A DNA stretch of 60,886 bases from positions 1-60,886 of the forward strand of contig DATBIK010000026.1 in NCBI GenBank assembly GCA_036556985.1, given 5' to 3'. The notes under the pieces are model-generated. The model did no database searches, was not told the DNA's origin, and saw nothing but the letters and a program-made list of their open reading frames with translations. Shown here piece after piece: positions 1-60,886 of this stretch. The position numbers and the translations under genes are program-made. Numbering within the stretch: position 1 is the first letter of the stretch; every line of letters starts with the position of its first letter. The DNA comes from Candidatus Limnocylindria bacterium (GTDB lineage: Bacteria > Chloroflexota > Limnocylindria > QHBO01).

Positions 1-2
1 CC

Positions 3-101
3 TTCGCGGCCTTCGACCCCTGGCGCGTGTACTTCGCCCACGACCTCGCCCACTGGGAGCGCCCGCCCGAAGCGGAGCCCGTCGTCCCCCCGCGCTCGTA
101 G
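3..101 (+). CDS. 3' end of unidentified upstream gene (partial)
   Basis: Frame is open from the window edge (...FAAFDPWRVYFAHDLAHWERPPEAEPVVPPRS) and ends at TAG 99-101. Too short to name. Confidence 0.3.
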   Translation, partial: FAAFDPWRVYFAHDLAHWERPPEAEPVVPPRS

Positions 102-120
102 CGCGCCGTGGACGCCGATG

Positions 121-308
121 TGGCCCGCTGTGTCGGGCCAACCTCAGCCTGGCAGTCACCTCTGGCGGTGATTGGCCTGGTGTATCGGGCCAGCCGCAGC
201 ACGAAGGCCGCCAGATGGCGGGGCTCACGCTCACCGTGGCCCGCTGTGTCGGGCCAAACTCAGCCTGGCGGTCACTTCGGGCCAGGATCGGCCGGCTGTA
301 TCGGGCCA
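121..308 (+). repeat. REP-like palindrome cluster, locus A (two tandem 116-bp units, four hairpins)
   Basis: TGGCCCGCTGTGTCGGGCCA at 121-140 and 237-256; TGGCCTGGTGTATCGGGCCA at 173-192; GGCCGGCTGTATCGGGCCA at 290-308. Stems are 7-bp GC-rich with a 6-nt loop, spaced 52/64/52 bp. The same element occurs at 24745-24880 (inverted) and 49052-49239. Confidence 0.8.
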
Positions 309-337
309 GACGCGCCCGCGGGAAGGGGGCGGGCGGG

Positions 338-1912
<1,575 letters not shown>

Positions 1913-1955
1913 TCAGGGTCTCCGCTCGGGATCGGGATGGACGCAGATCGTACAC

Positions 1956-2189
1956 CTAGTTGCCGGAGCTGGCACCCGGCGCCCCTGAGGCGGGCAGGAC
2001 CGACGGTACCGGCGCGCTCGGGAACGGCGTGGGCTCCGGCGTCAGCGAGGACGGGAAGCCCAGGAAGGCCAGCACGAACATGAGCACGAACAGGCCGATG
2101 ACGACCACGACCCACGGTCGTGCCAGCCGATCCTGCGAGGGTGGCAGGGCGCCGCGGTAGCCGGACGCGGGTCGCTGCTGATCGGTCAT
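1956..2189 (-). CDS. Small single-pass membrane protein (77 aa)
   Basis: C-terminal part of track ORF 1956..4139: MTDQQRPASGYRG...PWVVVVIGLFVLMFVLAFLGF...PEPTPFPSAP. ATG at 2189 is preceded by AGGAGACCG and overlaps the upstream stop by 4 nt. Confidence 0.5.
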   Translation of the reverse strand: MTDQQRPASGYRGALPPSQDRLARPWVVVVIGLFVLMFVLAFLGFPSSLTPEPTPFPSAPVPSVLPASGAPGASSGN

Positions 2190-2380
2190 CGGTCTCCTTC
2201 GGTGAGGCTCCGCAGGCGTCGCTCCACGTGCGCCAGACGGGCCCGCTGGTTGGCGATGTCCCGCCGCGCGCGGAGCGCGGCCAGCGGGACGGCGATGCCG
2301 AGGGTCCAGGCCAGCAGGCCGAGCGTGCCGCAGACCATCACGGCGAGGGCAGCCACCGCCAGGTCGAGGATGGAGGCCAC
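2186..2380 (-). CDS. Small membrane protein (64 aa)
   Basis: MASILDLAVAALAVMVCGTLGLLAWTLGIAVPLAAL followed by a basic helical tail. Lies 21 nt downstream of the MFS gene and is coupled to the next ORF. Confidence 0.45.
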   Translation of the reverse strand: MASILDLAVAALAVMVCGTLGLLAWTLGIAVPLAALRARRDIANQRARLAHVERRLRSLTEGDR

Positions 2381-2401
2381 GGCGCGGCGAAGGGTAGCAG
2401 G

Positions 2402-4354
2402 CTACCGCGCGTCGCGCATGGCCGGCACCAGCAGGCCGACCAGCCCGGCGGCGGCGATCATGGAGCCGCCCGCGATGAGCACGTTCGCCGGACCGATGAT
2501 CCCCGACAGCCATCCCGCCAGGCCCATGGACAGTGCCATGGCCCCGAAGGTCAGCGCCTGGCGGGTGGACACCACGCGGCCGAACAGCCGGGTGGGGGTG
2601 CGCTCCTGGAAGAGGGTGATCGTCGGCACCAGGTAGAGGAGGTTGGCGGCGCCGATGACGAAGAAGAGGCCGATGGCGATGTACGGGTCGGTCACCAGCC
2701 CGGCGGCGACCATGCCGGCCCCGAGCAGGATGAAGCCGGCGATGGTCATCGGTCCCTTTGGCGACCGCGTGAAGTACCCGCCGATGATCAGGCCACCCGC
2801 CACGCTGCCCAGGCCCAGGGCGCTCATCATCCAGCCGTAATTCTGCGGGAAGGGGATGACCGACTGGTCGAGCGTCTGCTGGGCGTAGAGGAATGCGCAC
2901 ACGATCTCCGCGCCGAACGCGAGCTGGGCGATGGTGCTCACGATGGTGTTCGCGAGGAGCTCGCGCTGGCCGGTGAGGAAGCGCCAGCCCTCGGCCATCT
3001 CGCGCCACACCGCGCGGACGCTGAACGGGACGACCTCCACCGCCTCCCTGGGCACGACCATGGCCGCGAGCAGCAGGGCCGATGCGACGTACGTCCCGGC
3101 GTCGAGCATGAAGGCCGCGGCGATCAGGCCGGCCAGCGCGGCCACGATGGCCGCCGCGACGGGTTGGCCCAGGACGTCGGCCAGTGTCTCGGACAGGGTG
3201 GAGGCGGAGTTCGCTGTGACGAGGTGCTCCTCGCGGACGATGGCCGGGACGATGGCCGTCTTGGCCGGGCGGAAGAGCAGGCCCACGGTCGCCACCAGGA
3301 AGGCGATGAAGAAGACGAGGGCCATGTGGACCTCGATGGCGAGCGGGACCAACAGGACGAGCCCGGCCCGCACGATGTCGCAGGCGATCATCGTGCGGCG
3401 GCGGTCCCAGCGGTCGACGAGGGCGCCGGCCAGTGGTCCGAGCAGGACGTTCGGCACGGCGGTCATGGCGAAGGCGATGCCCAGGTCCAGCGGCGTGCCG
3501 CGCTGCGTGACGAGCACGCCGAGCGCCACCTGGTGCACCCGGTCGCCGAAGAAGCTGATGAGCTGCCCCATCCACAGCAGGGAGAAGTTCCGGTTGCGGA
3601 CGAGGGCCAGGTACGGCGACTGCGGCCGCTCCTCGGGTTCGACCCGCTCGGCGGGGATGGCCGGCACGGTCGCCGCCGAGGCGCCCCCACCGGCCGGCCT
3701 GACGAGCGGTGGCGCGGCGGCGATCGCGGGCGCCGCGGCCGAGGCCATGACGGAGGCGGGGAACGGGTCGTTGGGCCGAGGACCGAACGTGACCAGCGGG
3801 CGCATCGGTGCGCCCGGGCGGGTCATGGTGTAGACGATGGTCCAGAACAGGCCAAGGGCCAGCAGCAGGTCGCCGATGCTGACCACGTCGCGGATGACGG
3901 GCAGCGGCAGCGGGACGACGTCGCCGAAGATCCCCCCGCGCGACACGAACTCGGCAACGGTGCTGGTGGGCATGAGGAAGTGGAACGCGTCGCCCGCCAC
4001 GGCATCGGGCTGGAAGCCGGCGGCCTCGAAGGCGCCCGGCCAGATCGGCATGCGACCGCCGTTGAGGAGGACGGCCAGGAAGTTCAGGCCGATGCCCACC
4101 GCCGCCACCTGGAGCCCGGGCACCCGCCAGTTGCCCCACAGGAACACGAAGATGAGGAAGTAGGCGGCCACGATCGCCCAGCCGATGGGCAGGTTGGTCG
4201 CGTCGTTCGTGCGCAGGAAGACGGCCCCGAAGCGGATGATCAGGGCGAGCAGCAGGACCCAGATCCAGCGGAGCTTCAGGTCTCCGAGACGGGGCAGGCC
4301 TCCTCCGGCCAGGGCGCCAACGATGAGCGCCAGGACGATGGTGCTAAGAAACAT
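2402..4354 (-). CDS. Fusion protein: N-terminal DUF5317-like membrane domain + C-terminal MFS transporter
   Basis: N-terminus MFLSTIVLALIVGALAGGGLPRLGDLKLRW...NGGRMPIW...VIRDVVSIGDLLLALGL recalls the DUF5317 family. A Pro/Ala linker follows, then an MFS core (NFSLLWMGQLISFFGD...GALVDRWDRRR) with 12 predicted TM helices. I prefer the ATG at 4354, 10 nt after the HD-GYP stop; the track ORF extends to 4447. Confidence 0.75.
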   Translation of the reverse strand: MFLSTIVLALIVGALAGGGLPRLGDLKLRWIWVLLLALIIRFGAVFLRTNDATNLPIGWAIVAAYFLIFVFLWGNWRVPGLQVAAVGIGLNFLAVLLNGGRMPIWPGAFEAAGFQPDAVAGDAFHFLMPTSTVAEFVSRGGIFGDVVPLPLPVIRDVVSIGDLLLALGLFWTIVYTMTRPGAPMRPLVTFGPRPNDPFPASVMASAAAPAIAAAPPLVRPAGGGASAATVPAIPAERVEPEERPQSPYLALVRNRNFSLLWMGQLISFFGDRVHQVALGVLVTQRGTPLDLGIAFAMTAVPNVLLGPLAGALVDRWDRRRTMIACDIVRAGLVLLVPLAIEVHMALVFFIAFLVATVGLLFRPAKTAIVPAIVREEHLVTANSASTLSETLADVLGQPVAAAIVAALAGLIAAAFMLDAGTYVASALLLAAMVVPREAVEVVPFSVRAVWREMAEGWRFLTGQRELLANTIVSTIAQLAFGAEIVCAFLYAQQTLDQSVIPFPQNYGWMMSALGLGSVAGGLIIGGYFTRSPKGPMTIAGFILLGAGMVAAGLVTDPYIAIGLFFVIGAANLLYLVPTITLFQERTPTRLFGRVVSTRQALTFGAMALSMGLAGWLSGIIGPANVLIAGGSMIAAAGLVGLLVPAMRDAR

Positions 4355-5798
4355 CGTCCGATGCGAGCATCGGCCTCGACTGACGGGACTCCGGCGGGCT
4401 CGGATCGGCAGCCGTGGCAGCGGCGGTGTCGGCTCCTTCGTCCGCATCCGACCCCGCGTCCGCCTGGGGCGGGCGGTCGCGCGGGTCCGGCGCGTGGAGC
4501 ATGGTGGGCAGCTCGTCCTCGCGGTCCGGCGGGCGGTCCAGGATCTCGCGCGGCAGGTTCACGAGCACCGGCACGATCTCCGGGTCGAACTGGATGCCGG
4601 TGTACTTCTCCAGCTCCGCCACCGCCTGCTCGTGGGTGAGGGGGGTCTTGCGGTACGGGCGGCTGGAGGTCATGGCCTCGTAGGCATCGGCGATGGTCAG
4701 GATGCGGGCCCCCAGCGGGATGTCGAGCGCCTCCACCCCGTCCGGGTAGCCGGAGCCGTTGAACCATTCGTGGTGGGCCTTGATCAGCGGCGCCTCCTCG
4801 GTGAGCTGCTTGGCCGGCGCCACGATCTCCGCACCGATGGTGGGGTGCTGGTTCATGAGGAAGCGCTCGTCCTTGTCGAGCGGCCCCTCCTTGAGGAGGA
4901 TGTTGTCGCGGATGCCGATCTTCCCCACGTCGTGGAGCAGGCCGGCCCACTGGATCTTCTCCACCTCGGGTTCCGGCAGCTTCATGACGCGCGCCATCTG
5001 TACGGAGATGTGGCTCACGCGGTTCGAGTGACCGCGGGTGTACTTGTCTCTCGCGTCGACGGCGTTGGCCAAGGCGCCGATGGTCTGCTCGAAGAGCTCC
5101 CTGGTCTCCACGTAGCGGTGGTACGCCAGGCGCGTCGTGAAGAGGGGGACGACGAAGAGGGGAGTGGCCCACCAGCCCACGCCATTGGGGAGGAGGAAGA
5201 TCTGCGCCATCAACCACGCGAGCGGCGCCAACCCCAACAGGCTTGCGAAGACCGCGCCTAGGTCTTGCGCCCAGACGGTTCGTATCGGGATGCCGGTCCG
5301 CGTGCTGACAGCCGCTAGGGCGAGGATGGCATTGGTCGCGTAGTAGACGCCGCTTCCAACAAGGAGGCCGAAGAATGTGAGGATCTCCGCCATCGGGGAT
5401 GCAAGGCCGATCGCTTCGCCACGCACGACCTCGAAAGCGGCTCCGCCAAGGACCACGGCGACAACAACGGCGGCATGGTTGAACAGAGTGCCGTACCAAG
5501 GGATCTGGCGACGGACCTCGCGATAGTCCGTGGTGCCAATCGCAGCGACTACCGCTGCAGCAAGAGGACCGCCTAGCACGAGGCTCGCAAGAAAGGGGGC
5601 AGCACTTACCGAGACGACCGTTCCGTGCGGAAGACGAACAGGCAGGGCGGCCCCGACGAGGGTGAGGCCTATCCAGAAGAGGATCCCTAGCAGGCCGCCG
5701 ATCTCATCCCGGAGCGGGAATAGAAAGGCCGCCGCCGCGGCAGCAACTGCGGCGGCGGCGGTACATGCGGCTATCAGAATCCGGACGTTCGAGTTCAC
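4344..5798 (-). CDS. Membrane-anchored HD-GYP domain protein (putative c-di-GMP phosphodiesterase)
   Basis: Multi-TM N-terminus, then HSNRVSHISV...LLHDVGKIGI...HHEWFNGSGYPDG (HD and GYP motifs). GTG start at 5798. Confidence 0.85.
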   Translation of the reverse strand: MNSNVRILIAACTAAAAVAAAAAAFLFPLRDEIGGLLGILFWIGLTLVGAALPVRLPHGTVVSVSAAPFLASLVLGGPLAAAVVAAIGTTDYREVRRQIPWYGTLFNHAAVVVAVVLGGAAFEVVRGEAIGLASPMAEILTFFGLLVGSGVYYATNAILALAAVSTRTGIPIRTVWAQDLGAVFASLLGLAPLAWLMAQIFLLPNGVGWWATPLFVVPLFTTRLAYHRYVETRELFEQTIGALANAVDARDKYTRGHSNRVSHISVQMARVMKLPEPEVEKIQWAGLLHDVGKIGIRDNILLKEGPLDKDERFLMNQHPTIGAEIVAPAKQLTEEAPLIKAHHEWFNGSGYPDGVEALDIPLGARILTIADAYEAMTSSRPYRKTPLTHEQAVAELEKYTGIQFDPEIVPVLVNLPREILDRPPDREDELPTMLHAPDPRDRPPQADAGSDADEGADTAAATAADPSPPESRQSRPMLASDDVS

Positions 5799-5846
5799 CC
5801 ATGCGTCACCCTAGCGGGGTGATGCCGGGGAGTCTATCACCCAGAC

Positions 5847-5945
5847 CTACCAGCCCTTGATGCTTGCGCCCCCGGCAATGGCCAAGGTAACCAAGCCCCC
5901 AAGGGTGGTCAGCAACGCCAGTAAGCGTCGTCGAAACGCATGCAT
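5847..5945 (-). CDS. Micro-ORF, 32-aa hydrophobic peptide MHAFRRRLLALLTTLGGLVTLAIAGGASIKGW
   Basis: Below the ORF-track size cutoff. ATG at 5945 has AGGAG 6 nt upstream. Basic N-terminus plus one TM-length hydrophobic stretch. Confidence 0.35.
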   Translation of the reverse strand: MHAFRRRLLALLTTLGGLVTLAIAGGASIKGW

Positions 5946-6216
5946 GCTTGACTCCTGGGACTGGTTACCAGCCCTTGATTGACTGTCTTGCCATCAGAAG
6001 GTGCCCTCTTCTGAACTGAAATAGACACAACCGACACACTCCGGTGACGGAACGGTCGGTTGCACTACATGCTCCCCGACGACCTAAGTGCCCACATTCG
6101 GTCGGCGGATCGATGCACCCTAGCTCTCAGCCAGTACCACGGCAGTACCAAAGTACTGGTCTGGAGGGAACTCTACTCGCCGACGAGGCGGGAAGTCAAT
6201 ACCCGCCCGGCAAGAG

Positions 6217-9200
6217 TCAATTATTCGTAGACTCCGCCGTCTGGCTTCTCGAGCCTAGTTCAGACATCAGATCCGCTATCCGGCTGGCTGGAGCCTCGGC
6301 CAGCTCATCCTCGATCCTCTTCGCGTATCGGATGATCACGTCCCTGGCTGCGACTTGGCGACCGGACTTCGCAAGGTGTTCGGCGAGCGCGATGTACGCG
6401 TCGTCGTCGAACTCATCCAAGTCGATGAGGGCACTGGCAGCTCGAATTCGCAGGTCCGGGCTCAAGTTCATCGATGTCGTGGCGAGGGGCAGGAGGAAAT
6501 CACGGACCTCGGCGTGGACGGCCATCTGAATTCGCGCTGCCCAGTCTTCATACCGCAGTTCGTTGAGGAACGGGCCGTGAATCATCCGGATGATCGCCGA
6601 CGCCCTCGCCGACGCTTGACGCCCGCCACTGGATACGTCTGCAGCCAGCACTCGGAACTCGCTGATATCGGTCCGCACCAACTCGGGGTTGAACTGAACC
6701 ACATCCACTGTGCTCATGACGTACTGGGGACTCGCGCCATCTCGATAGCTTCCGTCAATCGCACGCCTCAACTGAAACACGGTCTGATTGAGACTATTCA
6801 CGGCAGCACTGGGATCAGAATCTGGCCACATCATGTCCAGGACCATGTCGCGCGTAAGCGTTGAGCCTGAATACGCGACCAGTAGGCCAAGTAGCGTCCT
6901 CATTCGGCGCCGATCTACGGGAAGGACTGGCCCGTCCCAGCTACCTCGTCGCATGGTGAGCGCGCCGAACGATTGGACAAACAACAGCGGTGCTTGCTTC
7001 TGGACGAGCACTCGTCTCACGCCCGCTACATCTTCACCAGGAACCTCGCGAAGTAGGTTCTCGGTGTCGCGTGTGGCGTGGCGAACAATGGCGTCAAGCA
7101 CGAGTTCTCGCCTCCGTCCAGAGAGCGCCGGCAACACGTCGACCAAGACGGCCCGCCAACCCTCGGGGTCCGCGTTCGCGAGCGCGATCAGAACTGCGTC
7201 TCCTTCGCGGCTCGCGGCTAGGAGGCGAGCGATCTTGGTGTAGCGACGCAACCACCACCGAAGAGGCCGAAGTGCGCGCATAGCGATGAGCGACTTGAGG
7301 ATCTCGATTGAGCTGCGAGCGCTCTTCGTCGAATGCTCTAGGCCAAGAGCCAGTACTTTCGCGCGTGCAACAGTGACGGAGTAGGTCGCTCCTCGAGCGT
7401 CCCACGCGGTGAGCCGGTCTGTCGCCGTGAGGCACTCCCCCAAGCATCCAGAAGCATGCTTCGCAATGGCATCCGCAGGGGTGAGCATTGGCTCCAATCG
7501 CGGGTCGGTCTCTGCGCTGGAGAGCGCTCGATGTTCCCGCGCAATCTCATCCGCGCCGGCCTCGCTCAGGTAGAGGCACTCAATGAGCAGTGCGCCTACC
7601 AGATGTGCCGTCGGTCCGAGCTCATCGGGGCGCGACAGCACAGATCGCAATAGCTCGATCGCTGCGCGGAAGCGACCGTTGTGCGCGAAAACGAGCGCCA
7701 TTCCGTATTGCGCTTCGGCATGGGGTCGCGGCCACGGCGCAGTTCGCACGATTGCCATTCGGGCGACTGCCTCGGCCCGAGCCGCCTGATCAGCCGCTAA
7801 CAGGGAAGCCACCAGCTCGGCATTGTCGGCAAACGGGCCTTTGGGGACATCTCCCCAATAGCGAGCCGCCAGATCTAGGCTTCGGACGCTGTCAGCAATG
7901 TCGCCTACTTGCCGCTGGGCGCTCCCGAGATTGTGCAGTCCGATAGCGGCGAAATGTTCCCACCCTCGGGCCTTGGCCTCGACAACTATTCTGCGGAACT
8001 CATGGATCACTTCGTCGAACGAAGCCTCGATCCATCCCGCGGTAATTGCGAGATTGCCGCGAAGGCGAAGGCGCGTGGCCTCTGCACTCTCCGGTGCAAG
8101 CGCGAGGCCGTCACGTGCCATCTGGACGGCCTCAGTGATCTTGCCGTAATTCGCAAGCACGGTGCTGAGTTTCGAGCAGGCAAGCGCCTCCATTCGCTTG
8201 TCACCTTTCCGTTCGAAGAAGGCACGAGCGCGCCGAAGTGCGACTAGCGCACCTTCCCACTCCCCGCGCATCCCTTGGACCTCTCCGAGCAAGAGCGACA
8301 GTCGCGCATTTTCGTGGGACGTCTTCCGGGGCAGGACCGCGAGCCACTCGTCAATCAGGCTCAAGCGACCCTCGGATGCGACATCCTCGCCGTAACGCGC
8401 GATTAGCCGCGCAGCCTGTGGATGGAGGCCGGCCCTGAGGTAGTGGTGGATTGCTTCCGGCCATTCCCGGTTTGTCTCGTAGTAGGACGCCGCATGGATG
8501 TGCAGTCCTGCGATCTCTCCCTCAGATCGCTCTGTCATCAAGTGTCGCTCGAGGAAATCGCGGAACAACCCGTGGAAACGGTACCGCGCATCCACCGTGT
8601 CAAGGCGATAGGTGAACAGGCCCCTTTGCTCCAGTTCCGCCAGGAGCTTCGCTCCGTCGTCTGCGCCAGTAAGTCGCTCGGCGAGCTCCGGCGCAATCTG
8701 CTGGAGGATTGAGGTCGCGAGCAGGAAGCTTCTAGTGCGATCGTCCTGCTGGTCCAGAACCTCCTCGGCCAAGAATGCGAATAGGTCGCTGTCGCTGGCG
8801 GCGGTGATGGACTCGATGAAGATTCGCCGCTCCTCCCGCGTCTTTCGCTCGCGCAGCGACACCTCCACGAGCTGGAGCGATGCAGCCCACCCCTCTGTCC
8901 GGCGCTCGAGCTCGATGAGTTCGGTGGGATCGAGCGGATCGTTGTAGATGTCGCGGAACAGCTCCTCGATCTCGCGGTCGTTGAAGCGAAGGGCATCGGT
9001 CCGCATCTCGGCATAGCCGCCGTGGGTCTTGAACCGGGCGAACTGCAGGTGCGGCTTGGCACGCGACAGGAAGATGAAGCGACAGGTGGGCGGGGCGTCG
9101 CGCAGGATCTGGTTCCAGAGGCCACGGACCTCGGTGACCGAGGCCACGAACTGCCAGTCGTCGATGATGAAGGTGCACGGCTCCGTCAGCCGCTCGTACA

Positions 9201-9645
9201 TCTCGGCCAGGAGGTAGGCCGCGACACCCGGCCGTGAGGATCCCGGGCCGCCGAGCTGTTCGAGCATCGAGTGCGCCCGGCGCCCGAAGCCGGGGTGTCG
9301 TTGGCTGATGGCCTCGATGAGGTAACTGATGTGGAGCGACCAGTCTCGGTCGTTGCGGTCGAGCTTGTACCAGTAGCACGGGAACTCGACCTCGCGCTCC
9401 CACTGCCACAGGAGGGTCGTCTTGCCATAGCCGGCATCTGCGGCGATGACGACCGCTCGGCAGTCGGCGGCCTCGTTCAGCCAATCGATGAGGCGCGCGC
9501 GCCGCAACGTGGGGGTCACGTAGTGAGGCGACGTGACCTTGTTGTGGATCAGGGGATAGACGTACTGGATGTCCGACAATCGACTGCCCCGTCGACACGC
9601 TGCGCGACAACAGTTACGCCGCGAGGCGCGCGCTCCGCACCGCAC
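6217..9645 (-). CDS. STAND (MalT-like) NTPase - TPR - C-terminal SARP (winged helix + BTAD) regulator
   Basis: N-terminus aligns by eye with the MalT NOD (PLIHNKVTSP...VVIAADAGYGKTTLLWQW; hhhhDD box TFIIDDWQ). Central TPR-like helical repeats. The C-terminus has an OmpR/SARP winged helix (LLGLLVAYSGSTLTRDMVLDMMWPDSDPSAAVNSLNQTVFQLRRAI) plus BTAD (DDAYIALAEHLAKSGRQVAARDVIIRYAKRIEDEL). The true start may lie a little downstream of 9645. Confidence 0.8.
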   Translation of the reverse strand: MRCGARASRRNCCRAACRRGSRLSDIQYVYPLIHNKVTSPHYVTPTLRRARLIDWLNEAADCRAVVIAADAGYGKTTLLWQWEREVEFPCYWYKLDRNDRDWSLHISYLIEAISQRHPGFGRRAHSMLEQLGGPGSSRPGVAAYLLAEMYERLTEPCTFIIDDWQFVASVTEVRGLWNQILRDAPPTCRFIFLSRAKPHLQFARFKTHGGYAEMRTDALRFNDREIEELFRDIYNDPLDPTELIELERRTEGWAASLQLVEVSLRERKTREERRIFIESITAASDSDLFAFLAEEVLDQQDDRTRSFLLATSILQQIAPELAERLTGADDGAKLLAELEQRGLFTYRLDTVDARYRFHGLFRDFLERHLMTERSEGEIAGLHIHAASYYETNREWPEAIHHYLRAGLHPQAARLIARYGEDVASEGRLSLIDEWLAVLPRKTSHENARLSLLLGEVQGMRGEWEGALVALRRARAFFERKGDKRMEALACSKLSTVLANYGKITEAVQMARDGLALAPESAEATRLRLRGNLAITAGWIEASFDEVIHEFRRIVVEAKARGWEHFAAIGLHNLGSAQRQVGDIADSVRSLDLAARYWGDVPKGPFADNAELVASLLAADQAARAEAVARMAIVRTAPWPRPHAEAQYGMALVFAHNGRFRAAIELLRSVLSRPDELGPTAHLVGALLIECLYLSEAGADEIAREHRALSSAETDPRLEPMLTPADAIAKHASGCLGECLTATDRLTAWDARGATYSVTVARAKVLALGLEHSTKSARSSIEILKSLIAMRALRPLRWWLRRYTKIARLLAASREGDAVLIALANADPEGWRAVLVDVLPALSGRRRELVLDAIVRHATRDTENLLREVPGEDVAGVRRVLVQKQAPLLFVQSFGALTMRRGSWDGPVLPVDRRRMRTLLGLLVAYSGSTLTRDMVLDMMWPDSDPSAAVNSLNQTVFQLRRAIDGSYRDGASPQYVMSTVDVVQFNPELVRTDISEFRVLAADVSSGGRQASARASAIIRMIHGPFLNELRYEDWAARIQMAVHAEVRDFLLPLATTSMNLSPDLRIRAASALIDLDEFDDDAYIALAEHLAKSGRQVAARDVIIRYAKRIEDELAEAPASRIADLMSELGSRSQTAESTNN

Positions 9646-9722
9646 GGCCCGGCGAGGATAGGGCCGGACCGATTATCAGGCGCTTATCGGCCGATTACCA
9701 GACCGGAGGAGAGGCGACTCGG

Positions 9723-11666
9723 TCAGGCAGGCGATTCCGCGGTGGGTCGCCGCGCTGCCGTCCGACGCCGGACCTGCTGCGTGGCCGGTCCCGCCACGCG
9801 CCGCCAGGCGGCGTCTTCGGCCCGGAACATTGCGAGCGCCAGGCGGCGGACGGCCTGCCGCTGTCCGGCGGTGAACTCGATTCCCACCATGGCGGCACCG
9901 TCCGGAAGGTCGGAAACCCGACGGGTGACGCACTGCAGGCCCACGAGCACGCCGTCGATGTCCAGCTCCAGCATCGGCTCGGGATCGACCTGCGCCGGCG
10001 GCTTGGGGAGCACGACCTGCGCGCCGGTCAGCGAGAGGTCCAGGGCGATCGCGCGGGTGCCCGAGAGGGTTCCCGGGATGCGGGTGTCGAAGCGCACGCT
10101 CGCGCGGCGCTCGCCGGCGAAGCGACCCGCTCGGATGCGCGAGATCGCGGCGATCAGGAGGCCGAGGTTGATGGCGGCGAAGAGGCCCGCGCCGACCGCC
10201 GCACCCGGCTCCTCGTAGCGGAAGGAGGTGACGCCCAGCGCGGTCAGCACCAGCCACGCGATCGCCATCGTGGACGCCGCCGCCAGGATCAGGTGCAGGC
10301 GAGGGACGTGCGCCCCTCGGCCCGCCGCGCGGCCCTTGGGAGTGACCCGGAAGGGGACGCTGGTGTCGCGGCGGAGGACTGTGAGGGTGGCCGGCAGCAC
10401 TGCCGGCATCCGAAGCACCTCGAACAGCATGGAGAGGACCGGCGGATAGTGGCCCCGCGCCAGGAGGCGCAGCGCCACGAACTGCGCGCCAAGGGTGAGG
10501 ACGAACAGCGGGCCGAAGACCGACGCCGGCGCCGCGATCGGAGAAGCGGCGGTAAAGATCACGGCCACGGGAATGACCATGTAGGCCAGCATGCGCCACG
10601 AGTCGAACCAGGCGAACAGGGTCGTCATGAACGCCACTCGCTGTCCGAACGAAAGGCCCCGGCCGAACAGTGGGTTCTCCATTCGCAGCACCTGCATGGC
10701 GCCGGTCGCCCACCGGCGGCGCTGGGTCAGGTAGGCGTTCGCATCGGCAGGAGCGAGGCCGTTGGCGAGGATCTCGTTGTGGAAGACGCCCTTCCAGCCG
10801 CGCCGGTACATCCGGATCGTGGTGTGGATGTCCTCCGTCACCGATTCGGTCGCCACTCCGCCGACTGATCGCAGCGCTTCGACCCGAACCAGGGCCGAAG
10901 TCCCGCACCAGAAGGGTGCGGACCATCGGTTCTTCGCCGGCGCGATCACGCGGTAGAACACCGACTCCTCGTTGTAGACGTCTTCGCCTCGTCGCGCGTG
11001 CTCGAACGACTCGAGGTTGTAGAAGGACTGCGGGGTCTGGACCAGCGCCACGGCCGGGTCCTCGAAGTACCCGAGGGTGTTCGCGAGGAAGTCGCGGGTC
11101 GGCACATGATCGGCGTCGAGGACCGCGATCACGTCGGCCCGGACCACCTGGAGGGCGTGGTTCAGGTTGCCGGCCTTGGCGTGCCGTCGCTCCTCACGGG
11201 CAAGGTATCGGGCGCCGAGGTCTTGAGCCAGCTGCTGGACTTCCGGCCGGTTCCCGTCGTCGAGCACCCAGGTCTCGTGCGCCGGTTTCAACGCGACGGA
11301 GGCGGCCACGGTGGGCAACAGCACCTCGACCGGCTCGTTGTAGGTGGGGATGAGAACGGCGACCCGCAGCGTGCCGCGGGAGCGAACCGGCGTCGGAGTC
11401 GGTCGCTCTCCGGAGTGCCAGAGCGCGAACGTGTAGAGCACCAGGCCGAACGCGTTGTGAATCTCCACGGCGAACAGCGGCAGCGCGAGCCACCAGACGC
11501 CGAGATCGATGGTCGACGTCGCCCGCCAGGTGAGGTACACCGCGGTGATGCCGATGGCGAGCACGGCTACCGCGCGAATGAGCAGCCGCCGCGCCGCGGT
11601 CTCGTGAGGAAGACTGCCCACCGGGATGGCGGGCAGCGTGACGCCGGGAGGTGCGGTCCGGTGCAT
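9723..11666 (-). CDS. Processive family-2 glycosyltransferase with C-terminal PilZ domain (BcsA/cellulose-synthase-like)
   Basis: IPTYNEP, VLDADH, TEDIHT and QRRRWATG (QxxRW) motifs with flanking TM helices. C-terminal RRASVRF...DLSLTGAQV PilZ signature. Confidence 0.85.
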   Translation of the reverse strand: MHRTAPPGVTLPAIPVGSLPHETAARRLLIRAVAVLAIGITAVYLTWRATSTIDLGVWWLALPLFAVEIHNAFGLVLYTFALWHSGERPTPTPVRSRGTLRVAVLIPTYNEPVEVLLPTVAASVALKPAHETWVLDDGNRPEVQQLAQDLGARYLAREERRHAKAGNLNHALQVVRADVIAVLDADHVPTRDFLANTLGYFEDPAVALVQTPQSFYNLESFEHARRGEDVYNEESVFYRVIAPAKNRWSAPFWCGTSALVRVEALRSVGGVATESVTEDIHTTIRMYRRGWKGVFHNEILANGLAPADANAYLTQRRRWATGAMQVLRMENPLFGRGLSFGQRVAFMTTLFAWFDSWRMLAYMVIPVAVIFTAASPIAAPASVFGPLFVLTLGAQFVALRLLARGHYPPVLSMLFEVLRMPAVLPATLTVLRRDTSVPFRVTPKGRAAGRGAHVPRLHLILAAASTMAIAWLVLTALGVTSFRYEEPGAAVGAGLFAAINLGLLIAAISRIRAGRFAGERRASVRFDTRIPGTLSGTRAIALDLSLTGAQVVLPKPPAQVDPEPMLELDIDGVLVGLQCVTRRVSDLPDGAAMVGIEFTAGQRQAVRRLALAMFRAEDAAWRRVAGPATQQVRRRTAARRPTAESPA

Positions 11667-11818
11667 GTCGCAACGCTAGGGAGGGGCGGTGCGGGCGTGC
11701 ACCCCGCCGATCGGGCCATGCCCGGCGGTACCAACGGGGCACCTCAGCGAGCGGGAAAGTCGCGAAACGTCGGGCGAGCCCGGCCCACACCTCCGTCGTC
11801 TGCCTCCGTGGTGACGGG

Positions 11819-12394
11819 ATGCAACGGGCGGAAGCCACGTGCCGTCATCGGACCCGGTACAGTCCGGCCAACGTGCGAGCCTTCATCGGTCTGGGCGGCA
11901 ACGTCGGCGACAGCCGGAGTGCGTTCGTGGGCGCCGTGCGGGAGCTGGAGACCATCGGCCAGGTCGCCCGTGTCTCGAGCCTGTACGAGAGCGAGCCCCG
12001 CGACTTCGCGGACCAGCCGGTGTTCACGAACGCGGCGGTGGAGATCGCCACCGAGCTGACACCGGCCGAGCTGCTCTTCCACGTGAAGCGCATCGAGGTC
12101 GTCCTGGGCCGCGATCCGCAGGGCGTCCGCTACGGCCCGCGCGTGGTGGACCTCGACATCCTCTCGTTCGACGGGCTGTGCGTGGCCGATACCGACCTCG
12201 ACCTGATCGTGCCCCATCCCCGCCTCCAGGAGCGCCGCTTCGCGCTGGAGCCGATGGCCGAGCTCGAGCCCACCTTGCGCCCCTGGCGCAACTGCGCCGA
12301 CCTGCGGACCGATGTCACCGTGGCGGATCTCCTGCCCAGCGTCGCCGACCAGGAGGTGCGGCGCATCGCCGGCCCGGAGTGGGCGGACCGCTAG
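11819..12394 (+). CDS. folK: 2-amino-4-hydroxy-6-hydroxymethyldihydropteridine pyrophosphokinase
   Basis: AFIGLGGNVGD...SSLYESEP...GPRVVDLDIL...VPHPRLQERRFALEP. The start is either ATG 11819 or GTG 11873. Confidence 0.85.
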   Translation: MQRAEATCRHRTRYSPANVRAFIGLGGNVGDSRSAFVGAVRELETIGQVARVSSLYESEPRDFADQPVFTNAAVEIATELTPAELLFHVKRIEVVLGRDPQGVRYGPRVVDLDILSFDGLCVADTDLDLIVPHPRLQERRFALEPMAELEPTLRPWRNCADLRTDVTVADLLPSVADQEVRRIAGPEWADR

Positions 12395-12652
12395 CGACCG
12401 CTGGACGCGGTGCCTGGCGTCCCGACTTCCGGAATGTCATCTGCCATGAGCGTTAAGTAGCTCGGACGATCATGCGGTGGCCCCTGCGGCCTCCCGTTCG
12501 AGCGTGAAACGCTGGCGATTTGCGTGAGTTGCCGCATCCCGAGGCACTTAGCGCTCACTCCACGCGCATCTCGCAAGTCGGGGAGGTGCAATCCGCAACA
12601 GGTCGGCCCCGGGCGCCATTCCGTGCCTGGCGCAGGCCCGAGCGAGCGGAGG

Positions 12653-13630
12653 CTAGAGGCGGACGCGGGGCGGGAAGGCGCGGTCGAAGGTGTGGACGGT
12701 GTCGATGAAGCGGACGACACCTCGCTCGTAGCTCATCAGCAGGGAGTGGGTCCGCGCACCGCCGCCGAAGAAGCGGACGCCGCGGAGCAGCTCGCCGTCG
12801 GTTACGCCGGTGGCCGAGAAGACGACGTTGTCGCCGGAGGCGAGGTCATCGGTGAAGTAGACGCGGTCGCCGTCGTCGACGTCCACGCCCATCTCGCGGG
12901 CGCGCTCCTTCTCCTCGTCGGAGCGCCAGGAGAACTTGCCCTGGATCTCGCCGCCGAGGCACTTCAGGGCGGCGGCGGCGAGGACGCCCTCCGGCGCGCC
13001 GCCGATGCCCATCACGGCGTGCACGCCGGTTCCGGAGACGGCCACGCTGATGCCGGCGGTGAGGTCGCCGTCGCTGATGAGCTTGATTCGGGCGCCGGTG
13101 TCCCGCACGTCCGCGATGAGCTGCTCGTGGCGCGGCCGGTCCAGGATGACGACGGTGATGTCCCACGGGTCCCGGCCAAGGCGCTCGGCGATGGTGCGGA
13201 TCGTCTTCTCCACCGGGTCGTCGACCGACACGTGGCCCTTCACCTGCGGCCCCACGATGAGCTTGCGCATGTACGTGTCGGGGGCGTGCATGAGCCCGCC
13301 GGGCTCGGCCGCGGCGAGGACGGCGGTTGCGTTCGGCGACCCGGTGGCGACGAGGTTCGTCCCCTCCAGCGGGTCGACCGCGATGTCCACGCTGAGCGCG
13401 GCCTCGGGATTGCCGACCTGCTCCCCGATGTAGAGCATCGGGGCGTCGTCGCGCTCGCCCTCCCCGATGACGATCGTGCCGGCCATCTCGGCCTCTTCCA
13501 TGGCGCGGCGCATCGCCTCCACCGCGGCGTGGTCGGCGGCGTCGCGGTCGCCGCGGCCCATGAGGCGCGCGGCGGCGATCGCACCGGCCTCGGTGGCCGC
13601 CACGGCCTCGACGGAGAGCAGCTTCTCCAT
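12653..13630 (-). CDS. glpX: Class II fructose-1,6-bisphosphatase
   Basis: Full-length GlpX-like sequence ([21 protein letters not shown]...[16 protein letters not shown]...VDPLEGTN). Confidence 0.9.
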
Positions 13631-13634
13631 CGGT

Positions 13635-15206
13635 CTAGTGCCGGAAGTGGCGGCGGCCGGTGAAGACCATGGCCATGTGGTGGCGGTCGGCGACCTCGAT
13701 CGCCATCTCGTCGCGGATGCTGCCGCCGGGCTGGATGATGGCGGTCACCCCGGCCTGGGCCGCGATCTGGATGCCATCGGGGAAGGGGAAGTAGGCGTCG
13801 CTGGCCATGACCGACAGCGGGGCGCGCTCGCCGGCCTTGCGCAGCGCGACCTCCACGCTGACGACGCGGGACGGCTGGCCGGCACCCATGCCCACCATGG
13901 CGTGCTTCTTGGCGAGGACCACCGCGTTCGACTTCACGTGGCGCACCGCCCGCCAGGCGAAGAGGAGGTCGGTCAGCTCCTCCAAAGTAGGCCGCCGCTG
14001 GGTGACGACCTGGAGCTTGTTGCGATCCTCCTCCAGGTTGTCCTGGGTCTGGACCAGCAGCCCGCCACCGATGCGCTTGAAGTCGTACGAGCCGATGCCG
14101 AGCTCCTCCTCCGCACGCTCGGCCGGCGGCACCTCGATGATCTCGAAGCCCTTCTTCGTGCGCAGGATCTCGAGCGCCTCGGGGGTGTAGCCGGGCGCCA
14201 CGATGGCCTCGAAGAAGCCGGGCCGGATGGCGCGGGCGGTCGCCTCATCCACCACCCGGTTGGCGCCGATGATGCCTCCGTACGCCGACACGCTGTCGCC
14301 CTCGAGCGCCAGCCGGAACGCCTCGGCCAGGTCGACGACGCTGGCCAGCCCGCACGGGTTGCCGTGCTTCACGATCGTGACGGTGGGCGTCTTGAAGTCG
14401 CTGGCGATGCTCCACGCCGCGTCGAGGTCGAGCAGGTTGTTGAAGGACAGGTCCTTGCCGGCGATCTGGTGCGCGCCGGAGATGGTCCCGTCGCCCTGGA
14501 CCGGATCGGCGTAGAAGGCGCCCATCTGGTGCGGGTTCTCGCCGTAGCGCAGGTCCGACTTCTTCTCCACCACCAGCGTCATGCGGCTGGGGAAGAGCGT
14601 TCCGGCCTGGCGGTTCAGGTAGCTGGCGATGTGCGCGTCGTACGCCGCGGTGAGCGCGAAGGCCTCGGCCGCCAGCTTCTGGCGGGTCTCGGGGCTGATC
14701 GCCTTCAGGGCCTTGAGGTCGCGCAGGACCGATGCGTACTGGGTCTTGTCGCTGACCGCCGCCACGCCCGGGAAGTTCTTCGCCGCCGCACGGAGGAGAG
14801 CCACGCCGCCGATGTCGATCTTCTCGAGCGCCTGGTCCAGGGTCGTGGCCGGGTCGCGGACGGTATCGGCGAAGGGGTAGAGGTTGACGACCACCACGTC
14901 GAGCTGCTCGATGCCATGCTCGGCCAGCTGCGCGAGGTGATCGGGCTGGTCGCGGCGGGCCAGGAGCCCCGCGAAGATGTTCGGGTGGAGCGTCTTCACC
15001 CGGCCGCCGAGGATCTCGGGCGAATCGGTCAGGTCGGTGACCGGGCGGACCTCGATGCCATTCTCCGCCAGGTGGGCGCGCGTGCCGTCGGTGGCGAAGC
15101 ACTCCGCACCGGCTTCGGTCAGGCCCCGGGTCAGCTCGACGATGCCTTCTCGGTCCGATACGGAGAGGAGTGCGCGCAAGGAGCGACCTCGTGCTGCTGC
15201 GGGCAA
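13635..15206 (-). CDS. purH: Bifunctional AICAR transformylase / IMP cyclohydrolase
   Basis: [11 protein letters not shown]...[16 protein letters not shown]...full-length PurH. TTG start at 15206, or TTG at 15179 which has a GAGG SD. A TATAAT -10 lies at 15228-15233 (minus strand). Confidence 0.9.
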
Positions 15207-15270
15207 ATGGCTGGGCCGGGGACCGAGATTATAGCCGTCCCCGCGTGGCCGGATGAAGCGCGACCTCTGC

Positions 15271-15276
15271 TAGACT
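15271..15276 (+). promoter_or_regulatory. -10 hexamer TAGACT, 9 nt upstream of ATG 15286 (near-leaderless)
   Basis: ctgcTAGACTccgcgccccATG. No SD fits in the 9-nt gap. Confidence 0.4.
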
Positions 15277-15285
15277 CCGCGCCCC

Positions 15286-15702
15286 ATGAGCCAGCTGTTC
15301 GACCCGTTCAACCCGACCAACTTCCAGGACCTGTTCACGCTCATGTGGGCGGGCGCCATCGTGATCGTGCTTGGCGCGATCTTCGTGTACTCGGCCGCCC
15401 AGCGCCGATACCGCCGCTACCCGGAGATCCTGGCGCTCCACGAGTGGGTGTTCTGGTCGATCGTGGTGACCTGGGGCGTCATCCCGCTCCTCGCCGTCAT
15501 CGGCGTGCCGCTCCTGCTCCTGCTGCTCATCGTGGTGCCGGGCATGGCGATCGCCGCGTACGCGGCCTTCGTGAAGTTCCCGCCGCGCATCGCGGCCATG
15601 AACGACGAGATCCGCCGCCGCCGATTCGTGCCGCCGCCGCGACGCGGCGAGAAGTCGCGGGCCCGCCCCACGCCATCCGGCGGACACCGCAAGCACCGCT
15701 AG
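15286..15702 (+). CDS. Membrane protein, unknown function (138 aa)
   Basis: Three hydrophobic helices (WAGAIVIVLGAIFVY, VFWSIVVTWGVIPLLAVIGVPLLLLLLIVV, GMAIAAYAAF) and a basic C-terminal tail. Confidence 0.6.
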   Translation: MSQLFDPFNPTNFQDLFTLMWAGAIVIVLGAIFVYSAAQRRYRRYPEILALHEWVFWSIVVTWGVIPLLAVIGVPLLLLLLIVVPGMAIAAYAAFVKFPPRIAAMNDEIRRRRFVPPPRRGEKSRARPTPSGGHRKHR

Positions 15703-15741
15703 CGCGCTCCTACTGTCAGCCGACCCGCGGTGCCGGGCGTA

Positions 15742-15917
15742 CCGATCTATCGGCGGAATACGGCCTGGGTGGCGGTGGCGGCGCGGCATGGCCGATCTAT
15801 CGGTACATGCGCAGCGTGAGGTGCTCCCGGAGGCGCCGTTCCGGCGTGCGCCGTGTCGATAGATCGGTAGAACGAAGCCCAATGAGACCTTCCGGTGCGG
15901 TTCGCTCGATAGATCGG
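15742..15917. repeat. Array of four CCGAT-NN-ATCGG palindromes (variant of the REP-like family)
   Basis: CCGATCTATCGG at 15742-15753 and 15792-15803; TCGATAGATCGG at 15856-15867 and 15906-15917. Spacing is 50/64/50 bp. The segment AGCGTGAGGTGC between sites 2 and 3 matches the inter-hairpin segment of the REP-like loci. Confidence 0.7.
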
Positions 15918-16011
15918 CAATGGATGGATGGCGCCAGACAGCAAGGCGCCGGAGCCCGAAGGCCCCGGCGCCCGTGATTGGTTGTCGGGATCGCTGCTGC
16001 GACCGGCCCCT

Positions 16012-16083
16012 CTAGAGGACGCCGAGCAGCCAGAGGATCAGAAGGATCAGCAGGATCGTCCCGATGATTCCCAGTCCGAACAT
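16012..16083 (-). CDS. Micro-ORF, 23-aa hydrophobic peptide MFGLGIIGTILLILLILWLLGVL
   Basis: Not in the ORF track because it is too short. ATG at 16083 has GGAGGAAT 5 nt upstream. Paralogous to the peptide at 56103-56177, and the ILLILWLLG motif recalls lmo0937-type small membrane proteins. Confidence 0.55.
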   Translation of the reverse strand: MFGLGIIGTILLILLILWLLGVL

Positions 16084-16148
16084 CCGGATTCCTCCCTGGT
16101 TCGTTCCGTCGTCGGCGGGATGGGTTTCCCGCGTCCACTCGCAGGCAA

Positions 16149-16165
16149 CGCACGACGCGTGCCAA
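16149..16165 (-). promoter_or_regulatory. Sigma-54-type -24/-12 promoter (P1)
   Basis: Minus strand reads TTGGCACGCGTCGTGCG, against consensus YTGGCACGrNNNTTGCW. GG and GC are at the exact consensus spacing. It lies 65 nt upstream of ATG 16083 and just after the surE stop. Confidence 0.55.
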
Positions 16166-16178
16166 CCCGGTCCGACGC

Positions 16179-16976
16179 TCAGGATTCGTCCTCCTCGACC
16201 TCCTCAGGCGGCATCTCGGCCGGCCCCTCGTCGAGCTCCTCGAGCGGGGCGGCGCGCTTCAGCGCGGCGAGGCCGTCGTGATCGGTGACGTCCACGCGCA
16301 GCGGGGTCATCGAGGTGTAGCCGTACCGGACCGCCCACAGGTCGGTATCGGCCTCCGTCTCCTGGATGGGAACGACGGTGAACCAGTAGTGCTGGCGACC
16401 CATCGGGTCCTCGGCCGGGACGATCTTGCCGTCGTACTTCTTGTTCGCCTGCCGCGTCCAGCGCATGCCACGCGGGTGGCGGGGGATGTTCACGTTCACG
16501 AGCTCGAGGCCATCCTTGGGCAGGAGGCAGTCGAGGACCTTCTCGACGTGCGGCTCGAGAGCGGCGAAATCGGGCTCGTCACCGGTCACCGGCGTGCTGA
16601 AGGCGATGCCGCGCACGCCGAACAGCACCGCCTGGCGCGCGGCAGCCACGGTTCCCGAGTGCCACGCCCCGTGGCCCAGGTTCGTGCCGAGGTTGATGCC
16701 GGACACCACGATGTCGACGCGATCCCACTGGAACATGCCGAGCGCCACGCAGTCGGCGGGCGTGCCGTTCACGCGGTACGCCTCCACCCCCAGCTCCTCC
16801 ATGACCGGCGTCCGCTTGTAGGAGAGCGGCCGGAAGGCGGTGATCGAGTGCCCCGCGGCGGACTGCTCGACGTCCGGCGCCACCACCCGGACATCGCCGA
16901 ACTTCGTGGCGGCCCGTGCCAGCGCGGCGATTCCCGGCGAGTAGATGCCGTCGTCGTTCGCGACCAGGATCCTCAT
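16179..16976 (-). CDS. surE: 5'/3'-nucleotidase SurE
   Basis: MRILVANDDGIYSPGI...GINLGTNLG...full-length SurE with an acidic C-terminal tail (EELDEGPAEMPPEEVEEDES). Confidence 0.9.
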   Translation of the reverse strand: MRILVANDDGIYSPGIAALARAATKFGDVRVVAPDVEQSAAGHSITAFRPLSYKRTPVMEELGVEAYRVNGTPADCVALGMFQWDRVDIVVSGINLGTNLGHGAWHSGTVAAARQAVLFGVRGIAFSTPVTGDEPDFAALEPHVEKVLDCLLPKDGLELVNVNIPRHPRGMRWTRQANKKYDGKIVPAEDPMGRQHYWFTVVPIQETEADTDLWAVRYGYTSMTPLRVDVTDHDGLAALKRAAPLEELDEGPAEMPPEEVEEDES

Positions 16977-17021
16977 GGACCGATGCCTCCTGGACCGATG
17001 CCTCCTGGGCCGATGCCTCCT
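16977..17021 (-). repeat. Three tandem copies of a 15-bp SD-containing unit abutting the surE ATG
   Basis: Minus strand reads AGGAGGCATCGGCCC AGGAGGCATCGGTCC AGGAGGCATCGGTCC, followed directly by ATG. Confidence 0.85.
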
Positions 17022-17301
17022 GCAAGTCCCCGGCCCGGTGGGCCACCTGTCCCGTCGGATGGTCCGCCTGGCACTGTCGGGTCCGATGCCCGTCCGGGGA
17101 CAGTGTCGGCGACCCGGAGAGGCCGGACGTCGCGGACCGGGCTCGGGATCCGAAGGGGAACCGGGCTGTGAAGGCGGCGAGGGTCTCTTCGGGCCACGCC
17201 TGTGCGAACGAGGCGAGGGCGGCCGTGGTCGACTGCGGGTTGGCCCGGCCGCCTCGCCGCGTCTGCCGTGGTGCCGGGTCGGCGGTGAAACCCACCCACT
17301 T

Positions 17302-17441
17302 TCACCAGCCGGTGGTGATAACGATCAAGATGTCGCCCCCGAAAGCCGAGAGCGCGCCATTTCTGCCCTGTGTTTCACCACTGCCTGGTCAAATCGGGAA
17401 GAAACGACCATTTCGTGATCGATGTCACCACCTGCTGGTGA
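17302..17441. promoter_or_regulatory. Three TCACCA-N5-TGGTGA inverted repeats (candidate operator array)
   Basis: TCACCAGCCGGTGGTGA at 17302-17318; TCACCACTGCCTGGTCA at 17375-17391; TCACCACCTGCTGGTGA at 17425-17441. The last two are each preceded by CCATTTC 17-18 nt upstream. The array lies in a 494-bp gap between the clpB stop and the surE start where I find no convincing ORF. Confidence 0.5.
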
Positions 17442-17470
17442 ATTCGACACTGTTACAGCGCAGGTTCCGC

Positions 17471-20133
<2,663 letters not shown>

Positions 20134-20134
<1 letters not shown>

Positions 20135-21144
20135 CAGTGCACCTTCCCATCGCTGCGGGGATCGGGCTGCGGGTGGCGGCCGAGCAGCTTGGCCAGCTCC
20201 TCTCGGCGCTCCTCGTCCAGCTCCGGCAGCACGACCCGGGTGCGGACGACGAGGTCGCCCTTCTCCGACGAGCCGCGCTTCGGCAGCCCGCGGCCCTTGA
20301 TGCGGATCTCCTGGCCGTTCTGGGTGTTCGGGCGGATGCGCAGCTTCACGCTCCCCGTGGGCGTGGGGACGCGCACCTCGGCGCCGAGGAGGGCCTCGGC
20401 CAGGGTCAGCGGCAGCTCGGTGACGAGGTCGGCGCCGCGCCGCTCGAAGCGGGGATCGGCCTTCACCTTCACGTTGATGACGAGGTCGCCGGCTCCCGCG
20501 GCCCCGCCCTTCAGGCCGCCGCCGCGCAGCCGGATGCGCGCCCCGTCGGCCACGCCGGCGGGGATCTTGACCTGGAGGCGCCGGCCGTCGACGTTCACCA
20601 TCCGCTCGGCGCCACGCGCCACCTCGGCCAGGGTCACCTCGGCCTGGGCCTCGGCAGTGGCCACCCGTGCGGGACGGGCCGCGCGGCGCTCGCCGGTGCC
20701 GGCGCCGGTCAGGTCGCCGAAGTCGAAGACCTGCTCGAAGCCGGGCTGGGCCGATGATGCGGCGAAGCCCTCGCCGCCGAAGAAGGTCCGGAAGAAGTCG
20801 CTGAAGCCGCCGAGGTCCTCCGGTGACACGCGGCGGTACTCCCAGCGCGTGCCGCCCGGCGCGCCGCCGAAGCCGGCCCAGTCGGTGGCGCCGCCACCGC
20901 CGTAGCCGGCGTGCTCGTACGCCTGCCAGTTGGCGCCGAGCTCGTCGTAGCGCTTCCGCTTCTCCGGGTCGGAGAGGACGGCGTGCGCCTCGTTCGCGTC
21001 CTTGAAGCGCTTCTCGGCGGCGGCGTCGCCGGGGTTGCGGTCCGGATGGAGCTCACGGGCGAGACGGCGATAGGCCTTCTTGATGTCGGCCTGGCTCGCC
21101 GTCTTCGGGATCCCGAGGATCTCGTAGTAGTCCTTGTACTCCAT
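20134..21144 (-). CDS. cbpA: J-domain co-chaperone without zinc finger (CbpA/type II DnaJ-like)
   Basis: [33 protein letters not shown] and a G/F-rich region. No CxxCxGxG repeats. The stop overlaps the clpB ATG (TGATG). Confidence 0.8.
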
Positions 21145-21156
21145 CGGCGCCGCCTG

Positions 21157-23646
<2,490 letters not shown>

Positions 23647-23655
23647 GCCTGTCCT

Positions 23656-24099
23656 TCAGTTCCTTCCGTCGAGCCGCGCCTCGGAACGCTCGTCCGGGGC
23701 ACTCTCCTCGATGAATCGCTCGACATCGTCGGCATCGAACAGGTCGTAGACGCGGATCTTTCCGAGCGCCTCGAGCTGCAGGATCACCTTGACGCCCGCC
23801 AGGTTCACCCCCTGGCGTCGGGTGAGGAAGCGGATGATGCGCACCCGCTGGATATCGGCCTCCGAGTAGAGGCGGAGGTTGTTGCGGCGCTGCGGACAGA
23901 CGAGGCCCTCTTCCTCGTAGATCCGCAGCGTCCGCGGATGCACGCTCGCCAGCTCGGCGGCGATGCTGATGAAGTAGCGCGGCCGGTGCGGGTCGCGGAG
24001 CGAGGTCACTGCCCGCTCCGCGCCACGCGAGCGCCGGCCGCGCGCGTCGGTTCGCTGGGTTCGCCGCTGAGCCGCGAGCTCACGCGGTCGCGTCGCCAT
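23656..24099 (-). CDS. hspR: MerR-family heat-shock repressor HspR
   Basis: YFISIAAELASVHPRTLRIYEEEGLVCPQRRNNLRLYSEADIQRVRIIRFL. An alternative GTG start at 24009 has a GGAG SD. Confidence 0.8.
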   Translation of the reverse strand: MATRPRELAAQRRTQRTDARGRRSRGAERAVTSLRDPHRPRYFISIAAELASVHPRTLRIYEEEGLVCPQRRNNLRLYSEADIQRVRIIRFLTRRQGVNLAGVKVILQLEALGKIRVYDLFDADDVERFIEESAPDERSEARLDGRN

Positions 24100-24571
24100 C
24101 GGTCGATGACTCGACCTGCTTCGGCGCCGCCTTGATATGGATCTGTCGCGGCTTGACCTCCTCGGACTTCGGGATCCTCAGCGTTAGGACGCCGTCCTCG
24201 AAGTTGGCCGTGGCGGCGTCGCCCTGGACCCGGACCGGCAGCTGGAGCTGGCGGTGGAACGAGCCGTAGCGGCGCTCGCGGTAGAGGTACTGGTCGCGCT
24301 CGACCTTCTCGTCCGCCTTGAACTCGCCGCGGATGGAGAGAGTCTGGCCGGTGATGGTGATGTCGACGTCCTCGGCCTTCATGCCCGGCAGGGCGGCGGT
24401 GACGACGATCTCATCGGCGGTCTGGTGCACGTCGAGCGCCGGCGAGGTGCCCTCGCCGTTGTAGGTGCGCAGCGTGAGCGGGCTCACGAACGAGTCCTCG
24501 AACAGGCGGTCCATCGCCTGGCGCAGCGTGACCATCTCGCCGAGTGGGTCGAATCGGGTGATGTTTGCCAT
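24080..24571 (-). CDS. Hsp20/alpha-crystallin small heat-shock protein
   Basis: MANITRFDPLGEM...ALDVHQTADEIVVTAALPGMKAEDVDITI...GVLTLRIPK. ATG 24571 has AGGAG 8 nt upstream, so I prefer it to the track start at 24598. Confidence 0.9.
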   Translation of the reverse strand: MANITRFDPLGEMVTLRQAMDRLFEDSFVSPLTLRTYNGEGTSPALDVHQTADEIVVTAALPGMKAEDVDITITGQTLSIRGEFKADEKVERDQYLYRERRYGSFHRQLQLPVRVQGDAATANFEDGVLTLRIPKSEEVKPRQIHIKAAPKQVESSTDGDATA

Positions 24572-24625
24572 TGAAGTGCTCCTTCGAACCTCCTTCACAA
24601 GCCGGTGAAATCGGACCGTGGCGTT

Positions 24626-24655
24626 ACCCTAAACCCTGACAATGACGCTGTCAAG
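24626..24655 (-). promoter_or_regulatory. hsp20 operon promoter with overlapping HAIR-like inverted repeat
   Basis: Minus strand reads CTTGACAgcgtcatTGTCAGGgtTTAGGGT. TTGACA (-35), a 17-bp spacer and TAGGGT (-10). The inverted repeat CTTGACA-N7-TGTCAGG (24635-24655) has the 7-N7-7 geometry of the HspR operator CTTGAGT-N7-ACTCAAG. Confidence 0.6.
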
Positions 24656-24744
24656 AGTCTTATCACGACCGATGGAGTGGCGGGCTTGCGCTGAGCTCGC
24701 TGCAGCAGGGCAGACATGGCCAGGGATGGCCCGTAGGCTGCGGT

Positions 24745-24880
24745 TGGCCCGATACAGCGGGCCACCGTGAGCGTGAGCGGTGCCGAGTGGCGTCCTTCAT
24801 GCTGCAAGTGGCCCTGCACATCGGGCCGAATCCAGCCAGAAACGACCACCAGGCTGCGTTTGGCCCGATACAGCGGGCCG
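24745..24880 (-). repeat. REP-like palindrome cluster, locus B (inverted relative to A and C)
   Basis: TGGCCCGATACAGCGGGCCA at 24745-24764 and TGGCCCGATACAGCGGGCCG at 24861-24880, 116 bp apart; TGGCCCTGCACATCGGGCC at 24809-24828. The flank CCGTGAGCGTGAGC is the reverse complement of GCTCACGCTCACCG in locus A. Confidence 0.8.
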
Positions 24881-24893
24881 GTCGTGACAGACC

Positions 24894-26237
24894 TCAGTGG
24901 CGGAGCCGATCCCGGAGTGTCCGAAGGCGTGGCGTCACCCGCGACCGCTCGCGCGGGCCGAGGTCGCGTCCGCCGTAGCGCACGAGCTGGAAGGCAGCCG
25001 CCAGGCGGGCGAGCGCCGGCCCTTCCAGCCCGGCGGACCGCGCCCGCGCGACGTGGGCGGCCGGCGTCTCCTCGGCGAGCCGCGGCCAGCGCCCGTCCCG
25101 TTCGAGCGCCTCGAGCGCGGCGAGGTAGGCCGACGCCGCATCCCCGGCCCGCGGCCGGCGGCGTCGGGTCGGCCGCGCCGCAGCGGGGCGCTCCACCTCC
25201 TCGTCGGGCGGGACGACGATGGAGCGCTCCTCGAAGGGATCGGCCATGGCCATCCGCATCCGCTTCCGCTCCTGCCAGCGCATCCACAGGATCATGCCGA
25301 GCACGACGAGCTCGACGATGAGGATGAGGCCGACGACGACGTAGAAGATGATGATCGGCGCCCGGGTGGTCACCTCGCGCAGGTCGACGGTGAGGTCCGG
25401 CAGCTCGATCTCGCCGATCCCGAAGCCCTCCGGCAGGAACGGGCCGATGGCGTCGGCGAGGGCCGCCGCCAGGTAGATGATCGGCGTGGCGAGCAGGAGG
25501 AGCGCCACGAACAGGGCCTGGAGCGGGCCGAGGATGGCGACCAACAGCGCGCGGGCCGGGATGCCGAGGACGGCAGCGGCCGGAATGGCGAGCAGGGTCA
25601 CGGCCACGGCGATGCCGAGCAGCAGGGCGACCCACGACCGGTTCGCGCGCCAGTCGCTGCCGGTCGTGGCGCGCACCGCCTCGAGCCGCGCCAGCCCCAT
25701 GGCCGTGAAGGCCGCGCCGACGAAGAAGACGGTGCCGATGAAGGCGGCGGCGGTGAACTCCTGCTCCACGCTCCCGCTGCTGGCCAGGTGGCCGACGGCC
25801 CACGGGATGGCGAGGCCGGGCACGCCCCAGCGCAGGAGCCGGTCCTGGATGGCGTCGTCGTCCTCCGCGGTCCGATGCAGCTCACCGCGCCAGAAGGCGA
25901 TCGCCCCCAGCCAGCCGGCGGCGTGCGTGCCGAGCGCGGCGAACAGGTCGCCGCCGGCGATGGACTGCCGGACGACCGGGTCAATGATCCAGCCGGCGGC
26001 GCCGGCCACGAGGGCCAGCAGCGGCAGGCCGAGCGCCTCGGCCGCCGGCGAGCGCCAGCCGCGACGGCGTCCCCAGGCCATGCCAGCGCCGGCCAGCACG
26101 GCGAGCTCGAGCGGGCCGAGCCACGCCGGCTCGCCGGTGAGGGCCTGGATCGCGGCGTAGAGGACCGCCAGCCAGCTGCCCTCGGCGACGACCTGCGTTG
26201 CGGGGAGGAGGTACCTAGCCGCCCAGGACGAGCGCAT
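24894..26237 (-). CDS. Multi-pass membrane protein with C-terminal DUF4129-like domain
   Basis: Many TM helices, then YLAALEALERDGRWPRLAEETPAAHV...AAFQLVRYGGRD. ATG 26237 overlaps the DUF58 gene end; the track ORF extends to 26321. Confidence 0.7.
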   Translation of the reverse strand: MRSSWAARYLLPATQVVAEGSWLAVLYAAIQALTGEPAWLGPLELAVLAGAGMAWGRRRGWRSPAAEALGLPLLALVAGAAGWIIDPVVRQSIAGGDLFAALGTHAAGWLGAIAFWRGELHRTAEDDDAIQDRLLRWGVPGLAIPWAVGHLASSGSVEQEFTAAAFIGTVFFVGAAFTAMGLARLEAVRATTGSDWRANRSWVALLLGIAVAVTLLAIPAAAVLGIPARALLVAILGPLQALFVALLLLATPIIYLAAALADAIGPFLPEGFGIGEIELPDLTVDLREVTTRAPIIIFYVVVGLILIVELVVLGMILWMRWQERKRMRMAMADPFEERSIVVPPDEEVERPAAARPTRRRRPRAGDAASAYLAALEALERDGRWPRLAEETPAAHVARARSAGLEGPALARLAAAFQLVRYGGRDLGPRERSRVTPRLRTLRDRLRH

Positions 26238-27453
26238 CGGGGTGCTCCTGGGTGGGGACGAGGCTCGCGTTCGCCGCGGCGATCCCCGCGGCGCGGGCGG
26301 CAGTCGCGTGCGCCGGGCCATCCGGCCCGGCGGCGGCGAGCTCGACGCTGTAGCCGCTGCGGGCCAGGCGGCGGGCGGCGGGCAGGAAGGTCCGCGGGTC
26401 GCGGACGGAGAGGAGGAGGACTGTGCCGCCCGGCGCCAGGCGGCGGGTGAGCCAGGTGAGGAGGCCGCCGTAGGGCCCGGAGCTGATCGGGCCGATGCGT
26501 GCCAGCAGTGCGCCGACGCGGCCGACCTGGCTGGCCGACGCCTGCGGCGCCAGCCAGGCGAAGCGCTGCGGCGTGCCGGTGAAGCTCGCCGCCGCGATCC
26601 CCACCGAGGCGCCGTCGTCGAGCAGGCGGCGCGCGATCGAGGCGGCCGCCACGCATAGCCCCTCGAAGGCGGGCTCGTCCCAGGTCATCTCCCAGTGCGG
26701 GCCGGGCAGCGTCTGCACGTCGAGCGCGATGAGCACCTCGCGGCCGCGCGCCGGCTCGTAGCGGCGGCTCACCGGGCTGCCGAGGCGGGCCGTCGCCCGC
26801 CAGTGCACGCGGCGCAGCGTGTCGCCGGGCTGGAAGGGCCGGACGCCGCCGAAGAGGGCCGGGTCCACGAACAGCGAGCGCCGCGCGCGCCGCTCGCCCA
26901 TCGGCGAGGCTTCCTGGCCGGCGCGGCGCACGGGGAGCGTGCGCGGCGAGACGACGAGGGAGGCCGGCATCTCGAGCGCCTCGTCCACCGCGTCCCGCCC
27001 GAGGATGTCGCGGACACGGATGCGCACCGGTCCGAAGTCGTAGACGCCGCGCCGCACCTCGTCGAGGTGGAAGTGGCGCACCACCCGCTCGTACCAGGTC
27101 AGCGACCAGGCGTTGTGCAGGATCCGCCGCCCGGTCACCTCGTTGTCGCGGTCAAGGTGCGGCCGCTCGCGGATCTCCAGCCCGTCGGTCACGAGGTCCT
27201 CGACCCCGACCCAGGGCAGCGGCAACGGCTTGCGGTTCCAGATCGTGACATCGAGCGGCAGCGAGTCGCCGGCCACCGCGCGCGTCGCCCCGATGTCGCG
27301 GCGGTACTCCACCCGGCGCACGCCGAAGCGCGTCCAGAGCCGGGTCAGCGACGCGTACAGGAACGTCACCGCCGCGACGAGCAGGAGTCCGGGCGCGGAC
27401 AGGGCCGCGCCGGCCAGCGCCAGGGCCAGGGCCAGCAGCAGCCAGCGGTTCAT
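26215..27453 (-). CDS. DUF58 family protein (MoxR partner)
   Basis: MNRWLLLALALALAG...FGGVRPFQPGDTLRRVHWRATARLG...VLIALD. The start at 27453 was chosen from the protein-like portion of track ORF 26215..27888. Confidence 0.8.
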   Translation of the reverse strand: MNRWLLLALALALAGAALSAPGLLLVAAVTFLYASLTRLWTRFGVRRVEYRRDIGATRAVAGDSLPLDVTIWNRKPLPLPWVGVEDLVTDGLEIRERPHLDRDNEVTGRRILHNAWSLTWYERVVRHFHLDEVRRGVYDFGPVRIRVRDILGRDAVDEALEMPASLVVSPRTLPVRRAGQEASPMGERRARRSLFVDPALFGGVRPFQPGDTLRRVHWRATARLGSPVSRRYEPARGREVLIALDVQTLPGPHWEMTWDEPAFEGLCVAAASIARRLLDDGASVGIAAASFTGTPQRFAWLAPQASASQVGRVGALLARIGPISSGPYGGLLTWLTRRLAPGGTVLLLSVRDPRTFLPAARRLARSGYSVELAAAGPDGPAHATAARAAGIAAANASLVPTQEHPDALVLGG

Positions 27454-27463
27454 CGGTCCGCGC

Positions 27464-28453
27464 TCAGGCGTCTCCGTCGGCGGGCAGCGGCAGCGGCACG
27501 CCCTCGAGCACCGCGTCCACCACGCCGGCCACCGTCGCGCCGCGCAGCTCGCGGTCGATGTCGAGCAGGAGCCGATGCTCGAGCACGGAGTGGGCGAGCG
27601 CCCGCACGTCATCGGGCAGGACGAAGTCGCGACCGTCGAGGAGCGCCCAGGCCTGCGCCGCGCGGTACAGGGCGACGCTGCTGCGCGGGGAGGCGCCGAG
27701 CCGCACGTCGTCGTGGTCGCGCGTCGCCCGCACGAGCGCGACGAGGTACTGCTCCACGTCCTCCGCCACGCGGACGGTGCGCGCCGCCTCGCGCAGGGCG
27801 CGGACGTCGTCGGCCGAGGCGACCTGGCCCACGCCGTCCATCGGCTCGGCGGAGGCCTGGTGACGGGCGGCGATGCGGCGCTCGGCACCCTCGTCCGGGT
27901 AGCCGATGGCGATGCGCAGCAGGAATCGGTCGAGCTGTGCCTCGGGAAGCGCGAACGTCCCCTCCAGCTCGATCGGGTTCTGGGTGGCCAGCACGAGGAA
28001 CGGGTCCGGCAGCGGCCGTGTCTCGCCCTCGGCGCTCACCTGGCGCTCCTGCATGGCCTCGAGCAGTGCTGACTGGGTGCGCGGCGTGGCGCGGTTGATC
28101 TCGTCGACGAGCAGCACGTTCGTGAACACCGGCCCCGGGACGAAGCGGAACGACGTCCCCTCCAGGATGCTCGATCCGGTGACGTCGCCGGGCAGCAGGT
28201 CGGGCGTGCCCTGCACGCGCGCAAAGCGCAGGCCCAGCGAGGCGGCGAAGGCGCGGGCGAGCAGCGTTTTGCCGACGCCGGGCACGTCCTCCACCAGCGC
28301 GTGGCCCTCGGCCAGCAGGGCGGTGGCGAGGAGGCGGAGCGGTTCCTCCGCGCCGACCACGGCCGCCGACACGGCGCCGCCCACCTGCTCCAGGAAGCGG
28401 TCGCCGCGGGGCACACCATGCTCGGCCGAGGGCTGGGCGAGCGTCTCGGTCAT
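27464..28453 (-). CDS. MoxR-family AAA+ ATPase
   Basis: GHALVEDVPGVGKTLLARAFA...LLVDEINRATPRTQSALLEAMQERQVS...VLATQNPIELEGTFALPEAQLDRF. ATG at 28453. Confidence 0.9.
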   Translation of the reverse strand: MTETLAQPSAEHGVPRGDRFLEQVGGAVSAAVVGAEEPLRLLATALLAEGHALVEDVPGVGKTLLARAFAASLGLRFARVQGTPDLLPGDVTGSSILEGTSFRFVPGPVFTNVLLVDEINRATPRTQSALLEAMQERQVSAEGETRPLPDPFLVLATQNPIELEGTFALPEAQLDRFLLRIAIGYPDEGAERRIAARHQASAEPMDGVGQVASADDVRALREAARTVRVAEDVEQYLVALVRATRDHDDVRLGASPRSSVALYRAAQAWALLDGRDFVLPDDVRALAHSVLEHRLLLDIDRELRGATVAGVVDAVLEGVPLPLPADGDA

Positions 28454-28467
28454 GCCATGGCTACCCG

Positions 28468-29220
28468 TCACAGGGCCGTGGCGTTCACGATCACCCACTC
28501 CCGCGACCCCAGCGCGGCTGCCCGCGCCTCCAGATCCAGGCGCAGGACCGACGCGATCGGCACCGGCACGAGCTCGCTTCCGTCGAAGATGCCGAACACC
28601 TTCGTCGGGCGACGCTGGAACTCGACGACTTCCGCGTTCGCGGTCGCACGAGTGGGCTCGATCTGGGTGATCACGACGCGAACGTCGCGGAGCAGGTTCT
28701 GGGTGGCATCGCCGCAATCCTCGGCGAGGCGACCGGCGTCGCACAGCTGCCGTAGGCGGGCAAGCGCCTCACCCGGCGCGCCCTCCAGGATGATGCCCGG
28801 TCCGGCGGTATCCGCCCACGACGTCACGTAGGCATCGACCACCGCGGCAGGCGTGGCACGCTCGGCGGCGACGAGCCAGAAGCCGGTGCCCCACACCAGG
28901 AGCGGCACCGCCAGCCAGGCGATCGTGGCCGCCGGCGAGCGGGGCTGCGCGGTCGGGGCGGCGCCCTGGAAGGCCCGCGCCCGCCGGAACGTGGCGATCG
29001 CCTTCGCGGCCCAGGCCACGAGGAACGCCACGCCAAGGAGATAGGGGACGAGGTACCAGGTCGTGTCGGCGAGGAGGATCGTGGCGGCGGCGAGGACGGC
29101 GATGGCGACCGCCTCGGCGGCCAGCCAGGCGACGGCCGCGCGACGGCGGCCCATGGCCAGGTCCCCGAGTCCCCAGCCCACCAGGGCCAGGCGCAGCGCC
29201 CGCTCCGGCGGGACGGTCAC
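28468..29220 (-). CDS. Membrane protein with extracytoplasmic C-terminal domain, unknown function
   Basis: Four hydrophobic segments and a non-repetitive C-terminal region. Overlaps the trkA stop by 4 nt. Confidence 0.55.
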   Translation of the reverse strand: MTVPPERALRLALVGWGLGDLAMGRRRAAVAWLAAEAVAIAVLAAATILLADTTWYLVPYLLGVAFLVAWAAKAIATFRRARAFQGAAPTAQPRSPAATIAWLAVPLLVWGTGFWLVAAERATPAAVVDAYVTSWADTAGPGIILEGAPGEALARLRQLCDAGRLAEDCGDATQNLLRDVRVVITQIEPTRATANAEVVEFQRRPTKVFGIFDGSELVPVPIASVLRLDLEARAAALGSREWVIVNATAL

Positions 29221-29876
29221 TCCCCGATGAGCAGCGAGCGCAGCTCCGCCACCTGCTCGCCCGATGTCACGGCAAGGAGCTTGTCGCCGTTCAGCAGGCG
29301 GGTCTCCGGCCGGACGGCGAGGGCGCGATCGTTGCGGATGAGGACCGCGATGTGGCTTCCCTCCGGCAGCTCCACTTCACGGAGCTCGCGGCCGACGACC
29401 GGGGAGCTGGCATCGAGCTGCGCCTCGACGATCTGCAGCTCGCCCTTCTCGAGCTCGGCGAGATGGAGGAGGTCGTGGACGGGGATCTCGTGCTCGATGA
29501 CGCCGAGGATCGTGCGGGTCGGGCTCACCGTCTCGTCGATGGCCAGCTGCCGGAAGAGCTGCTCGTTCTTCGGGTTGTTCACCCGGGCGATGGCGCGCGG
29601 CACGTTGAACCGCATCTTCGCCACCTGGCAGGCGACCAGGTTGTCCTCGTCGTCGCCGGTCACGGCGGCCACCACATCGGCCCGGGCCATCCCGGCCTGC
29701 TCCTGGTATCGGCCCTCGCAGCCGTCATTGGGGATGACGATGCTGCCGAGCTCGTCGGCGATCTGTCGCGCGCGCGAGGGGTCCTTCTCGATCATGACCA
29801 CCTCGTGGCCCGCGGCGAGGAGCTCCTTGGTCAGGTAGTAGCCGACATGGCCACCGCCCACCACCACGACGTACAT
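29217..29876 (-). CDS. trkA: TrkA-family K+ uptake regulatory subunit (TrkA_N + TrkA_C)
   Basis: MYVVVVGGGHVGYYLTKEL Rossmann motif and a C-terminal RCK_C-like region. Confidence 0.85.
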   Translation of the reverse strand: MYVVVVGGGHVGYYLTKELLAAGHEVVMIEKDPSRARQIADELGSIVIPNDGCEGRYQEQAGMARADVVAAVTGDDEDNLVACQVAKMRFNVPRAIARVNNPKNEQLFRQLAIDETVSPTRTILGVIEHEIPVHDLLHLAELEKGELQIVEAQLDASSPVVGRELREVELPEGSHIAVLIRNDRALAVRPETRLLNGDKLLAVTSGEQVAELRSLLIGE

Positions 29877-30416
29877 CTAGGCCTCCTCCTCCGGGGCCGA
29901 TGCCTCGCCCTCGGCGATCGCCTCCTCCGCCTCCTCGGCCGCCTTGGTGCCGGCGGCCGGCGCACCGCGCAGCGGCTCGGCGGTCGGTGCCTGGACGTGC
30001 CCGTTCGTCGCCTCGGGGCCTTCCGCGGCGGCCGTCACCAGCGCGTCGGCCAGGATGACCGTGCGGCAGATCGTCTCCAGCCCCAGGGACCGATACGCCT
30101 CGGCGCGCACCGGGTCGTTGATCTTGGCGATCACGCGCGGGATGCCGAAGGTGTGCTTGCCCAGCTGCGCCGCCATCGCGTTGCGGTTGTCGCCCTCGGT
30201 GAGCGCCATGAGCAGGTCGGTCATCTCCGCGCCCGCGCCGCGCAGCACGTCCTCGTCACCCCCGCTGCCGCGCACCGTCACGCCGCCGAACGACGAGGGC
30301 AGGCGGTTGAACGCGCGCTGGTCGACGTCGATGACGGTGACGTGTTCGCCGCGGCTGTCGAGCTCCGCCGCGGTGCGCGCACCGACGCGACCGCAGCCGA
30401 TGATGATGACCCTCAT
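29877..30416 (-). CDS. trkA: TrkA_N-domain protein with Ala/Glu-rich tail
   Basis: MRVIIIGCGRVGARTAAEL...NDPVRAEAYRSLG. The ATG at 30416 overlaps the usp stop (ATGA). Confidence 0.8.
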   Translation of the reverse strand: MRVIIIGCGRVGARTAAELDSRGEHVTVIDVDQRAFNRLPSSFGGVTVRGSGGDEDVLRGAGAEMTDLLMALTEGDNRNAMAAQLGKHTFGIPRVIAKINDPVRAEAYRSLGLETICRTVILADALVTAAAEGPEATNGHVQAPTAEPLRGAPAAGTKAAEEAEEAIAEGEASAPEEEA

Positions 30417-30898
30417 GGCGTGTGTGCCAGGTCCTCCGTCTCCGCGCGGAGGCACCAGACCGGGGCGGTCGAGTTCCGCATCACGTACGGGACCGTGCGT
30501 CCCGCGTCCCAGCCTCCTCCGAAGCGCTTCTTATAGGGTAGTCCCATCACGATCAGGTCGGCGCCCTGCTCGACCGCCTCGTCGACGATCGCCGCCCCCG
30601 CCGCCCGGGCCTGCGAGATCGAGGTCCGCACCGCGACGCCCTGCTCGCTGAGCAGCGCCTCGCCCCGGCCGAGGATCTCGTCGGCGAAGGCGATGGCGGT
30701 CGCGTCCTCCGCGTCCAGCTGCTGCTCGAACGGCACCTCGATGACGTGGAGCAGGATCGCCTGGGCGTTCGTCTCGCCGAGCAGCAGCGCGGTGAGGCGC
30801 AGCGCCGGCTCGTCGGCGACCGTTCCGCCCACGGGCACGAGGATGCGCTCGAAGCCGAGCAGGGGAGCGCGCTTGTCGGCGCGGCGTCCGAAGATCAT
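30413..30898 (-). CDS. Universal stress protein family
   Basis: ILVPVGGTVADEPAL...ADLIVMGL...VMRNSTAPVW. SD AGGAG lies 5 nt upstream. Confidence 0.8.
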   Translation of the reverse strand: MIFGRRADKRAPLLGFERILVPVGGTVADEPALRLTALLLGETNAQAILLHVIEVPFEQQLDAEDATAIAFADEILGRGEALLSEQGVAVRTSISQARAAGAAIVDEAVEQGADLIVMGLPYKKRFGGGWDAGRTVPYVMRNSTAPVWCLRAETEDLAHTP

Positions 30899-30911
30899 GT
30901 GGGCTCCTATC

Positions 30912-31424
30912 CTACGCCGGGGGCACGTCGATGACGGTGTCCGCGATGAACTCGTCGGTCACCGTGTCGTCGGCCCACACCCGCAGCTCGCCGGCGGCGA
31001 GCGCGCCGCGGCTGAGGAGCGCGCAATCGGCCGGGTAGGTCGTCTCCGGCCGCGTCTCCGTGCGCGGCGCGGTCTCGCGCGCGCGGATCCGCAGCTCGCC
31101 GCCGGTGAGGCTCGCGGTCCGCAGGTCGAGCGACCAGCCGGTGGTCTGCCGCGGACCGAGGAAGACGCAGACGAGCGCGTGCTCGCTGAAATCGAGGTCG
31201 TCGGGAACCGCGGTCACCAGCTCGGCGGCCTCGGCCTCGTCGAAGGCGACGGCCACCGTCTCCTCGCGGATCTTCCGCGGCTCGGCATCGACGTCGTCCA
31301 GGGTCAGGACCGGCGTCTCCGTCCCGCTCGGGGTTGGCAGCGGCGTCTCGGGGGGCGGCGTGTTGGCGGTGCAGGCGGTCACCGCTGCCAGGCACAGGGC
31401 GGCGAGCGTGGCGCGCGTTCGCAT
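30912..31424 (-). CDS. Lipoprotein, PrcB_C-like domain (tentative)
   Basis: Lipobox LAAVTAC. ...VCVFLGPRQTTGWSLDLRTASLTGGELRIRA... resembles the PrcB C-terminal domain as I recall it. The start context is CTAGACCGATG. Confidence 0.5.
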   Translation of the reverse strand: MRTRATLAALCLAAVTACTANTPPPETPLPTPSGTETPVLTLDDVDAEPRKIREETVAVAFDEAEAAELVTAVPDDLDFSEHALVCVFLGPRQTTGWSLDLRTASLTGGELRIRARETAPRTETRPETTYPADCALLSRGALAAGELRVWADDTVTDEFIADTVIDVPPA

Positions 31425-31428
31425 CGGT

Positions 31429-32151
31429 CTAGCGCCCGTAGCTGAGGCGCTCCGCGAGACGCGGTGGGAGGCCGGCGTGGCGCATCGCCTTCTGCGTCGC
31501 GTCGATGTCGTACGCCACCCGGCGGAACTCGACGAGGTTCGCATCGGTGTCGAGGACGAGATAGGAGGCGGCCGGGTTGCCGTCGCGCGGCTGGCCGACG
31601 CTGCCGGGGTTCACGAGCGATCGGCCGGCGCGGATGGAGACGGGCTCGCCGGGGGTGGAGGGCACGGCGCCGGTCTGCCCATCATCGGCGCGGAAGACGA
31701 CCGGCACATGGGTGTGGCCGTGCAGGCAGACACTCGTCTCGAAGGCGGGCAGGTTCGCGGCGGCCACGTCGGAGCCGGTGATGTACTCCCACATCGGGTC
31801 GCGCGGGGAGCCATGCACCGCGGTGAGCTCGCCTTCGGTGCGGACCTCGGGCAGGCTGGCCATGTAGGCGCGCGCGTTGTCGTCGATGACGTCCGCCGTC
31901 CAGCCGATGGCGCGGGCGGCATCGGGGTTGAACCAGGAGGCGTCGATGGTGCCGATGGCGGCGGCGTCGTGATTGCCGAGGACGCTGCGTGCGCCCATCT
32001 CCTGGAGCGCGGTGATGACCTCGTTCGGCTGGGGCCCGTAGCCCACGATGTCGCCCAGCACCCAGATCTCGTCGACCTCGGGCAGGTCGGCGCGCACCGC
32101 GTCGAGCGCGGCGAGATTGGCGTGGATGTCGGACAGGACGGCGAGACGCAC
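31429..32151 (-). CDS. Metallophosphoesterase (YfcE/MPP family)
   Basis: LAVLSDIHAN...VLGDIVGYGP...GNHD...GHTH motifs. GTG start. Confidence 0.85.
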   Translation of the reverse strand: MRLAVLSDIHANLAALDAVRADLPEVDEIWVLGDIVGYGPQPNEVITALQEMGARSVLGNHDAAAIGTIDASWFNPDAARAIGWTADVIDDNARAYMASLPEVRTEGELTAVHGSPRDPMWEYITGSDVAAANLPAFETSVCLHGHTHVPVVFRADDGQTGAVPSTPGEPVSIRAGRSLVNPGSVGQPRDGNPAASYLVLDTDANLVEFRRVAYDIDATQKAMRHAGLPPRLAERLSYGR

Positions 32152-32160
32152 GGGACCGCG

Positions 32161-32166
32161 AGTATA
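32161..32166 (-). promoter_or_regulatory. -10 hexamer TATACT, 9 nt upstream of GTG 32151 (near-leaderless)
   Basis: Minus strand reads ggTATACTcgcggtcccGTG. Confidence 0.4.
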
Positions 32167-32396
32167 CCGATCGTCCGCCGGAAGCCCGCGGTCCGGCCAT
32201 CGAGGTCGGGACCGCCGAATGCTGGCGATCTGTCACCGGGTGGCGCTCACGCCAGCGAGGGGACCTGGGCCGTCGGCCATCTCCCAACGGGTGAGAGGTA
32301 CGCTGGGAGAAGGGGCGATTCAGGGGGTCCAGCCGAGGTACGTGTCACCTGGTGAGAGTTGACCTCGTGGATCGGGCTGGGGCGCTCTTCCTGCCC

Positions 32397-33158
32397 TCAG
32401 CCCAGGGGCCGGCGCGACGGCTCGCCAGGCCGCCGCGGGAATCGTGCCGGGGTGGGGCCCACCTTCTCGACGACCACGAAGGTGTGTCCGCCGAGCGCCG
32501 CGACCCCCGCCGGGGCGACGATCGGACGCGCGCCCCCCACCTGGCCGACTGCGGCGCGGCCGCGCCGCAGCTCCTCGTCGTCATCGCCCAGCGGTCCCTT
32601 CCAGGCCACGAGCCGCCCGCCGACGCGCGCCAGGGGCAGGGCCAGCTCGGCGAGGACGGGGAGCGGGGCGCAGGCGCGGGCGGTGACGAGCGCATAGCGC
32701 TCGCGGTGCCCGGGATCGCGACCGAGGACCTCCGCCCTCTCCGCGACGACGGTCACGTTCCCCAGCCCGAGCGCCGCCGCGAACGAGGCCAGGATCGCGG
32801 ACTTCTTGCGCACCGAGTCGACCATGACCCACTCCACGTCGGGGCGGGCAAGCGCCAGCGGGATCGCCGGCACTCCTCCCCCCGAGCCGAGGTCCACCAC
32901 GCGGTCGGGCGCGGCCGCATCGAGCAGGGGCAGCGCGGCGAGCGCGTCGAGCAGGTGCAGTCGCGCGACCTCCATGGGCGCCACCACCCGGGTCAGGTTC
33001 ACCCGCCGGTTGGCGTCGAGCAGCAAGGCGACGTACCGCTCCACGCCATCGAGGGACGGGCCGGGCACCCCGGCAGCCAGCTGCGGCGCGTCGCGCAGCA
33101 GACGCTCCAGCTCCTGGCGCGCCGCGCGCGCCGCCTCGACATCGGGCAGGGGGGACAA
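32397..33158 (-). CDS. rsmG: 16S rRNA (guanine527-N7)-methyltransferase
   Basis: NLTRV...HLLDALA...VVDLGSGGGVPAIPLA...VDSVRKK...NVTVV. Confidence 0.85.
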   Translation of the reverse strand: MSPLPDVEAARAARQELERLLRDAPQLAAGVPGPSLDGVERYVALLLDANRRVNLTRVVAPMEVARLHLLDALAALPLLDAAAPDRVVDLGSGGGVPAIPLALARPDVEWVMVDSVRKKSAILASFAAALGLGNVTVVAERAEVLGRDPGHRERYALVTARACAPLPVLAELALPLARVGGRLVAWKGPLGDDDEELRRGRAAVGQVGGARPIVAPAGVAALGGHTFVVVEKVGPTPARFPRRPGEPSRRPLG

Positions 33159-33301
33159 AAGGAAATGCCTCCTCCGGTGGCGTTTCGGTCTTCCCGGTCG
33201 CGTGCGGTCTGGACGGCCGGCTTTCGCATCGGCCCCGCAGGCGCCCGGTTACCGTACTCGGCCGCCGGGGAAGCAGGACGGCAACCGTACCCGCCGCGGG
33301 C

Positions 33302-33359
33302 GTGGACAACAAGCCCGGTTATCCACCAAATCGCGCACCGTCGCCGAGATTGTGGATAA
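33302..33359. promoter_or_regulatory. Cluster of three DnaA-box-like 9-mers
   Basis: GTGGACAA at 33302-33309 (reverse complement TTGTCCAC); TTATCCACC at 33319-33327; TGTGGATAA at 33351-33359, which is a perfect reverse complement of TTATCCACA. Confidence 0.5.
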
Positions 33360-33369
33360 GTCACCCGGA

Positions 33370-33375
33370 TATACT
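33370..33375 (+). promoter_or_regulatory. -10 hexamer TATACT; the 11-mer TATACTCAGCC is shared with the holB promoter
   Basis: gaTATACTCAGCCccgATG at 33370-33386. Confidence 0.4.
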
Positions 33376-33425
33376 CAGCCCCGATGGCGCCCCGGCACCC
33401 CGGCGACGGTAGGATCGAGGAGTAG

Positions 33426-33836
33426 GTGGCGGCGACACTGACCGACAGTCCGCCCCCGCGTTTCGCGCACGACAGCGAAGCGGAGCTGGCCCGGATCCTC
33501 GACTTCTACGGTGTCAGATGGCGATACGAACCCGACGTCTTCCCCATCTCCTGGAACGCCGACGGCGTGGTCACCGAGTCGTTCGCGCCCGATTTCTACC
33601 TGCCCGAGGTGGACCTCTACGTCGAGCTGACGACGCTGAAGCAGTCGCTCGTGCGCCGCAAGAACCGCAAGATGCGCTGGCTGCGCCAGCTGTACCCGGA
33701 GGTCCGGGTGAAGCTCTTCTACGCCCGCGACTTCAAGGCGCTGATGCTGAAGTACGGGCGCCTGGACTTCCTGGCTGACGTGACCGCCATGAACGGGAAC
33801 GGGCCGCTGAACGACCGCTCCGGCGGCGAGGACTGA
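33426..33836 (+). CDS. Conserved hypothetical protein, possible PD-(D/E)xK-like fold
   Basis: GTG start with a GAGGAG SD. The FAPDFYLPEVDLYVELT...K pattern suggests a nuclease-like core. No family name recalled with certainty. Confidence 0.55.
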   Translation: MAATLTDSPPPRFAHDSEAELARILDFYGVRWRYEPDVFPISWNADGVVTESFAPDFYLPEVDLYVELTTLKQSLVRRKNRKMRWLRQLYPEVRVKLFYARDFKALMLKYGRLDFLADVTAMNGNGPLNDRSGGED

Positions 33837-33846
33837 CGCAGGACCG

Positions 33847-34446
33847 ATGAACATGCATGCCGCCGCCACTCGCCCGTCCATCCACGACGACGTCGAGGAG
33901 ATCCTGCTCAGCGGGGAGCAAATCTCCAGCCGCGTGGCCGAGCTCGGCGCCCAGCTGGCCGCCGACTACGCCGGACGCGATCCCGTCCTGGTGAGCGTGC
34001 TCAAGGGCTCGTTCATCTTCCTCGCCGACCTCATCCGCGCCATGGAGACGTCAGTCTCGATCGACCTCATGGAGGTCTCGAGCTATGGCGCCTCGACCGA
34101 GACGAGCGGCCAGGTCCGCATCCTCAAGGACCTGTCCAAGCCGATCGAGGGGCGCGACGTCATCGTGGTCGAGGACATCATCGACACTGGGCTGACGCTC
34201 AACTACCTGCTGCGCTACCTCCACGACAAGGGACCGGCCTCGATCCGGATCTGCTGCCTGCTCGACAAGCCGGCGCGACGCCTGGCCGAGATCCCGATCG
34301 ACTACCGCGGCTTCACGATCCCGGACCGCTTCGTCATCGGCTACGGCCTCGACTACGACGAGCGCTATCGGAACCTGCCGTACATCGGCGTGCTCAAGCC
34401 ATCGGTCTACGGGGGTGCACCGCCGGAGGGCGAGGCCGGAGCCTGA
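33847..34446 (+). CDS. hpt: Hypoxanthine phosphoribosyltransferase
   Basis: VLVSVLKGSFIFLADL...VIVVEDIIDTGLTLNYL...FVIGYGLDY. Confidence 0.9.
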   Translation: MNMHAAATRPSIHDDVEEILLSGEQISSRVAELGAQLAADYAGRDPVLVSVLKGSFIFLADLIRAMETSVSIDLMEVSSYGASTETSGQVRILKDLSKPIEGRDVIVVEDIIDTGLTLNYLLRYLHDKGPASIRICCLLDKPARRLAEIPIDYRGFTIPDRFVIGYGLDYDERYRNLPYIGVLKPSVYGGAPPEGEAGA

Positions 34447-34450
34447 GCCG

Positions 34451-34876
34451 ATGCCGCAGGGCCGCCGCTTCCGGATCCCGATCCTGCTCGGCTGCCTGCT
34501 CATGGTGGCCGCCGGCTTCCTGCCGTGGTGGCACGCCGGCGGCGAGTCGGTGAGCGGCGTGGCGGTGCCGGCCGCGCGCGGGATCGGGCTGGAGGGGCCG
34601 GGGCTCGTCATCTTCGGCACGGCCATCGCCGCACTCGTGCTCCTGGACATCGGCTACATGCGCGGCCGGTGGGGCTTCGTGCTCGACGCCCCGTGGGCCT
34701 ACCTCGTGCTCGGCATCGCGGCCGCCGCCGCGCTCGGCTGGCGGATCTGGGAGCTGTGGATGCTCGGCTTCCTGCCGCTGCCGCAGCAGTCGCCGGGGAT
34801 CGCGGCGGCCGCTGCCGGCGTGGCGCTGCTCCTGTACGGAGCAGGCGTCGGCTTCACGGTCCGTCGCCCGGGCTAG
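34451..34876 (+). CDS. Membrane protein, unknown function (141 aa)
   Basis: MPQGRRFRIPILLGCLLMVAAGFLPWW plus three further TM helices. Starts 4 nt after the hpt stop. Confidence 0.55.
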   Translation: MPQGRRFRIPILLGCLLMVAAGFLPWWHAGGESVSGVAVPAARGIGLEGPGLVIFGTAIAALVLLDIGYMRGRWGFVLDAPWAYLVLGIAAAAALGWRIWELWMLGFLPLPQQSPGIAAAAAGVALLLYGAGVGFTVRRPG

Positions 34877-34891
34877 GCGGGTCGGCCCGCG

Positions 34892-35026
34892 TCAGGCGGC
34901 CGGCAGGATCATCGGCCCCAGCAGCAGCCAGCCGAGGACGACCGCGGCCAGCAGGCCGACCAGGATGAGCATCGGGCGCAGGTCGGGCCGATAGCTGGAG
35001 GGTGGTCGCGGGGGCCGCGAGGACAT
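34892..35026 (-). CDS. Micro-ORF, 44-aa membrane peptide at the end of the liv operon
   Basis: MSSRPPRPPSSYRPDLRPMLILVGLLAAVVLGWLLLGPMILPAA. ATG lies 17 nt after the livF stop in a GGACCGATG context. Below the track cutoff. Confidence 0.35.
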   Translation of the reverse strand: MSSRPPRPPSSYRPDLRPMLILVGLLAAVVLGWLLLGPMILPAA

Positions 35027-35043
35027 CGGTCCGACAGGGCGGG

Positions 35044-35771
35044 TCAGATCTCGCCGAGGTAGGCCTGGCGGACCTGCTCGTTGGCGGCGAGGTTGGCGGC
35101 GGTGTCGTGCAGGATGATGCGCCCGGTCTGGAGGACGTAGCCGCGGTGCGCGACGTTGAGGGCCATGAGCGCGTTCTGCTCCACGAGGAGCACGGTGGTG
35201 CCCTGGCCGTTGATCTCGGTGATGATGCTGAAGATCTGCTCGGTGAGGATGGGCGAGAGGCCCATCGACGGCTCGTCGAGGAGGAGCACCTTGGGGGCGG
35301 CCATGAGCGCGCGGCCCATGGCCAGCATCTGCTGCTCGCCGCCGGACATGGTCCCGGCCGCCTGCGAGCGTCGCTCCTTCAGCCGTGGGAACAGGTCATA
35401 CACACGCGCCACCTCGTCGTGCAGCACGGCGCCCTTCCGCGAGAACGCTCCCATCTGCAGGTTCTCGTAGACCGTCATGCGGCTGAAGACGCGCCGCCCC
35501 TCGGGCGCCTGCGCCAGGCCGAGCTTCACGATCTCGTGGGCGGGAAGCGTGTCCACCCGCCGGCCCTCCAGCCACACCGAGCCGTGGCGCGGGCGCAGGA
35601 CGCCGCTGATCGTGCGCAGGGTGGTGGATTTGCCGGCGCCGTTCGAGCCGATGAGGGTCACGATCTCGCCCTGGTCGACGTGGAGCGACACGCCGCGCAG
35701 GGCGCGGATGTTTCCGTAATAGGTGTGGACGTCGTCCAGCTGCAGGAGGTGGCCCGAGCCTTCGGCGCTGG

Positions 35772-35775
<4 letters not shown>
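35044..35775 (-). CDS. livF: Branched-chain amino acid ABC transporter ATP-binding protein LivF-type
   Basis: GSNGAGKSTTL, LSGGEQQML and LLLDEP motifs. Confidence 0.85.
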
Positions 35776-36605
<830 letters not shown>

Positions 36606-36606
36606 G

Positions 36607-38340
36607 CTACGTCCCCTCCACCACCGGCGGGGGCGTGCCGGCGCCCACCCGTTCGTCCCATTGTTCCTCGTCGTCCTCCGATTCGTGGAGCTCGCGCCGG
36701 CGCTGCGCCGACGGGATCAGGCCCTCCGGGCGCCACAGCATCATCATCACCAGCACGGCGCCGTAGATGAGCAGCCGGTACTCGGCGAACTCGCGGAGCA
36801 GCTCGGGCAGGCCCACGAGGACGAAGGCACCCACGATGACGCCCGGGATGCTGCCCATGCCGCCGAGGATGATGAGGCTCAGCACCGTGATCGAGACGAG
36901 GATGTTCAGGTTGTGCGGGAAGATCGAGCCGAGCTTCACGGCGAGGAAGGCACCGGCGATGCACCCGAACACGGCGCCCAGCGAGAAGGCGAGCAGCTTG
37001 TAGTTCGTCACGTTGATGCCCGTCGCCGCCGCCACGTCCTCGTCCTCGCGCATGGCGTTCCAGGCACGGCCGACCCGCGAGTTGGCGAGGCTGAGCGCCA
37101 CGAACGTGCCCGCGATCGCGAACGCCAGGATCGGGTAGTACAGGTTCTGCGGCCGGAAGAACTCGATGTCGAGCAGCTGCGGCGGCGGGATCTGGAGGAT
37201 GCCCTGCGCGCCGCCGGTCCACGGCCGCAGCGCGTCGGACAGCAGCAGGATGCGCACGATCTCGCCGATCCCCAGGGTCACGATGGCGAGGTAGTCGCCG
37301 CGGAGCCGCAGGACGGGCGCGCCGATGATGAGGCCGGAGACCGCGGCGATGAGCATGACGATCGGGATGGCGACCCAGAAGGCCAGCTCGCTGCCGAGCG
37401 CCGACACCGGGGAGGTCAGGATCGCGGTGGCGTACGCGCCGATGGCGAAGAACGCGACGTAGCCCAGGTCCAGGAGGCCGGCGTAGCCCACCACGATGTT
37501 GAGGCCGAGGCCCATGAGGACGTACAGGCCCACCGTCCCGACCACCTCGGACAGGAACGAGCCGATGATCTGCGGCAGGAGCACGAGGATGACGAGGCCG
37601 GCGACCAGCGCGCCGATCTGCAGGCTCCGCCGCTGCCCGGCCGGCATGGCGTCCACGCGTTCGCGGACCGCATTGCCGCGGAACTCGGCCGCGAGGCGCA
37701 CGGCCAGCACCACGATGAAGGTGACGATCGCGCCCTGCAGCGTCAGGCCGCCGGCCTCGTACAGCCAGTGCGCAATGGCTGGGAGCTCGAGCTGGAGCAG
37801 CACCACGCGCAGGAATGGCTCCATCAGGCTGAGAAGCAGCACCGCGACGAGGGCGGCGACGAGGGGCCTCCGGAACCGATCCGGGACCAGCCGCAGGGCG
37901 GCCGCGCCGAGGCCGACGACCAGGCCGGCGCCGACGAGCAGTGCCGCGCCGGTCGGCAGGCCGGCTCCCAGGGTGAGGGCATCGGTCATGCGCGGCGTGG
38001 CGTTCACGAGCACCGCGTTCAGCGCCACCGCCTCGTTCACGAACAGGAACGCCGCGCTGATCAACCCGGCGACGCCGCCGGCGAGCAGGCCCGCGCCGAT
38101 GACATGCCCAGCGGGTGGTACGAAGCTCCAGGCCTTCGGCGGCTGCGTGCTGCGGTAGGCGAAGATCAGCACGCCCAATGCCGGCGCCAGCACACCGAGG
38201 GTCAGCACGCCGTTGATGATGTTCCGCGCCTCGAAGCGGTCGATCATGCCGATGAGCGCGAGGTAGATCACCACCACCGCACCGAGCGCGCCGAGGCCGA
38301 GCGCCCGTAGGTAGAAGCGTCCCAGGGTGGGTTCGTTCAT
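36607..38340 (-). CDS. livM: Branched-chain amino acid ABC permease LivM-type with a long N-terminal membrane extension
   Basis: The C-terminal ~320 aa is LivM-like (GYAGLLDLGYVAFFAIGAY...). The N-terminal ~250 aa adds extra TM helices. Confidence 0.8.
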   Translation of the reverse strand: MNEPTLGRFYLRALGLGALGAVVVIYLALIGMIDRFEARNIINGVLTLGVLAPALGVLIFAYRSTQPPKAWSFVPPAGHVIGAGLLAGGVAGLISAAFLFVNEAVALNAVLVNATPRMTDALTLGAGLPTGAALLVGAGLVVGLGAAALRLVPDRFRRPLVAALVAVLLLSLMEPFLRVVLLQLELPAIAHWLYEAGGLTLQGAIVTFIVVLAVRLAAEFRGNAVRERVDAMPAGQRRSLQIGALVAGLVILVLLPQIIGSFLSEVVGTVGLYVLMGLGLNIVVGYAGLLDLGYVAFFAIGAYATAILTSPVSALGSELAFWVAIPIVMLIAAVSGLIIGAPVLRLRGDYLAIVTLGIGEIVRILLLSDALRPWTGGAQGILQIPPPQLLDIEFFRPQNLYYPILAFAIAGTFVALSLANSRVGRAWNAMREDEDVAAATGINVTNYKLLAFSLGAVFGCIAGAFLAVKLGSIFPHNLNILVSITVLSLIILGGMGSIPGVIVGAFVLVGLPELLREFAEYRLLIYGAVLVMMMLWRPEGLIPSAQRRRELHESEDDEEQWDERVGAGTPPPVVEGT

Positions 38341-38350
38341 TGCCGCGCCC

Positions 38351-39397
38351 TCATTCCTTGCGGCCCAGGATGCCGTACGGACGGAAGATCAGGACCAGCA
38401 CGAGCAGCGTGAAGGCGACCACGTCGCGCAGCTGGTTGGTGGACGGGACGCCGAACCCCGACAGGAACAGGAACGGACCCACGGACTCGAGCAGACCCAG
38501 GAACAGCCCTCCCAGCATGGCTCCCACGATGTTGCCGATGCCGCCCAGCACGGCCGCGGTGAAGGCCTTGATGCCGGCCAGGAAGCCCATGCTGAACGAC
38601 ACGACGTTGAAGAGGAAGACGTAGAGGATGCCCGCCGCGCCGGCCAGCAGGCCGCCGATGGCGAACGTCGTGGCGATGACCCGGTCGACGTTGATGCCCA
38701 TCATGGCCGCCACGTCCTTGTCCTCGCTCACGGCCCGCATCGCGCGACCGGTGCGTGTGCGCTGGACGAAGATGTAGAGCCCGATCATGAGCAGGACGGC
38801 CGCCACGATGACGACCGCCTGCGTCTTCTGGATGGGGATGCCGAAGATGTCCCAGGTGCCGACCAGGATGTCGATCCGCGGATAGGAGCGCACGCCCGAG
38901 CCGTAGATGCTCCGAACCGTGTACTGGAGGAAGAGTGACGCGCCGATGGCGGTGATCAGCGGGACCAGCCTCGGCGCGCGACGGAGGGGCCGGTAGGCGA
39001 TCCGCTCCAGGAGGACGGCCACGATCATGGAGGTCACCATCGAGACGAGGAGGATGACCGCCAGGCCGAAGAAGGGATTGGCATTGAGGATGCCGGCGTC
39101 GGCGAGCGCCGTGGCGGCGAAGAAGGCGGTGAAGGTGCCCGCCATGAAGACCTCGCCGTGGGCAAAGTTGATCATGAACAGGACGCCGTACACGAGCGTG
39201 TAACCGAGGGCGATGAGTGCGTAGATGGCGCCCTGCGCCAGGCCCACGATGACGAGGCTCCGCCAGCTGTCGAAGCCGAGCAGGCCCTGCGAGAGCGTGG
39301 CGAACGAGCCGGTGACGACGAAGACGACGACGCCGACGCGCAGCCCCCACAGGATGACGTCAACGAGTGATAGGCGCTCCGGGAGCCGCAGGCGCAT
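38351..39397 (-). CDS. livH: Branched-chain amino acid ABC permease LivH-type
   Basis: GLAQGAIYALIALGYTLVYGVLFMINFAHGE... Confidence 0.85.
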   Translation of the reverse strand: MRLRLPERLSLVDVILWGLRVGVVVFVVTGSFATLSQGLLGFDSWRSLVIVGLAQGAIYALIALGYTLVYGVLFMINFAHGEVFMAGTFTAFFAATALADAGILNANPFFGLAVILLVSMVTSMIVAVLLERIAYRPLRRAPRLVPLITAIGASLFLQYTVRSIYGSGVRSYPRIDILVGTWDIFGIPIQKTQAVVIVAAVLLMIGLYIFVQRTRTGRAMRAVSEDKDVAAMMGINVDRVIATTFAIGGLLAGAAGILYVFLFNVVSFSMGFLAGIKAFTAAVLGGIGNIVGAMLGGLFLGLLESVGPFLFLSGFGVPSTNQLRDVVAFTLLVLVLIFRPYGILGRKE

Positions 39398-39433
39398 CTC
39401 TCCTCCGACGGCTGGTATGCGCTTGGACGATGT

Positions 39434-39501
39434 GCGGGTGAGCCGAGGTTCGGCTCACCCGCACCATTGGGTCATGCTCCGGTGCCGCAGTCCGGCACCG
39501 G
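39434..39501 (-). terminator. Two intercistronic GC hairpins between the binding-protein gene and livH (attenuator-like)
   Basis: 12-bp stem GCGGGTGAGCCG/CGGCTCACCCGC at 39434-39462 and 9-bp stem CCGGTGCCG/CGGCACCGG at 39479-39501. No U-tract follows either. Confidence 0.4.
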
Positions 39502-39511
39502 ATGCGTGTGG

Positions 39512-40789
39512 CTACTCCTCAGGCCAGATGCGCTCGTACGAGCCATCGCCGATGAGGCTGACCGAGATCTTCGGATCGGCGCAGTCGCCGGTCTCGTCGC
39601 AGGTCAGGGTCCCGGTGATGCCCTCGTAGTTCGACGTCCCGAAGAAGGCGTCGCGCAGGGCCGTGCGGGGGATGTACAGCGTGCCGTCATCACCCTCGAG
39701 CGCCACCGCGTCGATCGCGTCGAAGATCATGTTCGCTGCGTCGAAGGCGTGCGCATGGAAGACCGAGAGGGTCTGGTCGCAGTTGCACACCTCGTAGTAC
39801 GCCGGCAGGAAGGTGTCGGCGTAGACGCTTGACTCGAAGGCAAGGTCGGGGCCCGACGTGTAGACGCCGTCTCCGGCCTCTCCCGCGGTCTCGAGGAAGG
39901 TCTGGCTCTGCATGCCGTCGGCACCGGCCAGGTCGACACCCTCGAGGTCGGCGTTCTCACGCGCCTGCTGGGTCATGAGCGCGCCGCCCTGCGTGAAGAT
40001 CGGGTAGTAGATCAGCTCCGGATCGGTCGCCGCGATGGTCGTCAGCACGGTCCGGAAGTCGGTGTCCGTCGGGGCCACGGCCTCCTGGGTCGTGATCTCG
40101 CCGCACATCGCTTCGAACTCGTCCGCGAACACCTGCTGCAGCTGCTCCGAGTACGGGCTGCCGTCGTGCACGGTGGCTGCCCGGGTGACCCCGAGCTCCT
40201 CGCACGCGAAGGTGGCCATCGCCGCCCCCTGCACCTCGTCGTTGTGCGCGGTGCGGGCGTAGAACGGCTCGTGCGTGTCGGGGTGGGTGAGCGACGGCGC
40301 CGTGTTCGACGGCGAAACCATGAGCACGCCCGCCTCGCTCGTGATCTGCGCGGCCGGGACGCCGGCGCTCGAGCAGCTGGTGCCGATCACTGCCACGATG
40401 GTCGGGTCTGCCACGAGGGCGCGTGCCGCCGTGGTGCCGCCTTCCGCCGAGCACTGGTCATCCTGGTGATCCCAGGCGATGTTGTGGCCTCGGATGCCGC
40501 CGTCCTCGTTGCGCAGGTTGCCGGCGACCACGGCGCCGTACTGGCTGTCCTGTCCGAGGTCGGCGTCGGCGGTCGTGATGACGAGCGCCGTTCCGAGGGT
40601 GATGTCCGCCCCGGGCGCGATCTCGGCGCAGCCGAACTCGTCGGCGTCGCAGACCGCAGTCGGGTCCTCGCCCACGCTCTGGGCGGCACTGGCCGCGGTG
40701 CTGGGCTCCGTCCCGCCGTCGCCGGTACACGCGGCGAGGACGAGGGCGAGGATCGCAAAGAGTGCGGTCCACCGCAGATGCTTGACCAT
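39512..40789 (-). CDS. ABC transporter substrate-binding lipoprotein (LivJ/K-like), copy 2
   Basis: MVKHLRWTALFAILALVLAAC lipobox and type I periplasmic binding fold features. ATG 40789 has a GGAGGAG SD. Confidence 0.8.
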   Translation of the reverse strand: MVKHLRWTALFAILALVLAACTGDGGTEPSTAASAAQSVGEDPTAVCDADEFGCAEIAPGADITLGTALVITTADADLGQDSQYGAVVAGNLRNEDGGIRGHNIAWDHQDDQCSAEGGTTAARALVADPTIVAVIGTSCSSAGVPAAQITSEAGVLMVSPSNTAPSLTHPDTHEPFYARTAHNDEVQGAAMATFACEELGVTRAATVHDGSPYSEQLQQVFADEFEAMCGEITTQEAVAPTDTDFRTVLTTIAATDPELIYYPIFTQGGALMTQQARENADLEGVDLAGADGMQSQTFLETAGEAGDGVYTSGPDLAFESSVYADTFLPAYYEVCNCDQTLSVFHAHAFDAANMIFDAIDAVALEGDDGTLYIPRTALRDAFFGTSNYEGITGTLTCDETGDCADPKISVSLIGDGSYERIWPEE

Positions 40790-40836
40790 TCGCTGCTCCT
40801 CCAAATGCTCGGGACGGCGTTTCGGACGCGGCCCGG

Positions 40837-40866
40837 AAAAGTGGGGCGCATCATAAGGGCGCCCCC
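40837..40866 (-). terminator. Rho-independent terminator/attenuator between the two binding-protein genes
   Basis: Minus strand reads GGGGCGC-ccttatgat-GCGCCCC followed by ACTTTTCC. Confidence 0.5.
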
Positions 40867-40952
40867 ATCGCCGGCGCAAGATGTTCGCCGGTATGCCGTC
40901 ATGTAGGGCCGATTCCTGGACGAGGTTCAGTTCAATGCCGGGGGGTCGCCCC

Positions 40953-42239
40953 TCAGGGCCAGACCGGCTCCAGCACGCCGTCATTCACCAGGGATATGGC
41001 GATCGTCGCGGCCCCGCAATCGCCGGACGGCCGGCAGGTGAAGGCGCCGGACAGCCCCTCGTAGCCATCGGCGGCCAGGACCATGTCGCGAAGGCCGGTG
41101 CGGGGGATGTACAGGGTGCCGGCCTCGTCGATGGCGACGGCCTCCACCGCGTCGAGCAGCAGGTTGGTTGCGTCGTACGCCTGGCCGTGGAACGCCCCGA
41201 TGGGCTCGTCCATGGCGGAGACGTTCCGGTACTCCTCCACGAAGACGGCGGTGTAGAAGTCGCCGGACGGGGTGAGCAGCGGCGCGGACACGTACGTTCC
41301 GTCGTTGAGGCTGGCCGCCGGCATCCCGTCCTCACCCACGCCGATGGTAGCCAGGATCGTATCCTCCAGCCCCGCCGTCCGTCGGGCACGGCGCGTTACC
41401 GTCGCGCGTTCCGCGTCGGCGATCGGGTAGTACAACAGCTCCGGCGGACCACCCTCGTTCGAGGTCGCGAGCCGCTCCAGCAGGTCCCCGGGCGTCGCCC
41501 CCTCGTCCAGCCAGGTGCGCTCGGTCAGCCGCCCGTCGCAGGCAGACGCGAACTCATCGGCGAACGCCTCTTCGAGGGCCTGCCCGTATGCGCTGCCGTC
41601 GTGCAGGGTCGCCGCCGTCTGCACGCCCAGCTCGTCGCAGGCGAATTCCGCCATGGCACGACCATGGGCCACGTCGTTCGGCGCGACGCGCGCGTAGAAG
41701 GGTCGCGAGGGCTCCTCGGCCGTGAGGTGGGGAGCCGTGTTCGACGGCGACAGGAGGAGGACGCCATGCTCGCCGAGGATGTCGGCCGCCGGCGGCGCGG
41801 CGGACGAACAGCTCGTGCCGATCACGGCGGCCAAGGCGTCGAGCTCGACGAGCAGGCTCGCGGCAGCGGTGCCGCCCTCGGAGCTGCACCGATCGTCGTG
41901 GTTCACGAGCTCCACCTCGTGCCCGGCCACGGGTCCGCGCAGGTTGAGCGCGACCTGGGCGCCGAACTGGCTGTCGAGGCCGAGCGAGGCGTTCGGGCCG
42001 GTCAGGGTCAGCGCCGTGCCAATCAGGATCGGGTCCCCCGCCGCGACCTCCACGCAGCCGAACGGGTCGGAGGCGCAGGCCTCGGCCGCCGGGCCCGTCG
42101 TCGTGTCGGGCGTCTGCGACGCACCGCTGCTTGGGGCAGGCGGCGGCGTGACGGTCAACGTGCAGCCGACGAGGAGGAGGCCGAGCGCCGCGACCGGCAC
42201 CCGGGAGATCGGCGGCCCAGCGAACATTCCCCGGATCAT
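40953..42239 (-). CDS. ABC transporter substrate-binding lipoprotein (LivJ/K-like), copy 1
   Basis: Signal peptide with lipobox LLLVGC. Paralogous to 39512-40789 (shared blocks VIGTSCSS, LSPSNTAP, FYARxAxND). Confidence 0.8.
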   Translation of the reverse strand: MIRGMFAGPPISRVPVAALGLLLVGCTLTVTPPPAPSSGASQTPDTTTGPAAEACASDPFGCVEVAAGDPILIGTALTLTGPNASLGLDSQFGAQVALNLRGPVAGHEVELVNHDDRCSSEGGTAAASLLVELDALAAVIGTSCSSAAPPAADILGEHGVLLLSPSNTAPHLTAEEPSRPFYARVAPNDVAHGRAMAEFACDELGVQTAATLHDGSAYGQALEEAFADEFASACDGRLTERTWLDEGATPGDLLERLATSNEGGPPELLYYPIADAERATVTRRARRTAGLEDTILATIGVGEDGMPAASLNDGTYVSAPLLTPSGDFYTAVFVEEYRNVSAMDEPIGAFHGQAYDATNLLLDAVEAVAIDEAGTLYIPRTGLRDMVLAADGYEGLSGAFTCRPSGDCGAATIAISLVNDGVLEPVWP

Positions 42240-42343
42240 AGGCGGGCCCGGTGAGCGCCCTCAAGGCGAAGGTACCCGCCCATCCGTGGTAGACTCTTCC
42301 GGGTACGTCCGCAGCCTCGCTGCGATTCGCCCGAGAGGCCCCC

Positions 42344-42787
42344 GTGGAATATCACGTCCGCAGCGCTCGCCTCACCGATGTCGACTCCGCGCTCCGCCTC
42401 GTGCTGCGCGCACCGTTCGATCCCGGCGAGCAGCGCGACGGAGCCGATCGCCTGCGGAGCCTGCTCTTCCTTCCGGCCGCGACCGTCGTCGTTGCCGAGG
42501 CGGAACGGCGGCTCGTCGGGGCCGGGGTCCTCTCGATCCGGCCGTCCGTCCGTCCCGGCCCGTTCGTGGGCGTGATCGACGCGCTGGGAATGGCGGAGGA
42601 GGCGGCGGACGACTCGAGCCGGCAGGACATCGGGCACTCGATCATCGAGCACCTGGTGGCATCGGCTCGCAACAAAGGCTGTGCGCACGTGGAGGTCACC
42701 GATCCCCTCGCGAGCGCCGAGCCCGACCTCCTTGCAGGGGCCGGGTTCGAGCGACAAGGGGTGCTCCTGAGCCGCGCCATCGGTTAG
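42344..42787 (+). CDS. GNAT-family N-acetyltransferase
   Basis: ...VVVAEAERRLVGAGVL...IIEHLVASARNKGCAHVEV...AGFERQG. GTG start, with a TAGACT -10 at 42290-42295. Confidence 0.7.
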   Translation: MEYHVRSARLTDVDSALRLVLRAPFDPGEQRDGADRLRSLLFLPAATVVVAEAERRLVGAGVLSIRPSVRPGPFVGVIDALGMAEEAADDSSRQDIGHSIIEHLVASARNKGCAHVEVTDPLASAEPDLLAGAGFERQGVLLSRAIG

Positions 42788-42874
42788 GCATCTGCCAAGC
42801 CGAACGCCGCGCCGGAGCCGGGACGCCACGACGCCAGCCGTCCATCACACACGACAACAGGAGATCAGCTCAGC

Positions 42875-44341
42875 GTGAGCAAGAACGTGGCCCTCTTCGT
42901 AGATGTGGCCAACCTCTACTACTCCGCTCGCGGACAGGACGTCGACGTCGACTACGTCGCCCTGCTCAAGTCCGCGACGAAGGGGCGCGACCTCATTCGC
43001 GCCTATGCCTACTCGGGTCTGGATCCCGAGAACGAGAATCAGCGGAAGTTCATCGACTTCCTCAACAAGAACGGCTACAAGGTCCTCACCAAGGACATCC
43101 GCAAGTTCGGTGACGGCCGGGTCAAGGCGAACCTCGACATCGAGCTCGTGGTCGACCTGTTCCGCCTGGCCGATCGCATGGACATCGCCGTCATCGTCTC
43201 GGGCGACGGCGACTTCGCCCCGGCCATCCGAGCACTCCAGGACAAGGGCGTGCGCTGCGAGGTGATCAGCTTCCGGCCGAACACCTCGTCGGACCTCATC
43301 GCCGTCGCCGACGAGTTCATCGACGTCATGAAGATCGCCGGCATCGGTCGCGGCTCGAAGGAGGCCAAGGCACAGCGCGGCATGAGCGCGCCGGAGATGC
43401 CCGCCAAGGAGGTCGTGCCCGAGTTCGGCTTCCGGGAGGCATCGCCCGGTGTGGCCGCCGCCGCCCTGGCGGCGCTGCGCGAGGGCAAGTCCGATGGTGA
43501 CGGCCGATCCGCCGGCCGCTCCTCCACGGGCCGTGGACGCGGTCGCGGCCGAGGCAAGGCAGCCGATGCAGCCGAGGCGGCGGCCGAGGCGCCGGAAGTC
43601 GAGACCATGACCGTCGAGGCCGACAGTCCCGGGGAGGACGGCGAGCAGCGGAAGCGTCGCCGTCGCCGCGGTGGTCGCGGGCGCGGCCGTCGTGGTCGCG
43701 GCCACGCCGAGGAGGCCGGCGCCGGGGGGACTCCCGCCGAGTCCGGCGAGATCGGCTGGGTGGAGCTGGACGACCTGTCGCAGCTCGCCGAGCTCGAGGG
43801 CGTGGACCTGGGCAGCGACGCCCTCGAGACCGAACGCGAGTACACCTTCGAAGAGGCCGACGCCGACACCCTCGCCGAGCTGGGCATCAGCGACGCGTCC
43901 GCGGTCGAGGCGCCCGCGGAGGACGAGGCGGAGAAGAAGCCGGCACGCCGGCGCTCGACCCGCACGGCAGCGCCGAAGGCCGATGCCGAGGCGCCCGCGG
44001 AGGCCGAGACGGAGAAGAAGCCGGCACGCCGCCGCTCGACCCGCAAGACGGCCGAGAGCGTGGAGGGCGGGACCGACGCCGCGCCGGCGGAGGAGAAGCC
44101 GAAGCGGACGACGCGGTCACGCGCGTCCAGCTCGGCCTCCGGTCCGCGGAAGTCATCGGCCAGGACCGCGGCGAACGCCGGCGAGACCGCGGAGGCGAAG
44201 AAGCCCGCCCGCCGTCGGCCGGCGAAGAAGCAGGAGGCGTCGTCCGCGGGCGAGGCTGCTGCCGCCGAGGGCTCCGGTGAGGAGACCGAGGGCATCTGGC
44301 AGCGCTTCCGCTCCGCACGGGGGCGCAGCCGCTCCTCGTAG
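42875..44341 (+). CDS. NYN/LabA-like (DUF88) domain protein with a ~330-aa disordered Arg/Lys/Ala/Glu tail
   Basis: N-terminus VALFVDVANLYYSARG...IAVIVSGDGDFAPAIRALQDKGVRCEVISF, with the NYN acidic residues. The tail has an RG-rich block and EKKPARRRSTR repeats (DNA copies at 43931 and 44012, 81 bp apart). Confidence 0.8.
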   Translation: MSKNVALFVDVANLYYSARGQDVDVDYVALLKSATKGRDLIRAYAYSGLDPENENQRKFIDFLNKNGYKVLTKDIRKFGDGRVKANLDIELVVDLFRLADRMDIAVIVSGDGDFAPAIRALQDKGVRCEVISFRPNTSSDLIAVADEFIDVMKIAGIGRGSKEAKAQRGMSAPEMPAKEVVPEFGFREASPGVAAAALAALREGKSDGDGRSAGRSSTGRGRGRGRGKAADAAEAAAEAPEVETMTVEADSPGEDGEQRKRRRRRGGRGRGRRGRGHAEEAGAGGTPAESGEIGWVELDDLSQLAELEGVDLGSDALETEREYTFEEADADTLAELGISDASAVEAPAEDEAEKKPARRRSTRTAAPKADAEAPAEAETEKKPARRRSTRKTAESVEGGTDAAPAEEKPKRTTRSRASSSASGPRKSSARTAANAGETAEAKKPARRRPAKKQEASSAGEAAAAEGSGEETEGIWQRFRSARGRSRSS

Positions 44342-44362
44342 CCGTCGGCTCGCCGACATGCA

Positions 44363-44391
44363 GAAGGCCGGTCCCGCTGGGACCGGCCTTC
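44363..44391. terminator. Bidirectional hairpin terminator between convergent genes
   Basis: 13-bp perfect stem GAAGGCCGGTCCC-gct-GGGACCGGCCTTC. Confidence 0.6.
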
Positions 44392-44413
44392 GTATGTACG
44401 CGGGGCGGATCGG

Positions 44414-45082
44414 CTAAGCCTTCTCGTCCCCCTCGGTGGCGGCATCGATCGTCTCCGGGGCGGGAACCTCGCCCTCTGCCGGCTCCGCCTCCTCCGCCGG
44501 GCTGCCGTTCGTGCCTTCGCGCTGGAAGAGCGGTACCCAGTCGCCCGCCTCGTCGCGGGCGCGCGTGGCGGCATCCCGCGCCTTGTCGGCGATCTCGTCA
44601 CGCATTTCGCGCCCCGGCTTGGGGGTGGTCAGCATCGCGACGATGGCGCCGGCCGCCGCCCCGACGAGCAGCCCGAGGAAGAACGCCAGCCAGTGGCGCC
44701 GCTCGCGCTGCTTGCGGATGCCGAGCCGCGCAGCCGCGTCCTCGGCGAGCTGCTGGCCTGCGGGAATTGCGGCACCGGCCGCGCTCATCGCCACCGTCCG
44801 CCGCTTCCACAGGTCGCGAAGCGCCGGGCTCAGCTCCTTCGTCCAGGTGCGCCGGGACCACTTCATCGCGTCCTTGCCGGCGCGGCGGGCAGCCTTCTCG
44901 GCATCCCTGCGCTGCGGCTCGGAGTCGTGCCAGGCATCGCTGGCGCGCGCCGAAACGGTCTCGGTCGCCTCCGCCACCGCGGCGGCGAGCTCGCGACCGC
45001 GCCGCGCGATCTGGTCGGTCACGTCTGCCTCGAGCATCCTCTCGACGACGGATCGGACCCGCGTGGAGACCTCATCGGCCAT
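44414..45082 (-). CDS. YtxH-like general stress protein (single TM, helical hydrophilic domains)
   Basis: FLGLLVGAAAGAIVAMLTTPKPGREMRDEIADKARD matches the YtxH signature. ATG 45082 has GAGGAGG 5 nt upstream. Confidence 0.7.
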   Translation of the reverse strand: MADEVSTRVRSVVERMLEADVTDQIARRGRELAAAVAEATETVSARASDAWHDSEPQRRDAEKAARRAGKDAMKWSRRTWTKELSPALRDLWKRRTVAMSAAGAAIPAGQQLAEDAAARLGIRKQRERRHWLAFFLGLLVGAAAGAIVAMLTTPKPGREMRDEIADKARDAATRARDEAGDWVPLFQREGTNGSPAEEAEPAEGEVPAPETIDAATEGDEKA

Positions 45083-45115
45083 GTCGTCCTCCTCGTTCAC
45101 TCGGGCAGGGGTCGG

Positions 45116-45132
45116 TGCAGAAAGTATGCCAC
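45116..45132 (-). promoter_or_regulatory. Sigma-54-type -24/-12 promoter (P5) upstream of the ytxH-like gene
   Basis: Minus strand reads GTGGCATACTTTCTGCA. GG and GC are at consensus spacing. It lies 33 nt upstream of ATG 45082. Confidence 0.6.
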
Positions 45133-45273
45133 TCGAAGGCGGTGCCCGCCCGGCGCGTCCCAACGGGCGGAGCCGGTTGCCGGCCGGCCGCCAGCGCAGC
45201 GTGCCCGGCACCCGGCGGGCACCGTCCACAGCATGGCGCCTGGGCATCATCGGCCGCTTACCGGCGGCTTACC

Positions 45274-45279
45274 TATACT
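45274..45279 (+). promoter_or_regulatory. -10 hexamer TATACT, 6 nt upstream of the holB GTG (leaderless-type)
   Basis: ccTATACTcagccgGTG. Confidence 0.45.
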
Positions 45280-45285
45280 CAGCCG

Positions 45286-46395
45286 GTGTCCGTCATCGAG
45301 GCTGAATCGGGCTTCCTGAGCCTTGGGCAACCCGTCGCGCGGCGCGTCCTCCAGCAGGCCGCCGCCAGCAATCGGCTGGGCACGACGCTCCTCGTCCACG
45401 GCCCGCGCGGGGCGGGCAAGGGGGCATTCGTCGACGACGTGCTCGCACTGCTGCTGTGCGCGGACGCCGACGTCGCACGCCGCCCCTGCAATGCGTGTCG
45501 GGCCTGTCGCGACGCGCGGGCTCGGGCCCACCCGGACCTCGTCATCGGCTCGCCGGAGCGCTGGCGCGAGGAGCGCTCGACCGGCGAGAGCATCGTGGCC
45601 GCCGCCCGGCGCTGGCTCCTGGCCAGCGCCGGCACCCCCATCGCCGGGGCGCGCCGCGTCATCCTGGTCGAGGGGGTCGACCGTGCCGGCGAGGCCGTCC
45701 AGAACGCCCTGCTCAAGGGGCTCGAGGAACCGTCGAGCCGGCAGCTGTTCGTCCTCGTCGCCGACGACATCGGCCGCGTCCTGCCCACCATCGTCTCCCG
45801 CGCCCAGGGGCTCCGCGTCGGCGCCGTGCCGCGCGCGGAGCTCGCCGCGTGGCTCGTCGACCGCGAGCGACTGCCCGCCGACCAGGCCGATGCGCTGGCC
45901 CGCATCGCCGACGGACTCCCCGGACGCGCCATCGGCTTCGCTCGGCAGCCAGAGCTCGTCGAGTGGCGTCGTCGCACGCAGGCCGAGCTGCTGGCCCTCC
46001 TCGAGCGCGGACGCGCGGACCGCTTCACCACCGTCCGCGACCTCCTCGACGCCGCCCCACCGACCGGGCCGGCGGTCGTCGAGGAGCCCGCCGCGTCCCC
46101 GGACGACGGCGCCCCGGCCCGCCCCGCGGCCGCGGCTCAGCGCGCCGCCGCGCTGGCGATCGTCGATGCCTGGCAGGGGCTCGTGCGCGACCTGCTCGTG
46201 GCGGCCGCGGGCCGCCCGGCCTATGCCCCTTCGACACAGCTGCTGCCCGACCTCGAGGACGCCGCACGGCGCCTGCGACCGGCGGCGCTCGTGGCGTTCG
46301 CCGCGCTCCTCGAGCGCATCCGGGACGGCATTCTCGAGAACGCCGCGCCGCGGCTGGCCCTGGAGCGGGCGATGCTCAGCTGGCCGGACGTGTGA
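45286..46395 (+). CDS. holB: DNA polymerase III delta' subunit
   Basis: LLVHGPRGAGKGAF...CNACRACRDA (zinc module)...VILVEGVDRAGEAVQNALLKGLEEP...TIVSRAQ. GTG 45286 is in frame within track ORF 44767..46395. Confidence 0.8.
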   Translation: MSVIEAESGFLSLGQPVARRVLQQAAASNRLGTTLLVHGPRGAGKGAFVDDVLALLLCADADVARRPCNACRACRDARARAHPDLVIGSPERWREERSTGESIVAAARRWLLASAGTPIAGARRVILVEGVDRAGEAVQNALLKGLEEPSSRQLFVLVADDIGRVLPTIVSRAQGLRVGAVPRAELAAWLVDRERLPADQADALARIADGLPGRAIGFARQPELVEWRRRTQAELLALLERGRADRFTTVRDLLDAAPPTGPAVVEEPAASPDDGAPARPAAAAQRAAALAIVDAWQGLVRDLLVAAAGRPAYAPSTQLLPDLEDAARRLRPAALVAFAALLERIRDGILENAAPRLALERAMLSWPDV

Positions 46396-46406
46396 GCCTG
46401 GAGCGA

Positions 46407-46676
46407 ATGGTCGTCCGCGTCGTCGGCCGGGTCCAGGGGGTGGGGTTCCGGTGGTGGGCGCGCACGCGCGCCGAGTCGCTGGGGCTCACCGGGTGGGTGG
46501 CGAACGACGACGATGAGCGCTCGGTGACGCTCGTGGCCGAGGGCCCGCCGCCGCAGCTCGACGAGCTCGAACGGCTGCTGCGCATCGGTCCGTCCAGCGC
46601 GCGGGTCGAGCAGGTGGACGCCAGCCGCGAGCCGGCGTCCGGCACCTTCCAGCGGTTCGAGATCTCGCGCCGATGA
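46407..46676 (+). CDS. acyP: Acylphosphatase
   Basis: VVGRVQGVGFRWWARTRAESLGLTGWVANDDD...VTLVAEG. Confidence 0.8.
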   Translation: MVVRVVGRVQGVGFRWWARTRAESLGLTGWVANDDDERSVTLVAEGPPPQLDELERLLRIGPSSARVEQVDASREPASGTFQRFEISRR

Positions 46677-47038
46677 ACCTGCGCGCCGTCGGCTGCGCTG
46701 TCGTCGGCGTGGCCGTTTTCGTGGGCCTCGGCGTTTGGGGCCTGTCGCTCGCCTTCCAGGACGCGGAGGGCTGCCCGCCCTCGCTCCAGTGGGAGGACCG
46801 CGCATACGTCGCGGAGGGCACCCCCGCCCCGTCGCCAGACCTCGGACCGGGCGATCCGGTGTACATCGGCTCCACCTTCATGGGCCCCATCACCCGCCGC
46901 ACGTACGGACCGGCGGGCAGCTCGCCATCGACCGATGCGGCCGACCGCCCGTCGCTGATCGCGCTCGACTGTGCGGACGGCACGTTCCAGGTCTATCGCT
47001 GGGACGACGCGCCGACCGGCCCCGACGCCTCGCCGTGA
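46673..47038 (+). CDS. Membrane-anchored hypothetical protein (121 aa)
   Basis: N-terminal TM segment (AVVGVAVFVGLGVWGLSLAF). 4-nt overlaps with both neighbouring genes. Confidence 0.5.
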   Translation: MNLRAVGCAVVGVAVFVGLGVWGLSLAFQDAEGCPPSLQWEDRAYVAEGTPAPSPDLGPGDPVYIGSTFMGPITRRTYGPAGSSPSTDAADRPSLIALDCADGTFQVYRWDDAPTGPDASP

Positions 47039-47985
47039 GCGACCGCCGACCGCTCCTCCTGCTCGTGAACCCGGTCTCGGGCGGCAAGCTCGGGGCGCCG
47101 GACGTGCTCGACGCCGACCCGGAGGCCCTCGAGCCCGGCGCCCTGCTCGCCGCGCTGCGCGACCGCGGGCTGGAGGTGGAGCTGCACGTCCTCGGCGAGG
47201 ACGACGACGCGCCGGCGCTGGCCCGCGCGGCCGCCGAACGCGGCATGGACGTCGTGGCCGGCGGCGGCGACGGGACGGTGGGCCCGGTGGCCGGCGCGCT
47301 GTGCCACACCGAGGCGACGCTCGGGATCCTGGCCATGGGCTCGTGGAACAACGTGGCCATGACGTGTCGCGTGCCGATGGCGCTCGAGCCGGCGCTCGAC
47401 GCCATCGCCCGCGGCGAGGCGACGCGCATCGACACCGGCCTGGCCTGGCACCCGGATGGCGGCCGCGACGCCCCCGACGACGCGCCGCCGGACGACGCGC
47501 AGCGCTTCTTCGAGGCGGCCGGCGTCGGGCTGGACGCGGCCGGCTTCGGCGCCACCCAGGTGGGGGAGCGGCACGGTCTGCTCGCCGCCCTGCGGTCGGC
47601 GTGGCGCGCGCTGCGACGTCGCCGCACGGCGATGCGGCTCGTCGTCGACGGGCGCCGGCTCGGCACGCAGGCGCCGGCGGTCACCGTCTGCAACGGCCCC
47701 TACATGGGCATGGGTTTCGCCATCGCCCCGGAGGCCGATCCCACCGACGGGAAGCTGGACGTCGTTGTCTTCTCCGGCATGACGCGCTGGGCCGTCCTGC
47801 GCCACTGGATCGCCGTGGCGGGCCGCCGGCCGCGGCGGGAGCCACGCATGCGCCGCCTGGATGCCGAGCGGGTGACGATCTCCGGCGTCCGGCGGGTGCT
47901 GCCCGCGCACGCGGACGGCCGCTCCATCGGGACCACGCCGGTCTCCTTCGCGGTCGACCCGGGGGCGCTGCGCGTCTTTCGCTGA
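47035..47985 (+). CDS. Diacylglycerol/lipid kinase family protein (YegS/BmrU-like)
   Basis: LLLLVNPVSGG...VVAGGGDGTVGPVAGAL...LGILAMGSWNN. The GTG start overlaps the upstream stop. Confidence 0.8.
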   Translation: MSDRRPLLLLVNPVSGGKLGAPDVLDADPEALEPGALLAALRDRGLEVELHVLGEDDDAPALARAAAERGMDVVAGGGDGTVGPVAGALCHTEATLGILAMGSWNNVAMTCRVPMALEPALDAIARGEATRIDTGLAWHPDGGRDAPDDAPPDDAQRFFEAAGVGLDAAGFGATQVGERHGLLAALRSAWRALRRRRTAMRLVVDGRRLGTQAPAVTVCNGPYMGMGFAIAPEADPTDGKLDVVVFSGMTRWAVLRHWIAVAGRRPRREPRMRRLDAERVTISGVRRVLPAHADGRSIGTTPVSFAVDPGALRVFR

Positions 47986-47991
47986 CGCGGC

Positions 47992-49008
47992 CTAGTCGCG
48001 AATGGCGCCCCAGCCGGCATCGGTCCCGAACAGGCGCTCGTGGGTGGCCAGGGCGTAGCGGTCCGTCATGCCGGCGATGTAGTCGGCGACCTGCACGACC
48101 GGCGGCGCCTCGTGCTGGCGGTAGGTGTCCGGGATCTCGTCGGGGTGCGCGAGGTGGTGCTCCACGAGGTCGTGGAGGATGGCGATCGCCCGCTCCTGGC
48201 GGACCCTCTGCTCGGGCGACTGGTAGACGCGGGCGAACATGAAGTCGCGCAGCTCGTGCATGACGGCCAGGGTGTCCTCGTCCATGCGCACCGCCCCGGC
48301 GCCCAGCGAGTGCTCGATGACGGCCTCGATCATCTCGCCGATCCAGGCGCGCCCGGGCTCCCCGAAACGCGCGACGACGCCCGCCGGGAAGTCGGACGGC
48401 GCGAGCACCCCGGCCCGCATGGCGTCGAGCGCGTCGTGGGTCAGGTACGCGATGCGGTCCGCGTAGCGCACGGTGTGCGCCTCCGGCGTCGCCGGCGGTG
48501 GGGTGATCTTCCACGAGTGGGCACGGATCCCGTCGCGCACCTCCCAGCTCAGGTTGAGGTCCTCGAGCACCTCGAAGATGCGGACGCTCTGCGCGGCGTG
48601 GTGCCAGCCGTCGGGCGGGAAGTACGGCGACAGCGCCTCCTCGCCGGTATGCCCGAACGGGGTATGGCCGACGTCGTGGCCCAGCGCGATCGCCTCGGCC
48701 AAAGGTTCGTTGAGCGATAGCCCGGCCGCCAGCGAGCGGGCGATCTGCGACACCTGCAGGGTGTGGGTCAGGCGGGTGATGAAGTGGTCCCCGTCGGGGT
48801 GCAGGAAGACCTGGGTCTTGTGCTTCAGCCGGCGGAAGGCCTTGGCGTGCACGATCCGGTCACGGTCGCGCTCGAACGCGGTGCGATACGGGTCGGGCGC
48901 CTCCTCCCTGGCCCGGCCGCGGCTCTGCGCCGAGCGGGTGGCGGAGGGGCTCAGCCGCTCCTCCTCCGCCTCGCGGGCACCCCGGTCGCGCCGGATGAAG
49001 GCCTGCAT
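47992..49008 (-). CDS. dgt: dGTP triphosphohydrolase-like HD-domain protein
   Basis: FERDRDRIVHAKAFRRLKHKTQVF...DHFITRLTHTLQVSQIAR...LGHDVGHTPFGH. ATG at 49008. Confidence 0.85.
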   Translation of the reverse strand: MQAFIRRDRGAREAEEERLSPSATRSAQSRGRAREEAPDPYRTAFERDRDRIVHAKAFRRLKHKTQVFLHPDGDHFITRLTHTLQVSQIARSLAAGLSLNEPLAEAIALGHDVGHTPFGHTGEEALSPYFPPDGWHHAAQSVRIFEVLEDLNLSWEVRDGIRAHSWKITPPPATPEAHTVRYADRIAYLTHDALDAMRAGVLAPSDFPAGVVARFGEPGRAWIGEMIEAVIEHSLGAGAVRMDEDTLAVMHELRDFMFARVYQSPEQRVRQERAIAILHDLVEHHLAHPDEIPDTYRQHEAPPVVQVADYIAGMTDRYALATHERLFGTDAGWGAIRD

Positions 49009-49051
49009 GGACCGATGATGCCCGACCCATGAAGCTCGATGCCGTGTGAAG

Positions 49052-49239
49052 TGGCCTGCTGTATCGGGCCATATCGCGCCAGAGTCGACTTTCAGGCCGT
49101 GAATGGCCTGCTGTACGGGGCCACCTGGAGCACGAGGCGCGCCAATTGGCACACCTCACGCTCGCGGTGGCCTGCTGTACCAGGCCAAACTGCGCCGGAG
49201 ATCGGGCTCAGGCGTCAAATGGCCCGCTGTATCGGGCCA
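49052..49239 (+). repeat. REP-like palindrome cluster, locus C (two tandem 116-bp units, four hairpins)
   Basis: TGGCCTGCTGTATCGGGCCA at 49052-49071; TGGCCTGCTGTACGGGGCCA at 49104-49123; TGGCCTGCTGTACCAGGCCA at 49168-49187; TGGCCCGCTGTATCGGGCCA at 49220-49239. Spacing is 52/64/52 bp. Confidence 0.8.
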
Positions 49240-49262
49240 GACCCGGCCGCGCGTGTGATGGG

Positions 49263-49424
49263 TCAGTCGTCGTCCTTCTTCGTCTCGCCCTTCTCGGCGC
49301 GCTCCTTGTTCACGGTGCGGGCCGCGCGCTCCTCCGCCTCGTCCTTGCTCACGCCGCGATCCTCGTACGAGTCCTTGATGTGCTCGTACTGTCGCTCGCG
49401 CTTGTCGCTCCAACCTTCCGGCAT
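49263..49424 (-). CDS. Small hydrophilic protein, 53 aa (MPEGWSDKRERQYEHIKDSYEDRGVSKDEAEERAARTVNKERAEKGETKKDDD)
   Basis: C-terminal segment of track ORF 49263..49952. ATG 49424 has an AGGGGAG SD. The sequence recalls a conserved small stress-associated family whose name I cannot give with confidence. Confidence 0.6.
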   Translation of the reverse strand: MPEGWSDKRERQYEHIKDSYEDRGVSKDEAEERAARTVNKERAEKGETKKDDD

Positions 49425-49467
49425 GTCCGTACTCCCCTGCGTCCTCGGACCGGCATGGACCGACGTC

Positions 49468-49484
49468 AGCAGCGCGCGTGCCAC
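49468..49484 (-). promoter_or_regulatory. Sigma-54-type -24/-12 promoter (P3)
   Basis: Minus strand reads GTGGCACGCGCGCTGCT. It lies 43 nt upstream of ATG 49424. Confidence 0.55.
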
Positions 49485-49488
49485 GCCG

Positions 49489-49505
49489 GTGGCCCGCCGC
49501 TTGCA
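49489..49505 (+). promoter_or_regulatory. Sigma-54-type -24/-12 promoter (P4)
   Basis: GTGGCCCGCCGCTTGCA. It lies 46 nt upstream of ATG 49552 and is back to back with P3. Confidence 0.55.
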
Positions 49506-49551
49506 ACGAAGGTCCGCGGAACAACGAAGCAATCCCGCATAGGAGCACGCA

Positions 49552-50016
49552 ATGAGCACCGTCGAGAAGTCAATCGACGTCAACGTCCCGATCCGCACCG
49601 CATACGACCAGTGGACCCAGTTCGAGGAATTCCCGCGCTTCATGGAGGGCGTGAAGTCGGTCACCCAGGCCGATGACACCCATCTCCGCTGGGTCGCCGA
49701 GGTCGCCGGCCAGGAGAAGGCATGGGACGCCGAGATCACTGAGCAGCATCCGGACGAGCGGGTCGCGTGGACGAGCACGAGCGGCGCGCGCAACGCCGGC
49801 GTCGTGACGTTCCACCGGCTCGACGACAACACCACGCGGGTCATGCTCCAGCTGGATGCCGACCCCGAGGGCCTCGTGGAGAACGTCGGCGATGCGCTCG
49901 GCTTCCTCGACCGCCGCGTCGAAGGCGACCTCGAGCGCTTCAAGGAGTTCATCGAGTCGCGCGGCGTCGAGACCGGCGCCTGGCGCGGCGAGGTCGAGAG
50001 CCCCTCGGCCCGCTGA
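49552..50016 (+). CDS. SRPBCC-superfamily (cyclase/dehydrase-like) protein
   Basis: VEKSIDVNVPIRTAYDQWTQFEEFPRFMEGVKSV...RVAWTSTSG...VVTFHRL. Confidence 0.75.
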   Translation: MSTVEKSIDVNVPIRTAYDQWTQFEEFPRFMEGVKSVTQADDTHLRWVAEVAGQEKAWDAEITEQHPDERVAWTSTSGARNAGVVTFHRLDDNTTRVMLQLDADPEGLVENVGDALGFLDRRVEGDLERFKEFIESRGVETGAWRGEVESPSAR

Positions 50017-50029
50017 GGAGGATGCCTCC

Positions 50030-50434
50030 ATGGATGATCGGGAGCGCCCCGAGCAGCTCGGGGGAATGACCGGAGCGACCGGACGACTCACGCCCGACGA
50101 CCCGGACGGCGCGTTCGTCCCGGCCGAGACGCGCGAGGTCACGGACGCCGAGGCCGCTCGCGACATCACCGCGGCGGTCCATCGCCGCCGCGAGGACCGC
50201 GTGGCGGAGGAGCCGGACGAACCCGGCAACCTCCGAGCGCGCGGGGAGGCGACGCCGCCGAACGACCGCGACGGCGGCTACGGATCGGAGCACGGCCTGG
50301 CCGGCGACGATCCTGCCTACCGCGAGGAGGAGCACCTCCCGCCGCCACCGCTCGACCCGGCGCCCGGGCACGCGCCGGGAGCGACCCGGATCGGCGGTGA
50401 CGAGGTCCGCTCCCCGGAGGACGAGCACTTCTAG
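50030..50434 (+). CDS. Acidic, probably disordered protein (134 aa)
   Basis: ATG 50030 has GAGGAGG 8 nt upstream. Asp/Glu/Pro/Gly/Arg-rich with no recognisable domain. Confidence 0.45.
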   Translation: MDDRERPEQLGGMTGATGRLTPDDPDGAFVPAETREVTDAEAARDITAAVHRRREDRVAEEPDEPGNLRARGEATPPNDRDGGYGSEHGLAGDDPAYREEEHLPPPPLDPAPGHAPGATRIGGDEVRSPEDEHF

Positions 50435-50464
50435 GCAGTCGCCACGCCGGCGCGCGGCGGGGTC

Positions 50465-51463
50465 GTGCTAAGGTGGCCGGCTTTGGAACCGATCACCGAC
50501 GAGCCGATCCGCCGCGGGCCAACCCCCGCGCGTCCGCACACCGAGCGCGAACGCCTCGTCGCCGCGGCCGAGACGCTGCTCGTCACCTTCCTGTGGGCCA
50601 CGTCCTGGGTGCTCATCAAGGTCGGGCTCAACGACCTCGACCTCCAGCCGGTGTCGTTCGCCGGCCTGCGCTACGTCCTGGCCGCCGCGATCCTGGCGCC
50701 GCTCGGCTGGCGCGCGATCAGGGGCGTGCATCGCCGCGGGGAGCGCGGTCTCGACCGGCGGCTGCTGCTCCATGTCGGTGCGCTGGGACTGTTCCTGTAC
50801 GCCCTGGCCCAGGGCGCCCAGTTCGCAGCGCTGGCGGTCCTGCCGGCGGCGAGCGTTGGCCTCGTGCTGGCCTCGATCCCGATCTGGGTCGGCGCGGTGG
50901 CCTGGGCCCGCGGCGAGGAGGCTGCCAGCCGTTGGCAGGTGGTGGGCATCGGCGTCCTGGTGGCCGGCGTGGCGCTGTACTTCGGCGGCTTCGACCCGGG
51001 CACGTCCGGCTGGATCGGCCTGGGCGCGGCAGTGCTGTGCGCCGCCGCCTCGACGATCGGCCAGCACCTGTCCCGCGACCTGAACCGCGACGCGCAGGCC
51101 CGCCTGGGCGGGCCCATCGGCCTGACCGCCCTGTCGATGGCGGTCGGCAGCGTCCTGCTGCTGGGGGTTGGCGTGTGGCTGGAGGGCTGGCCACGGCTCG
51201 ACCTGGCCGGGTGGCTCATCGTGGGGTGGCTGGCGGCGGTGAACACCGCCTTCGCGTTCACGCTCTACAACCGCACGCTCCGGGTCCTCACCGCGGTGGA
51301 GTCGAGCGTCATCGTCAACCTGCTGCTCGTCATGGTCGCCGCCATGGCCTGGACCTTCCTTGGCGAGGCGCTCGACGTGCGGCAGATCGCCGGGCTGGGG
51401 CTGGCGACCGTAGGTGTCCTCGTCGTGCAGATCGCCCCGCGCTGGGAGCGGCGCGCCGCCTAG
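50465..51463 (+). CDS. EamA/DMT-family transporter
   Basis: Ten TM helices with duplicated EamA halves (FLWATSWVLIKVGL..., ...AFAFTLYNRTLRVL). The start is uncertain (GTG 50465). Confidence 0.75.
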   Translation: MLRWPALEPITDEPIRRGPTPARPHTERERLVAAAETLLVTFLWATSWVLIKVGLNDLDLQPVSFAGLRYVLAAAILAPLGWRAIRGVHRRGERGLDRRLLLHVGALGLFLYALAQGAQFAALAVLPAASVGLVLASIPIWVGAVAWARGEEAASRWQVVGIGVLVAGVALYFGGFDPGTSGWIGLGAAVLCAAASTIGQHLSRDLNRDAQARLGGPIGLTALSMAVGSVLLLGVGVWLEGWPRLDLAGWLIVGWLAAVNTAFAFTLYNRTLRVLTAVESSVIVNLLLVMVAAMAWTFLGEALDVRQIAGLGLATVGVLVVQIAPRWERRAA

Positions 51464-52359
51464 GCTGCGGCCACGTCCGCGATCTCGGGCTGCTCCACGA
51501 CCTCGCCGCGGACCCGTGCCTCCGCGCCCTCGATGATCCGCCGCCGCAGCCAGCCGGACAGGGTGTCGACCAGGATCGTGGCGACCACGACCACGATCAC
51601 CGCCGTTCCGGCGAGCGAGTAGCGGTGGAAGGCGATCGTCTGCTGGAGCTGGAACCCGATGCCTCCCGCCCCGACCACGCCGAGGATGGCGGCAGCCCGG
51701 ATGTTGATCTCGAAGCGGTAGAGCCAGAACGCGATGATCTCGGGGAGCACCTGGGGCAGGACGCCCCAGCGCTGGACCTGGAGCGGACGCGCGCCCGTCG
51801 CCCGCGCGGCCTCGACCGGACCGGGGTCGATGCCCTCGACGACCTCGGCCGTCAGCTTTCCGAGGGTGCCGACCGAGTGGAGGCCGATGGCAAGCGCGCC
51901 GGCCACCGGCCCGAGCCCGGCGATGGGGATGAAGATGGCGATGGCGAGCACCACCTCGGGGAAGGCGCGGATCGCGTTGAGCACCTGGCGGATGAGGTTC
52001 GAGACGAGCCCGGAGGACACGTTCTTCGCCGCGAAGAAGCCGAGCGGCAGCGACAGGATCGCCCCGATCACGGTGCCCACCCAGGCGATCTCGAGCGACT
52101 GGATCATGCCGCCGGAGGTCGTGAGCTCGAAGGCCCCGTCCTCGACCGTGAAGCCGATGGCGTCGTCAAGGTAGGCCCAGTCCGGGCCTGGATCGAGGAA
52201 CATCTCGTAGAAGAGGCGCCCGAGACCGCCGGGCAGCTCCAGGATCTCCGCCGGGTCGATTCCAATCGTCAGTGCCGCCCAGGCGACGAGGAGCGCCGCC
52301 CCGAGGAGCGCCAGGTGGCGCTTCAGGCTTGAGGGACGCTCCGGCCGGGCGACGGTCAC
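51460..52359 (-). CDS. phnE: Phosphonate ABC transporter permease
   Basis: PhnE-like sequence (EIAWVGTVIGAILSLPLGFFAAKN...EAARATGA...). Confidence 0.8.
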   Translation of the reverse strand: MTVARPERPSSLKRHLALLGAALLVAWAALTIGIDPAEILELPGGLGRLFYEMFLDPGPDWAYLDDAIGFTVEDGAFELTTSGGMIQSLEIAWVGTVIGAILSLPLGFFAAKNVSSGLVSNLIRQVLNAIRAFPEVVLAIAIFIPIAGLGPVAGALAIGLHSVGTLGKLTAEVVEGIDPGPVEAARATGARPLQVQRWGVLPQVLPEIIAFWLYRFEINIRAAAILGVVGAGGIGFQLQQTIAFHRYSLAGTAVIVVVVATILVDTLSGWLRRRIIEGAEARVRGEVVEQPEIADVAAA

Positions 52360-53165
52360 ACGAGCCTCCGGCGGAGCCAGATGGAGATCGTCTCGATGAT
52401 GAACACGAACACGAACAGCTCGACCACGATGACGGAGACGTTGCTCCAGTTGAAGAAGCGGTACTGGAGGAAGATGAGGTTGCCGATGCCTCCGGCGCCG
52501 ACGATGCCGAGGACCGCCGAGGCGCGGATGTTCAGCTCGAAGGTGTAGAGCGAGTAGGCGACGTAGTTCGGCAGCACCTGGGGCAGGACCGACCAGCGCA
52601 CGGTCTGCATCCGGTTCGCACCACCGGCGCGCGCGGCCTCGATCGGCCCGGTGTCGACGCCGTCGACCGTCTCCGACAGGAGCTTGGCCACGACGCCGAT
52701 GTTGAACATGACGAGCGCCGCCACTCCGGCGAGCGGCCCGATGCTGACGGCGGCGACGAAGATGAGGGCGTAGAGGAAATCGGGGATGGCCCGTACGACG
52801 CTGAGCAGGCTGCGGTCGGCCAGGAAAACGGCGAGGTTCGGCGCCGTCACGCGTGAGGCCAGGAACGCGACCGGCAGCGCGACCGCGCAGCCGATGACCG
52901 ACGCCACGACCGCGATCTTGAACGTTTCGAGCATGGGGTCGACGGTGCGCGGCAGGAACTCCCAGTTCGGGTCCAGGAGCTCGCCGAAGATCCCGGCACC
53001 GCGGGTGATGCTGTCGGCCAGGGCCCCGATGTCGAGCCCGATGCCGAACGGCTCGAACAGCGCCGCCCAGGTGATGACGAGGAAGGCGACGATTCCGAGC
53101 GGGACGACCGGCGAGGGTCGCGGCTTCGCCGGGCGCGCGGTGGCCGTGCCGGCGGGAAGGCTCAT
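52356..53165 (-). CDS. phnE: Phosphonate ABC transporter permease (second copy)
   Basis: Paralogue of the gene at 51460-52359 (...EAARAGGANRMQTVRWSVLPQVLP...). Confidence 0.8.
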   Translation of the reverse strand: MSLPAGTATARPAKPRPSPVVPLGIVAFLVITWAALFEPFGIGLDIGALADSITRGAGIFGELLDPNWEFLPRTVDPMLETFKIAVVASVIGCAVALPVAFLASRVTAPNLAVFLADRSLLSVVRAIPDFLYALIFVAAVSIGPLAGVAALVMFNIGVVAKLLSETVDGVDTGPIEAARAGGANRMQTVRWSVLPQVLPNYVAYSLYTFELNIRASAVLGIVGAGGIGNLIFLQYRFFNWSNVSVIVVELFVFVFIIETISIWLRRRLV

Positions 53166-53947
53166 ATGGCGACCGCGGGAGCCGCCTCGCCCATGACGTC
53201 GTCGGCGGTCAGGGAGCGACCGTAGATGTCCCGGAACACGTGCTCGTCGGCCTGCGCGCCGGTTCCGTCGTAGACGAGCTCACCGGCCCGCAGCCCGATG
53301 ATCCGCTGACCGTAGACCTTGGCGAGGTCGAGGAAGTGGAGGTTCACGATGGTCGTGATGCCCAGATCGCGGTTGATGCGCTGCAGGTCGCGCATGATCA
53401 CGTGGCTGGTCGGGGGATCGAGGCTGGCGACCGGCTCGTCGGCGAGGAGGATGGTCGGCTCCTGGGCTAGTGCCCGCGCGATCCCGACGCGCTGCTGCTG
53501 TCCGCCGGACAGGTTGGCGGCGCGGACGTAGGCCTTCTCCACGATGCCCACCCGTTCGAGGGCGCGCATCGCGACCTCGACGTCGTCAGGCCGATACCAT
53601 CCGATCAGGGAGCGCAGCGTGCCGGTGCTGTGCAGCCGCCCCATGAGGACGTTGTTCAGCACGCTGGTGCGCTTCACGAGGTTGAAGGTCTGGAAGATCA
53701 TTCCGATCTTCGAGCGCAGCTGGCGCAGCTGGCGAGCGTTCGCGGTCCGCACGCTCACGTCGTCGATGGTGACGTCGCCGCTCGTGAGCGGGACGAGGCC
53801 GTTGATGGCGCGAATGAGCGTGGACTTGCCGGCGCCGGAGAGCCCGACGATGACCATCATCTGACCGTCGGGGATCTCGAGCGTCAGGTCCTTCAGGGCG
53901 TGGACGCCGCCGGGATAGGTGACCGAGGCATTCTCGAAGCGAATCAT
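53162..53947 (-). CDS. phnC: Phosphonate ABC transporter ATP-binding protein
   Basis: GLSGAGKSTLIRAINGL, LSGGQQQRVGIARAL and LLADEPVASLDP motifs. Confidence 0.85.
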   Translation of the reverse strand: MIRFENASVTYPGGVHALKDLTLEIPDGQMMVIVGLSGAGKSTLIRAINGLVPLTSGDVTIDDVSVRTANARQLRQLRSKIGMIFQTFNLVKRTSVLNNVLMGRLHSTGTLRSLIGWYRPDDVEVAMRALERVGIVEKAYVRAANLSGGQQQRVGIARALAQEPTILLADEPVASLDPPTSHVIMRDLQRINRDLGITTIVNLHFLDLAKVYGQRIIGLRAGELVYDGTGAQADEHVFRDIYGRSLTADDVMGEAAPAVAI

Positions 53948-54010
53948 CGGTTCAGGTGGTCCGGATACGAAGAGGGGCGAGCCCTGCGGCCCGCCCCTCC
54001 CCTGCGAGGA

Positions 54011-55051
54011 TCAGCCCTCGTAGCCGAGCTCGTCGACCGCCTGGCGCACGAGCTCCAGGCCCTCGATGTTCGGCTCGGTGAACGCGGTGATCTGGTAGAT
54101 CGACTCGAGGACGGCCGCGCCCTCCTCGGTGTCCGCGTACGCCATGAGCGCGTCCTTGATCTGCTGGACGAGGTCGTCCGGCAGATCGCCCGAGACGGCG
54201 ATGCCGTCGTTCGGGATCTCCGGCCCGTAGGCGAAGACGACGACGTTGTTCTCGAGGTCGCACTCAGTGGTGGCGATGGTCCGCGCGTCGTCGAATGACA
54301 CGCCGACCTCGGCATCGCCCTCGCACACGGCGATCACCGAACCGTCATGGCTGCCGGCAAAGATCGGGTTGATGTCCGTCTCCGGATTCATCCCCTGGGT
54401 CAGGAACACGGTCGCCGGGAAGATGTACCCCGACGAGGAGGTCTGCTCCACGAACGAGACGGTCGTGCCCGCCTCGACGTTGGCGAGCGCCTCGAGGCCG
54501 ATGGGGCCCTCCGGCGTGTCCTCGTTGGCGCGGGCCGTGCCATTGCAGTTGAGGAAGGTGACCTCTTCGTCACTGATGACGCGGGTGTTCTCCTCAGGCG
54601 CCGAGACGGTGCAGTACTTGTCCGGGTCGTTCGTGAAGAACTGGGTGTGGTACGTGCCGCTGCCGAAGCGCTCGGACTGCAGGATGATCTCGGCGCCGGC
54701 GCGGTCTACGGCCTGCAGCATGCCGTACGGTGGCAGCGCGCCGATGTGGGCCTGGCCGGTCTCCATGGCGGTCACCAGGCCGGTGTAGTCGTTGGACACG
54801 ATGCCGGTGACCGGGATGCCCAGCTCGGTGGTCAGGTAGTCGGCCAGCGGCTGGATGTCCTCCACCAGCTGGCCGGCCTCGCTGGACGGCACGAAGCCGA
54901 TCACGAGCTCATCGGGCACCGCGGCCTCGGACGGCGCCATGGACTCCGCCTGGGACGCCGCTTCGCTCTCCGCGGGCGATGCGCCGGTGCCGCATGCGGT
55001 GATCACAAGGGCCAGCACGGCCATCACGGCGAGTGGTCGGAAGTACGTCAT
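54011..55051 (-). CDS. phnD: Phosphate/phosphite/phosphonate ABC transporter substrate-binding lipoprotein
   Basis: Lipobox VITAC. LVIGFVPSSEAGQL...YTGLVTAMETGQAHIGALPP. Confidence 0.8.
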   Translation of the reverse strand: MTYFRPLAVMAVLALVITACGTGASPAESEAASQAESMAPSEAAVPDELVIGFVPSSEAGQLVEDIQPLADYLTTELGIPVTGIVSNDYTGLVTAMETGQAHIGALPPYGMLQAVDRAGAEIILQSERFGSGTYHTQFFTNDPDKYCTVSAPEENTRVISDEEVTFLNCNGTARANEDTPEGPIGLEALANVEAGTTVSFVEQTSSSGYIFPATVFLTQGMNPETDINPIFAGSHDGSVIAVCEGDAEVGVSFDDARTIATTECDLENNVVVFAYGPEIPNDGIAVSGDLPDDLVQQIKDALMAYADTEEGAAVLESIYQITAFTEPNIEGLELVRQAVDELGYEG

Positions 55052-55208
55052 CTAGCTCCTCCAAGGACCCGGCGTCCCCCCTTTGCGGCCGGGGTCGAAC
55101 CCTCACGGTCACCGACGCACGGCCGCTGCCGGCTTGGGCAGCGTCATGGGGAGCCGTGCGGACCGGTGCAGGCCCGCATGATAGCGGACCGATCCAGTAG
55201 CGGGACGT

Positions 55209-55284
55209 TGGCGCGCCGGACAGGATTCGAACCTGCGACCTTCGGCTCCGGAGGCCGACGCTCTATCCACTGAGCTACCGGCGC
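55209..55284 (-). tRNA. tRNA-Arg (anticodon CCG)
   Basis: The minus strand folds by eye as a cloverleaf: GCGCCGG-TA-GCTC-AGTGGATA-GAGC-G-TCGGC-CTCCGGA-GCCGA-AGGTC-GCAGG-TTCGAAT-CCTGT-CCGGCGC-G-CCA. The CCA end is encoded. Confidence 0.9.
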
Positions 55285-55298
55285 GCGGGAGCGCCAGT

Positions 55299-55934
55299 CT
55301 AGCGCGCGGCGCCTCGCAGCGCTCCCGTGAGCTCGTCGTTGGCCGGGTCGAACACGGCGCACTGCACCGAATGGTCGCCCGCATCCCAGCCCTCACGTGT
55401 GGGCTGGAACCAGAAGACGTCCAAAGCGGATTCGCTGTACGAACGACCGATGTATTCAGCGAACGCGGGAAGGCAGTTCTCGTCGAGCCAGGTGACGAAG
55501 GCCGCGTCCGCCGGATAGGTCGCCGAGGCCACGGTCCCGATGTGCATCAGCTCGAACTCGTGCGGTTCGGTACACGGGCGGGCCGTGATCTCGTCGACCG
55601 CCTCGTCCTCGTCGAGCTCACCCTTCAGATCGAAACAGTCGCCCACGCGAAGGTCCGAGATGGCGAGATTGCCGGATCGGCTGATGCTGCCGTCGTCATC
55701 GCGCTGGGCATTGAAGATCAGCCCGCCGACCGAGACGGCGACCACGAGGATCACCCACCAGAATCGGCCAAGGCGCTGGATCCAGCGGCCTCCCGGGGAG
55801 GTCTCTTCGGCGGCCACGGGGAAGGGCCCGTCCTCGGCCGCCGGCTGCTCTCCGCGGGGCAGCCCGCAGGACTGGCAGGCGGCGAAGGCCTCCTCGTTCG
55901 ACGCGAAGCAGCGCAGGCAGACCCATCGGGCCAT
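55299..55934 (-). CDS. Zinc-ribbon + TM + septum-formation-family domain protein
   Basis: N-terminal WVCLRCFASNEEAFAACQSCG, one TM helix, then VGDCF...RPCTEPHEFEL typical of the Septum_form domain. ATG 55934 has a GGAGGG SD. Confidence 0.65.
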   Translation of the reverse strand: MARWVCLRCFASNEEAFAACQSCGLPRGEQPAAEDGPFPVAAEETSPGGRWIQRLGRFWWVILVVAVSVGGLIFNAQRDDDGSISRSGNLAISDLRVGDCFDLKGELDEDEAVDEITARPCTEPHEFELMHIGTVASATYPADAAFVTWLDENCLPAFAEYIGRSYSESALDVFWFQPTREGWDAGDHSVQCAVFDPANDELTGALRGAAR

Positions 55935-56038
55935 GGGCGATTCCCTCCGTGGCACCCCAAGCGGGCGTGCCGAAGGCTAGGCGCGGCTGTGCTCGGCGGA
56001 AACGGGACTTTCGGTTGAGGCCGATCGGCGAGCAGGCG

Positions 56039-56055
56039 CTGGCACGCCTAGTGCA
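56039..56055 (+). promoter_or_regulatory. Sigma-54-type -24/-12 promoter (P2)
   Basis: CTGGCACGCCTAGTGCA matches 15 of the 17 consensus positions. It lies 47 nt upstream of ATG 56103. Confidence 0.6.
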
Positions 56056-56102
56056 TTTCCTCGTGTCGGGGAACAACACGACCCGCATACAGGAGGAATG
56101 CC

Positions 56103-56177
56103 ATGTACTGGGGTGGAGGGATCATTGGACTGATCCTGCTGATCCTGCTGATCCTGCTGCTCACGGGGAACCTGTAA
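56103..56177 (+). CDS. Micro-ORF, 24-aa hydrophobic peptide MYWGGGIIGLILLILLILLLTGNL
   Basis: Not in the ORF track. AGGAGGAAT lies 4 nt upstream. Paralogue of 16012-16083. Contains 3 x 9-bp CTGATCCTG. Confidence 0.55.
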   Translation: MYWGGGIIGLILLILLILLLTGNL

Positions 56178-56202
56178 GCAGCCGAGACGCACAAAGCACG
56201 GC

Positions 56203-56351
56203 ATAGAAGAAGGCCCCTCCGAAGAGGGGCCTTCTCGTTGCTGCCGGATTCGCTAACCACAGGGGCATCTTTCACGCGCGGTTTCCCGCACTACCCTAAC
56301 CCAAACCTACCCATGGCCCTGCGATCAGTGGTGAATCGCTGTGCGAACAGC
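56203..56351 (-). ncRNA. Candidate sRNA of about 150 nt, unassigned family
   Basis: The minus strand has TTGACC (56387-56382), an 18-bp spacer and TATCAT (56363-56358). The transcript would end at the 56234-56209 hairpin. It holds an internal hairpin CGCTGT-tcgc-ACAGCG and the G-tract run GGGTAGGTTTGGGTTAGGGTAGTGCGGG. There is no convincing ORF, and local GC is below background. Confidence 0.3.
56209..56234. terminator. Bidirectional hairpin terminator
   Basis: GAAGGCCCCTC-cgaa-GAGGGGCCTTC, an 11-bp perfect stem. On the minus strand it is followed by TTCTATG. Confidence 0.65.
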
Positions 56352-56434
56352 GAACACATGATAGGGCTCGCCCCCTTCAGGGGTCAACGGTCTGGGACTA
56401 AGAATCCTTTACATTTCAGAGCGGTACGGACGGG

Positions 56435-57133
56435 CTACTCGGGGCTCTCCAGCGGTCCGGCCTCGATCCGGACAGCCTCGATCACGACCGGGTCGAGGGG
56501 CACGCCGCGGACGCCATTGGTGGGGACCTGCGCAATGGCATCCACGACGTCGGTCCCACTGGTTACGCGACCGAGCACGCTGTAGTACGGCCGCAGGCTC
56601 GGCACGTCGTCGAGCATGACGAAGAACTGGCTCCCGTTGCTGTCGGTGGGGCCCGTGATCTCGCCGGTCGCCTGGTCGTACTGGATCGCGTTCGCCATCG
56701 CCACCATGTAGCGCTCGTAGGACGTGCCCTCCGGCGGGAACTCGACCTCGAACCGATACCCCGGCGACCCCGACCCGAGGCCCTGGAAGTCGTCGTGGTT
56801 GTCGCGGGTCTGCGGGTCGCCGGCCTGGGCCACGAAGCCGGGGATCACCCGGTGGAAGGTGACGCCGTCGTAGAAGCCGCAGCGTGCCAGTCCCACGAAG
56901 TTCGCCACCGCGATCGGCGCGCCATCCGGCTCCAGCTCCATCGTGAGCTCGCCCTTGTTGGTGACGATCACCGCCCGCTCCGCGCCGTCGACGATCGAGG
57001 CCGCCGCGTCCGCCGTCGGCGCCGCGGTCGGACAGGCCGGGCGCGGCGTGGGGGTGGCGCCGATCCCGCAGCCTGCGAGCAGCAGGGCCGCGGCCAGGGC
57101 AACGAAGGCGGGGCGACGGCGGGTGGGGCTCAT
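56435..57133 (-). CDS. Cyclophilin-type peptidyl-prolyl isomerase lipoprotein
   Basis: Lipobox LLLAGC. FYDGVTFHRVIPGFVAQAGDP...SNGSQFFV. The ATG overlaps the upstream stop (ATGA). Confidence 0.85.
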   Translation of the reverse strand: MSPTRRRPAFVALAAALLLAGCGIGATPTPRPACPTAAPTADAAASIVDGAERAVIVTNKGELTMELEPDGAPIAVANFVGLARCGFYDGVTFHRVIPGFVAQAGDPQTRDNHDDFQGLGSGSPGYRFEVEFPPEGTSYERYMVAMANAIQYDQATGEITGPTDSNGSQFFVMLDDVPSLRPYYSVLGRVTSGTDVVDAIAQVPTNGVRGVPLDPVVIEAVRIEAGPLESPE

Positions 57134-58779
57134 CGGTCCAGGCTGCCGATCTTCGGCTCGAACAGGCGGTGGGCGAAGGAAACGGGCATCGTGCCTCCGT
57201 AGATCAGGGTGTCGTGGAAGAACTTCGGGGAGAAGGCGGGACCCATCGCGCGCTCCACCCGAGCGCGCAGCCCCTCGATCATGTGGCGCCCGTACAGGTA
57301 CGAGAGCTGGTACGTGGGCGTGCTGGTGTAGCGCTTCACCTCGGACACGGCGGCCGCCTCCTCGAAACCGGTCTGCTGATGGAGGTAGGCGATCGCCTCC
57401 TCGAACCCGATCTCCCCGCGATGCAGACGGATGTCGAGGATGATCCGCACCGCGCGCCACAGCGCGTCCGTGTGCTGGATGTACCGATGGGCCGGTGTCG
57501 CGTCGAAGCCCGCGTCCTTCATCACGCGCTCACAGTAGAAGGCCCAGCCCTCGACGAACTCGGCGGCCGACAGCGACAGGCCGCGGACGAGGCTCGGATT
57601 GGTGATCGCCGCCGACAGCTGGACGTGGTGGCCGGGGTACGCTTCATGGACGCTGGTGTTGCTGATCGACGCGTAGTTGTGCTCGCGCCACATCGCCGGG
57701 TCCGCAGGCGGCGTGACGATGTAGGTGCCGACCGGGTCGGGGTCGAAGCGCGGTGGGTCGTGGTAGGCCGCGAACGGGGTGAGCGGACGGTCGTACGGCG
57801 GCGTCTCCATGACGCGCAGCGATTCGTCGGGCGGCAGCGTGACGATGTCGTGCTCGACGACGAAGTCGCGGGCGCGTGCCATTGCGGCCCGGTAGGCCTC
57901 CAGCGCCTCCGGGAACGTGGACGGATGGTCGCCCTTCACGACGTCGGCGACCTCCTCCGGTCCCAGGGTCGGGTCGATCTCGGCGGCCACCCCGTCGCGG
58001 GCCGCGCGCTCCGCCGCGAGCATCTCCTCGCCTACCGCCAGGATCTCGTCGCCATCGGCGTCCAGGGCGCGCAGACGGATGAGCTCCTCGAGCTGCTCCG
58101 GACCGGTGCGCCACGTGCCGTCCGCGGCGGGAAGAACCTCGTCGCGCAGCCAGGCCGCGTGGTCGGCGAGCGCGGCGCGGGCCCGGTCCGTGGCCCGTTC
58201 CAGGCGATCCAGGGCCGGCTCCGGGAGCCGTTCCGCGCGGGCCGCGGCCAGGATCGCGTCGAGGAAGTCGTGCAGGCTCGCGGTGCTCTCGAGGTCGATC
58301 TCGACCCACAGCCGCACCGGACGCTCGACCTGCCCGCGCGTGGCGAGCAGGTAGCGCGGCGCGTCCTCGAGCCGCGCCGCGATCGAGTCCATGCGCTCGG
58401 GCAGCGGGGCGAAGTCGCGGGTGTAGAGCGGGAAGAGGGCGTTCCCGATGTGCTCGGCCGCGCGGGTGGCCCCCGCCCAGGTGCGACGCTCGGCGAGCTG
58501 GAAGGCCGCGAGCCGCGACTCGTGGATGACGAGGTCGCGGTCGAGCGCGCGGTCCGCGGAGAGCTCGGATGCGTCGAATCGCTCCATCTCCGCGAGACTG
58601 GACCGATGGAAGGCGAGCTCAGCCTCCACGTTGGCACGCCCGCCTTCCGAGAGCCGGTGGTCATGCTCATGGATGCCGACGAAGGTGGCCGTCTCAGGGT
58701 CGAGCGCCAGGAGGTCGCGGAACCATCGGCTCATGGTCCGATCGAATCGCGCGTCGGCGTCCGAGGCGGGCTGGTGCAT
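57130..58779 (-). CDS. DUF885-family protein (metallopeptidase-like HExxH-related motif)
   Basis: The length and the ...SVHEAYPGHHVQ... motif are typical of DUF885. Confidence 0.7.
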   Translation of the reverse strand: MHQPASDADARFDRTMSRWFRDLLALDPETATFVGIHEHDHRLSEGGRANVEAELAFHRSSLAEMERFDASELSADRALDRDLVIHESRLAAFQLAERRTWAGATRAAEHIGNALFPLYTRDFAPLPERMDSIAARLEDAPRYLLATRGQVERPVRLWVEIDLESTASLHDFLDAILAAARAERLPEPALDRLERATDRARAALADHAAWLRDEVLPAADGTWRTGPEQLEELIRLRALDADGDEILAVGEEMLAAERAARDGVAAEIDPTLGPEEVADVVKGDHPSTFPEALEAYRAAMARARDFVVEHDIVTLPPDESLRVMETPPYDRPLTPFAAYHDPPRFDPDPVGTYIVTPPADPAMWREHNYASISNTSVHEAYPGHHVQLSAAITNPSLVRGLSLSAAEFVEGWAFYCERVMKDAGFDATPAHRYIQHTDALWRAVRIILDIRLHRGEIGFEEAIAYLHQQTGFEEAAAVSEVKRYTSTPTYQLSYLYGRHMIEGLRARVERAMGPAFSPKFFHDTLIYGGTMPVSFAHRLFEPKIGSLDR

Positions 58780-58881
58780 CGGTCTGTTCGAGGGCTCCTG
58801 CGGTCGGCGGGCGAACGGCCGCTTGGGCGTCGCGGCTGCGGCGACGCGGATGGGTTCGGCAGGGCGGGGACGGACGGCGGG

Positions 58882-59943
58882 CTAGCCGCCCAGCGCGTCC
58901 GCGAAGAAGCCTAGCACCCAGTCGCGGTAGTCGTCCGGGCAGCGCTCCAGGCTCGCGGCGTGGCCCGCCTCCGCGCAGACCTGCAGGGTGACATCGGCGC
59001 CGCCTGCTCGTGCGGCCGCGAGCAGGTCCCGAGCGTCGGTGCTGCCGACGGTGTCGTCCATCCCGCCCGCGATGAGGAGGAGCGGCCGCGCGCCATAGTC
59101 CTCGATGGCCTCGACCGGGTCTGCCGCGCTCATGTCCTCGCCGCTGCGGATGAGCCCGCCGAGCAGGATGGCCCAGGCGCCCGGCAGCGAGAGCGGGTAG
59201 CCCTGCCGGTCGAGCCGGGCTCCCAGCGCGTTCGCCAGCGTGGCGTGCGTCGACTCGACGACGAGCGCATCCACCCGGATGTCGGTGCGGGCATCCATGA
59301 GCGAGGCGGCGCCGCCCATCGAGACGCCGAGCACGCCGATGGACGCGGGCGCCTTGTTCGCTTCCAGCCAGCCGATCACGGCGGACAGGTCCAGGCGCTC
59401 GCGGAGGCCGATGGTGGTCATCGCCTCCTCGCTCTGCCCGTGGTTGCGGAAGTCGAAGAGGACGAGGTTGTAGTCGTCGTGGAGCACCTCGGCGCGCGAG
59501 AGGACGGCGCTCTTGTTCACGCCGTGGCCGTGGGCGATGACGATGGTCGGCGCCTCGGGGCCGGCGTCCGGGGCGGGGATGTACCAGCCGGCCAGCGAGA
59601 CGCCATCCACCCCGACGAGCTCGTCGCCGGCGAGCACCGGCTCGACGTCGCAGTCAGCTGCGTCCGGCACGGACGCCAGCCGCTCGTCGCTGGCGATGTC
59701 GTAGCCGATGGCCTCGTACGCCCAATCCAGGTCGGCGGGGGTCCGGCACTCCCGGCTGCGGACCGGGTCGACCGCCTGCGCCGATCCCACGAAGCCGACA
59801 TACCCGAGGTAGGCGACGAGCGCCACGAGCAGGGCCACGATGCCGAACGTCGCCCAACGCACGATGGCGCCGCGACGATCCATGCGCCGGTCCGGTGGCG
59901 GCTCGTACGGCACGGGCGGAGTATACGGTCGCGTCTGCGACAT
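58882..59943 (-). CDS. Membrane-anchored alpha/beta hydrolase
   Basis: TM anchor, then HGHG..., the nucleophile elbow GVSMGG, and the ...AGHA region. ATG 59943 was chosen from the protein-like part of track ORF 58882..60873. Confidence 0.75.
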   Translation of the reverse strand: MSQTRPYTPPVPYEPPPDRRMDRRGAIVRWATFGIVALLVALVAYLGYVGFVGSAQAVDPVRSRECRTPADLDWAYEAIGYDIASDERLASVPDAADCDVEPVLAGDELVGVDGVSLAGWYIPAPDAGPEAPTIVIAHGHGVNKSAVLSRAEVLHDDYNLVLFDFRNHGQSEEAMTTIGLRERLDLSAVIGWLEANKAPASIGVLGVSMGGAASLMDARTDIRVDALVVESTHATLANALGARLDRQGYPLSLPGAWAILLGGLIRSGEDMSAADPVEAIEDYGARPLLLIAGGMDDTVGSTDARDLLAAARAGGADVTLQVCAEAGHAASLERCPDDYRDWVLGFFADALGG

Positions 59944-60030
59944 CGGTCCCCTACAATCGGTGGCCGTCCGCCGGTGCGGGCCGGCGTTCCCGCACGCATC
60001 CGTCACGCACGAGGAGGCAGCCGCGCCAGC

Positions 60031-60543
60031 GTGGTCACGAAGAAGGTCGGAAAGCCCGCCAGCCGGGTGCGCGCCCGCGACGCGGCGCCGCCCCGGGTCG
60101 CGCGTGGTCGCTCCCACTCGCTGGCGCCCCCGCACCTCGGCGAGGCGGCCAGCGCCGCCGTCCTGGCGGTGGCCGTGCTCGGCCTCGCCGTCTTCATCGC
60201 CGGCGTGGCGATGGCCGTCGCTGGCATGACCATCGCCAACCGCTTCGGCGACACCCCGCCGCCGAACGTCGCCGATCTCGGGATCGGCCAGGTGCTGGGC
60301 GGCATCGGCCTGGCGGCGCTCGGCGTGGTCCTCTCCGGCTCGTCCCTTGCCGTCCTCGCGGACGTCGCGCGCAGCCGCCCGGTGGCTGCCGCCGCCTCGG
60401 GTCTGACGGCGATCCTGGCCGCCGTCGGCGTGGTGCTCGTGCAGCTCCAGCCGGGCGGCGACCTCGTGCTGAGCCTCGCGCTGGCGGTGGCCGCGCTGAT
60501 CTTCGCCTCCGCGGCGATCATCCTCGTCCGGCCGCGCGGCTGA
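60031..60543 (+). CDS. Membrane protein, unknown function
   Basis: C-terminal part of track ORF 58960..60543 has four TM helices (AAVLAVAVLGLAVFIAGVAMAVAG...). The GTG 60031 start is uncertain. Confidence 0.4.
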   Translation: MVTKKVGKPASRVRARDAAPPRVARGRSHSLAPPHLGEAASAAVLAVAVLGLAVFIAGVAMAVAGMTIANRFGDTPPPNVADLGIGQVLGGIGLAALGVVLSGSSLAVLADVARSRPVAAAASGLTAILAAVGVVLVQLQPGGDLVLSLALAVAALIFASAAIILVRPRG

Positions 60544-60565
60544 CCCCGGCGGCGGGTATCGGGCC

Positions 60566-60886
60566 GTGAGCCGCGGGGCCGCCGGCGCCGCGCTCGTCCT
60601 CAACGGCGGCGGGATCGTCCTGGTCCTGGCCGGAGCGGCGGGCGTGGTCGCCGGCCTCGCGTTCGCGGAGCGAATCCACGCCATGCTGCCGGCGGAGATC
60701 ACCTCGGACGCGGCGGCCATTGGCGGCGCGGCGATGGCCCTCGGCGGCGCACTGCTGCTCGGCGGCCTCGTCCATCTCGGCGTGGCGTCGGCGGTCCGGC
60801 GTGGTCGCTGGCTCGTCGCCGGCGTGCTCCTCTGCGCGGTCATGGCGACGCTGGCCGTGGGCTGGGCGATCACCGCGCTGGTGAGC
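60566..60886 (+). CDS. Membrane protein (5' part, runs off the window)
   Basis: Frame is open from GTG 60566 to the window end: VSRGAAGAALVLNGGGIVLVLAGAAGVVAGLAF...VLLCAVMATLAVGWAITALVS. It resembles the preceding gene in composition. Confidence 0.3.
   Translation, partial: MSRGAAGAALVLNGGGIVLVLAGAAGVVAGLAFAERIHAMLPAEITSDAAAIGGAAMALGGALLLGGLVHLGVASAVRRGRWLVAGVLLCAVMATLAVGWAITALVS

Follow-up and report, generated by a model that had tools for sequence, protein, structure and literature searches.

The window, the whole 60,886-nucleotide stretch of DNA analysed here, contains a locus that belongs to the vertically inherited core of Candidatus Limnocylindria (Chloroflexota). Its central gene probably encodes a signal-dependent STAND transcription activator in which a SARP tail replaces the LuxR-type HTH and for which the gene's own promoter is the best candidate target. 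Composition, domains, orthology, synteny, the riboswitch match, the conservation and geometry of the box, and RNA abundance were observed directly. The downstream operon has its own promoter and a leader with a riboswitch and two small ORFs, which precedes the MASE9-HD-GYP and DUF5317-MFS genes (Table 1).

Table 1. Features of the STAND-SARP locus (positions of the window; amino acids in numbering of the mechanical ORF)
Feature	Position	Strand	Details
GT2-PilZ (BcsA-like) gene	9723..11666	-	between HPPK and STAND promoter; lineage-variable insert
Candidate SARP box	9669..9697	-	three direct heptamers, 4-nt spacers, 11-nt period
-10-like hexamer TATCCT	9655..9660	-	8 nt after third heptamer
STAND-SARP regulator gene	6217..9579	-	1120 aa from conserved TTG; mechanical ORF reaches GTG 9645
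MalT-clade NOD (P-loop NTPase, helical and winged-helix domains)	8290..9552	-	aa 32-452
All-helical TPR-like superhelix	6994..8289	-	aa 453-884; presumed sensor domain
C-terminal SARP module	6220..6993	-	OmpR-type winged helix about aa 885-992, BTAD about aa 993-1140
Riboswitch operon promoter	6170..6220	-	-35 TTGACT (6199-6194), 18-nt spacer, -10 TAGAGT (6175-6170)
c-di-GMP-II riboswitch aptamer	6045..6129	-	Rfam RF01786, 56.4 bits (gathering 53.5), full length 1-84/84
Candidate expression platform	6014..6061	-	AACCGAC (6061-6055) can pair with GTCGGTT (6035-6029); T-rich tract next
Mini-ORF1	5965..5994	-	MARQSIKGW-stop
Mini-ORF2	5847..5945	-	32-aa hydrophobic peptide MHAFRRRLLALLTTLGGLVTLAIAGGASIKGW-stop, AGGAG Shine-Dalgarno
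MASE9-HD-GYP phosphodiesterase gene	4344..5798	-	GTG start 5798; HD_5 E 4e-37, MASE9 weak
DUF5317-MFS membrane protein gene	2402..4447	-	DUF5317 E 1e-25, MFS_1 E 4e-30 (Pfam)

Domain architecture of the regulator

The mechanical ORF (6217..9645, minus strand) encodes 1142 aa from its first GTG; the conserved start is the TTG at 9579 (MSDIQYVYP...), which is ATG at the same codon in two relatives (L005 and L008). More than 1679 homologues are found, and the best 120 are all full length, with 56-83% identity. The NOD matches NCBIfam PRK04841 (MalT) over aa 32-525 (E 1.2e-79, MalT positions 2-490), with a score of 268 that is under the equivalog cutoff of 537 bits, and PDB 8bob both by sequence (E 1.1e-45) and as the top Foldseek match. 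Its Walker A and Walker B motifs are AADAGYGKTT (aa 68-77) and FIIDDW (aa 159-164), and the residues G72, K75, T76, D162 and D163 are invariant in 42 orthologue sequences, as are those of the recognition helix. PF25873 WHD_MalT and PF17874 TPR_MalT are recorded on homologues. The TPR-like region gives weak TPR_2, TPR_1 and TPR_12 matches (Pfam) and is helical throughout in the AF2 model (pLDDT mostly 85-97); the second Foldseek match is 6mfv (STAND-TPR).

Scanned alone, the C-terminus matches Trans_reg_C at 27.4 bits (cutoff 26.2) and BTAD at 19.8-20 bits, under the Pfam cutoff of 22.1, and BTAD scores above cutoff in relatives of this protein. Its AF2 model (pLDDT 95.7, pTM 0.89) has significant Foldseek matches only to the SARP domains of EmbR (2fez, E 2e-8, 262 columns, TMq 0.61) and AfsR (8k60/8hvr, E 1e-7 to 6e-7, about 265 columns), and EmbR is also matched by sequence (E 1e-3). 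HMM, PDB and Foldseek matches thus agree with the sequence-only reading, which had proposed a MalT-like NOD, TPR-like repeats and a C-terminal SARP module. Two soil metatranscriptomes contain RNA contigs of low depth that cover the gene.

Among known regulators, the protein resembles MalT of Escherichia coli and the LAL regulators in its NOD clade, in the WHD_MalT and TPR_MalT domains of orthologues, in size, and in the order of NOD, helical-repeat sensor and C-terminal DNA-binding domain. However, those regulators end in a LuxR/GerE HTH, which is here replaced by a SARP module of roughly 260 aa, and the maltose-regulon context of MalT is absent from the locus. With AfsR and the other large SARPs of Streptomyces it shares a SARP fold, a STAND NTPase and TPRs in one polypeptide of about 1000 aa, and the candidate box described below has SARP-site geometry. 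By comparison, the large SARPs have the reverse order (SARP-NB-ARC-TPR), and AfsR belongs to Actinomycetota, whereas the present host is a chloroflexotal bacterium and the locus has no biosynthetic gene cluster context. Domain scans find no NB-ARC match in the protein; since its NTPase is of the MalT clade, and not NB-ARC as in AfsR, the sequence comparison identifies it as a fusion that arose independently and not by permuting AfsR. EmbR of Mycobacterium tuberculosis, which the C-terminal module matches best in both structure and sequence, has its SARP module at the N-terminus together with an FHA domain and no NTPase.

All SARP classes in the literature carry the SARP module N-terminally (PMC10972967), so the NOD-TPR-SARP order is indeed reversed relative to published classes, as had been noted from the sequence. 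An architecture search shows that the order is not rare: several divergent families of same-order proteins of about 1100 aa are present in databases, where JGI and NCBI name them automatically as 'MalT/SARP' or 'BTAD domain-containing'. The architecture is therefore widespread and auto-annotated, yet outside the published SARP classes, and in that sense not already characterised.

An Avs-type anti-phage role had also been raised, which would make the protein a STAND sensor whose effector happens to bind DNA. Although the combination of a STAND NTPase and a large helical-repeat sensor is compatible with such a role, and defence and non-defence STAND clades are intermixed in phylogenies (PMC13581612), the evidence makes it highly improbable. 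The NOD is nearest to MalT, a transcription factor, and a complete SARP activator module serves as the output; consistent with the earlier view of a DNA-binding output, a domain scan finds no nuclease, protease, TIR or similar domain in the protein. PADLOC returns only a generic TPR model match (E 4.6e-4), and the gene occupies a fixed housekeeping locus.

Conservation and composition of the locus

In about 79 species-level genomes, orthologues of 51-83% identity lie at the same chromosomal place. These genomes are different species-representative MAGs from related soil species, nearly all labelled Limnocylindria or Chloroflexota, and each of the 79 with a retrieved locus yielded the gene once. 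The upstream neighbours are purH-glpX-HPPK in most loci, HD-GYP and then DUF5317-MFS follow in every locus having downstream DNA, and a riboswitch-leader profile matches 70/70 such loci. The DUF5317-MFS gene overlaps the end of the HD-GYP gene, and the called genes in relatives overlap by about 11 nt. The flanking genes had been correctly recognized as HD-GYP (Table 1) and GT2-PilZ (CelA E 8e-113; PilZ E 6.5e-7); no loci other than the window, L080 and L045 have GT2-PilZ at this site.

The lower GC content of the region, also noted earlier, is real. Positions 5799-9722 have a GC of 0.624, as compared with 0.710 for the rest of the window and 0.673 for the lowest same-length non-overlapping window elsewhere, and the 500-bp windows of 5751-9000, where the whole-window minimum among 2-kb bins falls, range from 0.588 to 0.638 versus about 0.70 elsewhere. 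The STAND gene has a GC3 of 0.73, against 0.917 +/- 0.035 in the other 43 ORFs (z = -5.3) and 0.82 in the next-lowest ORF, and over-uses the codons CTA, TTG, GAT and TAT 4- to 20-fold relative to flanking genes. Neither edge is sharp. At the left, the HD-GYP gene begins with about 150 codons of GC3 0.63-0.66 and then rises to 0.9-0.99, in agreement with the fuzzy boundary described from the sequence; the right edge is likewise a gradient, with GC3 of 0.83-0.90 in STAND codons 1-250 and 0.61-0.73 in codons 300-1142. Because of these gradients inside the two genes, the true trough extends from about 8750 to 5350, rather than from 9722 to 5799.

The same trough recurs among orthologues. Across 68 orthologous loci, GC3 of STAND codons beyond 250 is lower by 0.21 (range 0.08-0.31) than that of the flanks (0.92), while the first 250 codons are only 0.056 below them. 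Four-fold sites differ at 68-70% of positions, which is saturation, even between the window and its closest relative, and despite this GC4 is 0.65-0.69 in both partners of the compared STAND pairs. GC3 is not predicted by site-level conservation within either region. As the trough recurs in 68 loci despite this synonymous saturation, the lower GC belongs to the region as a stationary property common to all orthologues and is no trace of foreign origin.

These results bear on the proposal that the stretch is a recent genomic island, in which horizontal transfer from a donor of lower GC would have placed the STAND gene between two paired c-di-GMP genes. The strongly atypical GC3 and codon usage would agree with it, but position, neighbours and trough are shared by 68-79 species, the composition persists through saturation, and no tRNA within 45 kb, bracketing direct repeats or integrase-like ORF is present. 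Synteny in particular rejects it: relatives without GT2-PilZ, including the closest one (L009, 83% identity), keep the STAND gene beside HD-GYP, so GT2-PilZ is the occasional insert and no HD-GYP/GT2-PilZ pair has been interrupted. Acquisition as an island is thus extremely unlikely, and the locus is core to the lineage.

A candidate SARP box in the promoter of the regulator gene

The candidate box consists of the heptamers TAATCGG (9697-9691), TAAGCGC (9686-9680) and TAATCGG (9675-9669), and the pattern has a single exact match in the window versus 0.01 expected. By weight matrix, about 75/79 loci have it upstream of the gene. It is retained with either upstream neighbour, HPPK or GT2-PilZ, and the core cGGTAAt-N4-TGATAATCGG is conserved across 43 aligned loci. 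No -35 consensus lies 17 nt upstream of TATCCT, a position occupied by the box, and a TAnnnT hexamer is kept 7-8 nt after TGATAATCGG as TATCCT, TACCCT, TACAGT or TAGAGT across loci. This geometry equals that of published SARP sites, in which three heptamers with 4-nt spacers overlap the -35, the repeats are 11 bp apart and the 3' repeat is 8 bp from the -10 (PMC10936776, PMC10972967). Such a classical arrangement in the gene's own promoter suggests autoregulation of the regulator.

A less probable, though possible, explanation is that the element is merely a strong sigma-70 promoter with a GATAAT -10, that the real targets lie elsewhere and that the adjacency to HD-GYP has no regulatory meaning. 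GATAAT equals TATAAT at 5/6 positions, and TGATAAT could act as a strong -10; weaker TGATAAT-containing matches occur just upstream of glpX in two loci (L028 and L040), and the first heptamer is only moderately conserved. By comparison, TGATAATCGG is near invariant (about 2 bits per position), and it is the downstream TAnnnT that varies like a -10 and resembles in form the -10 hexamer of the leader promoter. Moreover, GTAAK recurs exactly 11 nt upstream, and both the window and L089 have a second, identically phased three-repeat box upstream of a YtxH-like gene.

In the favoured reading as an activator with its own promoter as target, analogy with MalT and AfsR suggests the following mechanism. 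A ligand or partner would bind the TPR-like domain and permit ATP-dependent opening and oligomerisation, which would place SARP modules side by side on the 11-nt-phased direct repeats that replace the -35, where they could recruit RNA polymerase. With the own promoter as the best candidate target, its three heptamers ending 8 nt from the -10, positive autoregulation is predicted. Ligand control, oligomerisation, binding to the box and autoregulation are all proposed on this comparative basis.

The riboswitch leader and the downstream operon

The 418-bp gap between the STAND and HD-GYP genes holds a c-di-GMP-II riboswitch and two mini-ORFs, which the sequence-only reading, describing essentially one encoded protein, had missed. 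The leader promoter, found by consensus scan, is conserved in 8 aligned loci. The aptamer matches the full RF01786 model above gathering, as do those of three further loci (L001, L003 and L008); it is nearly invariant across 8 loci, and its hairpin stem covaries across 65. Two differences from RF01786 are evident: pairing in the outer P1 helix of the consensus is poor, with 5 non-standard pairs, and the leader runs about 250 nt further and includes two conserved mini-ORFs ahead of the first long gene. In the candidate expression platform, AACCGAC is part of the aptamer core. All 65 loci have an identical 7-bp helix, so covariation speaks neither for nor against it. A weak terminator-like call overlaps the platform, and in run X22 the RNA continues past it.

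Mini-ORF1, preceded by the invariant hairpin CAGAAG-AGGGCAC-CTTCTG (6013-5995), has 8-9 codons in 63/64 loci and a KGW end in 52/64. Mini-ORF2 is present in 55 loci, mostly with 32 aa, and ends in (K/R)GW in 42; it has no Pfam match, is called as a 32-aa gene in the closest relative and lies inside an abundant RNA contig. Its third-position variation indicates that it is translated. In one soil metatranscriptome, the leader RNA reaches about 40-60x the abundance of the coding regions.

A second TTGACT (6220-6215), overlapping the STAND stop codon, lies 21 nt upstream of the -35, and an upstream TTGAC repeat occurs at 21-22, 31-34 or 40-41 nt in about 51/66 loci. Direct activation of the riboswitch/HD-GYP operon by the regulator through two phased TTGAC repeats (6220-6194), which would be compatible with autoregulation, is doubtful. 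The spacing is near whole helical turns, SARP repeats can lie 11 or 22 bp apart (PMC10936776), conservation of the upstream TTGAC does not depend on the stop codon, and gene and operon are adjacent in every locus having downstream DNA. However, TTGAC is unlike the repeats GTAAT/ATAAT in the regulator's own promoter, the upstream repeat is missing from 10/66 loci, and the leader promoter, whose perfect -35 is the proximal repeat and whose -10 is good, need not depend on an activator. As the weight matrix of the own-promoter box has no match at the HD-GYP leader promoter, including its TTGAC repeats, direct control of the neighbouring operon lacks sequence support. Direct activation would put protein and RNA sensors in series on c-di-GMP turnover. 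Because the regulator gene invariably precedes the riboswitch/HD-GYP operon, we infer a functional link between the two, and the regulator most likely belongs to the same c-di-GMP-related physiology as the operon downstream of it.

Domain architecture of the STAND-SARP regulator

A single minus-strand open reading frame (6217..9645) fills the low-GC region. When 41 homologues and the upstream DNA of eight loci are aligned, the start of the STAND-SARP gene falls on the TTG codon at 9579 (MSDIQYVYP...), giving a protein of 1120 aa, and ATG occupies the matching codon in the homologous loci L005 and L008. The sequence-only reading divided this protein into a NOD ATPase, TPR-like repeats and a C-terminal SARP module, and the Pfam, MalT and structural matches bear out all three parts. 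The NCBIfam MalT model PRK04841 covers residues 32-525 (E 1.2e-79, with a score under its equivalog cutoff), the MalT structure 8bob aligns with residues 32-452 (E 1.1e-45), and PF25873 (WHD_MalT) is recorded on orthologues; the Walker A (GYGKTT) and Walker B (FIIDDW) motifs are invariant in 42 sequences. The middle part gives weak TPR matches and is predicted at high confidence to form a continuous helical superhelix. The C-terminal module (aa 885-1142 of 1142) shows the OmpR-type winged helix of the SARP family with a BTAD domain directly after it. Trans_reg_C reaches 27.4 bits (cutoff 26.2) when only the last 307 residues are scanned and 23.2 bits over the whole protein, and BTAD, recorded as PF03704 on many orthologues, scores 19.8-20 bits when the C-terminus is scanned alone, under the Pfam cutoff of 22.1. 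The predicted structure of residues 880-1142 (pLDDT 95.7, pTM 0.89, with the strands and helices of the winged helix above 95) yields six significant PDB matches, to EmbR (2fez, 2ff4 A/B) and AfsR (8k60 I/J, 8hvr I), each alignment spanning 262-270 columns and covering both the winged helix and BTAD.

Our comparison with known regulators reveals a distinct arrangement of these domains. The small, medium, large and SARP-LAL classes carry the SARP module at the N-terminus, whereas it is C-terminal here, and every class listed in a 2024 review of SARPs has the N-terminal placement (PMC10972967). MalT/LAL regulators share the MalT-clade NOD and the winged-helix domain with the STAND-SARP regulator but end in a LuxR/GerE HTH, for which the C-terminal 307 aa give no match at E values up to 10, the SARP module being found instead. 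By comparison, AfsR-type large SARPs possess an NB-ARC (AP-ATPase clade) NTPase after the SARP module; NB-ARC gives no match in our protein, whose best NTPase matches are MalT, AAA_16, AAA_22 and NPHP3_N. Its NTPase being of the MalT clade rather than NB-ARC, the protein is most aptly seen as a MalT/LAL-type regulator in which the LuxR HTH is replaced by a SARP module, and not as a permuted AfsR.

The NOD-TPR-SARP order had been thought unusual, which holds with respect to the described SARP classes but not as to rarity, since the order is widespread in databases. Searching 1.84 billion cluster representatives with the C-terminal module returned 9133 matches at E <= 1e-3 and 676 at E <= 1e-10; the module is C-terminal in all 150 best matches, many of them 1075-1165 aa long and only 28-36% identical. 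Among eight distant proteins of the same order that were examined, an N-terminal AAA_16/AAA_22 P-loop is found in seven, a C-terminal BTAD in all (29-58 bits) and Trans_reg_C in seven. Automatic names already exist for such proteins ("MalT/DNA-binding SARP family" at JGI, "BTAD domain-containing putative transcriptional regulator" at NCBI), and no paper on a C-terminal SARP, the reversed order or this protein family was found in the open-access literature. This architecture, a variant of known STAND transcription factors, is widespread but has yet to be studied.

A conserved locus with a lineage-wide GC trough

A protein search with the regulator gave more than 1679 matches, the best 120 of which are all full length (~1090-1147 aa, 56-83% identity) and, where a source is named, come from Candidatus Limnocylindria or Chloroflexota MAGs. 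A scan with one genome per species recovered 79 loci, each from a different genome, and the locus also occurs in many soil metagenomes. Contig look-ups and tblastn reveal the same gene order throughout, namely purH, glpX, HPPK on the opposite strand, STAND-SARP, a gap of 420-620 bp, MASE9-HD-GYP and DUF5317-MFS, and the HD-GYP and MFS genes are present in every locus having DNA downstream of the regulator. Among the loci examined, only the window, L080 and L045 carry a BcsA-like GT2-PilZ gene between HPPK and the regulator promoter, and L009, the closest relative (83% identity), is without it. Given this constant synteny, the STAND gene does not interrupt a pair of c-di-GMP genes, as had been proposed; rather, GT2-PilZ is the variable insert. 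With it, a synthase responsive to c-di-GMP has joined a c-di-GMP locus. Large Guanylate_cyc-AAA_16(-TPR) proteins adjoin the same locus in L005 (13697-17104) and L006 (632-3610 and 15503-18907). The MAG records of four contigs with a Limnocylindria-type locus (L016, L060, L073 and L083) give the source as Mycobacterium, Steroidobacteraceae or Coriobacteriia, and these contigs are probably mis-binned.

The low-GC stretch noticed at first reading is real. GC is 0.624 over 5799-9722 and 0.710 in the remainder of the window, never falling below 0.673 in non-overlapping windows of equal length; sliding windows place 5751-9000 at 0.588-0.638 against ~0.70 for the window, the minimum of the whole 60.9 kb. 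The GC3 of the STAND ORF is 0.73, compared with a mean of 0.917 (SD 0.035, minimum 0.82) for the other 43 ORFs (z = -5.3), and the codons CTA, TTG, GAT, TAT and AAT are far commoner in it than in its neighbours. The trough is a gradient and not a block: GC3 is 0.83-0.90 in STAND codons 1-250 and 0.61-0.73 in codons 300-1142, the GC of the 418-bp gap is 0.59, and the first ~150 codons of the HD-GYP gene lie at 0.63-0.66 before GC3 rises to 0.9-0.99. In 68 loci, GC3 averages 0.92 in the flanking genes and is lower by 0.21 on average (0.08-0.31) beyond codon 250 of the regulator, by comparison with a drop of merely 0.056 in its first 250 codons. The trough, at ~5350-8750 in the window, has its internal step at the same place in these 68 species (loci L001-L088), around codons 270-320 of the regulator.

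Four-fold sites of the low-GC part differ at 68-70% even between the window and its closest relative, about equal to the roughly 72% expected, by our hand estimate, between unrelated sequences of such base composition, and are thus saturated. Even so, both partners of the comparison have a GC4 of 0.65-0.69. Together with the shared trough, this unchanged GC4 at saturated sites establishes that low GC is a stationary property of the region across the whole lineage. The sequence-only reading took the region for an acquired island, a claim for which atypical composition does speak. However, the gene occupies the same place in 79 species, without patchy presence, the trough is shared by 68 loci at saturated synonymous sites, the sole tRNA of the window lies at 55209, and searches around the region found neither bracketing repeats nor a mobility gene; acquisition is therefore rejected. 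The further suggestion of an Avs-type anti-phage sensor likewise fails, as PADLOC, run on the regulator together with neighbouring genes, gave only a generic TPR model (E 4.6e-4), no cell-killing effector domain was found in the regulator, and the gene belongs to a fixed housekeeping locus in 79 species.

Two other causes of the trough were rejected. Were codon accuracy responsible, conserved residues would be expected to prefer GC-ending codons, but GC3 is 0.69-0.70 in every conservation class beyond codon 250 (0.87-0.95 across the classes in codons 23-250), and the window-level correlation between conservation and GC3 (rho 0.51) reflects only the step at about codon 300. A nucleotide-level constraint on the low-GC part, such as a hidden RNA or antisense gene, is ruled out by the saturated four-fold sites. 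A regionally weaker GC-favouring force, or rare-codon selection in a low-abundance regulator, would fit the observations.

Candidate operator and riboswitch leader

About 100 nt 5' of the start codon, DNA is conserved whatever the upstream neighbour and contains a candidate SARP box (see table). In classical SARP sites, 4-nt spacers separate three heptamers that overlap the -35 element (PMC10972967). The candidate box likewise has three heptamers, with an 11-nt period, and the last one stands 8 nt from a -10-like hexamer, so that its geometry equals that expected of a SARP site (a repeat spacing of 11 or 22 bp, with 8 bp between the 3' repeat and the -10); no -35 element is found at this promoter. 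The core cGGTAAt-N4-TGATAATCGG is nearly invariant in 43 aligned loci, and a weight matrix places the box before the gene in ~75 of the 79 loci. The main rival explanation takes GATAAT simply as a strong -10; across the 43 loci, it is a TAnnnT element 7-8 nt after the core that varies as -10 hexamers do. As a putative SARP site, the candidate box predicts positive autoregulation.

Scanning with the weight matrix gave no match at the HD-GYP and GT2-PilZ promoters, and the sole other match is a second, weaker three-repeat box ~160 nt 5' of a YtxH-like gene (44414-45085), where 0.03 matches are expected in the window at this stringency. A similar box precedes the YtxH-like homologue in L089 (~1301-1340) and is not found in L090. 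The YtxH-like gene may possibly belong to the regulon; its relatives were recovered by the scan in only three loci, too few for a test of regulon membership. Nearby, 45300-46400 shows a strong codon-phase signal with no ORF there having a Pfam match, and a mechanically picked ORF at 44767-46395 has an odd GC2 of 0.65.

Features of the STAND-SARP/HD-GYP locus and of the second box, in window coordinates unless a locus is named
Feature	Position	Strand	Remarks
Candidate SARP box with -10-like hexamer	9697-9655	minus	TAATCGG ccga TAAGCGC ctga TAATCGG tccggccc TATCCT
Second, weaker three-repeat box	45274-45243	minus	GGTAAGC cgcc GGTAAGC ggcc GATGATG, same 11-nt phase
GT2-PilZ (BcsA-like)	9723-11666; L080 2910-4775; L045 987-2135		between HPPK and regulator promoter
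Upstream TTGACT	6220-6215	minus	
Leader promoter	-35 TTGACT 6199-6194; -10 TAGAGT 6175-6170	minus	18-nt spacer
Palindrome/hairpin CCAGTAC-N15-GTACTGG	6131-6159	minus	between leader -10 and aptamer; three GTACT copies
c-di-GMP-II riboswitch RF01786	6129-6045	minus	Rfam 56.4 bits vs gathering 53.5; model positions 1-84 of 84
Mini-ORF1	5994-5965	minus	MARQSIKGW-stop; preceded by invariant hairpin
Mini-ORF2	5945-5847	minus	32 aa, hydrophobic, ...AGGASIKGW-stop; second hairpin and AGGAG Shine-Dalgarno before it

The region had been read as encoding essentially one protein; it is largely one ORF, and the gap between regulator and HD-GYP also holds two mini-ORFs and a c-di-GMP-II riboswitch whose full-model score exceeds the gathering threshold, as do those of L001, L003 and L008. 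A whole-leader profile matches all 70 loci with downstream DNA. Hairpin stem pairs 30:62, 32:60, 33:58 and 34:56 each occur as three to four standard pair types in 65 loci, providing covariation for the stem, and the outer P1 helix is poorly paired in the window. The aptamer is followed by an invariant AACCGAC/GTCGGTT helix and then a T-rich tract. Upstream of it, the palindrome is kept in most of eight aligned loci and could serve as an operator or an RNA 5' stem. The two TTGACT motifs stand 21 nt apart in the window (6194-6220), and in ~51 of 66 loci an upstream TTGAC lies 21-22, 31-34 or 40-41 nt from that of the -35, near whole helical turns; the spacing suggests that the pair could be a phased activator site, unlike the heptamer box. 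L006 contains a c-di-GMP-II-GAG variant riboswitch (4128-4212, 66.7 bits) before a 157-aa gene.

The HD-GYP gene starts with GTG at 5798, 3' of mini-ORF2. An exact 14-nt repeat, ATCAAGGGCTGGTA, ends both mini-ORFs (plus strand 5966-5979 and 5848-5861), and the KGW end is found in mini-ORF1 of 52 of 64 loci and, as (K/R)GW, in mini-ORF2 of 42 of 55. A Pfam scan of mini-ORF2 assigned no family. The mini-ORFs could encode arrest peptides or a small membrane protein.

One RNA contig of the soil metatranscriptome X22, identical in sequence to the window, spans 5771-6056 at a depth of 135.8 and has an Illumina adapter joined at 5771, compared with coding depths in this run of 2-3.5 for HD-GYP pieces and 2-5 for regulator pieces; the same stretch is flat at 7.4 in the DNA run X1. 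The leader, including both mini-ORFs, is therefore ~40-60x more abundant than the HD-GYP or STAND coding RNA and stops at a discrete point 27 nt inside the HD-GYP ORF, the ratio resting on contig depth, a crude measure, and on the one run that shows the excess. On the 5' side, leader RNA contigs break in the part conserved between species, and aptamer depths up to ~3100 are inflated by k-mers common to several species, as they are in DNA. X22 transcripts read through the AACCGAC/GTCGGTT helix, and the metatranscriptome X19 gives no leader coverage at 95% likeness. For the regulator itself, soil metatranscriptomes show transcripts of low depth. The leader abundance over a flat DNA depth suggests that the leader transcript is stable or attenuated.

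Proposed mechanism and implications

A signal on the TPR-like domain would release the MalT-type NOD for ATP-dependent oligomerisation, and the C-terminal SARP modules would then occupy the phased heptamers, which stand in for a -35 element, and bring in RNA polymerase, raising first the regulator's own transcription. The observed adjacency to the HD-GYP operon is conserved, which suggests that the regulator acts in the same physiology. The regulator could also act on the leader promoter directly, a possibility that the sequence does not support. In the leader, c-di-GMP bound to the aptamer may engage AACCGAC and disfavour the downstream helix, so that more c-di-GMP would permit more read-through into the c-di-GMP phosphodiesterase, forming a feedback loop.

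A broader reading, which we consider unlikely, is that of a two-tier c-di-GMP control unit, class-wide in uncultured soil bacteria. The STAND-SARP switch would sense a c-di-GMP-related or envelope signal and set transcription, the riboswitch and the KGW-stop mini-ORFs, possibly ribosome-arrest or small-membrane-protein elements, would set leader extension into HD-GYP/MFS, and the low synonymous GC over ~3.4 kb would be selected. If so, low GC could be kept by, for example, rare-codon-limited translation of the regulator or a local DNA/RNA requirement.

Of the new findings, those of most use are the SARP-type box in the regulator's own promoter, the riboswitch/mini-ORF leader with its abundant RNA, and the lineage-wide GC3 trough that mimics an island. 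With respect to composition, the locus is a clean case of an outlier without horizontal transfer and a caution for island callers. Studies of SARPs have dealt almost exclusively with actinomycete antibiotic regulators that carry the module N-terminally; here, the regulator belongs to the core genes of an abundant uncultured Chloroflexota class from soil, comes with a ready-made candidate operator, and offers an easy system for learning how a NOD controls a SARP dimer tethered on the other side. Furthermore, a c-di-GMP-II riboswitch, two mini-ORFs and abundant leader RNA stand before a c-di-GMP phosphodiesterase gene, an arrangement suggestive of feedback on c-di-GMP levels in a phylum whose c-di-GMP signalling is unexplored.

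Follow-up and report, generated by a model that had tools for sequence, protein, structure and literature searches.

Five conserved -24/-12 sites suggest a sigma-54 regulon of small stress-type genes in Limnocylindria and related Chloroflexota

Proteins of the YtxH and CsbD families are classical targets of the sigma factor SigB. The SigB regulon of Bacillus and the SigF/SigB regulons of Actinomycetota overlap in gene content (YtxH, CsbD) with the targets of the five promoter-like sites, P1 to P5, described here from a Candidatus Limnocylindria bacterium, and they likewise comprise many small, separately transcribed genes; self-activation of the sigma gene, a further common feature, is also predicted here in Chloroflexota relatives. 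Orthologues of one of the genes studied here, encoding an SRPBCC protein, lie behind GTTT-N-GGGTA promoters in Actinomycetota. However, the sigma factor proposed here would belong to the unrelated sigma-54 family, which requires an ATP-hydrolysing activator and is free of partner-switching anti-sigma control, the promoters are of the -24/-12 rather than the -35/-10 type, and heat-shock genes lie outside the Chloroflexota set.

In the Rrp2-RpoN-RpoS pathway of Borrelia burgdorferi, as in our proposal, an NtrC-type response-regulator activator and sigma-54 serve an adaptive or developmental programme rather than a single catabolic operon, and the CtcC–sigma-54 pair of Chlamydia combines the same elements for such a programme. 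In Borrelia, sigma-54 acts mainly via one promoter (rpoS) and RpoS reads the stress genes, whereas here the sites lie directly on small stress genes; unlike in Borrelia and Chlamydia, the activator gene of the Chloroflexota relatives neighbours rpoN, from which a membrane-protein gene separates it. Autoactivation of rpoN through a sigma-54-type promoter is known for nifU2-rpoN of Rhodobacter capsulatus and rpoN2 of Rhizobium etli. The corresponding promoter ahead of rpoN in Chloroflexota likewise implies positive feedback, but the proteobacterial feedback is linked with nitrogen fixation and NifA, whereas the Chloroflexota cluster of activator, membrane protein and rpoN has no nif context. The PspF/sigma-54 phage-shock system of Enterobacteria is also a sigma-54-dependent stress response with small membrane-associated products (Francke et al. 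2011, PMC3162934), as is the candidate response considered here. In contrast to our activator, a response regulator, PspF is regulated through the binding of PspA and has no receiver domain, and no PspA-family gene is found among the Chloroflexota targets. In the literature, we found no published account of a sigma-54-run small stress-gene set of this kind.

The window analysed here is a stretch of 60,886 nucleotides (contig DATBIK010000026.1) with a G+C content of approximately 70%. A preliminary description had reported five sigma-54-type sites, each upstream of a start codon with a good Shine-Dalgarno sequence; all five sequences were recovered at their coordinates and on their strands, with GGAGG-type Shine-Dalgarno sequences and start codons 34–66 nt from each site. 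The relevant features are as follows.

338..1912, minus strand: candidate activator, an NtrC-type response regulator (REC, sigma-54 AAA+ domain and HTH_8)
15945..15972, minus strand: G+C-rich hairpin after pep23, likely a terminator, read from the sequence
16012..16083, minus strand: pep23, 23-aa hydrophobic peptide MFGLGIIGTILLILLILWLLGVL, downstream of P1
16165 to 16149, minus strand: P1, sigma-54-type -24/-12 promoter TTGGCACGCGTCGTGCG
44414..45082, minus strand: YtxH-like membrane-anchored protein, 222 aa (Pfam YtxH, E = 7.5e-13), downstream of P5
45132 to 45116, minus strand: P5, sigma-54-type promoter GTGGCATACTTTCTGCA
49263..49424, minus strand: hyp53, 53-aa hydrophilic protein, downstream of P3
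49484 to 49468, minus strand: P3, sigma-54-type promoter GTGGCACGCGCGCTGCT, back to back with P4
49489 to 49505, plus strand: P4, sigma-54-type promoter GTGGCCCGCCGCTTGCA
49552..50016, plus strand: SRPBCC (polyketide-cyclase-fold) protein, 154 aa (Pfam Polyketide_cyc, E = 6.4e-21), downstream of P4
50030..50434, plus strand: acidic 134-aa protein (33 D+E against 15 K+R)
56039 to 56055, plus strand: P2, sigma-54-type promoter CTGGCACGCCTAGTGCA
56103..56177, plus strand: pep24, 24-aa hydrophobic peptide MYWGGGIIGLILLILLILLLTGNL, downstream of P2
56206..56236, strand not assigned: conserved hairpin after pep24

In a window of this base composition, the motifs might be GC-rich coincidences or the sites of another DNA-binding protein. 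The loose pattern TGGC-N8-TGC, with 30 mostly coding matches in the window, is indeed not discriminating, and the sites ahead of the two peptides, where the -12 element reads GTGCA instead of TTGCA, are thereby partly palindromic, with an imperfect inverted repeat, GCAC-N5/6-GTGC. The stricter TGGCAC-N6-TGC has three matches in the window where 0.49 would be expected, all of them between genes and in the correct orientation. With an approximate general sigma-54 matrix, six of the ten best matches in the window fell into non-coding DNA, which makes up at most 11.8% of it (P ~4e-4, binomial estimate), and five of these six were P1 to P5. A second matrix, trained solely on sites from other genomes, ranked P2 (23.3 bits), P1 (21.7 bits) and P4 (16.5 bits) first to third in the window, above the mean maximum of 13.8 bits in shuffled sequence, whereas P3 (10.7 bits, rank 5) and P5 (10.1 bits, rank 8) remained below it. 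P3 and P5 are thus not significant by score alone, so that their support comes from conservation across species. A further match with correct spacing that had been noted inside a repeat (49146–49162) does not hold up, as it has no TGC of the -12 element. None of the five genes was preceded by a sigma-70-type consensus in the promoter scan, and a search of the DNA ahead of the five promoters revealed no enhancer (UAS) motif common to them; the back-to-back arrangement of P3 and P4 and the position of P1, which starts 14 nt after the surE stop codon and so abuts that coding sequence, leave scant space for a classical upstream enhancer.

Each of the five sites is kept at the position of the orthologous gene in other Limnocylindria or Chloroflexota, where the flanking DNA has diverged. 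Across 141 columns upstream of pep24, compared in 16 species-level genomes, the only invariant blocks are TGGCAC and TGCA in the P2 region. The P1-type element also precedes an identical pep23 at two further loci (L081, L094), and GTGGCATACTT-NN-TGCAC is found upstream of the YtxH orthologues in L114, L091 and L093. For P4, TGGC[CGA]N-N5-TTGC precedes SRPBCC orthologues at 11 Chloroflexota loci (L001–L006, L020, L070, L091, L100, L103). P3 has a counterpart, CAGGCACGGCTTCTGCA, ahead of the hyp53 orthologue in L004, and in the intergenic sequence of L103 a P3-like GCGGCACGGCTGATGCA was read by eye on the opposite strand. The five sites are not chance matches: their retention at matching places of orthologous loci in as many as 16 species amid variable flanks, the constant orientation and distance to the start codon, the presence of a sigma-54 activator gene in the window, and non-palindromic variants (TGGCCC...TTGCA, TGGCAT...CTGCA) that agree only at the sigma-54 positions together make coincidence or another binding protein an extremely improbable explanation. 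We consider it likely that P1 to P5 are genuine sigma-54 promoters of one regulon conserved in the class Limnocylindria and related Chloroflexota, a reading based on comparison of their sequences.

Both hydrophobic peptides were overlooked by gene callers, and pep24 has no JGI gene call. Fifteen of 16 species share an identical pep24 peptide, and 14 of its 15 variable codons carry purely synonymous changes, which argues that the peptides are real genes; L081, L094 and L099 encode pep23 with 100% identity. The hairpin after pep23 was not flagged by the consensus terminator scan, as it has no T run. Both peptides resemble the C-terminal half of DUF3309 (PF11752), in which a 52-aa gammaproteobacterial member ends in GGIIGTILLILLILFLMGRI: pep24 matches model positions 28–50 of 50 (E = 2.4e-4; 21.6 bits, cut-off 22.3), and pep23 matches positions 31–50 weakly (E = 0.014). 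In contrast to the 50-residue model, they comprise only this half, with a single membrane helix. Since pep24 adjoins a near-invariant convergent RNA candidate of about 150 nt, which has its own TTGACC-N18-TATCAT promoter and with which pep24 appears to share the hairpin at 56206..56236 as a bidirectional terminator, pep24, and perhaps pep23, could instead be a type I toxin with the small RNA as antitoxin, and the loci selfish or dormancy modules rather than genes for stress-protective proteins. A similar layout is known from plasmid pAD1 in its Fst/RNAII (par) locus, and the synonymous sites of pep24 are conserved to an unusual degree. However, the predicted pairing of the RNA candidate with the pep24 mRNA outside the shared terminator is no better than that of shuffled RNA (fraction 0.33), pep23 has no conserved neighbour, and DUF3309 is a widespread chromosomal family. 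In addition, typical type I toxins are multi-copy, whereas one pep23 and one pep24 occur at fixed syntenic positions in each of the two genomes with both loci recovered, that of the window and MAG DATADC01 (L085/L099). We therefore regard a toxin–antitoxin origin as very unlikely.

JGI calls start the YtxH gene at a GTG 18 nt further upstream (228 aa); it is followed by a hairpin at 44363–44391, and its orthologue in L114 shares 54% amino acid identity. The SRPBCC protein has its nearest relatives in Limnocylindria and other Chloroflexota (76–83% identity), and its gene is probably co-transcribed with that of the acidic protein, whose synteny is kept in L005 and in JGI contigs. Neither the acidic protein nor hyp53, which is a called gene in JGI contigs with an orthologue in L004, matched any Pfam or NCBIfam family. 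Upstream of SRPBCC orthologues, a GGGTA -10 box is found at 19 of 37 Actinomycetota loci versus 2 of 29 in Chloroflexota. The sigma-54 motif precedes 8 of the 29 Chloroflexota loci, about two thirds being without it, and also occurs in Methylomirabilota. This pattern suggests a swap of promoter class between the SigB/SigF-type GGGTA promoter of Actinomycetota and the sigma-54 type of Chloroflexota. The same sigma-54-type promoter precedes csbD in an Oscillochloris relative and an MBL-fold hydrolase gene in two further genomes.

Genuine sigma-54 promoters could also serve a narrower programme than general stress, either a Psp-like envelope or membrane response or an NtrC-like response to nitrogen or carbon limitation. 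The products are mostly membrane-embedded or membrane-anchored (pep23, pep24, YtxH and a 114–117-aa protein of the rpoN clusters described below), matching the cell-exterior theme of sigma-54 regulons (Francke et al. 2011, PMC3162934), and the activator is best matched by the AtoC, NtrC and ZraR families. Moreover, the hsp20-merR-lon-dnaJ-clpB heat-shock genes and the usp gene of the window have no intergenic site of the P1–P5 type, the only high-scoring match of the heat-shock genes lying inside clpB on the sense strand; the regulon would thus take in only part of the stress genes and fall short of a complete SigB equivalent. On the other hand, the motif is missing from every nitrogen-assimilation or transport gene of the window, despite the presence of liv and phn transporter operons, the SRPBCC, CsbD, hyp53 and acidic proteins are soluble rather than envelope proteins, and the Actinomycetota orthologues use promoters of the type read by the general-stress sigma factors SigB/SigF. 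A narrower programme is, in our view, unlikely, though worth keeping in mind.

The activator had been described as carrying a GAFTGA-type loop; the gene is indeed present at 338..1912, but the loop, at nt 1235–1252, reads GSFTGA. The protein holds every domain of its family (Pfam; NCBIfam NtrC/AtoC-like), with Asp55 as phospho-acceptor, and its closest homologues outside Limnocylindria are rpoN-linked activators with 55–60% identity. Related Chloroflexota widely possess a full-length sigma-54, which adjoins homologous activators in L118, L195–L200 and L213–L215; in these sister lineages, rpoN is clustered with the activator gene and the gene of the small membrane protein, and sigma-54-type sites lie upstream of rpoN or the preceding gene. 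On Limnocylindria-type contigs, rpoN does not follow the activator gene, and no rpoN was recovered in the 60.9-kb window, for the host genome or in any MAG labelled Limnocylindria. Sigma-54 and its activators are present in some Chloroflexi (Francke et al. 2011, PMC3162934).

Based on these comparisons, we propose the following hypothetical mechanism, in which (i) each promoter heads its own short unit, namely pep23, pep24, ytxH, hyp53, and SRPBCC with the acidic protein; (ii) sigma-54 RNA polymerase would bind TGGCAC-N5-(T/G/C)TGCA as a closed complex; (iii) an AAA+ enhancer-binding protein, most likely the orphan NtrC-type response regulator of the window, would open this complex; and (iv) phosphorylation of Asp55 in response to some signal would switch the regulator on. 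We infer that the five units depend on sigma-54 and answer to a stress signal through this activator, with a positive feedback loop suggested by the sigma-54-type sites of the rpoN clusters in sister lineages. As the product families are run by SigB/SigF-type factors in Firmicutes and Actinomycetota, a sigma-54-based stress, starvation or dormancy response is, by analogy, the most likely role of the regulon; for pep23, pep24, hyp53 and the acidic protein, a stress role is putative. The idea put forward in the preliminary description, a candidate regulon in which sigma-54 drives small genes of the stress type, thus gains support from site conservation, gene families and the rpoN-linked activators of relatives. 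If this proposal is correct, a stress-type gene set in a class of soil and freshwater Chloroflexota would be governed by an unusual sigma factor.

The preliminary description had proposed, from sequence alone, five sigma-54 promoter matches (-24/-12) as a candidate sigma-54 stress regulon. All five 17-mers are present in the window exactly as described and have exact GG-N10-GC spacing. Each lies in intergenic DNA and points at a gene, with 34-66 nt between the end of the site and the start codon and a GGAGG-type ribosome-binding site. The sites and the activator gene considered with them are as follows.

338-1912, minus strand: gene of an NtrC-type response-regulator activator
16149-16165, minus strand: P1, before pep23 (23-aa peptide)
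45116-45132, minus strand: P5, before ytxH
49468-49484, minus strand: P3, before hyp53 (53-aa protein)
49489-49505, plus strand: P4, before the SRPBCC gene and the gene of an acidic 134-aa protein
56039-56055, plus strand: P2, before pep24 (24-aa peptide)

Compared with the extended consensus TGGCAC-N5-TTGCW, the sites carry one or two mismatches each, mostly a change of T to G or C at -14, and they conform to the sequence definition of the sigma-54 promoter class; a sigma-70-type consensus was found upstream of none of the five genes. The window is approximately 70% G+C, and the loose core TGGC-N8-TGC discriminates poorly in this genome, with 30 matches of which the majority lie within genes. 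The strict form TGGCAC-N6-TGC occurs three times (0.49 expected), each time at one of the five sites. With an approximate general sigma-54 matrix, modelled on the published consensus, six of the ten best matches fall in non-coding DNA, which makes up at most 11.8% of the window on a gene map built from third-position G+C and Pfam (binomial estimate, P ~4e-4); five of these six are P1-P5. The repeat-embedded additional match of the preliminary description is likewise among the ten best, but it lacks the TGC.

A second matrix was trained solely on sites of other genomes, which avoids circularity, and applied to the approximately 122,000 positions of the window. P2 (23.3 bits), P1 (21.7 bits) and P4 (16.5 bits) take ranks 1 to 3, above the mean shuffle maximum of 13.8 bits, whereas P3 (10.7 bits, rank 5) and P5 (10.1 bits, rank 8) remain below it. 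P3 and P5 are not significant by score and depend on cross-species conservation. High scorers were also seen inside genes, at 39078-39094 (plus strand, antisense in livH) and 19830-19846 (minus strand, sense in clpB); intragenic sigma-54 sites are known from E. coli.

Conservation was followed in loci fetched from other genomes (L-numbers). A degenerate DNA pattern for the peptide core G-I-I-G-x-ILLILLIL retrieved 27 loci from a collection of species-representative genomes, 20 of which code for pep23 (MFGLGIIGTILLILLILWLLGVL) or pep24 (MYWGGGIIGLILLILLILLLTGNL, with W at position 3 replaced by I or V at two loci); most of these 20 carry a Limnocylindria or Chloroflexota label. At every locus with sufficient upstream DNA, TGGCA(C/T)-N6-TGC is located 52-85 nt 5' of the ATG, reading TGGCAC in 18 of 19. 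Upstream of pep24 (16 species, 141 columns), only TGGCAC, TGCA and the base preceding the ATG are invariant, and the flanks are unalignable. A P4-type TGGC(C/G/A)N-N5-TTGC precedes SRPBCC at the equivalent position in L001-L006, L020, L070, L091, L100 and L103, and this motif also occurs in Methylomirabilota/Rokubacteria loci. For P3, the divergent back-to-back arrangement with P4 recurs in L004 and L103, with GGCACG-N4-(C/A)TGCA as the motif before hyp53. For P5, GTGGCATACTT-NN-TGCAC is found before the ytxH orthologues of L114 (protein identity 54%), L091 and L093, and here too the flanks have diverged; in the genome scan with the YtxH protein, matches to a low-complexity peptide pattern dominated and a single locus was obtained.

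As each site is kept at orthologous loci of other genomes, all five behave as phylogenetic footprints, and P1-P5 thereby combine intergenic position, orientation towards a gene and conservation at orthologous loci. It is very unlikely, given these footprints, that they are chance matches or sites of another DNA-binding protein, and the non-palindromic variants have just the sigma-54 positions in common. We consider it highly probable that P1-P5 act as functional sigma-54 promoters of a conserved regulon. The nearest relatives of SRPBCC are Candidatus Limnocylindria and unclassified Chloroflexota MAGs (76-83% identity), housekeeping proteins are 89-95% identical to contigs of Limnocylindria/unclassified Chloroflexota MAGs (PurH of MAG DATADC01, SMAG_U6740, has 93% identity to that of the window), and near-identical strains are present in JGI metagenomes (samples 3300036836-3300036858).

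The peptide genes themselves had been overlooked by gene callers, and the analysis brings to light two ultra-conserved peptides of 23-24 aa. Fourteen of the 15 variable codons in the pep24 alignment (16 species) change synonymously only, which identifies pep24 as a genuine coding gene that strong purifying selection maintains; it is not called as a gene in the JGI annotation. Both peptides resemble the C-terminal half of Pfam DUF3309 (PF11752), pep24 with E = 2.4e-4 and 21.6 bits (cut-off 22.3) and pep23 more weakly with 16.0 bits, which is a likeness below family membership. Synonymous sites of pep24 (56103-56177) are much more conserved than those of neighbouring genes, and the G+C-poor codons GGT, ATT and GGA are retained in most of the 16 species of this 70% G+C lineage, a sign that the RNA itself may be under additional constraint.

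Convergent to pep24, a small-RNA candidate of approximately 150 nt (56206-56352, minus strand; promoter 56387-56358, minus strand) adjoins the gene in 16 of the species examined and has a terminator hairpin in common with it. The candidate combines a conserved TTGACC -35 element, a variable spacer of 17-18 nt, a TATNNT -10 element and a near-invariant transcribed part; its variation is too low for a covariation test, and it matches no Rfam family. A small hydrophobic peptide gene facing a predicted RNA with a common terminator is the layout of a convergent, Fst/RNAII-like type I toxin-antitoxin locus, and such a locus is suggested for pep24 alone. However, outside the terminator, the duplex energy between this RNA and the pep24 mRNA does not improve on that of shuffled RNA (fraction 0.33), and pep23 is without a comparable small-RNA neighbour.

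The activator encoded at 338-1912 is a complete NtrC-type response regulator with Response_reg (E = 2.1e-33), Sigma54_activat (E = 1.6e-71) and HTH_8 (E = 3.1e-14) domains. The preliminary description had reported a bEBP with a GAFTGA-type loop; the sigma-54 AAA+ activator is indeed present, but its loop reads GSFTGA, a conservative variant found in all nine Chloroflexota homologues examined except that of Anaerolineales locus L132 (GAFTGA). Since no histidine kinase gene adjoins the activator gene in the window, nor in the rpoN clusters of relatives, we regard it as an orphan regulator. Further upstream on the same strand, a c-di-GMP-II riboswitch (6045-6129, minus strand; 56.4 bits, cut-off 53.5) precedes an HD_5 (HD-GYP-type) gene (4344-5798), followed by a gene for a DUF5317-MFS fusion (2402-4447) and then by the activator gene.

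The 60.9-kb window holds no rpoN. None was recovered from any genome shown as Limnocylindria, and no RpoN cluster member bears a name with that label. The activator protein has no exact match in public assemblies, and a metagenome scan with its unique C-terminus for sequence past the left edge of the window gave relatives of at most 82% identity on short contigs without rpoN. The stretch 3' of the activator gene (1-337), where relatives have the gene of a small membrane protein ahead of rpoN, consists of repeats instead; the MFS gene upstream of the window activator is not an orthologue of the MFS gene that in L214 lies upstream of the activator linked to rpoN.

All fetched loci were searched with E. 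coli RpoN, used purely as a probe, with matches confirmed by Pfam (AID, CBD, DBD). In a Chloroflexota MAG (L118) this located a full-length rpoN at 1.2 kb downstream of an activator with 60% identity, and in an Anaerolineales MAG another that adjoins an activator. A protein search returned more than 100 Chloroflexota RpoN sequences (66-100% identity), and the order activator, 114-117-aa membrane protein, rpoN was found in nine of nine contigs of Chloroflexota RpoN examined. In the clusters of L118, L195-L197, L213 and L214, sigma-54-type sites lie before rpoN, before the membrane-protein gene (there within the 3' end of the activator gene), or before both:

L118, 8343-9560: rpoN cluster
L195 and L196, 9460-10000: rpoN cluster
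L197, 9445-10000: rpoN cluster
L213, 4307-4800: rpoN cluster
L214, 4122-5090: rpoN cluster

Such sites predict positive feedback on rpoN. The cluster is followed by argG-argH in L213 and L214 and by argG in L118. These lineages are only distant relatives, with Lon 56% and the activator 55-60% identical to those of the window. As rpoN is absent from the window and does not follow the activator in Limnocylindria-type contigs, its presence in this genome is something we infer, very strongly, from the conservation of the -24/-12 elements and the existence of the activator. Sigma-54 and its activators have been noted in some Chloroflexi (Francke et al. 2011, PMC3162934).

A search for the activator's enhancer (UAS) by a simple k-mer method, which degenerate sites can escape, gave no shared k-mer within the window or across approximately 29 promoter regions, besides promoter, coding sequence and tRNA gene. 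The surroundings of the promoters vary: P1 begins 14 nt past the surE stop codon, and pep24 in other genomes often follows a tRNA gene on the opposite strand. Given these varied contexts and the lack of a shared motif, the activator may have its sites downstream or within neighbouring genes, recognise degenerate sequences, or show little DNA specificity. In the window a gap of only 4 nt divides P3 from P4, so that simultaneous binding of two sigma-54 holoenzymes, one at each site, is hardly conceivable; in L004 the -24 elements are approximately 10 nt apart. Together the -24 elements of P3 and P4 (49468-49505) make up the inverted repeat GTGCCAC-GCCG-GTGGCC, and the back-to-back layout is conserved with a different spacing in L004 and L103. 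REP-like intergenic repeats (GGCC.GCTGTA.C.GGCC) were found at 1-337, 24746-24880 and 49053-49240; they were rejected as a lineage marker, being confined to the window and near-identical JGI strains and absent from other relatives.

Pfam confirms the YtxH and SRPBCC assignments, and hyp53 and the acidic 134-aa protein match no family. A sigma-54-type promoter also stands before the CsbD gene that adjoins the homologous activator gene in the cultured Oscillochloris sp. ZM17-4. Immediately 5' of this csbD promoter (L117, ~11770-11840) lies a long perfect palindrome of tandem ATTGCAG heptamers, which could terminate transcription of the gene upstream or serve as an array for activator binding. 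An MBL-fold metallo-hydrolase, with CTGGCACG-N5-GTGCGACC immediately 5' of its gene and a very short leader (L086, minus strand, 5433; L097, plus strand, 5981), is an additional candidate regulon member, without such a site in the window.

In Bacillus, the YtxH and CsbD families are classical members of the SigB regulon, and GTTT-N-GGGTA is the SigB/SigF promoter type. At SRPBCC orthologues, a GGGTA -10 box, often with GTTT 13-18 nt upstream, occurs in 19 of 37 loci of Actinomycetota and in two of 29 of Chloroflexota, and the sigma-54 motif shows the opposite distribution. Between these neighbouring phyla, orthologous genes therefore stand under promoters of two unrelated classes, which is the strongest support for the earlier suggestion that a SigB-comparable gene set is driven from sigma-54 promoters. 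The set thus includes small stress proteins of known regulon families, namely YtxH, CsbD (in Oscillochloris) and SRPBCC, the last behind GGGTA in Actinomycetota. This link of sigma-54 with small stress proteins may extend past Chloroflexota, since sigma-54-type sites also lie ahead of the gene for a DUF2383 (PA2169-like) protein in a Burkholderiales MAG (L080, ~1599) and ahead of SRPBCC and a Gly-rich lipoprotein-like gene in Methylomirabilota/Rokubacteria MAGs (L031, ~2042 and ~2957; L025, ~2942).

The regulon is not all-embracing. Neither the hsp20-merR-lon-dnaJ-clpB cluster (17471-24598, minus strand) nor the usp gene has an intergenic sigma-54-type site, the lone high scorer being the sense match inside clpB. 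The cluster is presumably under MerR/HspR-type control (its merR is HspR-like), which would place the classical chaperones outside the sigma-54 set. The regulon could instead, though with lower probability, have a narrower role, in envelope stress or nutrient limitation. Taken together, functional sigma-54 promoters forming a conserved regulon with a stress-type role appear likely to us.

The known roles of sigma-54 are in nitrogen metabolism, flagella, specific catabolic operons and a small number of dedicated stress systems (Psp, Rtc). In a full-text literature search on sigma-54 in Chloroflexota and Limnocylindria, with the YtxH, CsbD and DUF3309 families and in general stress, we found no such regulon described and no report of sigma-54 directly reading a set of classical general-stress genes. 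The nearest known designs include PspF with sigma-54 of Enterobacteria, CtcC with sigma-54 of Chlamydia, the self-activating rpoN of Rhodobacter and Rhizobium, and Rrp2-RpoN-RpoS of Borrelia, in which sigma-54 acts indirectly, via RpoS. The SigB-type stress regulon would be alike in its working but differs in sigma family.

We tentatively propose, as a possibility somewhat less likely than not, that sigma-54 serves as a general stress/dormancy sigma factor in Limnocylindria, allied Chloroflexota and possibly Methylomirabilota, working with one orphan response-regulator activator, activating its own rpoN gene and directly transcribing CsbD-, YtxH-, SRPBCC- and DUF3309-type genes. If true, an enhancer-dependent sigma-54 general stress response would stand in place of the SigB/SigF of Firmicutes/Actinomycetota. 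The sigma-54 mechanism provides very tight off-states, which could matter where expression during growth is harmful. The idea is testable via cultured relatives such as Oscillochloris. If confirmed, orthologous stress genes of neighbouring phyla would have moved between promoter and sigma classes that are unrelated, a clear case of regulon rewiring, and a first entry point would be gained to the control of stress or dormancy in Limnocylindria, an abundant, uncultured class of soil and freshwater.

Follow-up and report, generated by a model that had tools for sequence, protein, structure and literature searches.

The DNA analyzed here (the window, 60,886 nucleotides) comes from a Candidatus Limnocylindria bacterium (GCA_036556985.1 DATBIK010000026.1:1-60886), and it also occurs in soil and rhizosphere metagenomes. 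It carries two unannotated open reading frames (ORFs) for very short hydrophobic peptides, pep1 and pep2, which a first-pass annotation had proposed to be paralogous; both are present at the places proposed, are ∼67% identical, and match the same repeat of the Pfam family DUF3309. The gene just upstream of pep1 is surE, whose product shares 82 to 89% identity with the SurE proteins of metagenome-assembled genomes (MAGs) from Candidatus Limnocylindria and other Chloroflexota. The ORFs, their promoters, and their predicted leaders are as follows.

16083 to 16012, minus strand: pep1 ORF, 23 aa plus stop, MFGLGIIGTILLILLILWLLGVL
16149 to 16165, minus strand: pep1 promoter, sigma-54-type, TTGGCACGCGTCGTGCG (-24 GG, -12 GC), beginning 15 nt past the surE stop codon
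16084 to 16138, minus strand: predicted pep1 5' leader, ∼55 nt, with Shine-Dalgarno (SD) sequence GGAGG at 16095 to 16091 and an inferred transcription start site (TSS)
56103 to 56177, plus strand: pep2 ORF, 24 aa plus stop, MYWGGGIIGLILLILLILLLTGNL
56039 to 56055, plus strand: pep2 promoter, sigma-54-type, CTGGCACGCCTAGTGCA
56066 to 56102, plus strand: predicted pep2 5' leader, with SD GGAGG at 56092 to 56096, and containing GGAACAAC and CCCGCATA

Both ORFs have a strong SD, GGAGG, located 6 to 7 nt upstream of the ATG, and the 8-mer in which it was noted to be embedded, GGAGGAAT, occurs only twice in the window, each copy 6 to 7 nt 5' of one of these ATGs. Genes this short are missed by standard callers, and databases hold these ORFs only where a spurious upstream in-frame start lengthens them enough to be called. 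The N-terminal extensions created in this way are mutually unrelated and not conserved and the 23-aa core is constant, an argument for the ATG following the SD as the true start.

Orthologues with the same frame and length are present in ∼20 Limnocylindria genomes and metagenome contigs, and they keep a synonymous pattern of substitution, with variation mainly at third codon positions. The pep1 orthologues were chosen by synteny as the region downstream of surE, without any peptide-sequence filter, and pep1 is found there in all five of the closest relatives (complete in L001 and L003 to L005, and cut by the contig end in L002). Among the five distinct pep1 coding sequences, 12 of the 16 variable columns are third codon positions, and 10 codons vary only synonymously versus 3 with conservative changes (L/V and V/A); across the alignment of these relatives the promoter core and the ORF are kept while the leader and the 3' region diverge. 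The neighbors of pep1-type genes differ by lineage, being surE, a LOG-family gene, or a RES-domain gene.

The pep2 loci were gathered with a degenerate DNA pattern for GIIGxILLILLIL, applied to 185,579 species, each represented by one genome, and yielding 16 loci. This pattern fixes 13 core residues, such that only the 11 remaining codons are an unbiased sample, and 8 of these vary only synonymously and 1 has a residue change. Taken over the whole ORF, 13 of 17 variable columns are third codon positions, 13 codons are synonymous-only versus 1 that is residue-changing, and the length never varies (14 loci); the peptide is identical in 12 of these 14, with W3 replaced by I or V in the other two. 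The loci are all in Limnocylindria or other Chloroflexota MAGs, save for one contig binned as Zixibacteria. Pep2 is 96 to 100% identical in loci where the neighboring PPIase is 51 to 68% identical and the neighboring DUF885 protein is 65 to 81% identical, and it is thus under unusually strong constraint. Two other probes were less productive, as a concatenated peptide probe retrieved only pep1-type ORFs, and the Septum_form-domain neighbor, used as a probe for pep2 orthologues, gave distant matches only. Judged from these substitution patterns, pep1 and pep2 are real and strongly constrained microprotein genes, under purifying selection at the amino acid level, and they represent a clean and well-supported case of microproteins being overlooked in a class of soil bacteria that is abundant and uncultured.

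The peptide genes are transcribed in soil. Contigs of soil metatranscriptome X25 cover 16010 to 16119, spanning the pep1 ORF and leader, with a word depth of 3 to 36 and with the pep1 promoter and surE uncovered, and contigs of X37 and X43 cover 56098 to 56359, from just 5' of the pep2 ATG onward, leaving the promoter region uncovered. These contigs are unstranded and derive from related strains, and what they document is expression, not the position of 5' ends. The pep1 promoter is crossed by a single contig, of 'WGS RANDOM' library origin, that may represent either read-through or DNA.

As first noted, both ORFs lie behind sigma-54-type promoters, with TGGCACG-N4-xTGC at the expected places and conserved in orthologous loci. 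The core TGGCAC-N6-TGC is found three times in the window versus 0.49 expected, and all three sites are intergenic and face a small gene.

16164 to 16150, minus strand: TGGCAC-N6-TGC preceding pep1
56040 to 56054, plus strand: TGGCAC-N6-TGC preceding pep2
49483 to 49469, minus strand: TGGCAC-N6-TGC preceding a 53-aa ORF

The promoter comparison includes 21 loci, 19 of them identified by synteny or pattern and two being metagenomic pep1-type loci with LOG-family and RES-domain neighbors. The motif (T)TGGCACG-N4-(G/C)TGC(A/G) is present in 20 of the 21 and always faces the ORF, and the spacer and leader vary freely. For pep1, TGGCACGC-N3-GTGC is invariant across six orthologous loci with diverging flanks, and for pep2, TGGCACG-N4-[G/C]TGCA is present in 12 of 13 orthologous loci, with L088 having a weaker version, TGGCATCGCCTGTGCT (a TGGCATC variant). 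The distance from the -12 GC to the ATG is 37 to 57 nt for pep2 and 61 to 70 nt for pep1, and is ∼37 to 40 nt in the two metagenomic pep1-type loci. Compared with the sigma-54 consensus TGGCACG-N4-TTGCW, the promoters have the -24 GG and -12 GC exactly 10 nt apart and oriented toward the gene, but the base preceding TGC is usually G or C and not the consensus T. A strict form of the motif, TGGCAC-N5-NTGC[AT], occurs in 206 kb of Limnocylindria DNA only before pep2 and the 53-aa gene, and it skips pep1 because the pep1 promoter ends in TGCG. Inspection of the upstream regions by eye revealed no recognizable activator site. In several species, the end of a divergent tRNA-Arg gene is ∼30 to 100 nt away from the pep2 promoter; in the window this gene is tRNA-Arg(CCG) (55209 to 55284, minus strand), which is divergent upstream of pep2 in most Limnocylindria and is separated from it in this genome by a gene with a Septum_form domain (55299 to 55955).

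The window also codes for a protein of the type required for transcription from such promoters.

338 to 1912, minus strand: response-regulator-type sigma-54 activator, with REC, AAA+ sigma-54 interaction, and HTH_8 domains

This protein matches Sigma54_activat with 239.8 bits, has a Walker A motif (GESGTGKE) and a GSFTGA loop, and belongs to the NtrC/AtoC family, yet it scores below every equivalog cutoff; it is only a candidate regulator of the peptides. Sigma-54 itself is on record for some Chloroflexi (PMC3162934). No rpoN gene was found in the DNA examined, and that this organism uses sigma-54 is suggested by the presence of the activator gene together with the promoters.

A very improbable reading of these loci is that their functional products are small RNAs, with the ORFs being incidental or secondary, and that TGGCACG-N4-GTGC is a palindromic operator for a repressor or an activator. 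The motif is indeed partly palindromic in many loci, the transcripts are short (∼190 nt) with their own terminators, and neither the TSS nor rpoN is seen directly. However, the substitutions track codon positions, and the leader and 3' untranslated region diverge freely while the peptide is frozen. An operator of the form GCAC-N5-GTGC is similarly disfavored by the constant orientation of the motif, with TGG always on the 5' side and the motif facing the gene, and by CTGCA variants in L086 and L098 that break the palindrome but retain GG-N10-GC. The activator gene in the window also speaks for sigma-54 promoters, as do the canonical promoters of the SRPBCC orthologues (TGGCGCG-N4-CTTGCA), which are found in 32 of 77 orthologue loci from soil metagenomes, 38 to 54 nt 5' of the ATG. 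In the window, the SRPBCC promoter is one of a back-to-back pair, the other being that of the 53-aa gene.

49469 to 49505, no strand assigned: two back-to-back sigma-54-type promoters, 6 bp apart
Within this pair, minus strand: promoter TGGCACGCGCGCTGCT, driving the hydrophilic 53-aa gene at 49424 to 49263
Within this pair, plus strand: promoter TGGCCCGCCGCTTGCA at 49490, driving the SRPBCC gene at 49552 to 50016

With this arrangement, the upstream activator region of each promoter would fall within the transcription unit of the other. The 53-aa protein (MPEGWSDKRERQYEHIK...) is highly charged and hydrophilic and is a member of a large family with >2,400 database matches and no Pfam domain, which is labeled 'plasmid stabilization system protein ParE' by JGI, probably a mislabel; comparison of the 53-aa protein with PDB gave nothing significant. 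The SRPBCC and 53-aa gene families have very deep coverage in the same metatranscriptome runs, with the promoter gap between them (49422 to 49557) empty. As the same promoter type precedes them, the SRPBCC and 53-aa genes are probably coregulated with the peptide genes, which provides the sketch of a sigma-54 regulon in Chloroflexota, a phylum whose sigma-54 biology is, to our knowledge, essentially unstudied.

The leaders of these genes were initially described as sharing conserved blocks, with a hint of post-transcriptional control. The sharing is borne out within this genome, where GGAACAAC (four copies in the window) and CCCGCATA (two copies) are common to the pep2 and SRPBCC leaders, and the pep1 leader has GGAACGAAC instead. 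The blocks are not part of a conserved cassette, as neither GGAACAAC nor CCCGCATA is present in any of 13 pep2 orthologue leaders or in the leader of any of the 32 SRPBCC orthologues from soil metagenomes that have the sigma-54-type promoter, and among the pep1 orthologues the SD alone is conserved in the leader. The leaders also fold no better than shuffled sequences (z of -0.72 for pep1 and -0.78 for pep2). A conserved leader element was rejected on these two observations, and on the available alignments the conserved cassette is composed of promoter, SD, ORF, and terminator. A further proposal was of in-frame slippage at a repeat in pep2. Three copies of CTGATCCTG are present (at 56130, 56139, and 56148) and are the codons for LIL-LIL-LIL, but slippage is rejected, since the length is invariant in all 14 loci compared and in a metagenomic pep2-like ORF.

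Both peptide genes are followed by G+C-rich hairpins resembling intrinsic terminators, and that of pep2 is shared with a candidate small RNA (sRNA) gene in the opposite orientation.

15936 to 15972, minus strand: pep1 terminator hairpin, GGCGCCGGGGCC-TTCG-GGCTCCGGCGCC, followed by a T-poor tail
56206 to 56240, used in both directions: G+C-rich terminator hairpin, GAAGGCCCCTC-CGAA-GAGGGGCCTTC, common to pep2 (plus strand) and the convergent sRNA candidate (minus strand)
56356 to 56202, minus strand: sRNA candidate, ∼155 nt, convergent to pep2 (56202 to 56387 with its promoter)
56387 to 56358, minus strand: sigma-70-like sRNA promoter, with TTGACC at 56387 to 56382, an 18-nt spacer, and TATCAT at 56363 to 56358

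The pep1 hairpin was not called by a consensus terminator scan, and the pep1 orthologues have a hairpin at the equivalent position with a different sequence. Farther downstream, the convergent intergenic region at 15742 to 15917 contains four copies of a near-palindromic 12-mer (CCGATCTATCGG / TCGATAGATCGG), two direct and two inverted, at spacings of 50, 64, and 50 nt; these are absent from the orthologous loci and could be either a small insertion or an array of operators.

The ∼190-nt block immediately following pep2 has 86 to 92% nucleotide identity in 12 loci, far above that of the pep2 leader. Besides the window, the sRNA candidate is present in L086 to L091, L093, L095, and L097 to L100. 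Its promoter has conserved hexamers with a spacer that varies from 17 to 18 nt, its 12-bp helix P2 is paired in 100% of the sequences with two compensatory and several wobble changes, and it contains a G-rich stretch, GGGUAGGUUUGGGUUAGGGUAG. It corresponds to no Rfam family, the Rfam matches in the pep2 region being terminator-driven and subthreshold only. Metatranscriptome contigs cover it from 56206 to 56359. The adjacency of pep2 and the sRNA candidate belongs to a general syntenic block of pep2, sRNA, PPIase, and DUF885 genes, and the full Limnocylindria block is also carried by DASRYM010000039.1 (L095), which was binned as Candidatus Zixiibacteriota; because the synteny is the same, this contig is probably misbinned.

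The first-pass annotation suggested that the peptides are either small membrane stress modulators or type-I-toxin-like. In the toxin scenario, the peptides would depolarize membranes and be restrained post-transcriptionally, with the convergent sRNA as the antitoxin of pep2. Like the type I toxins (Ibs, Fst/Ldr, BsrG, and TxpA), the peptides are very short, extremely hydrophobic, and uncharged, most closely recalling the Ibs or Fst type, and in the window and its closest relatives the conserved sRNA uses the pep2 terminator, resembling 3'-overlapping type I pairs. However, in 7 of 12 species, the more distant ones, the sRNA and pep2 are 70 to 280 nt apart and have separate hairpins, and the antisense overlap is therefore not conserved. 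Predicted duplex energies of the sRNA with the peptide mRNAs are no better than with shuffled targets, in a crude calculation using whole-length duplexfold and mononucleotide shuffles. Pep1 lacks an antisense partner altogether, and searches of the pep1 and pep2 loci for antisense promoters of the sigma-70-like type found none. The conserved cis-encoded antisense or overlapping RNA expected for a type I system was thus not found, the overlap at pep2 being confined to a subset of species and showing no pairing signal. Moreover, the strong SD is not accompanied by a sequestering leader structure, the peptide genes are single-copy, core, and syntenic genes under extreme purifying selection across a class and with promoters predicted to be activator dependent, and neither peptide matches a PADLOC defense-system model. 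Type I toxicity is thus quite improbable, and with the adjacency attributable to general synteny, a role for the sRNA as an antitoxin or regulator of pep2 was rejected; the sRNA candidate is probably not part of the peptide system. Of the two suggestions made initially, the membrane or stress microprotein is the most plausible reading, as neither a conserved antisense partner nor any other type-I-toxin hallmark was seen.

The closest relatives of the peptides are the DUF3309 (PF11752) proteins. Pep2 matches the Pfam model with 21.6 bits (E value of 2.4e-4) at model positions 28 to 50, and pep1 with 16 bits (E value of 0.014) at positions 31 to 50, with neither reaching the gathering threshold of 22.3 bits. 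The full model has 50 positions, with two repeats and a PxWPxSRxWGYxPSG loop, and only its second repeat is present in the peptides. Alignment of the peptides to DUF3309 repeat 2 with hhalign gives a probability of 95.9% and an E value of 5.6e-9. In the other direction, a peptide profile searched against 1.84 billion representative proteins gives 164 matches at an E value of ≤1e-3, nearly all of which are the final 23 to 24 residues of overextended ORFs; where two stretches are matched, the protein is a genuine DUF3309 member (Pfam scores of 40 to 86 bits), and the profile evidence for homology of the repeat unit is thereby reciprocal. Some DUF3309 second repeats are nearly identical to pep1 (for example, ...GSIGTILLIILILWLLGVI), and further single-repeat forms occur in metagenomes, including MRAGYAPIGIIGTIVLIVLILWLLGAF, which is above the Pfam cutoff, and MNRNGGLGIVGVI...KL; P0115, a related single-repeat metagenomic peptide, scores 27.8 bits and exceeds the DUF3309 threshold. 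Searches of PHROGs (the peptides and the 53-aa protein), PADLOC (likewise both), and NCBIfam (the peptides) returned nothing significant.

DUF3309 proteins, known from Proteobacteria, Acidobacteriota, Verrucomicrobiota, and Planctomycetota, are membrane proteins of ∼50 aa with two helices, whereas pep1 and pep2 are from Chloroflexota. The peptides share with them the C-terminal repeat G-x-(I/L)-G-x-I-L-L-I-L-L-I-L-(W/L)-L-L-G-x-(L/I), and the YWGGG of pep2 matches the WGYxPSGG linker ahead of repeat 2. They differ in having one repeat in 23 to 24 aa rather than two in ∼50 aa, in lacking the P-x-W-P-x-S-R-x-W-G-Y loop, the C-terminal Arg/Lys, and any charged residue, and in consistently having sigma-54-type promoters. 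Because they correspond to the second repeat of the family, pep1 and pep2 are, by sequence relationship, single-repeat versions of DUF3309. A strong sigma-54-like promoter is present 50 to 90 nt 5' of the ATG at 6 of 80 two-repeat DUF3309 loci from other phyla, gathered with a single-sequence query, versus 2 of 80 control stretches, and the association of DUF3309 with sigma-54, as seen in this sample, is one that recurs but is not general. What is new is the single-repeat, sigma-54-linked variant of DUF3309, in a phylum for which neither has been described. DUF3309 has no assigned function, and its only mentions in the literature searched were one transcriptome table and one secretome list; any physiological role for the peptides is therefore conjecture. 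The peptides nonetheless tie this family of unknown function to a minimal one-helix form and a promoter of the activator-dependent type, which provides an experimental entry point.

We consider it rather probable that pep1 and pep2 are translated, stand-alone, single-helix microprotein genes that are induced through sigma-54 in response to a signal, and that they serve a membrane or stress role. In each cassette, a sigma-54 promoter would be followed by a short leader that is unstructured and has a strong SD, then by a 23- or 24-codon ORF and an intrinsic terminator. The predicted peptide is a single transmembrane helix without charge, capped N-terminally by a glycine-rich segment (GxGIIG) and with (ILL)n as its core. 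Transcription would be by RNA polymerase with sigma-54 and an ATP-hydrolyzing activator, and because sigma-54 transcription requires such an activator, the peptides would be made only on signal, probably along with the SRPBCC protein and the hydrophilic 53-aa protein. The products are then expected to insert into the cytoplasmic membrane and to act through specific helix-helix packing, either with a partner in the membrane or in self- or hetero-oligomers resembling the hairpin of DUF3309. Specific packing is suggested because even the I/L/V identities are frozen; the frozen I, L, and G positions point to a defined partner or oligomer rather than to a generic anchor, and the lack of charge together with the kinship to a two-helix hairpin suggests a self- or heterodimer that mimics DUF3309. 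Physiologically, the peptides may adjust the membrane in a stress or dormancy-type response, and they are most likely conditionally induced single-pass membrane microproteins in a small sigma-54 regulon with the SRPBCC and 53-aa proteins.

Several families of stress-induced small membrane proteins have similar attributes, including the Pmp3/YqaE proteolipids, the lmo0937 family, GlsB/YeaQ/YmgE, and PspG, which is sigma-54 dependent. These are likewise small, hydrophobic, and induced by alternative sigma factors alongside hydrophilic or SRPBCC-type stress proteins, and the ILLILWLLG-like motif of the peptides recalls the lmo0937 family. Unlike the peptides, they have at least two helices and flanking charges, and no significant Pfam or NCBIfam profile match of the peptides to these families was found.

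The frozen positions also bear on a different role, in which the peptides would not be general modulators of membrane or stress but would each serve one particular membrane complex (for example, a transporter, a respiratory complex, or a sensor kinase) as an accessory subunit or assembly factor. This mode of action is common among bacterial microproteins of similar size, as in KdpF, CydX, AcrZ, and MgrB, and the fact that every I, L, and G is absolutely conserved points to a fixed partner for packing. However, the peptide genes are monocistronic and have no conserved membrane-protein neighbor, and homology to the free-standing two-helix DUF3309 proteins favors self-association, such that we regard this role as unlikely though not far-fetched.

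A rather improbable but more specific version of the self-association model has pep1 and pep2 each as one half of a DUF3309-type hairpin, not fused to the other. With no charged residue, and hence no positive-inside bias, each could insert in either orientation, and the peptides would form antiparallel hetero- or homodimers, with coinduction from their matching sigma-54 promoters making both halves available simultaneously. If true, the peptides would represent a living 'prefusion' or postfission stage of a membrane protein family, and they would be the core of an undescribed sigma-54 regulon (pep1, pep2, the 53-aa hydrophilin-like protein, and SRPBCC) that is turned on in situ by soil Limnocylindria.

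Elsewhere in the window, a c-di-GMP-II riboswitch is present at 6045 to 6129 (minus strand; Rfam score of 56.4 bits), upstream of a gene at 4344 to 5798 (minus strand). The product of this gene has HD/HD_5 domains and a weak, subthreshold match to MASE9, and it is probably an HD-GYP-type phosphodiesterase under the control of c-di-GMP.
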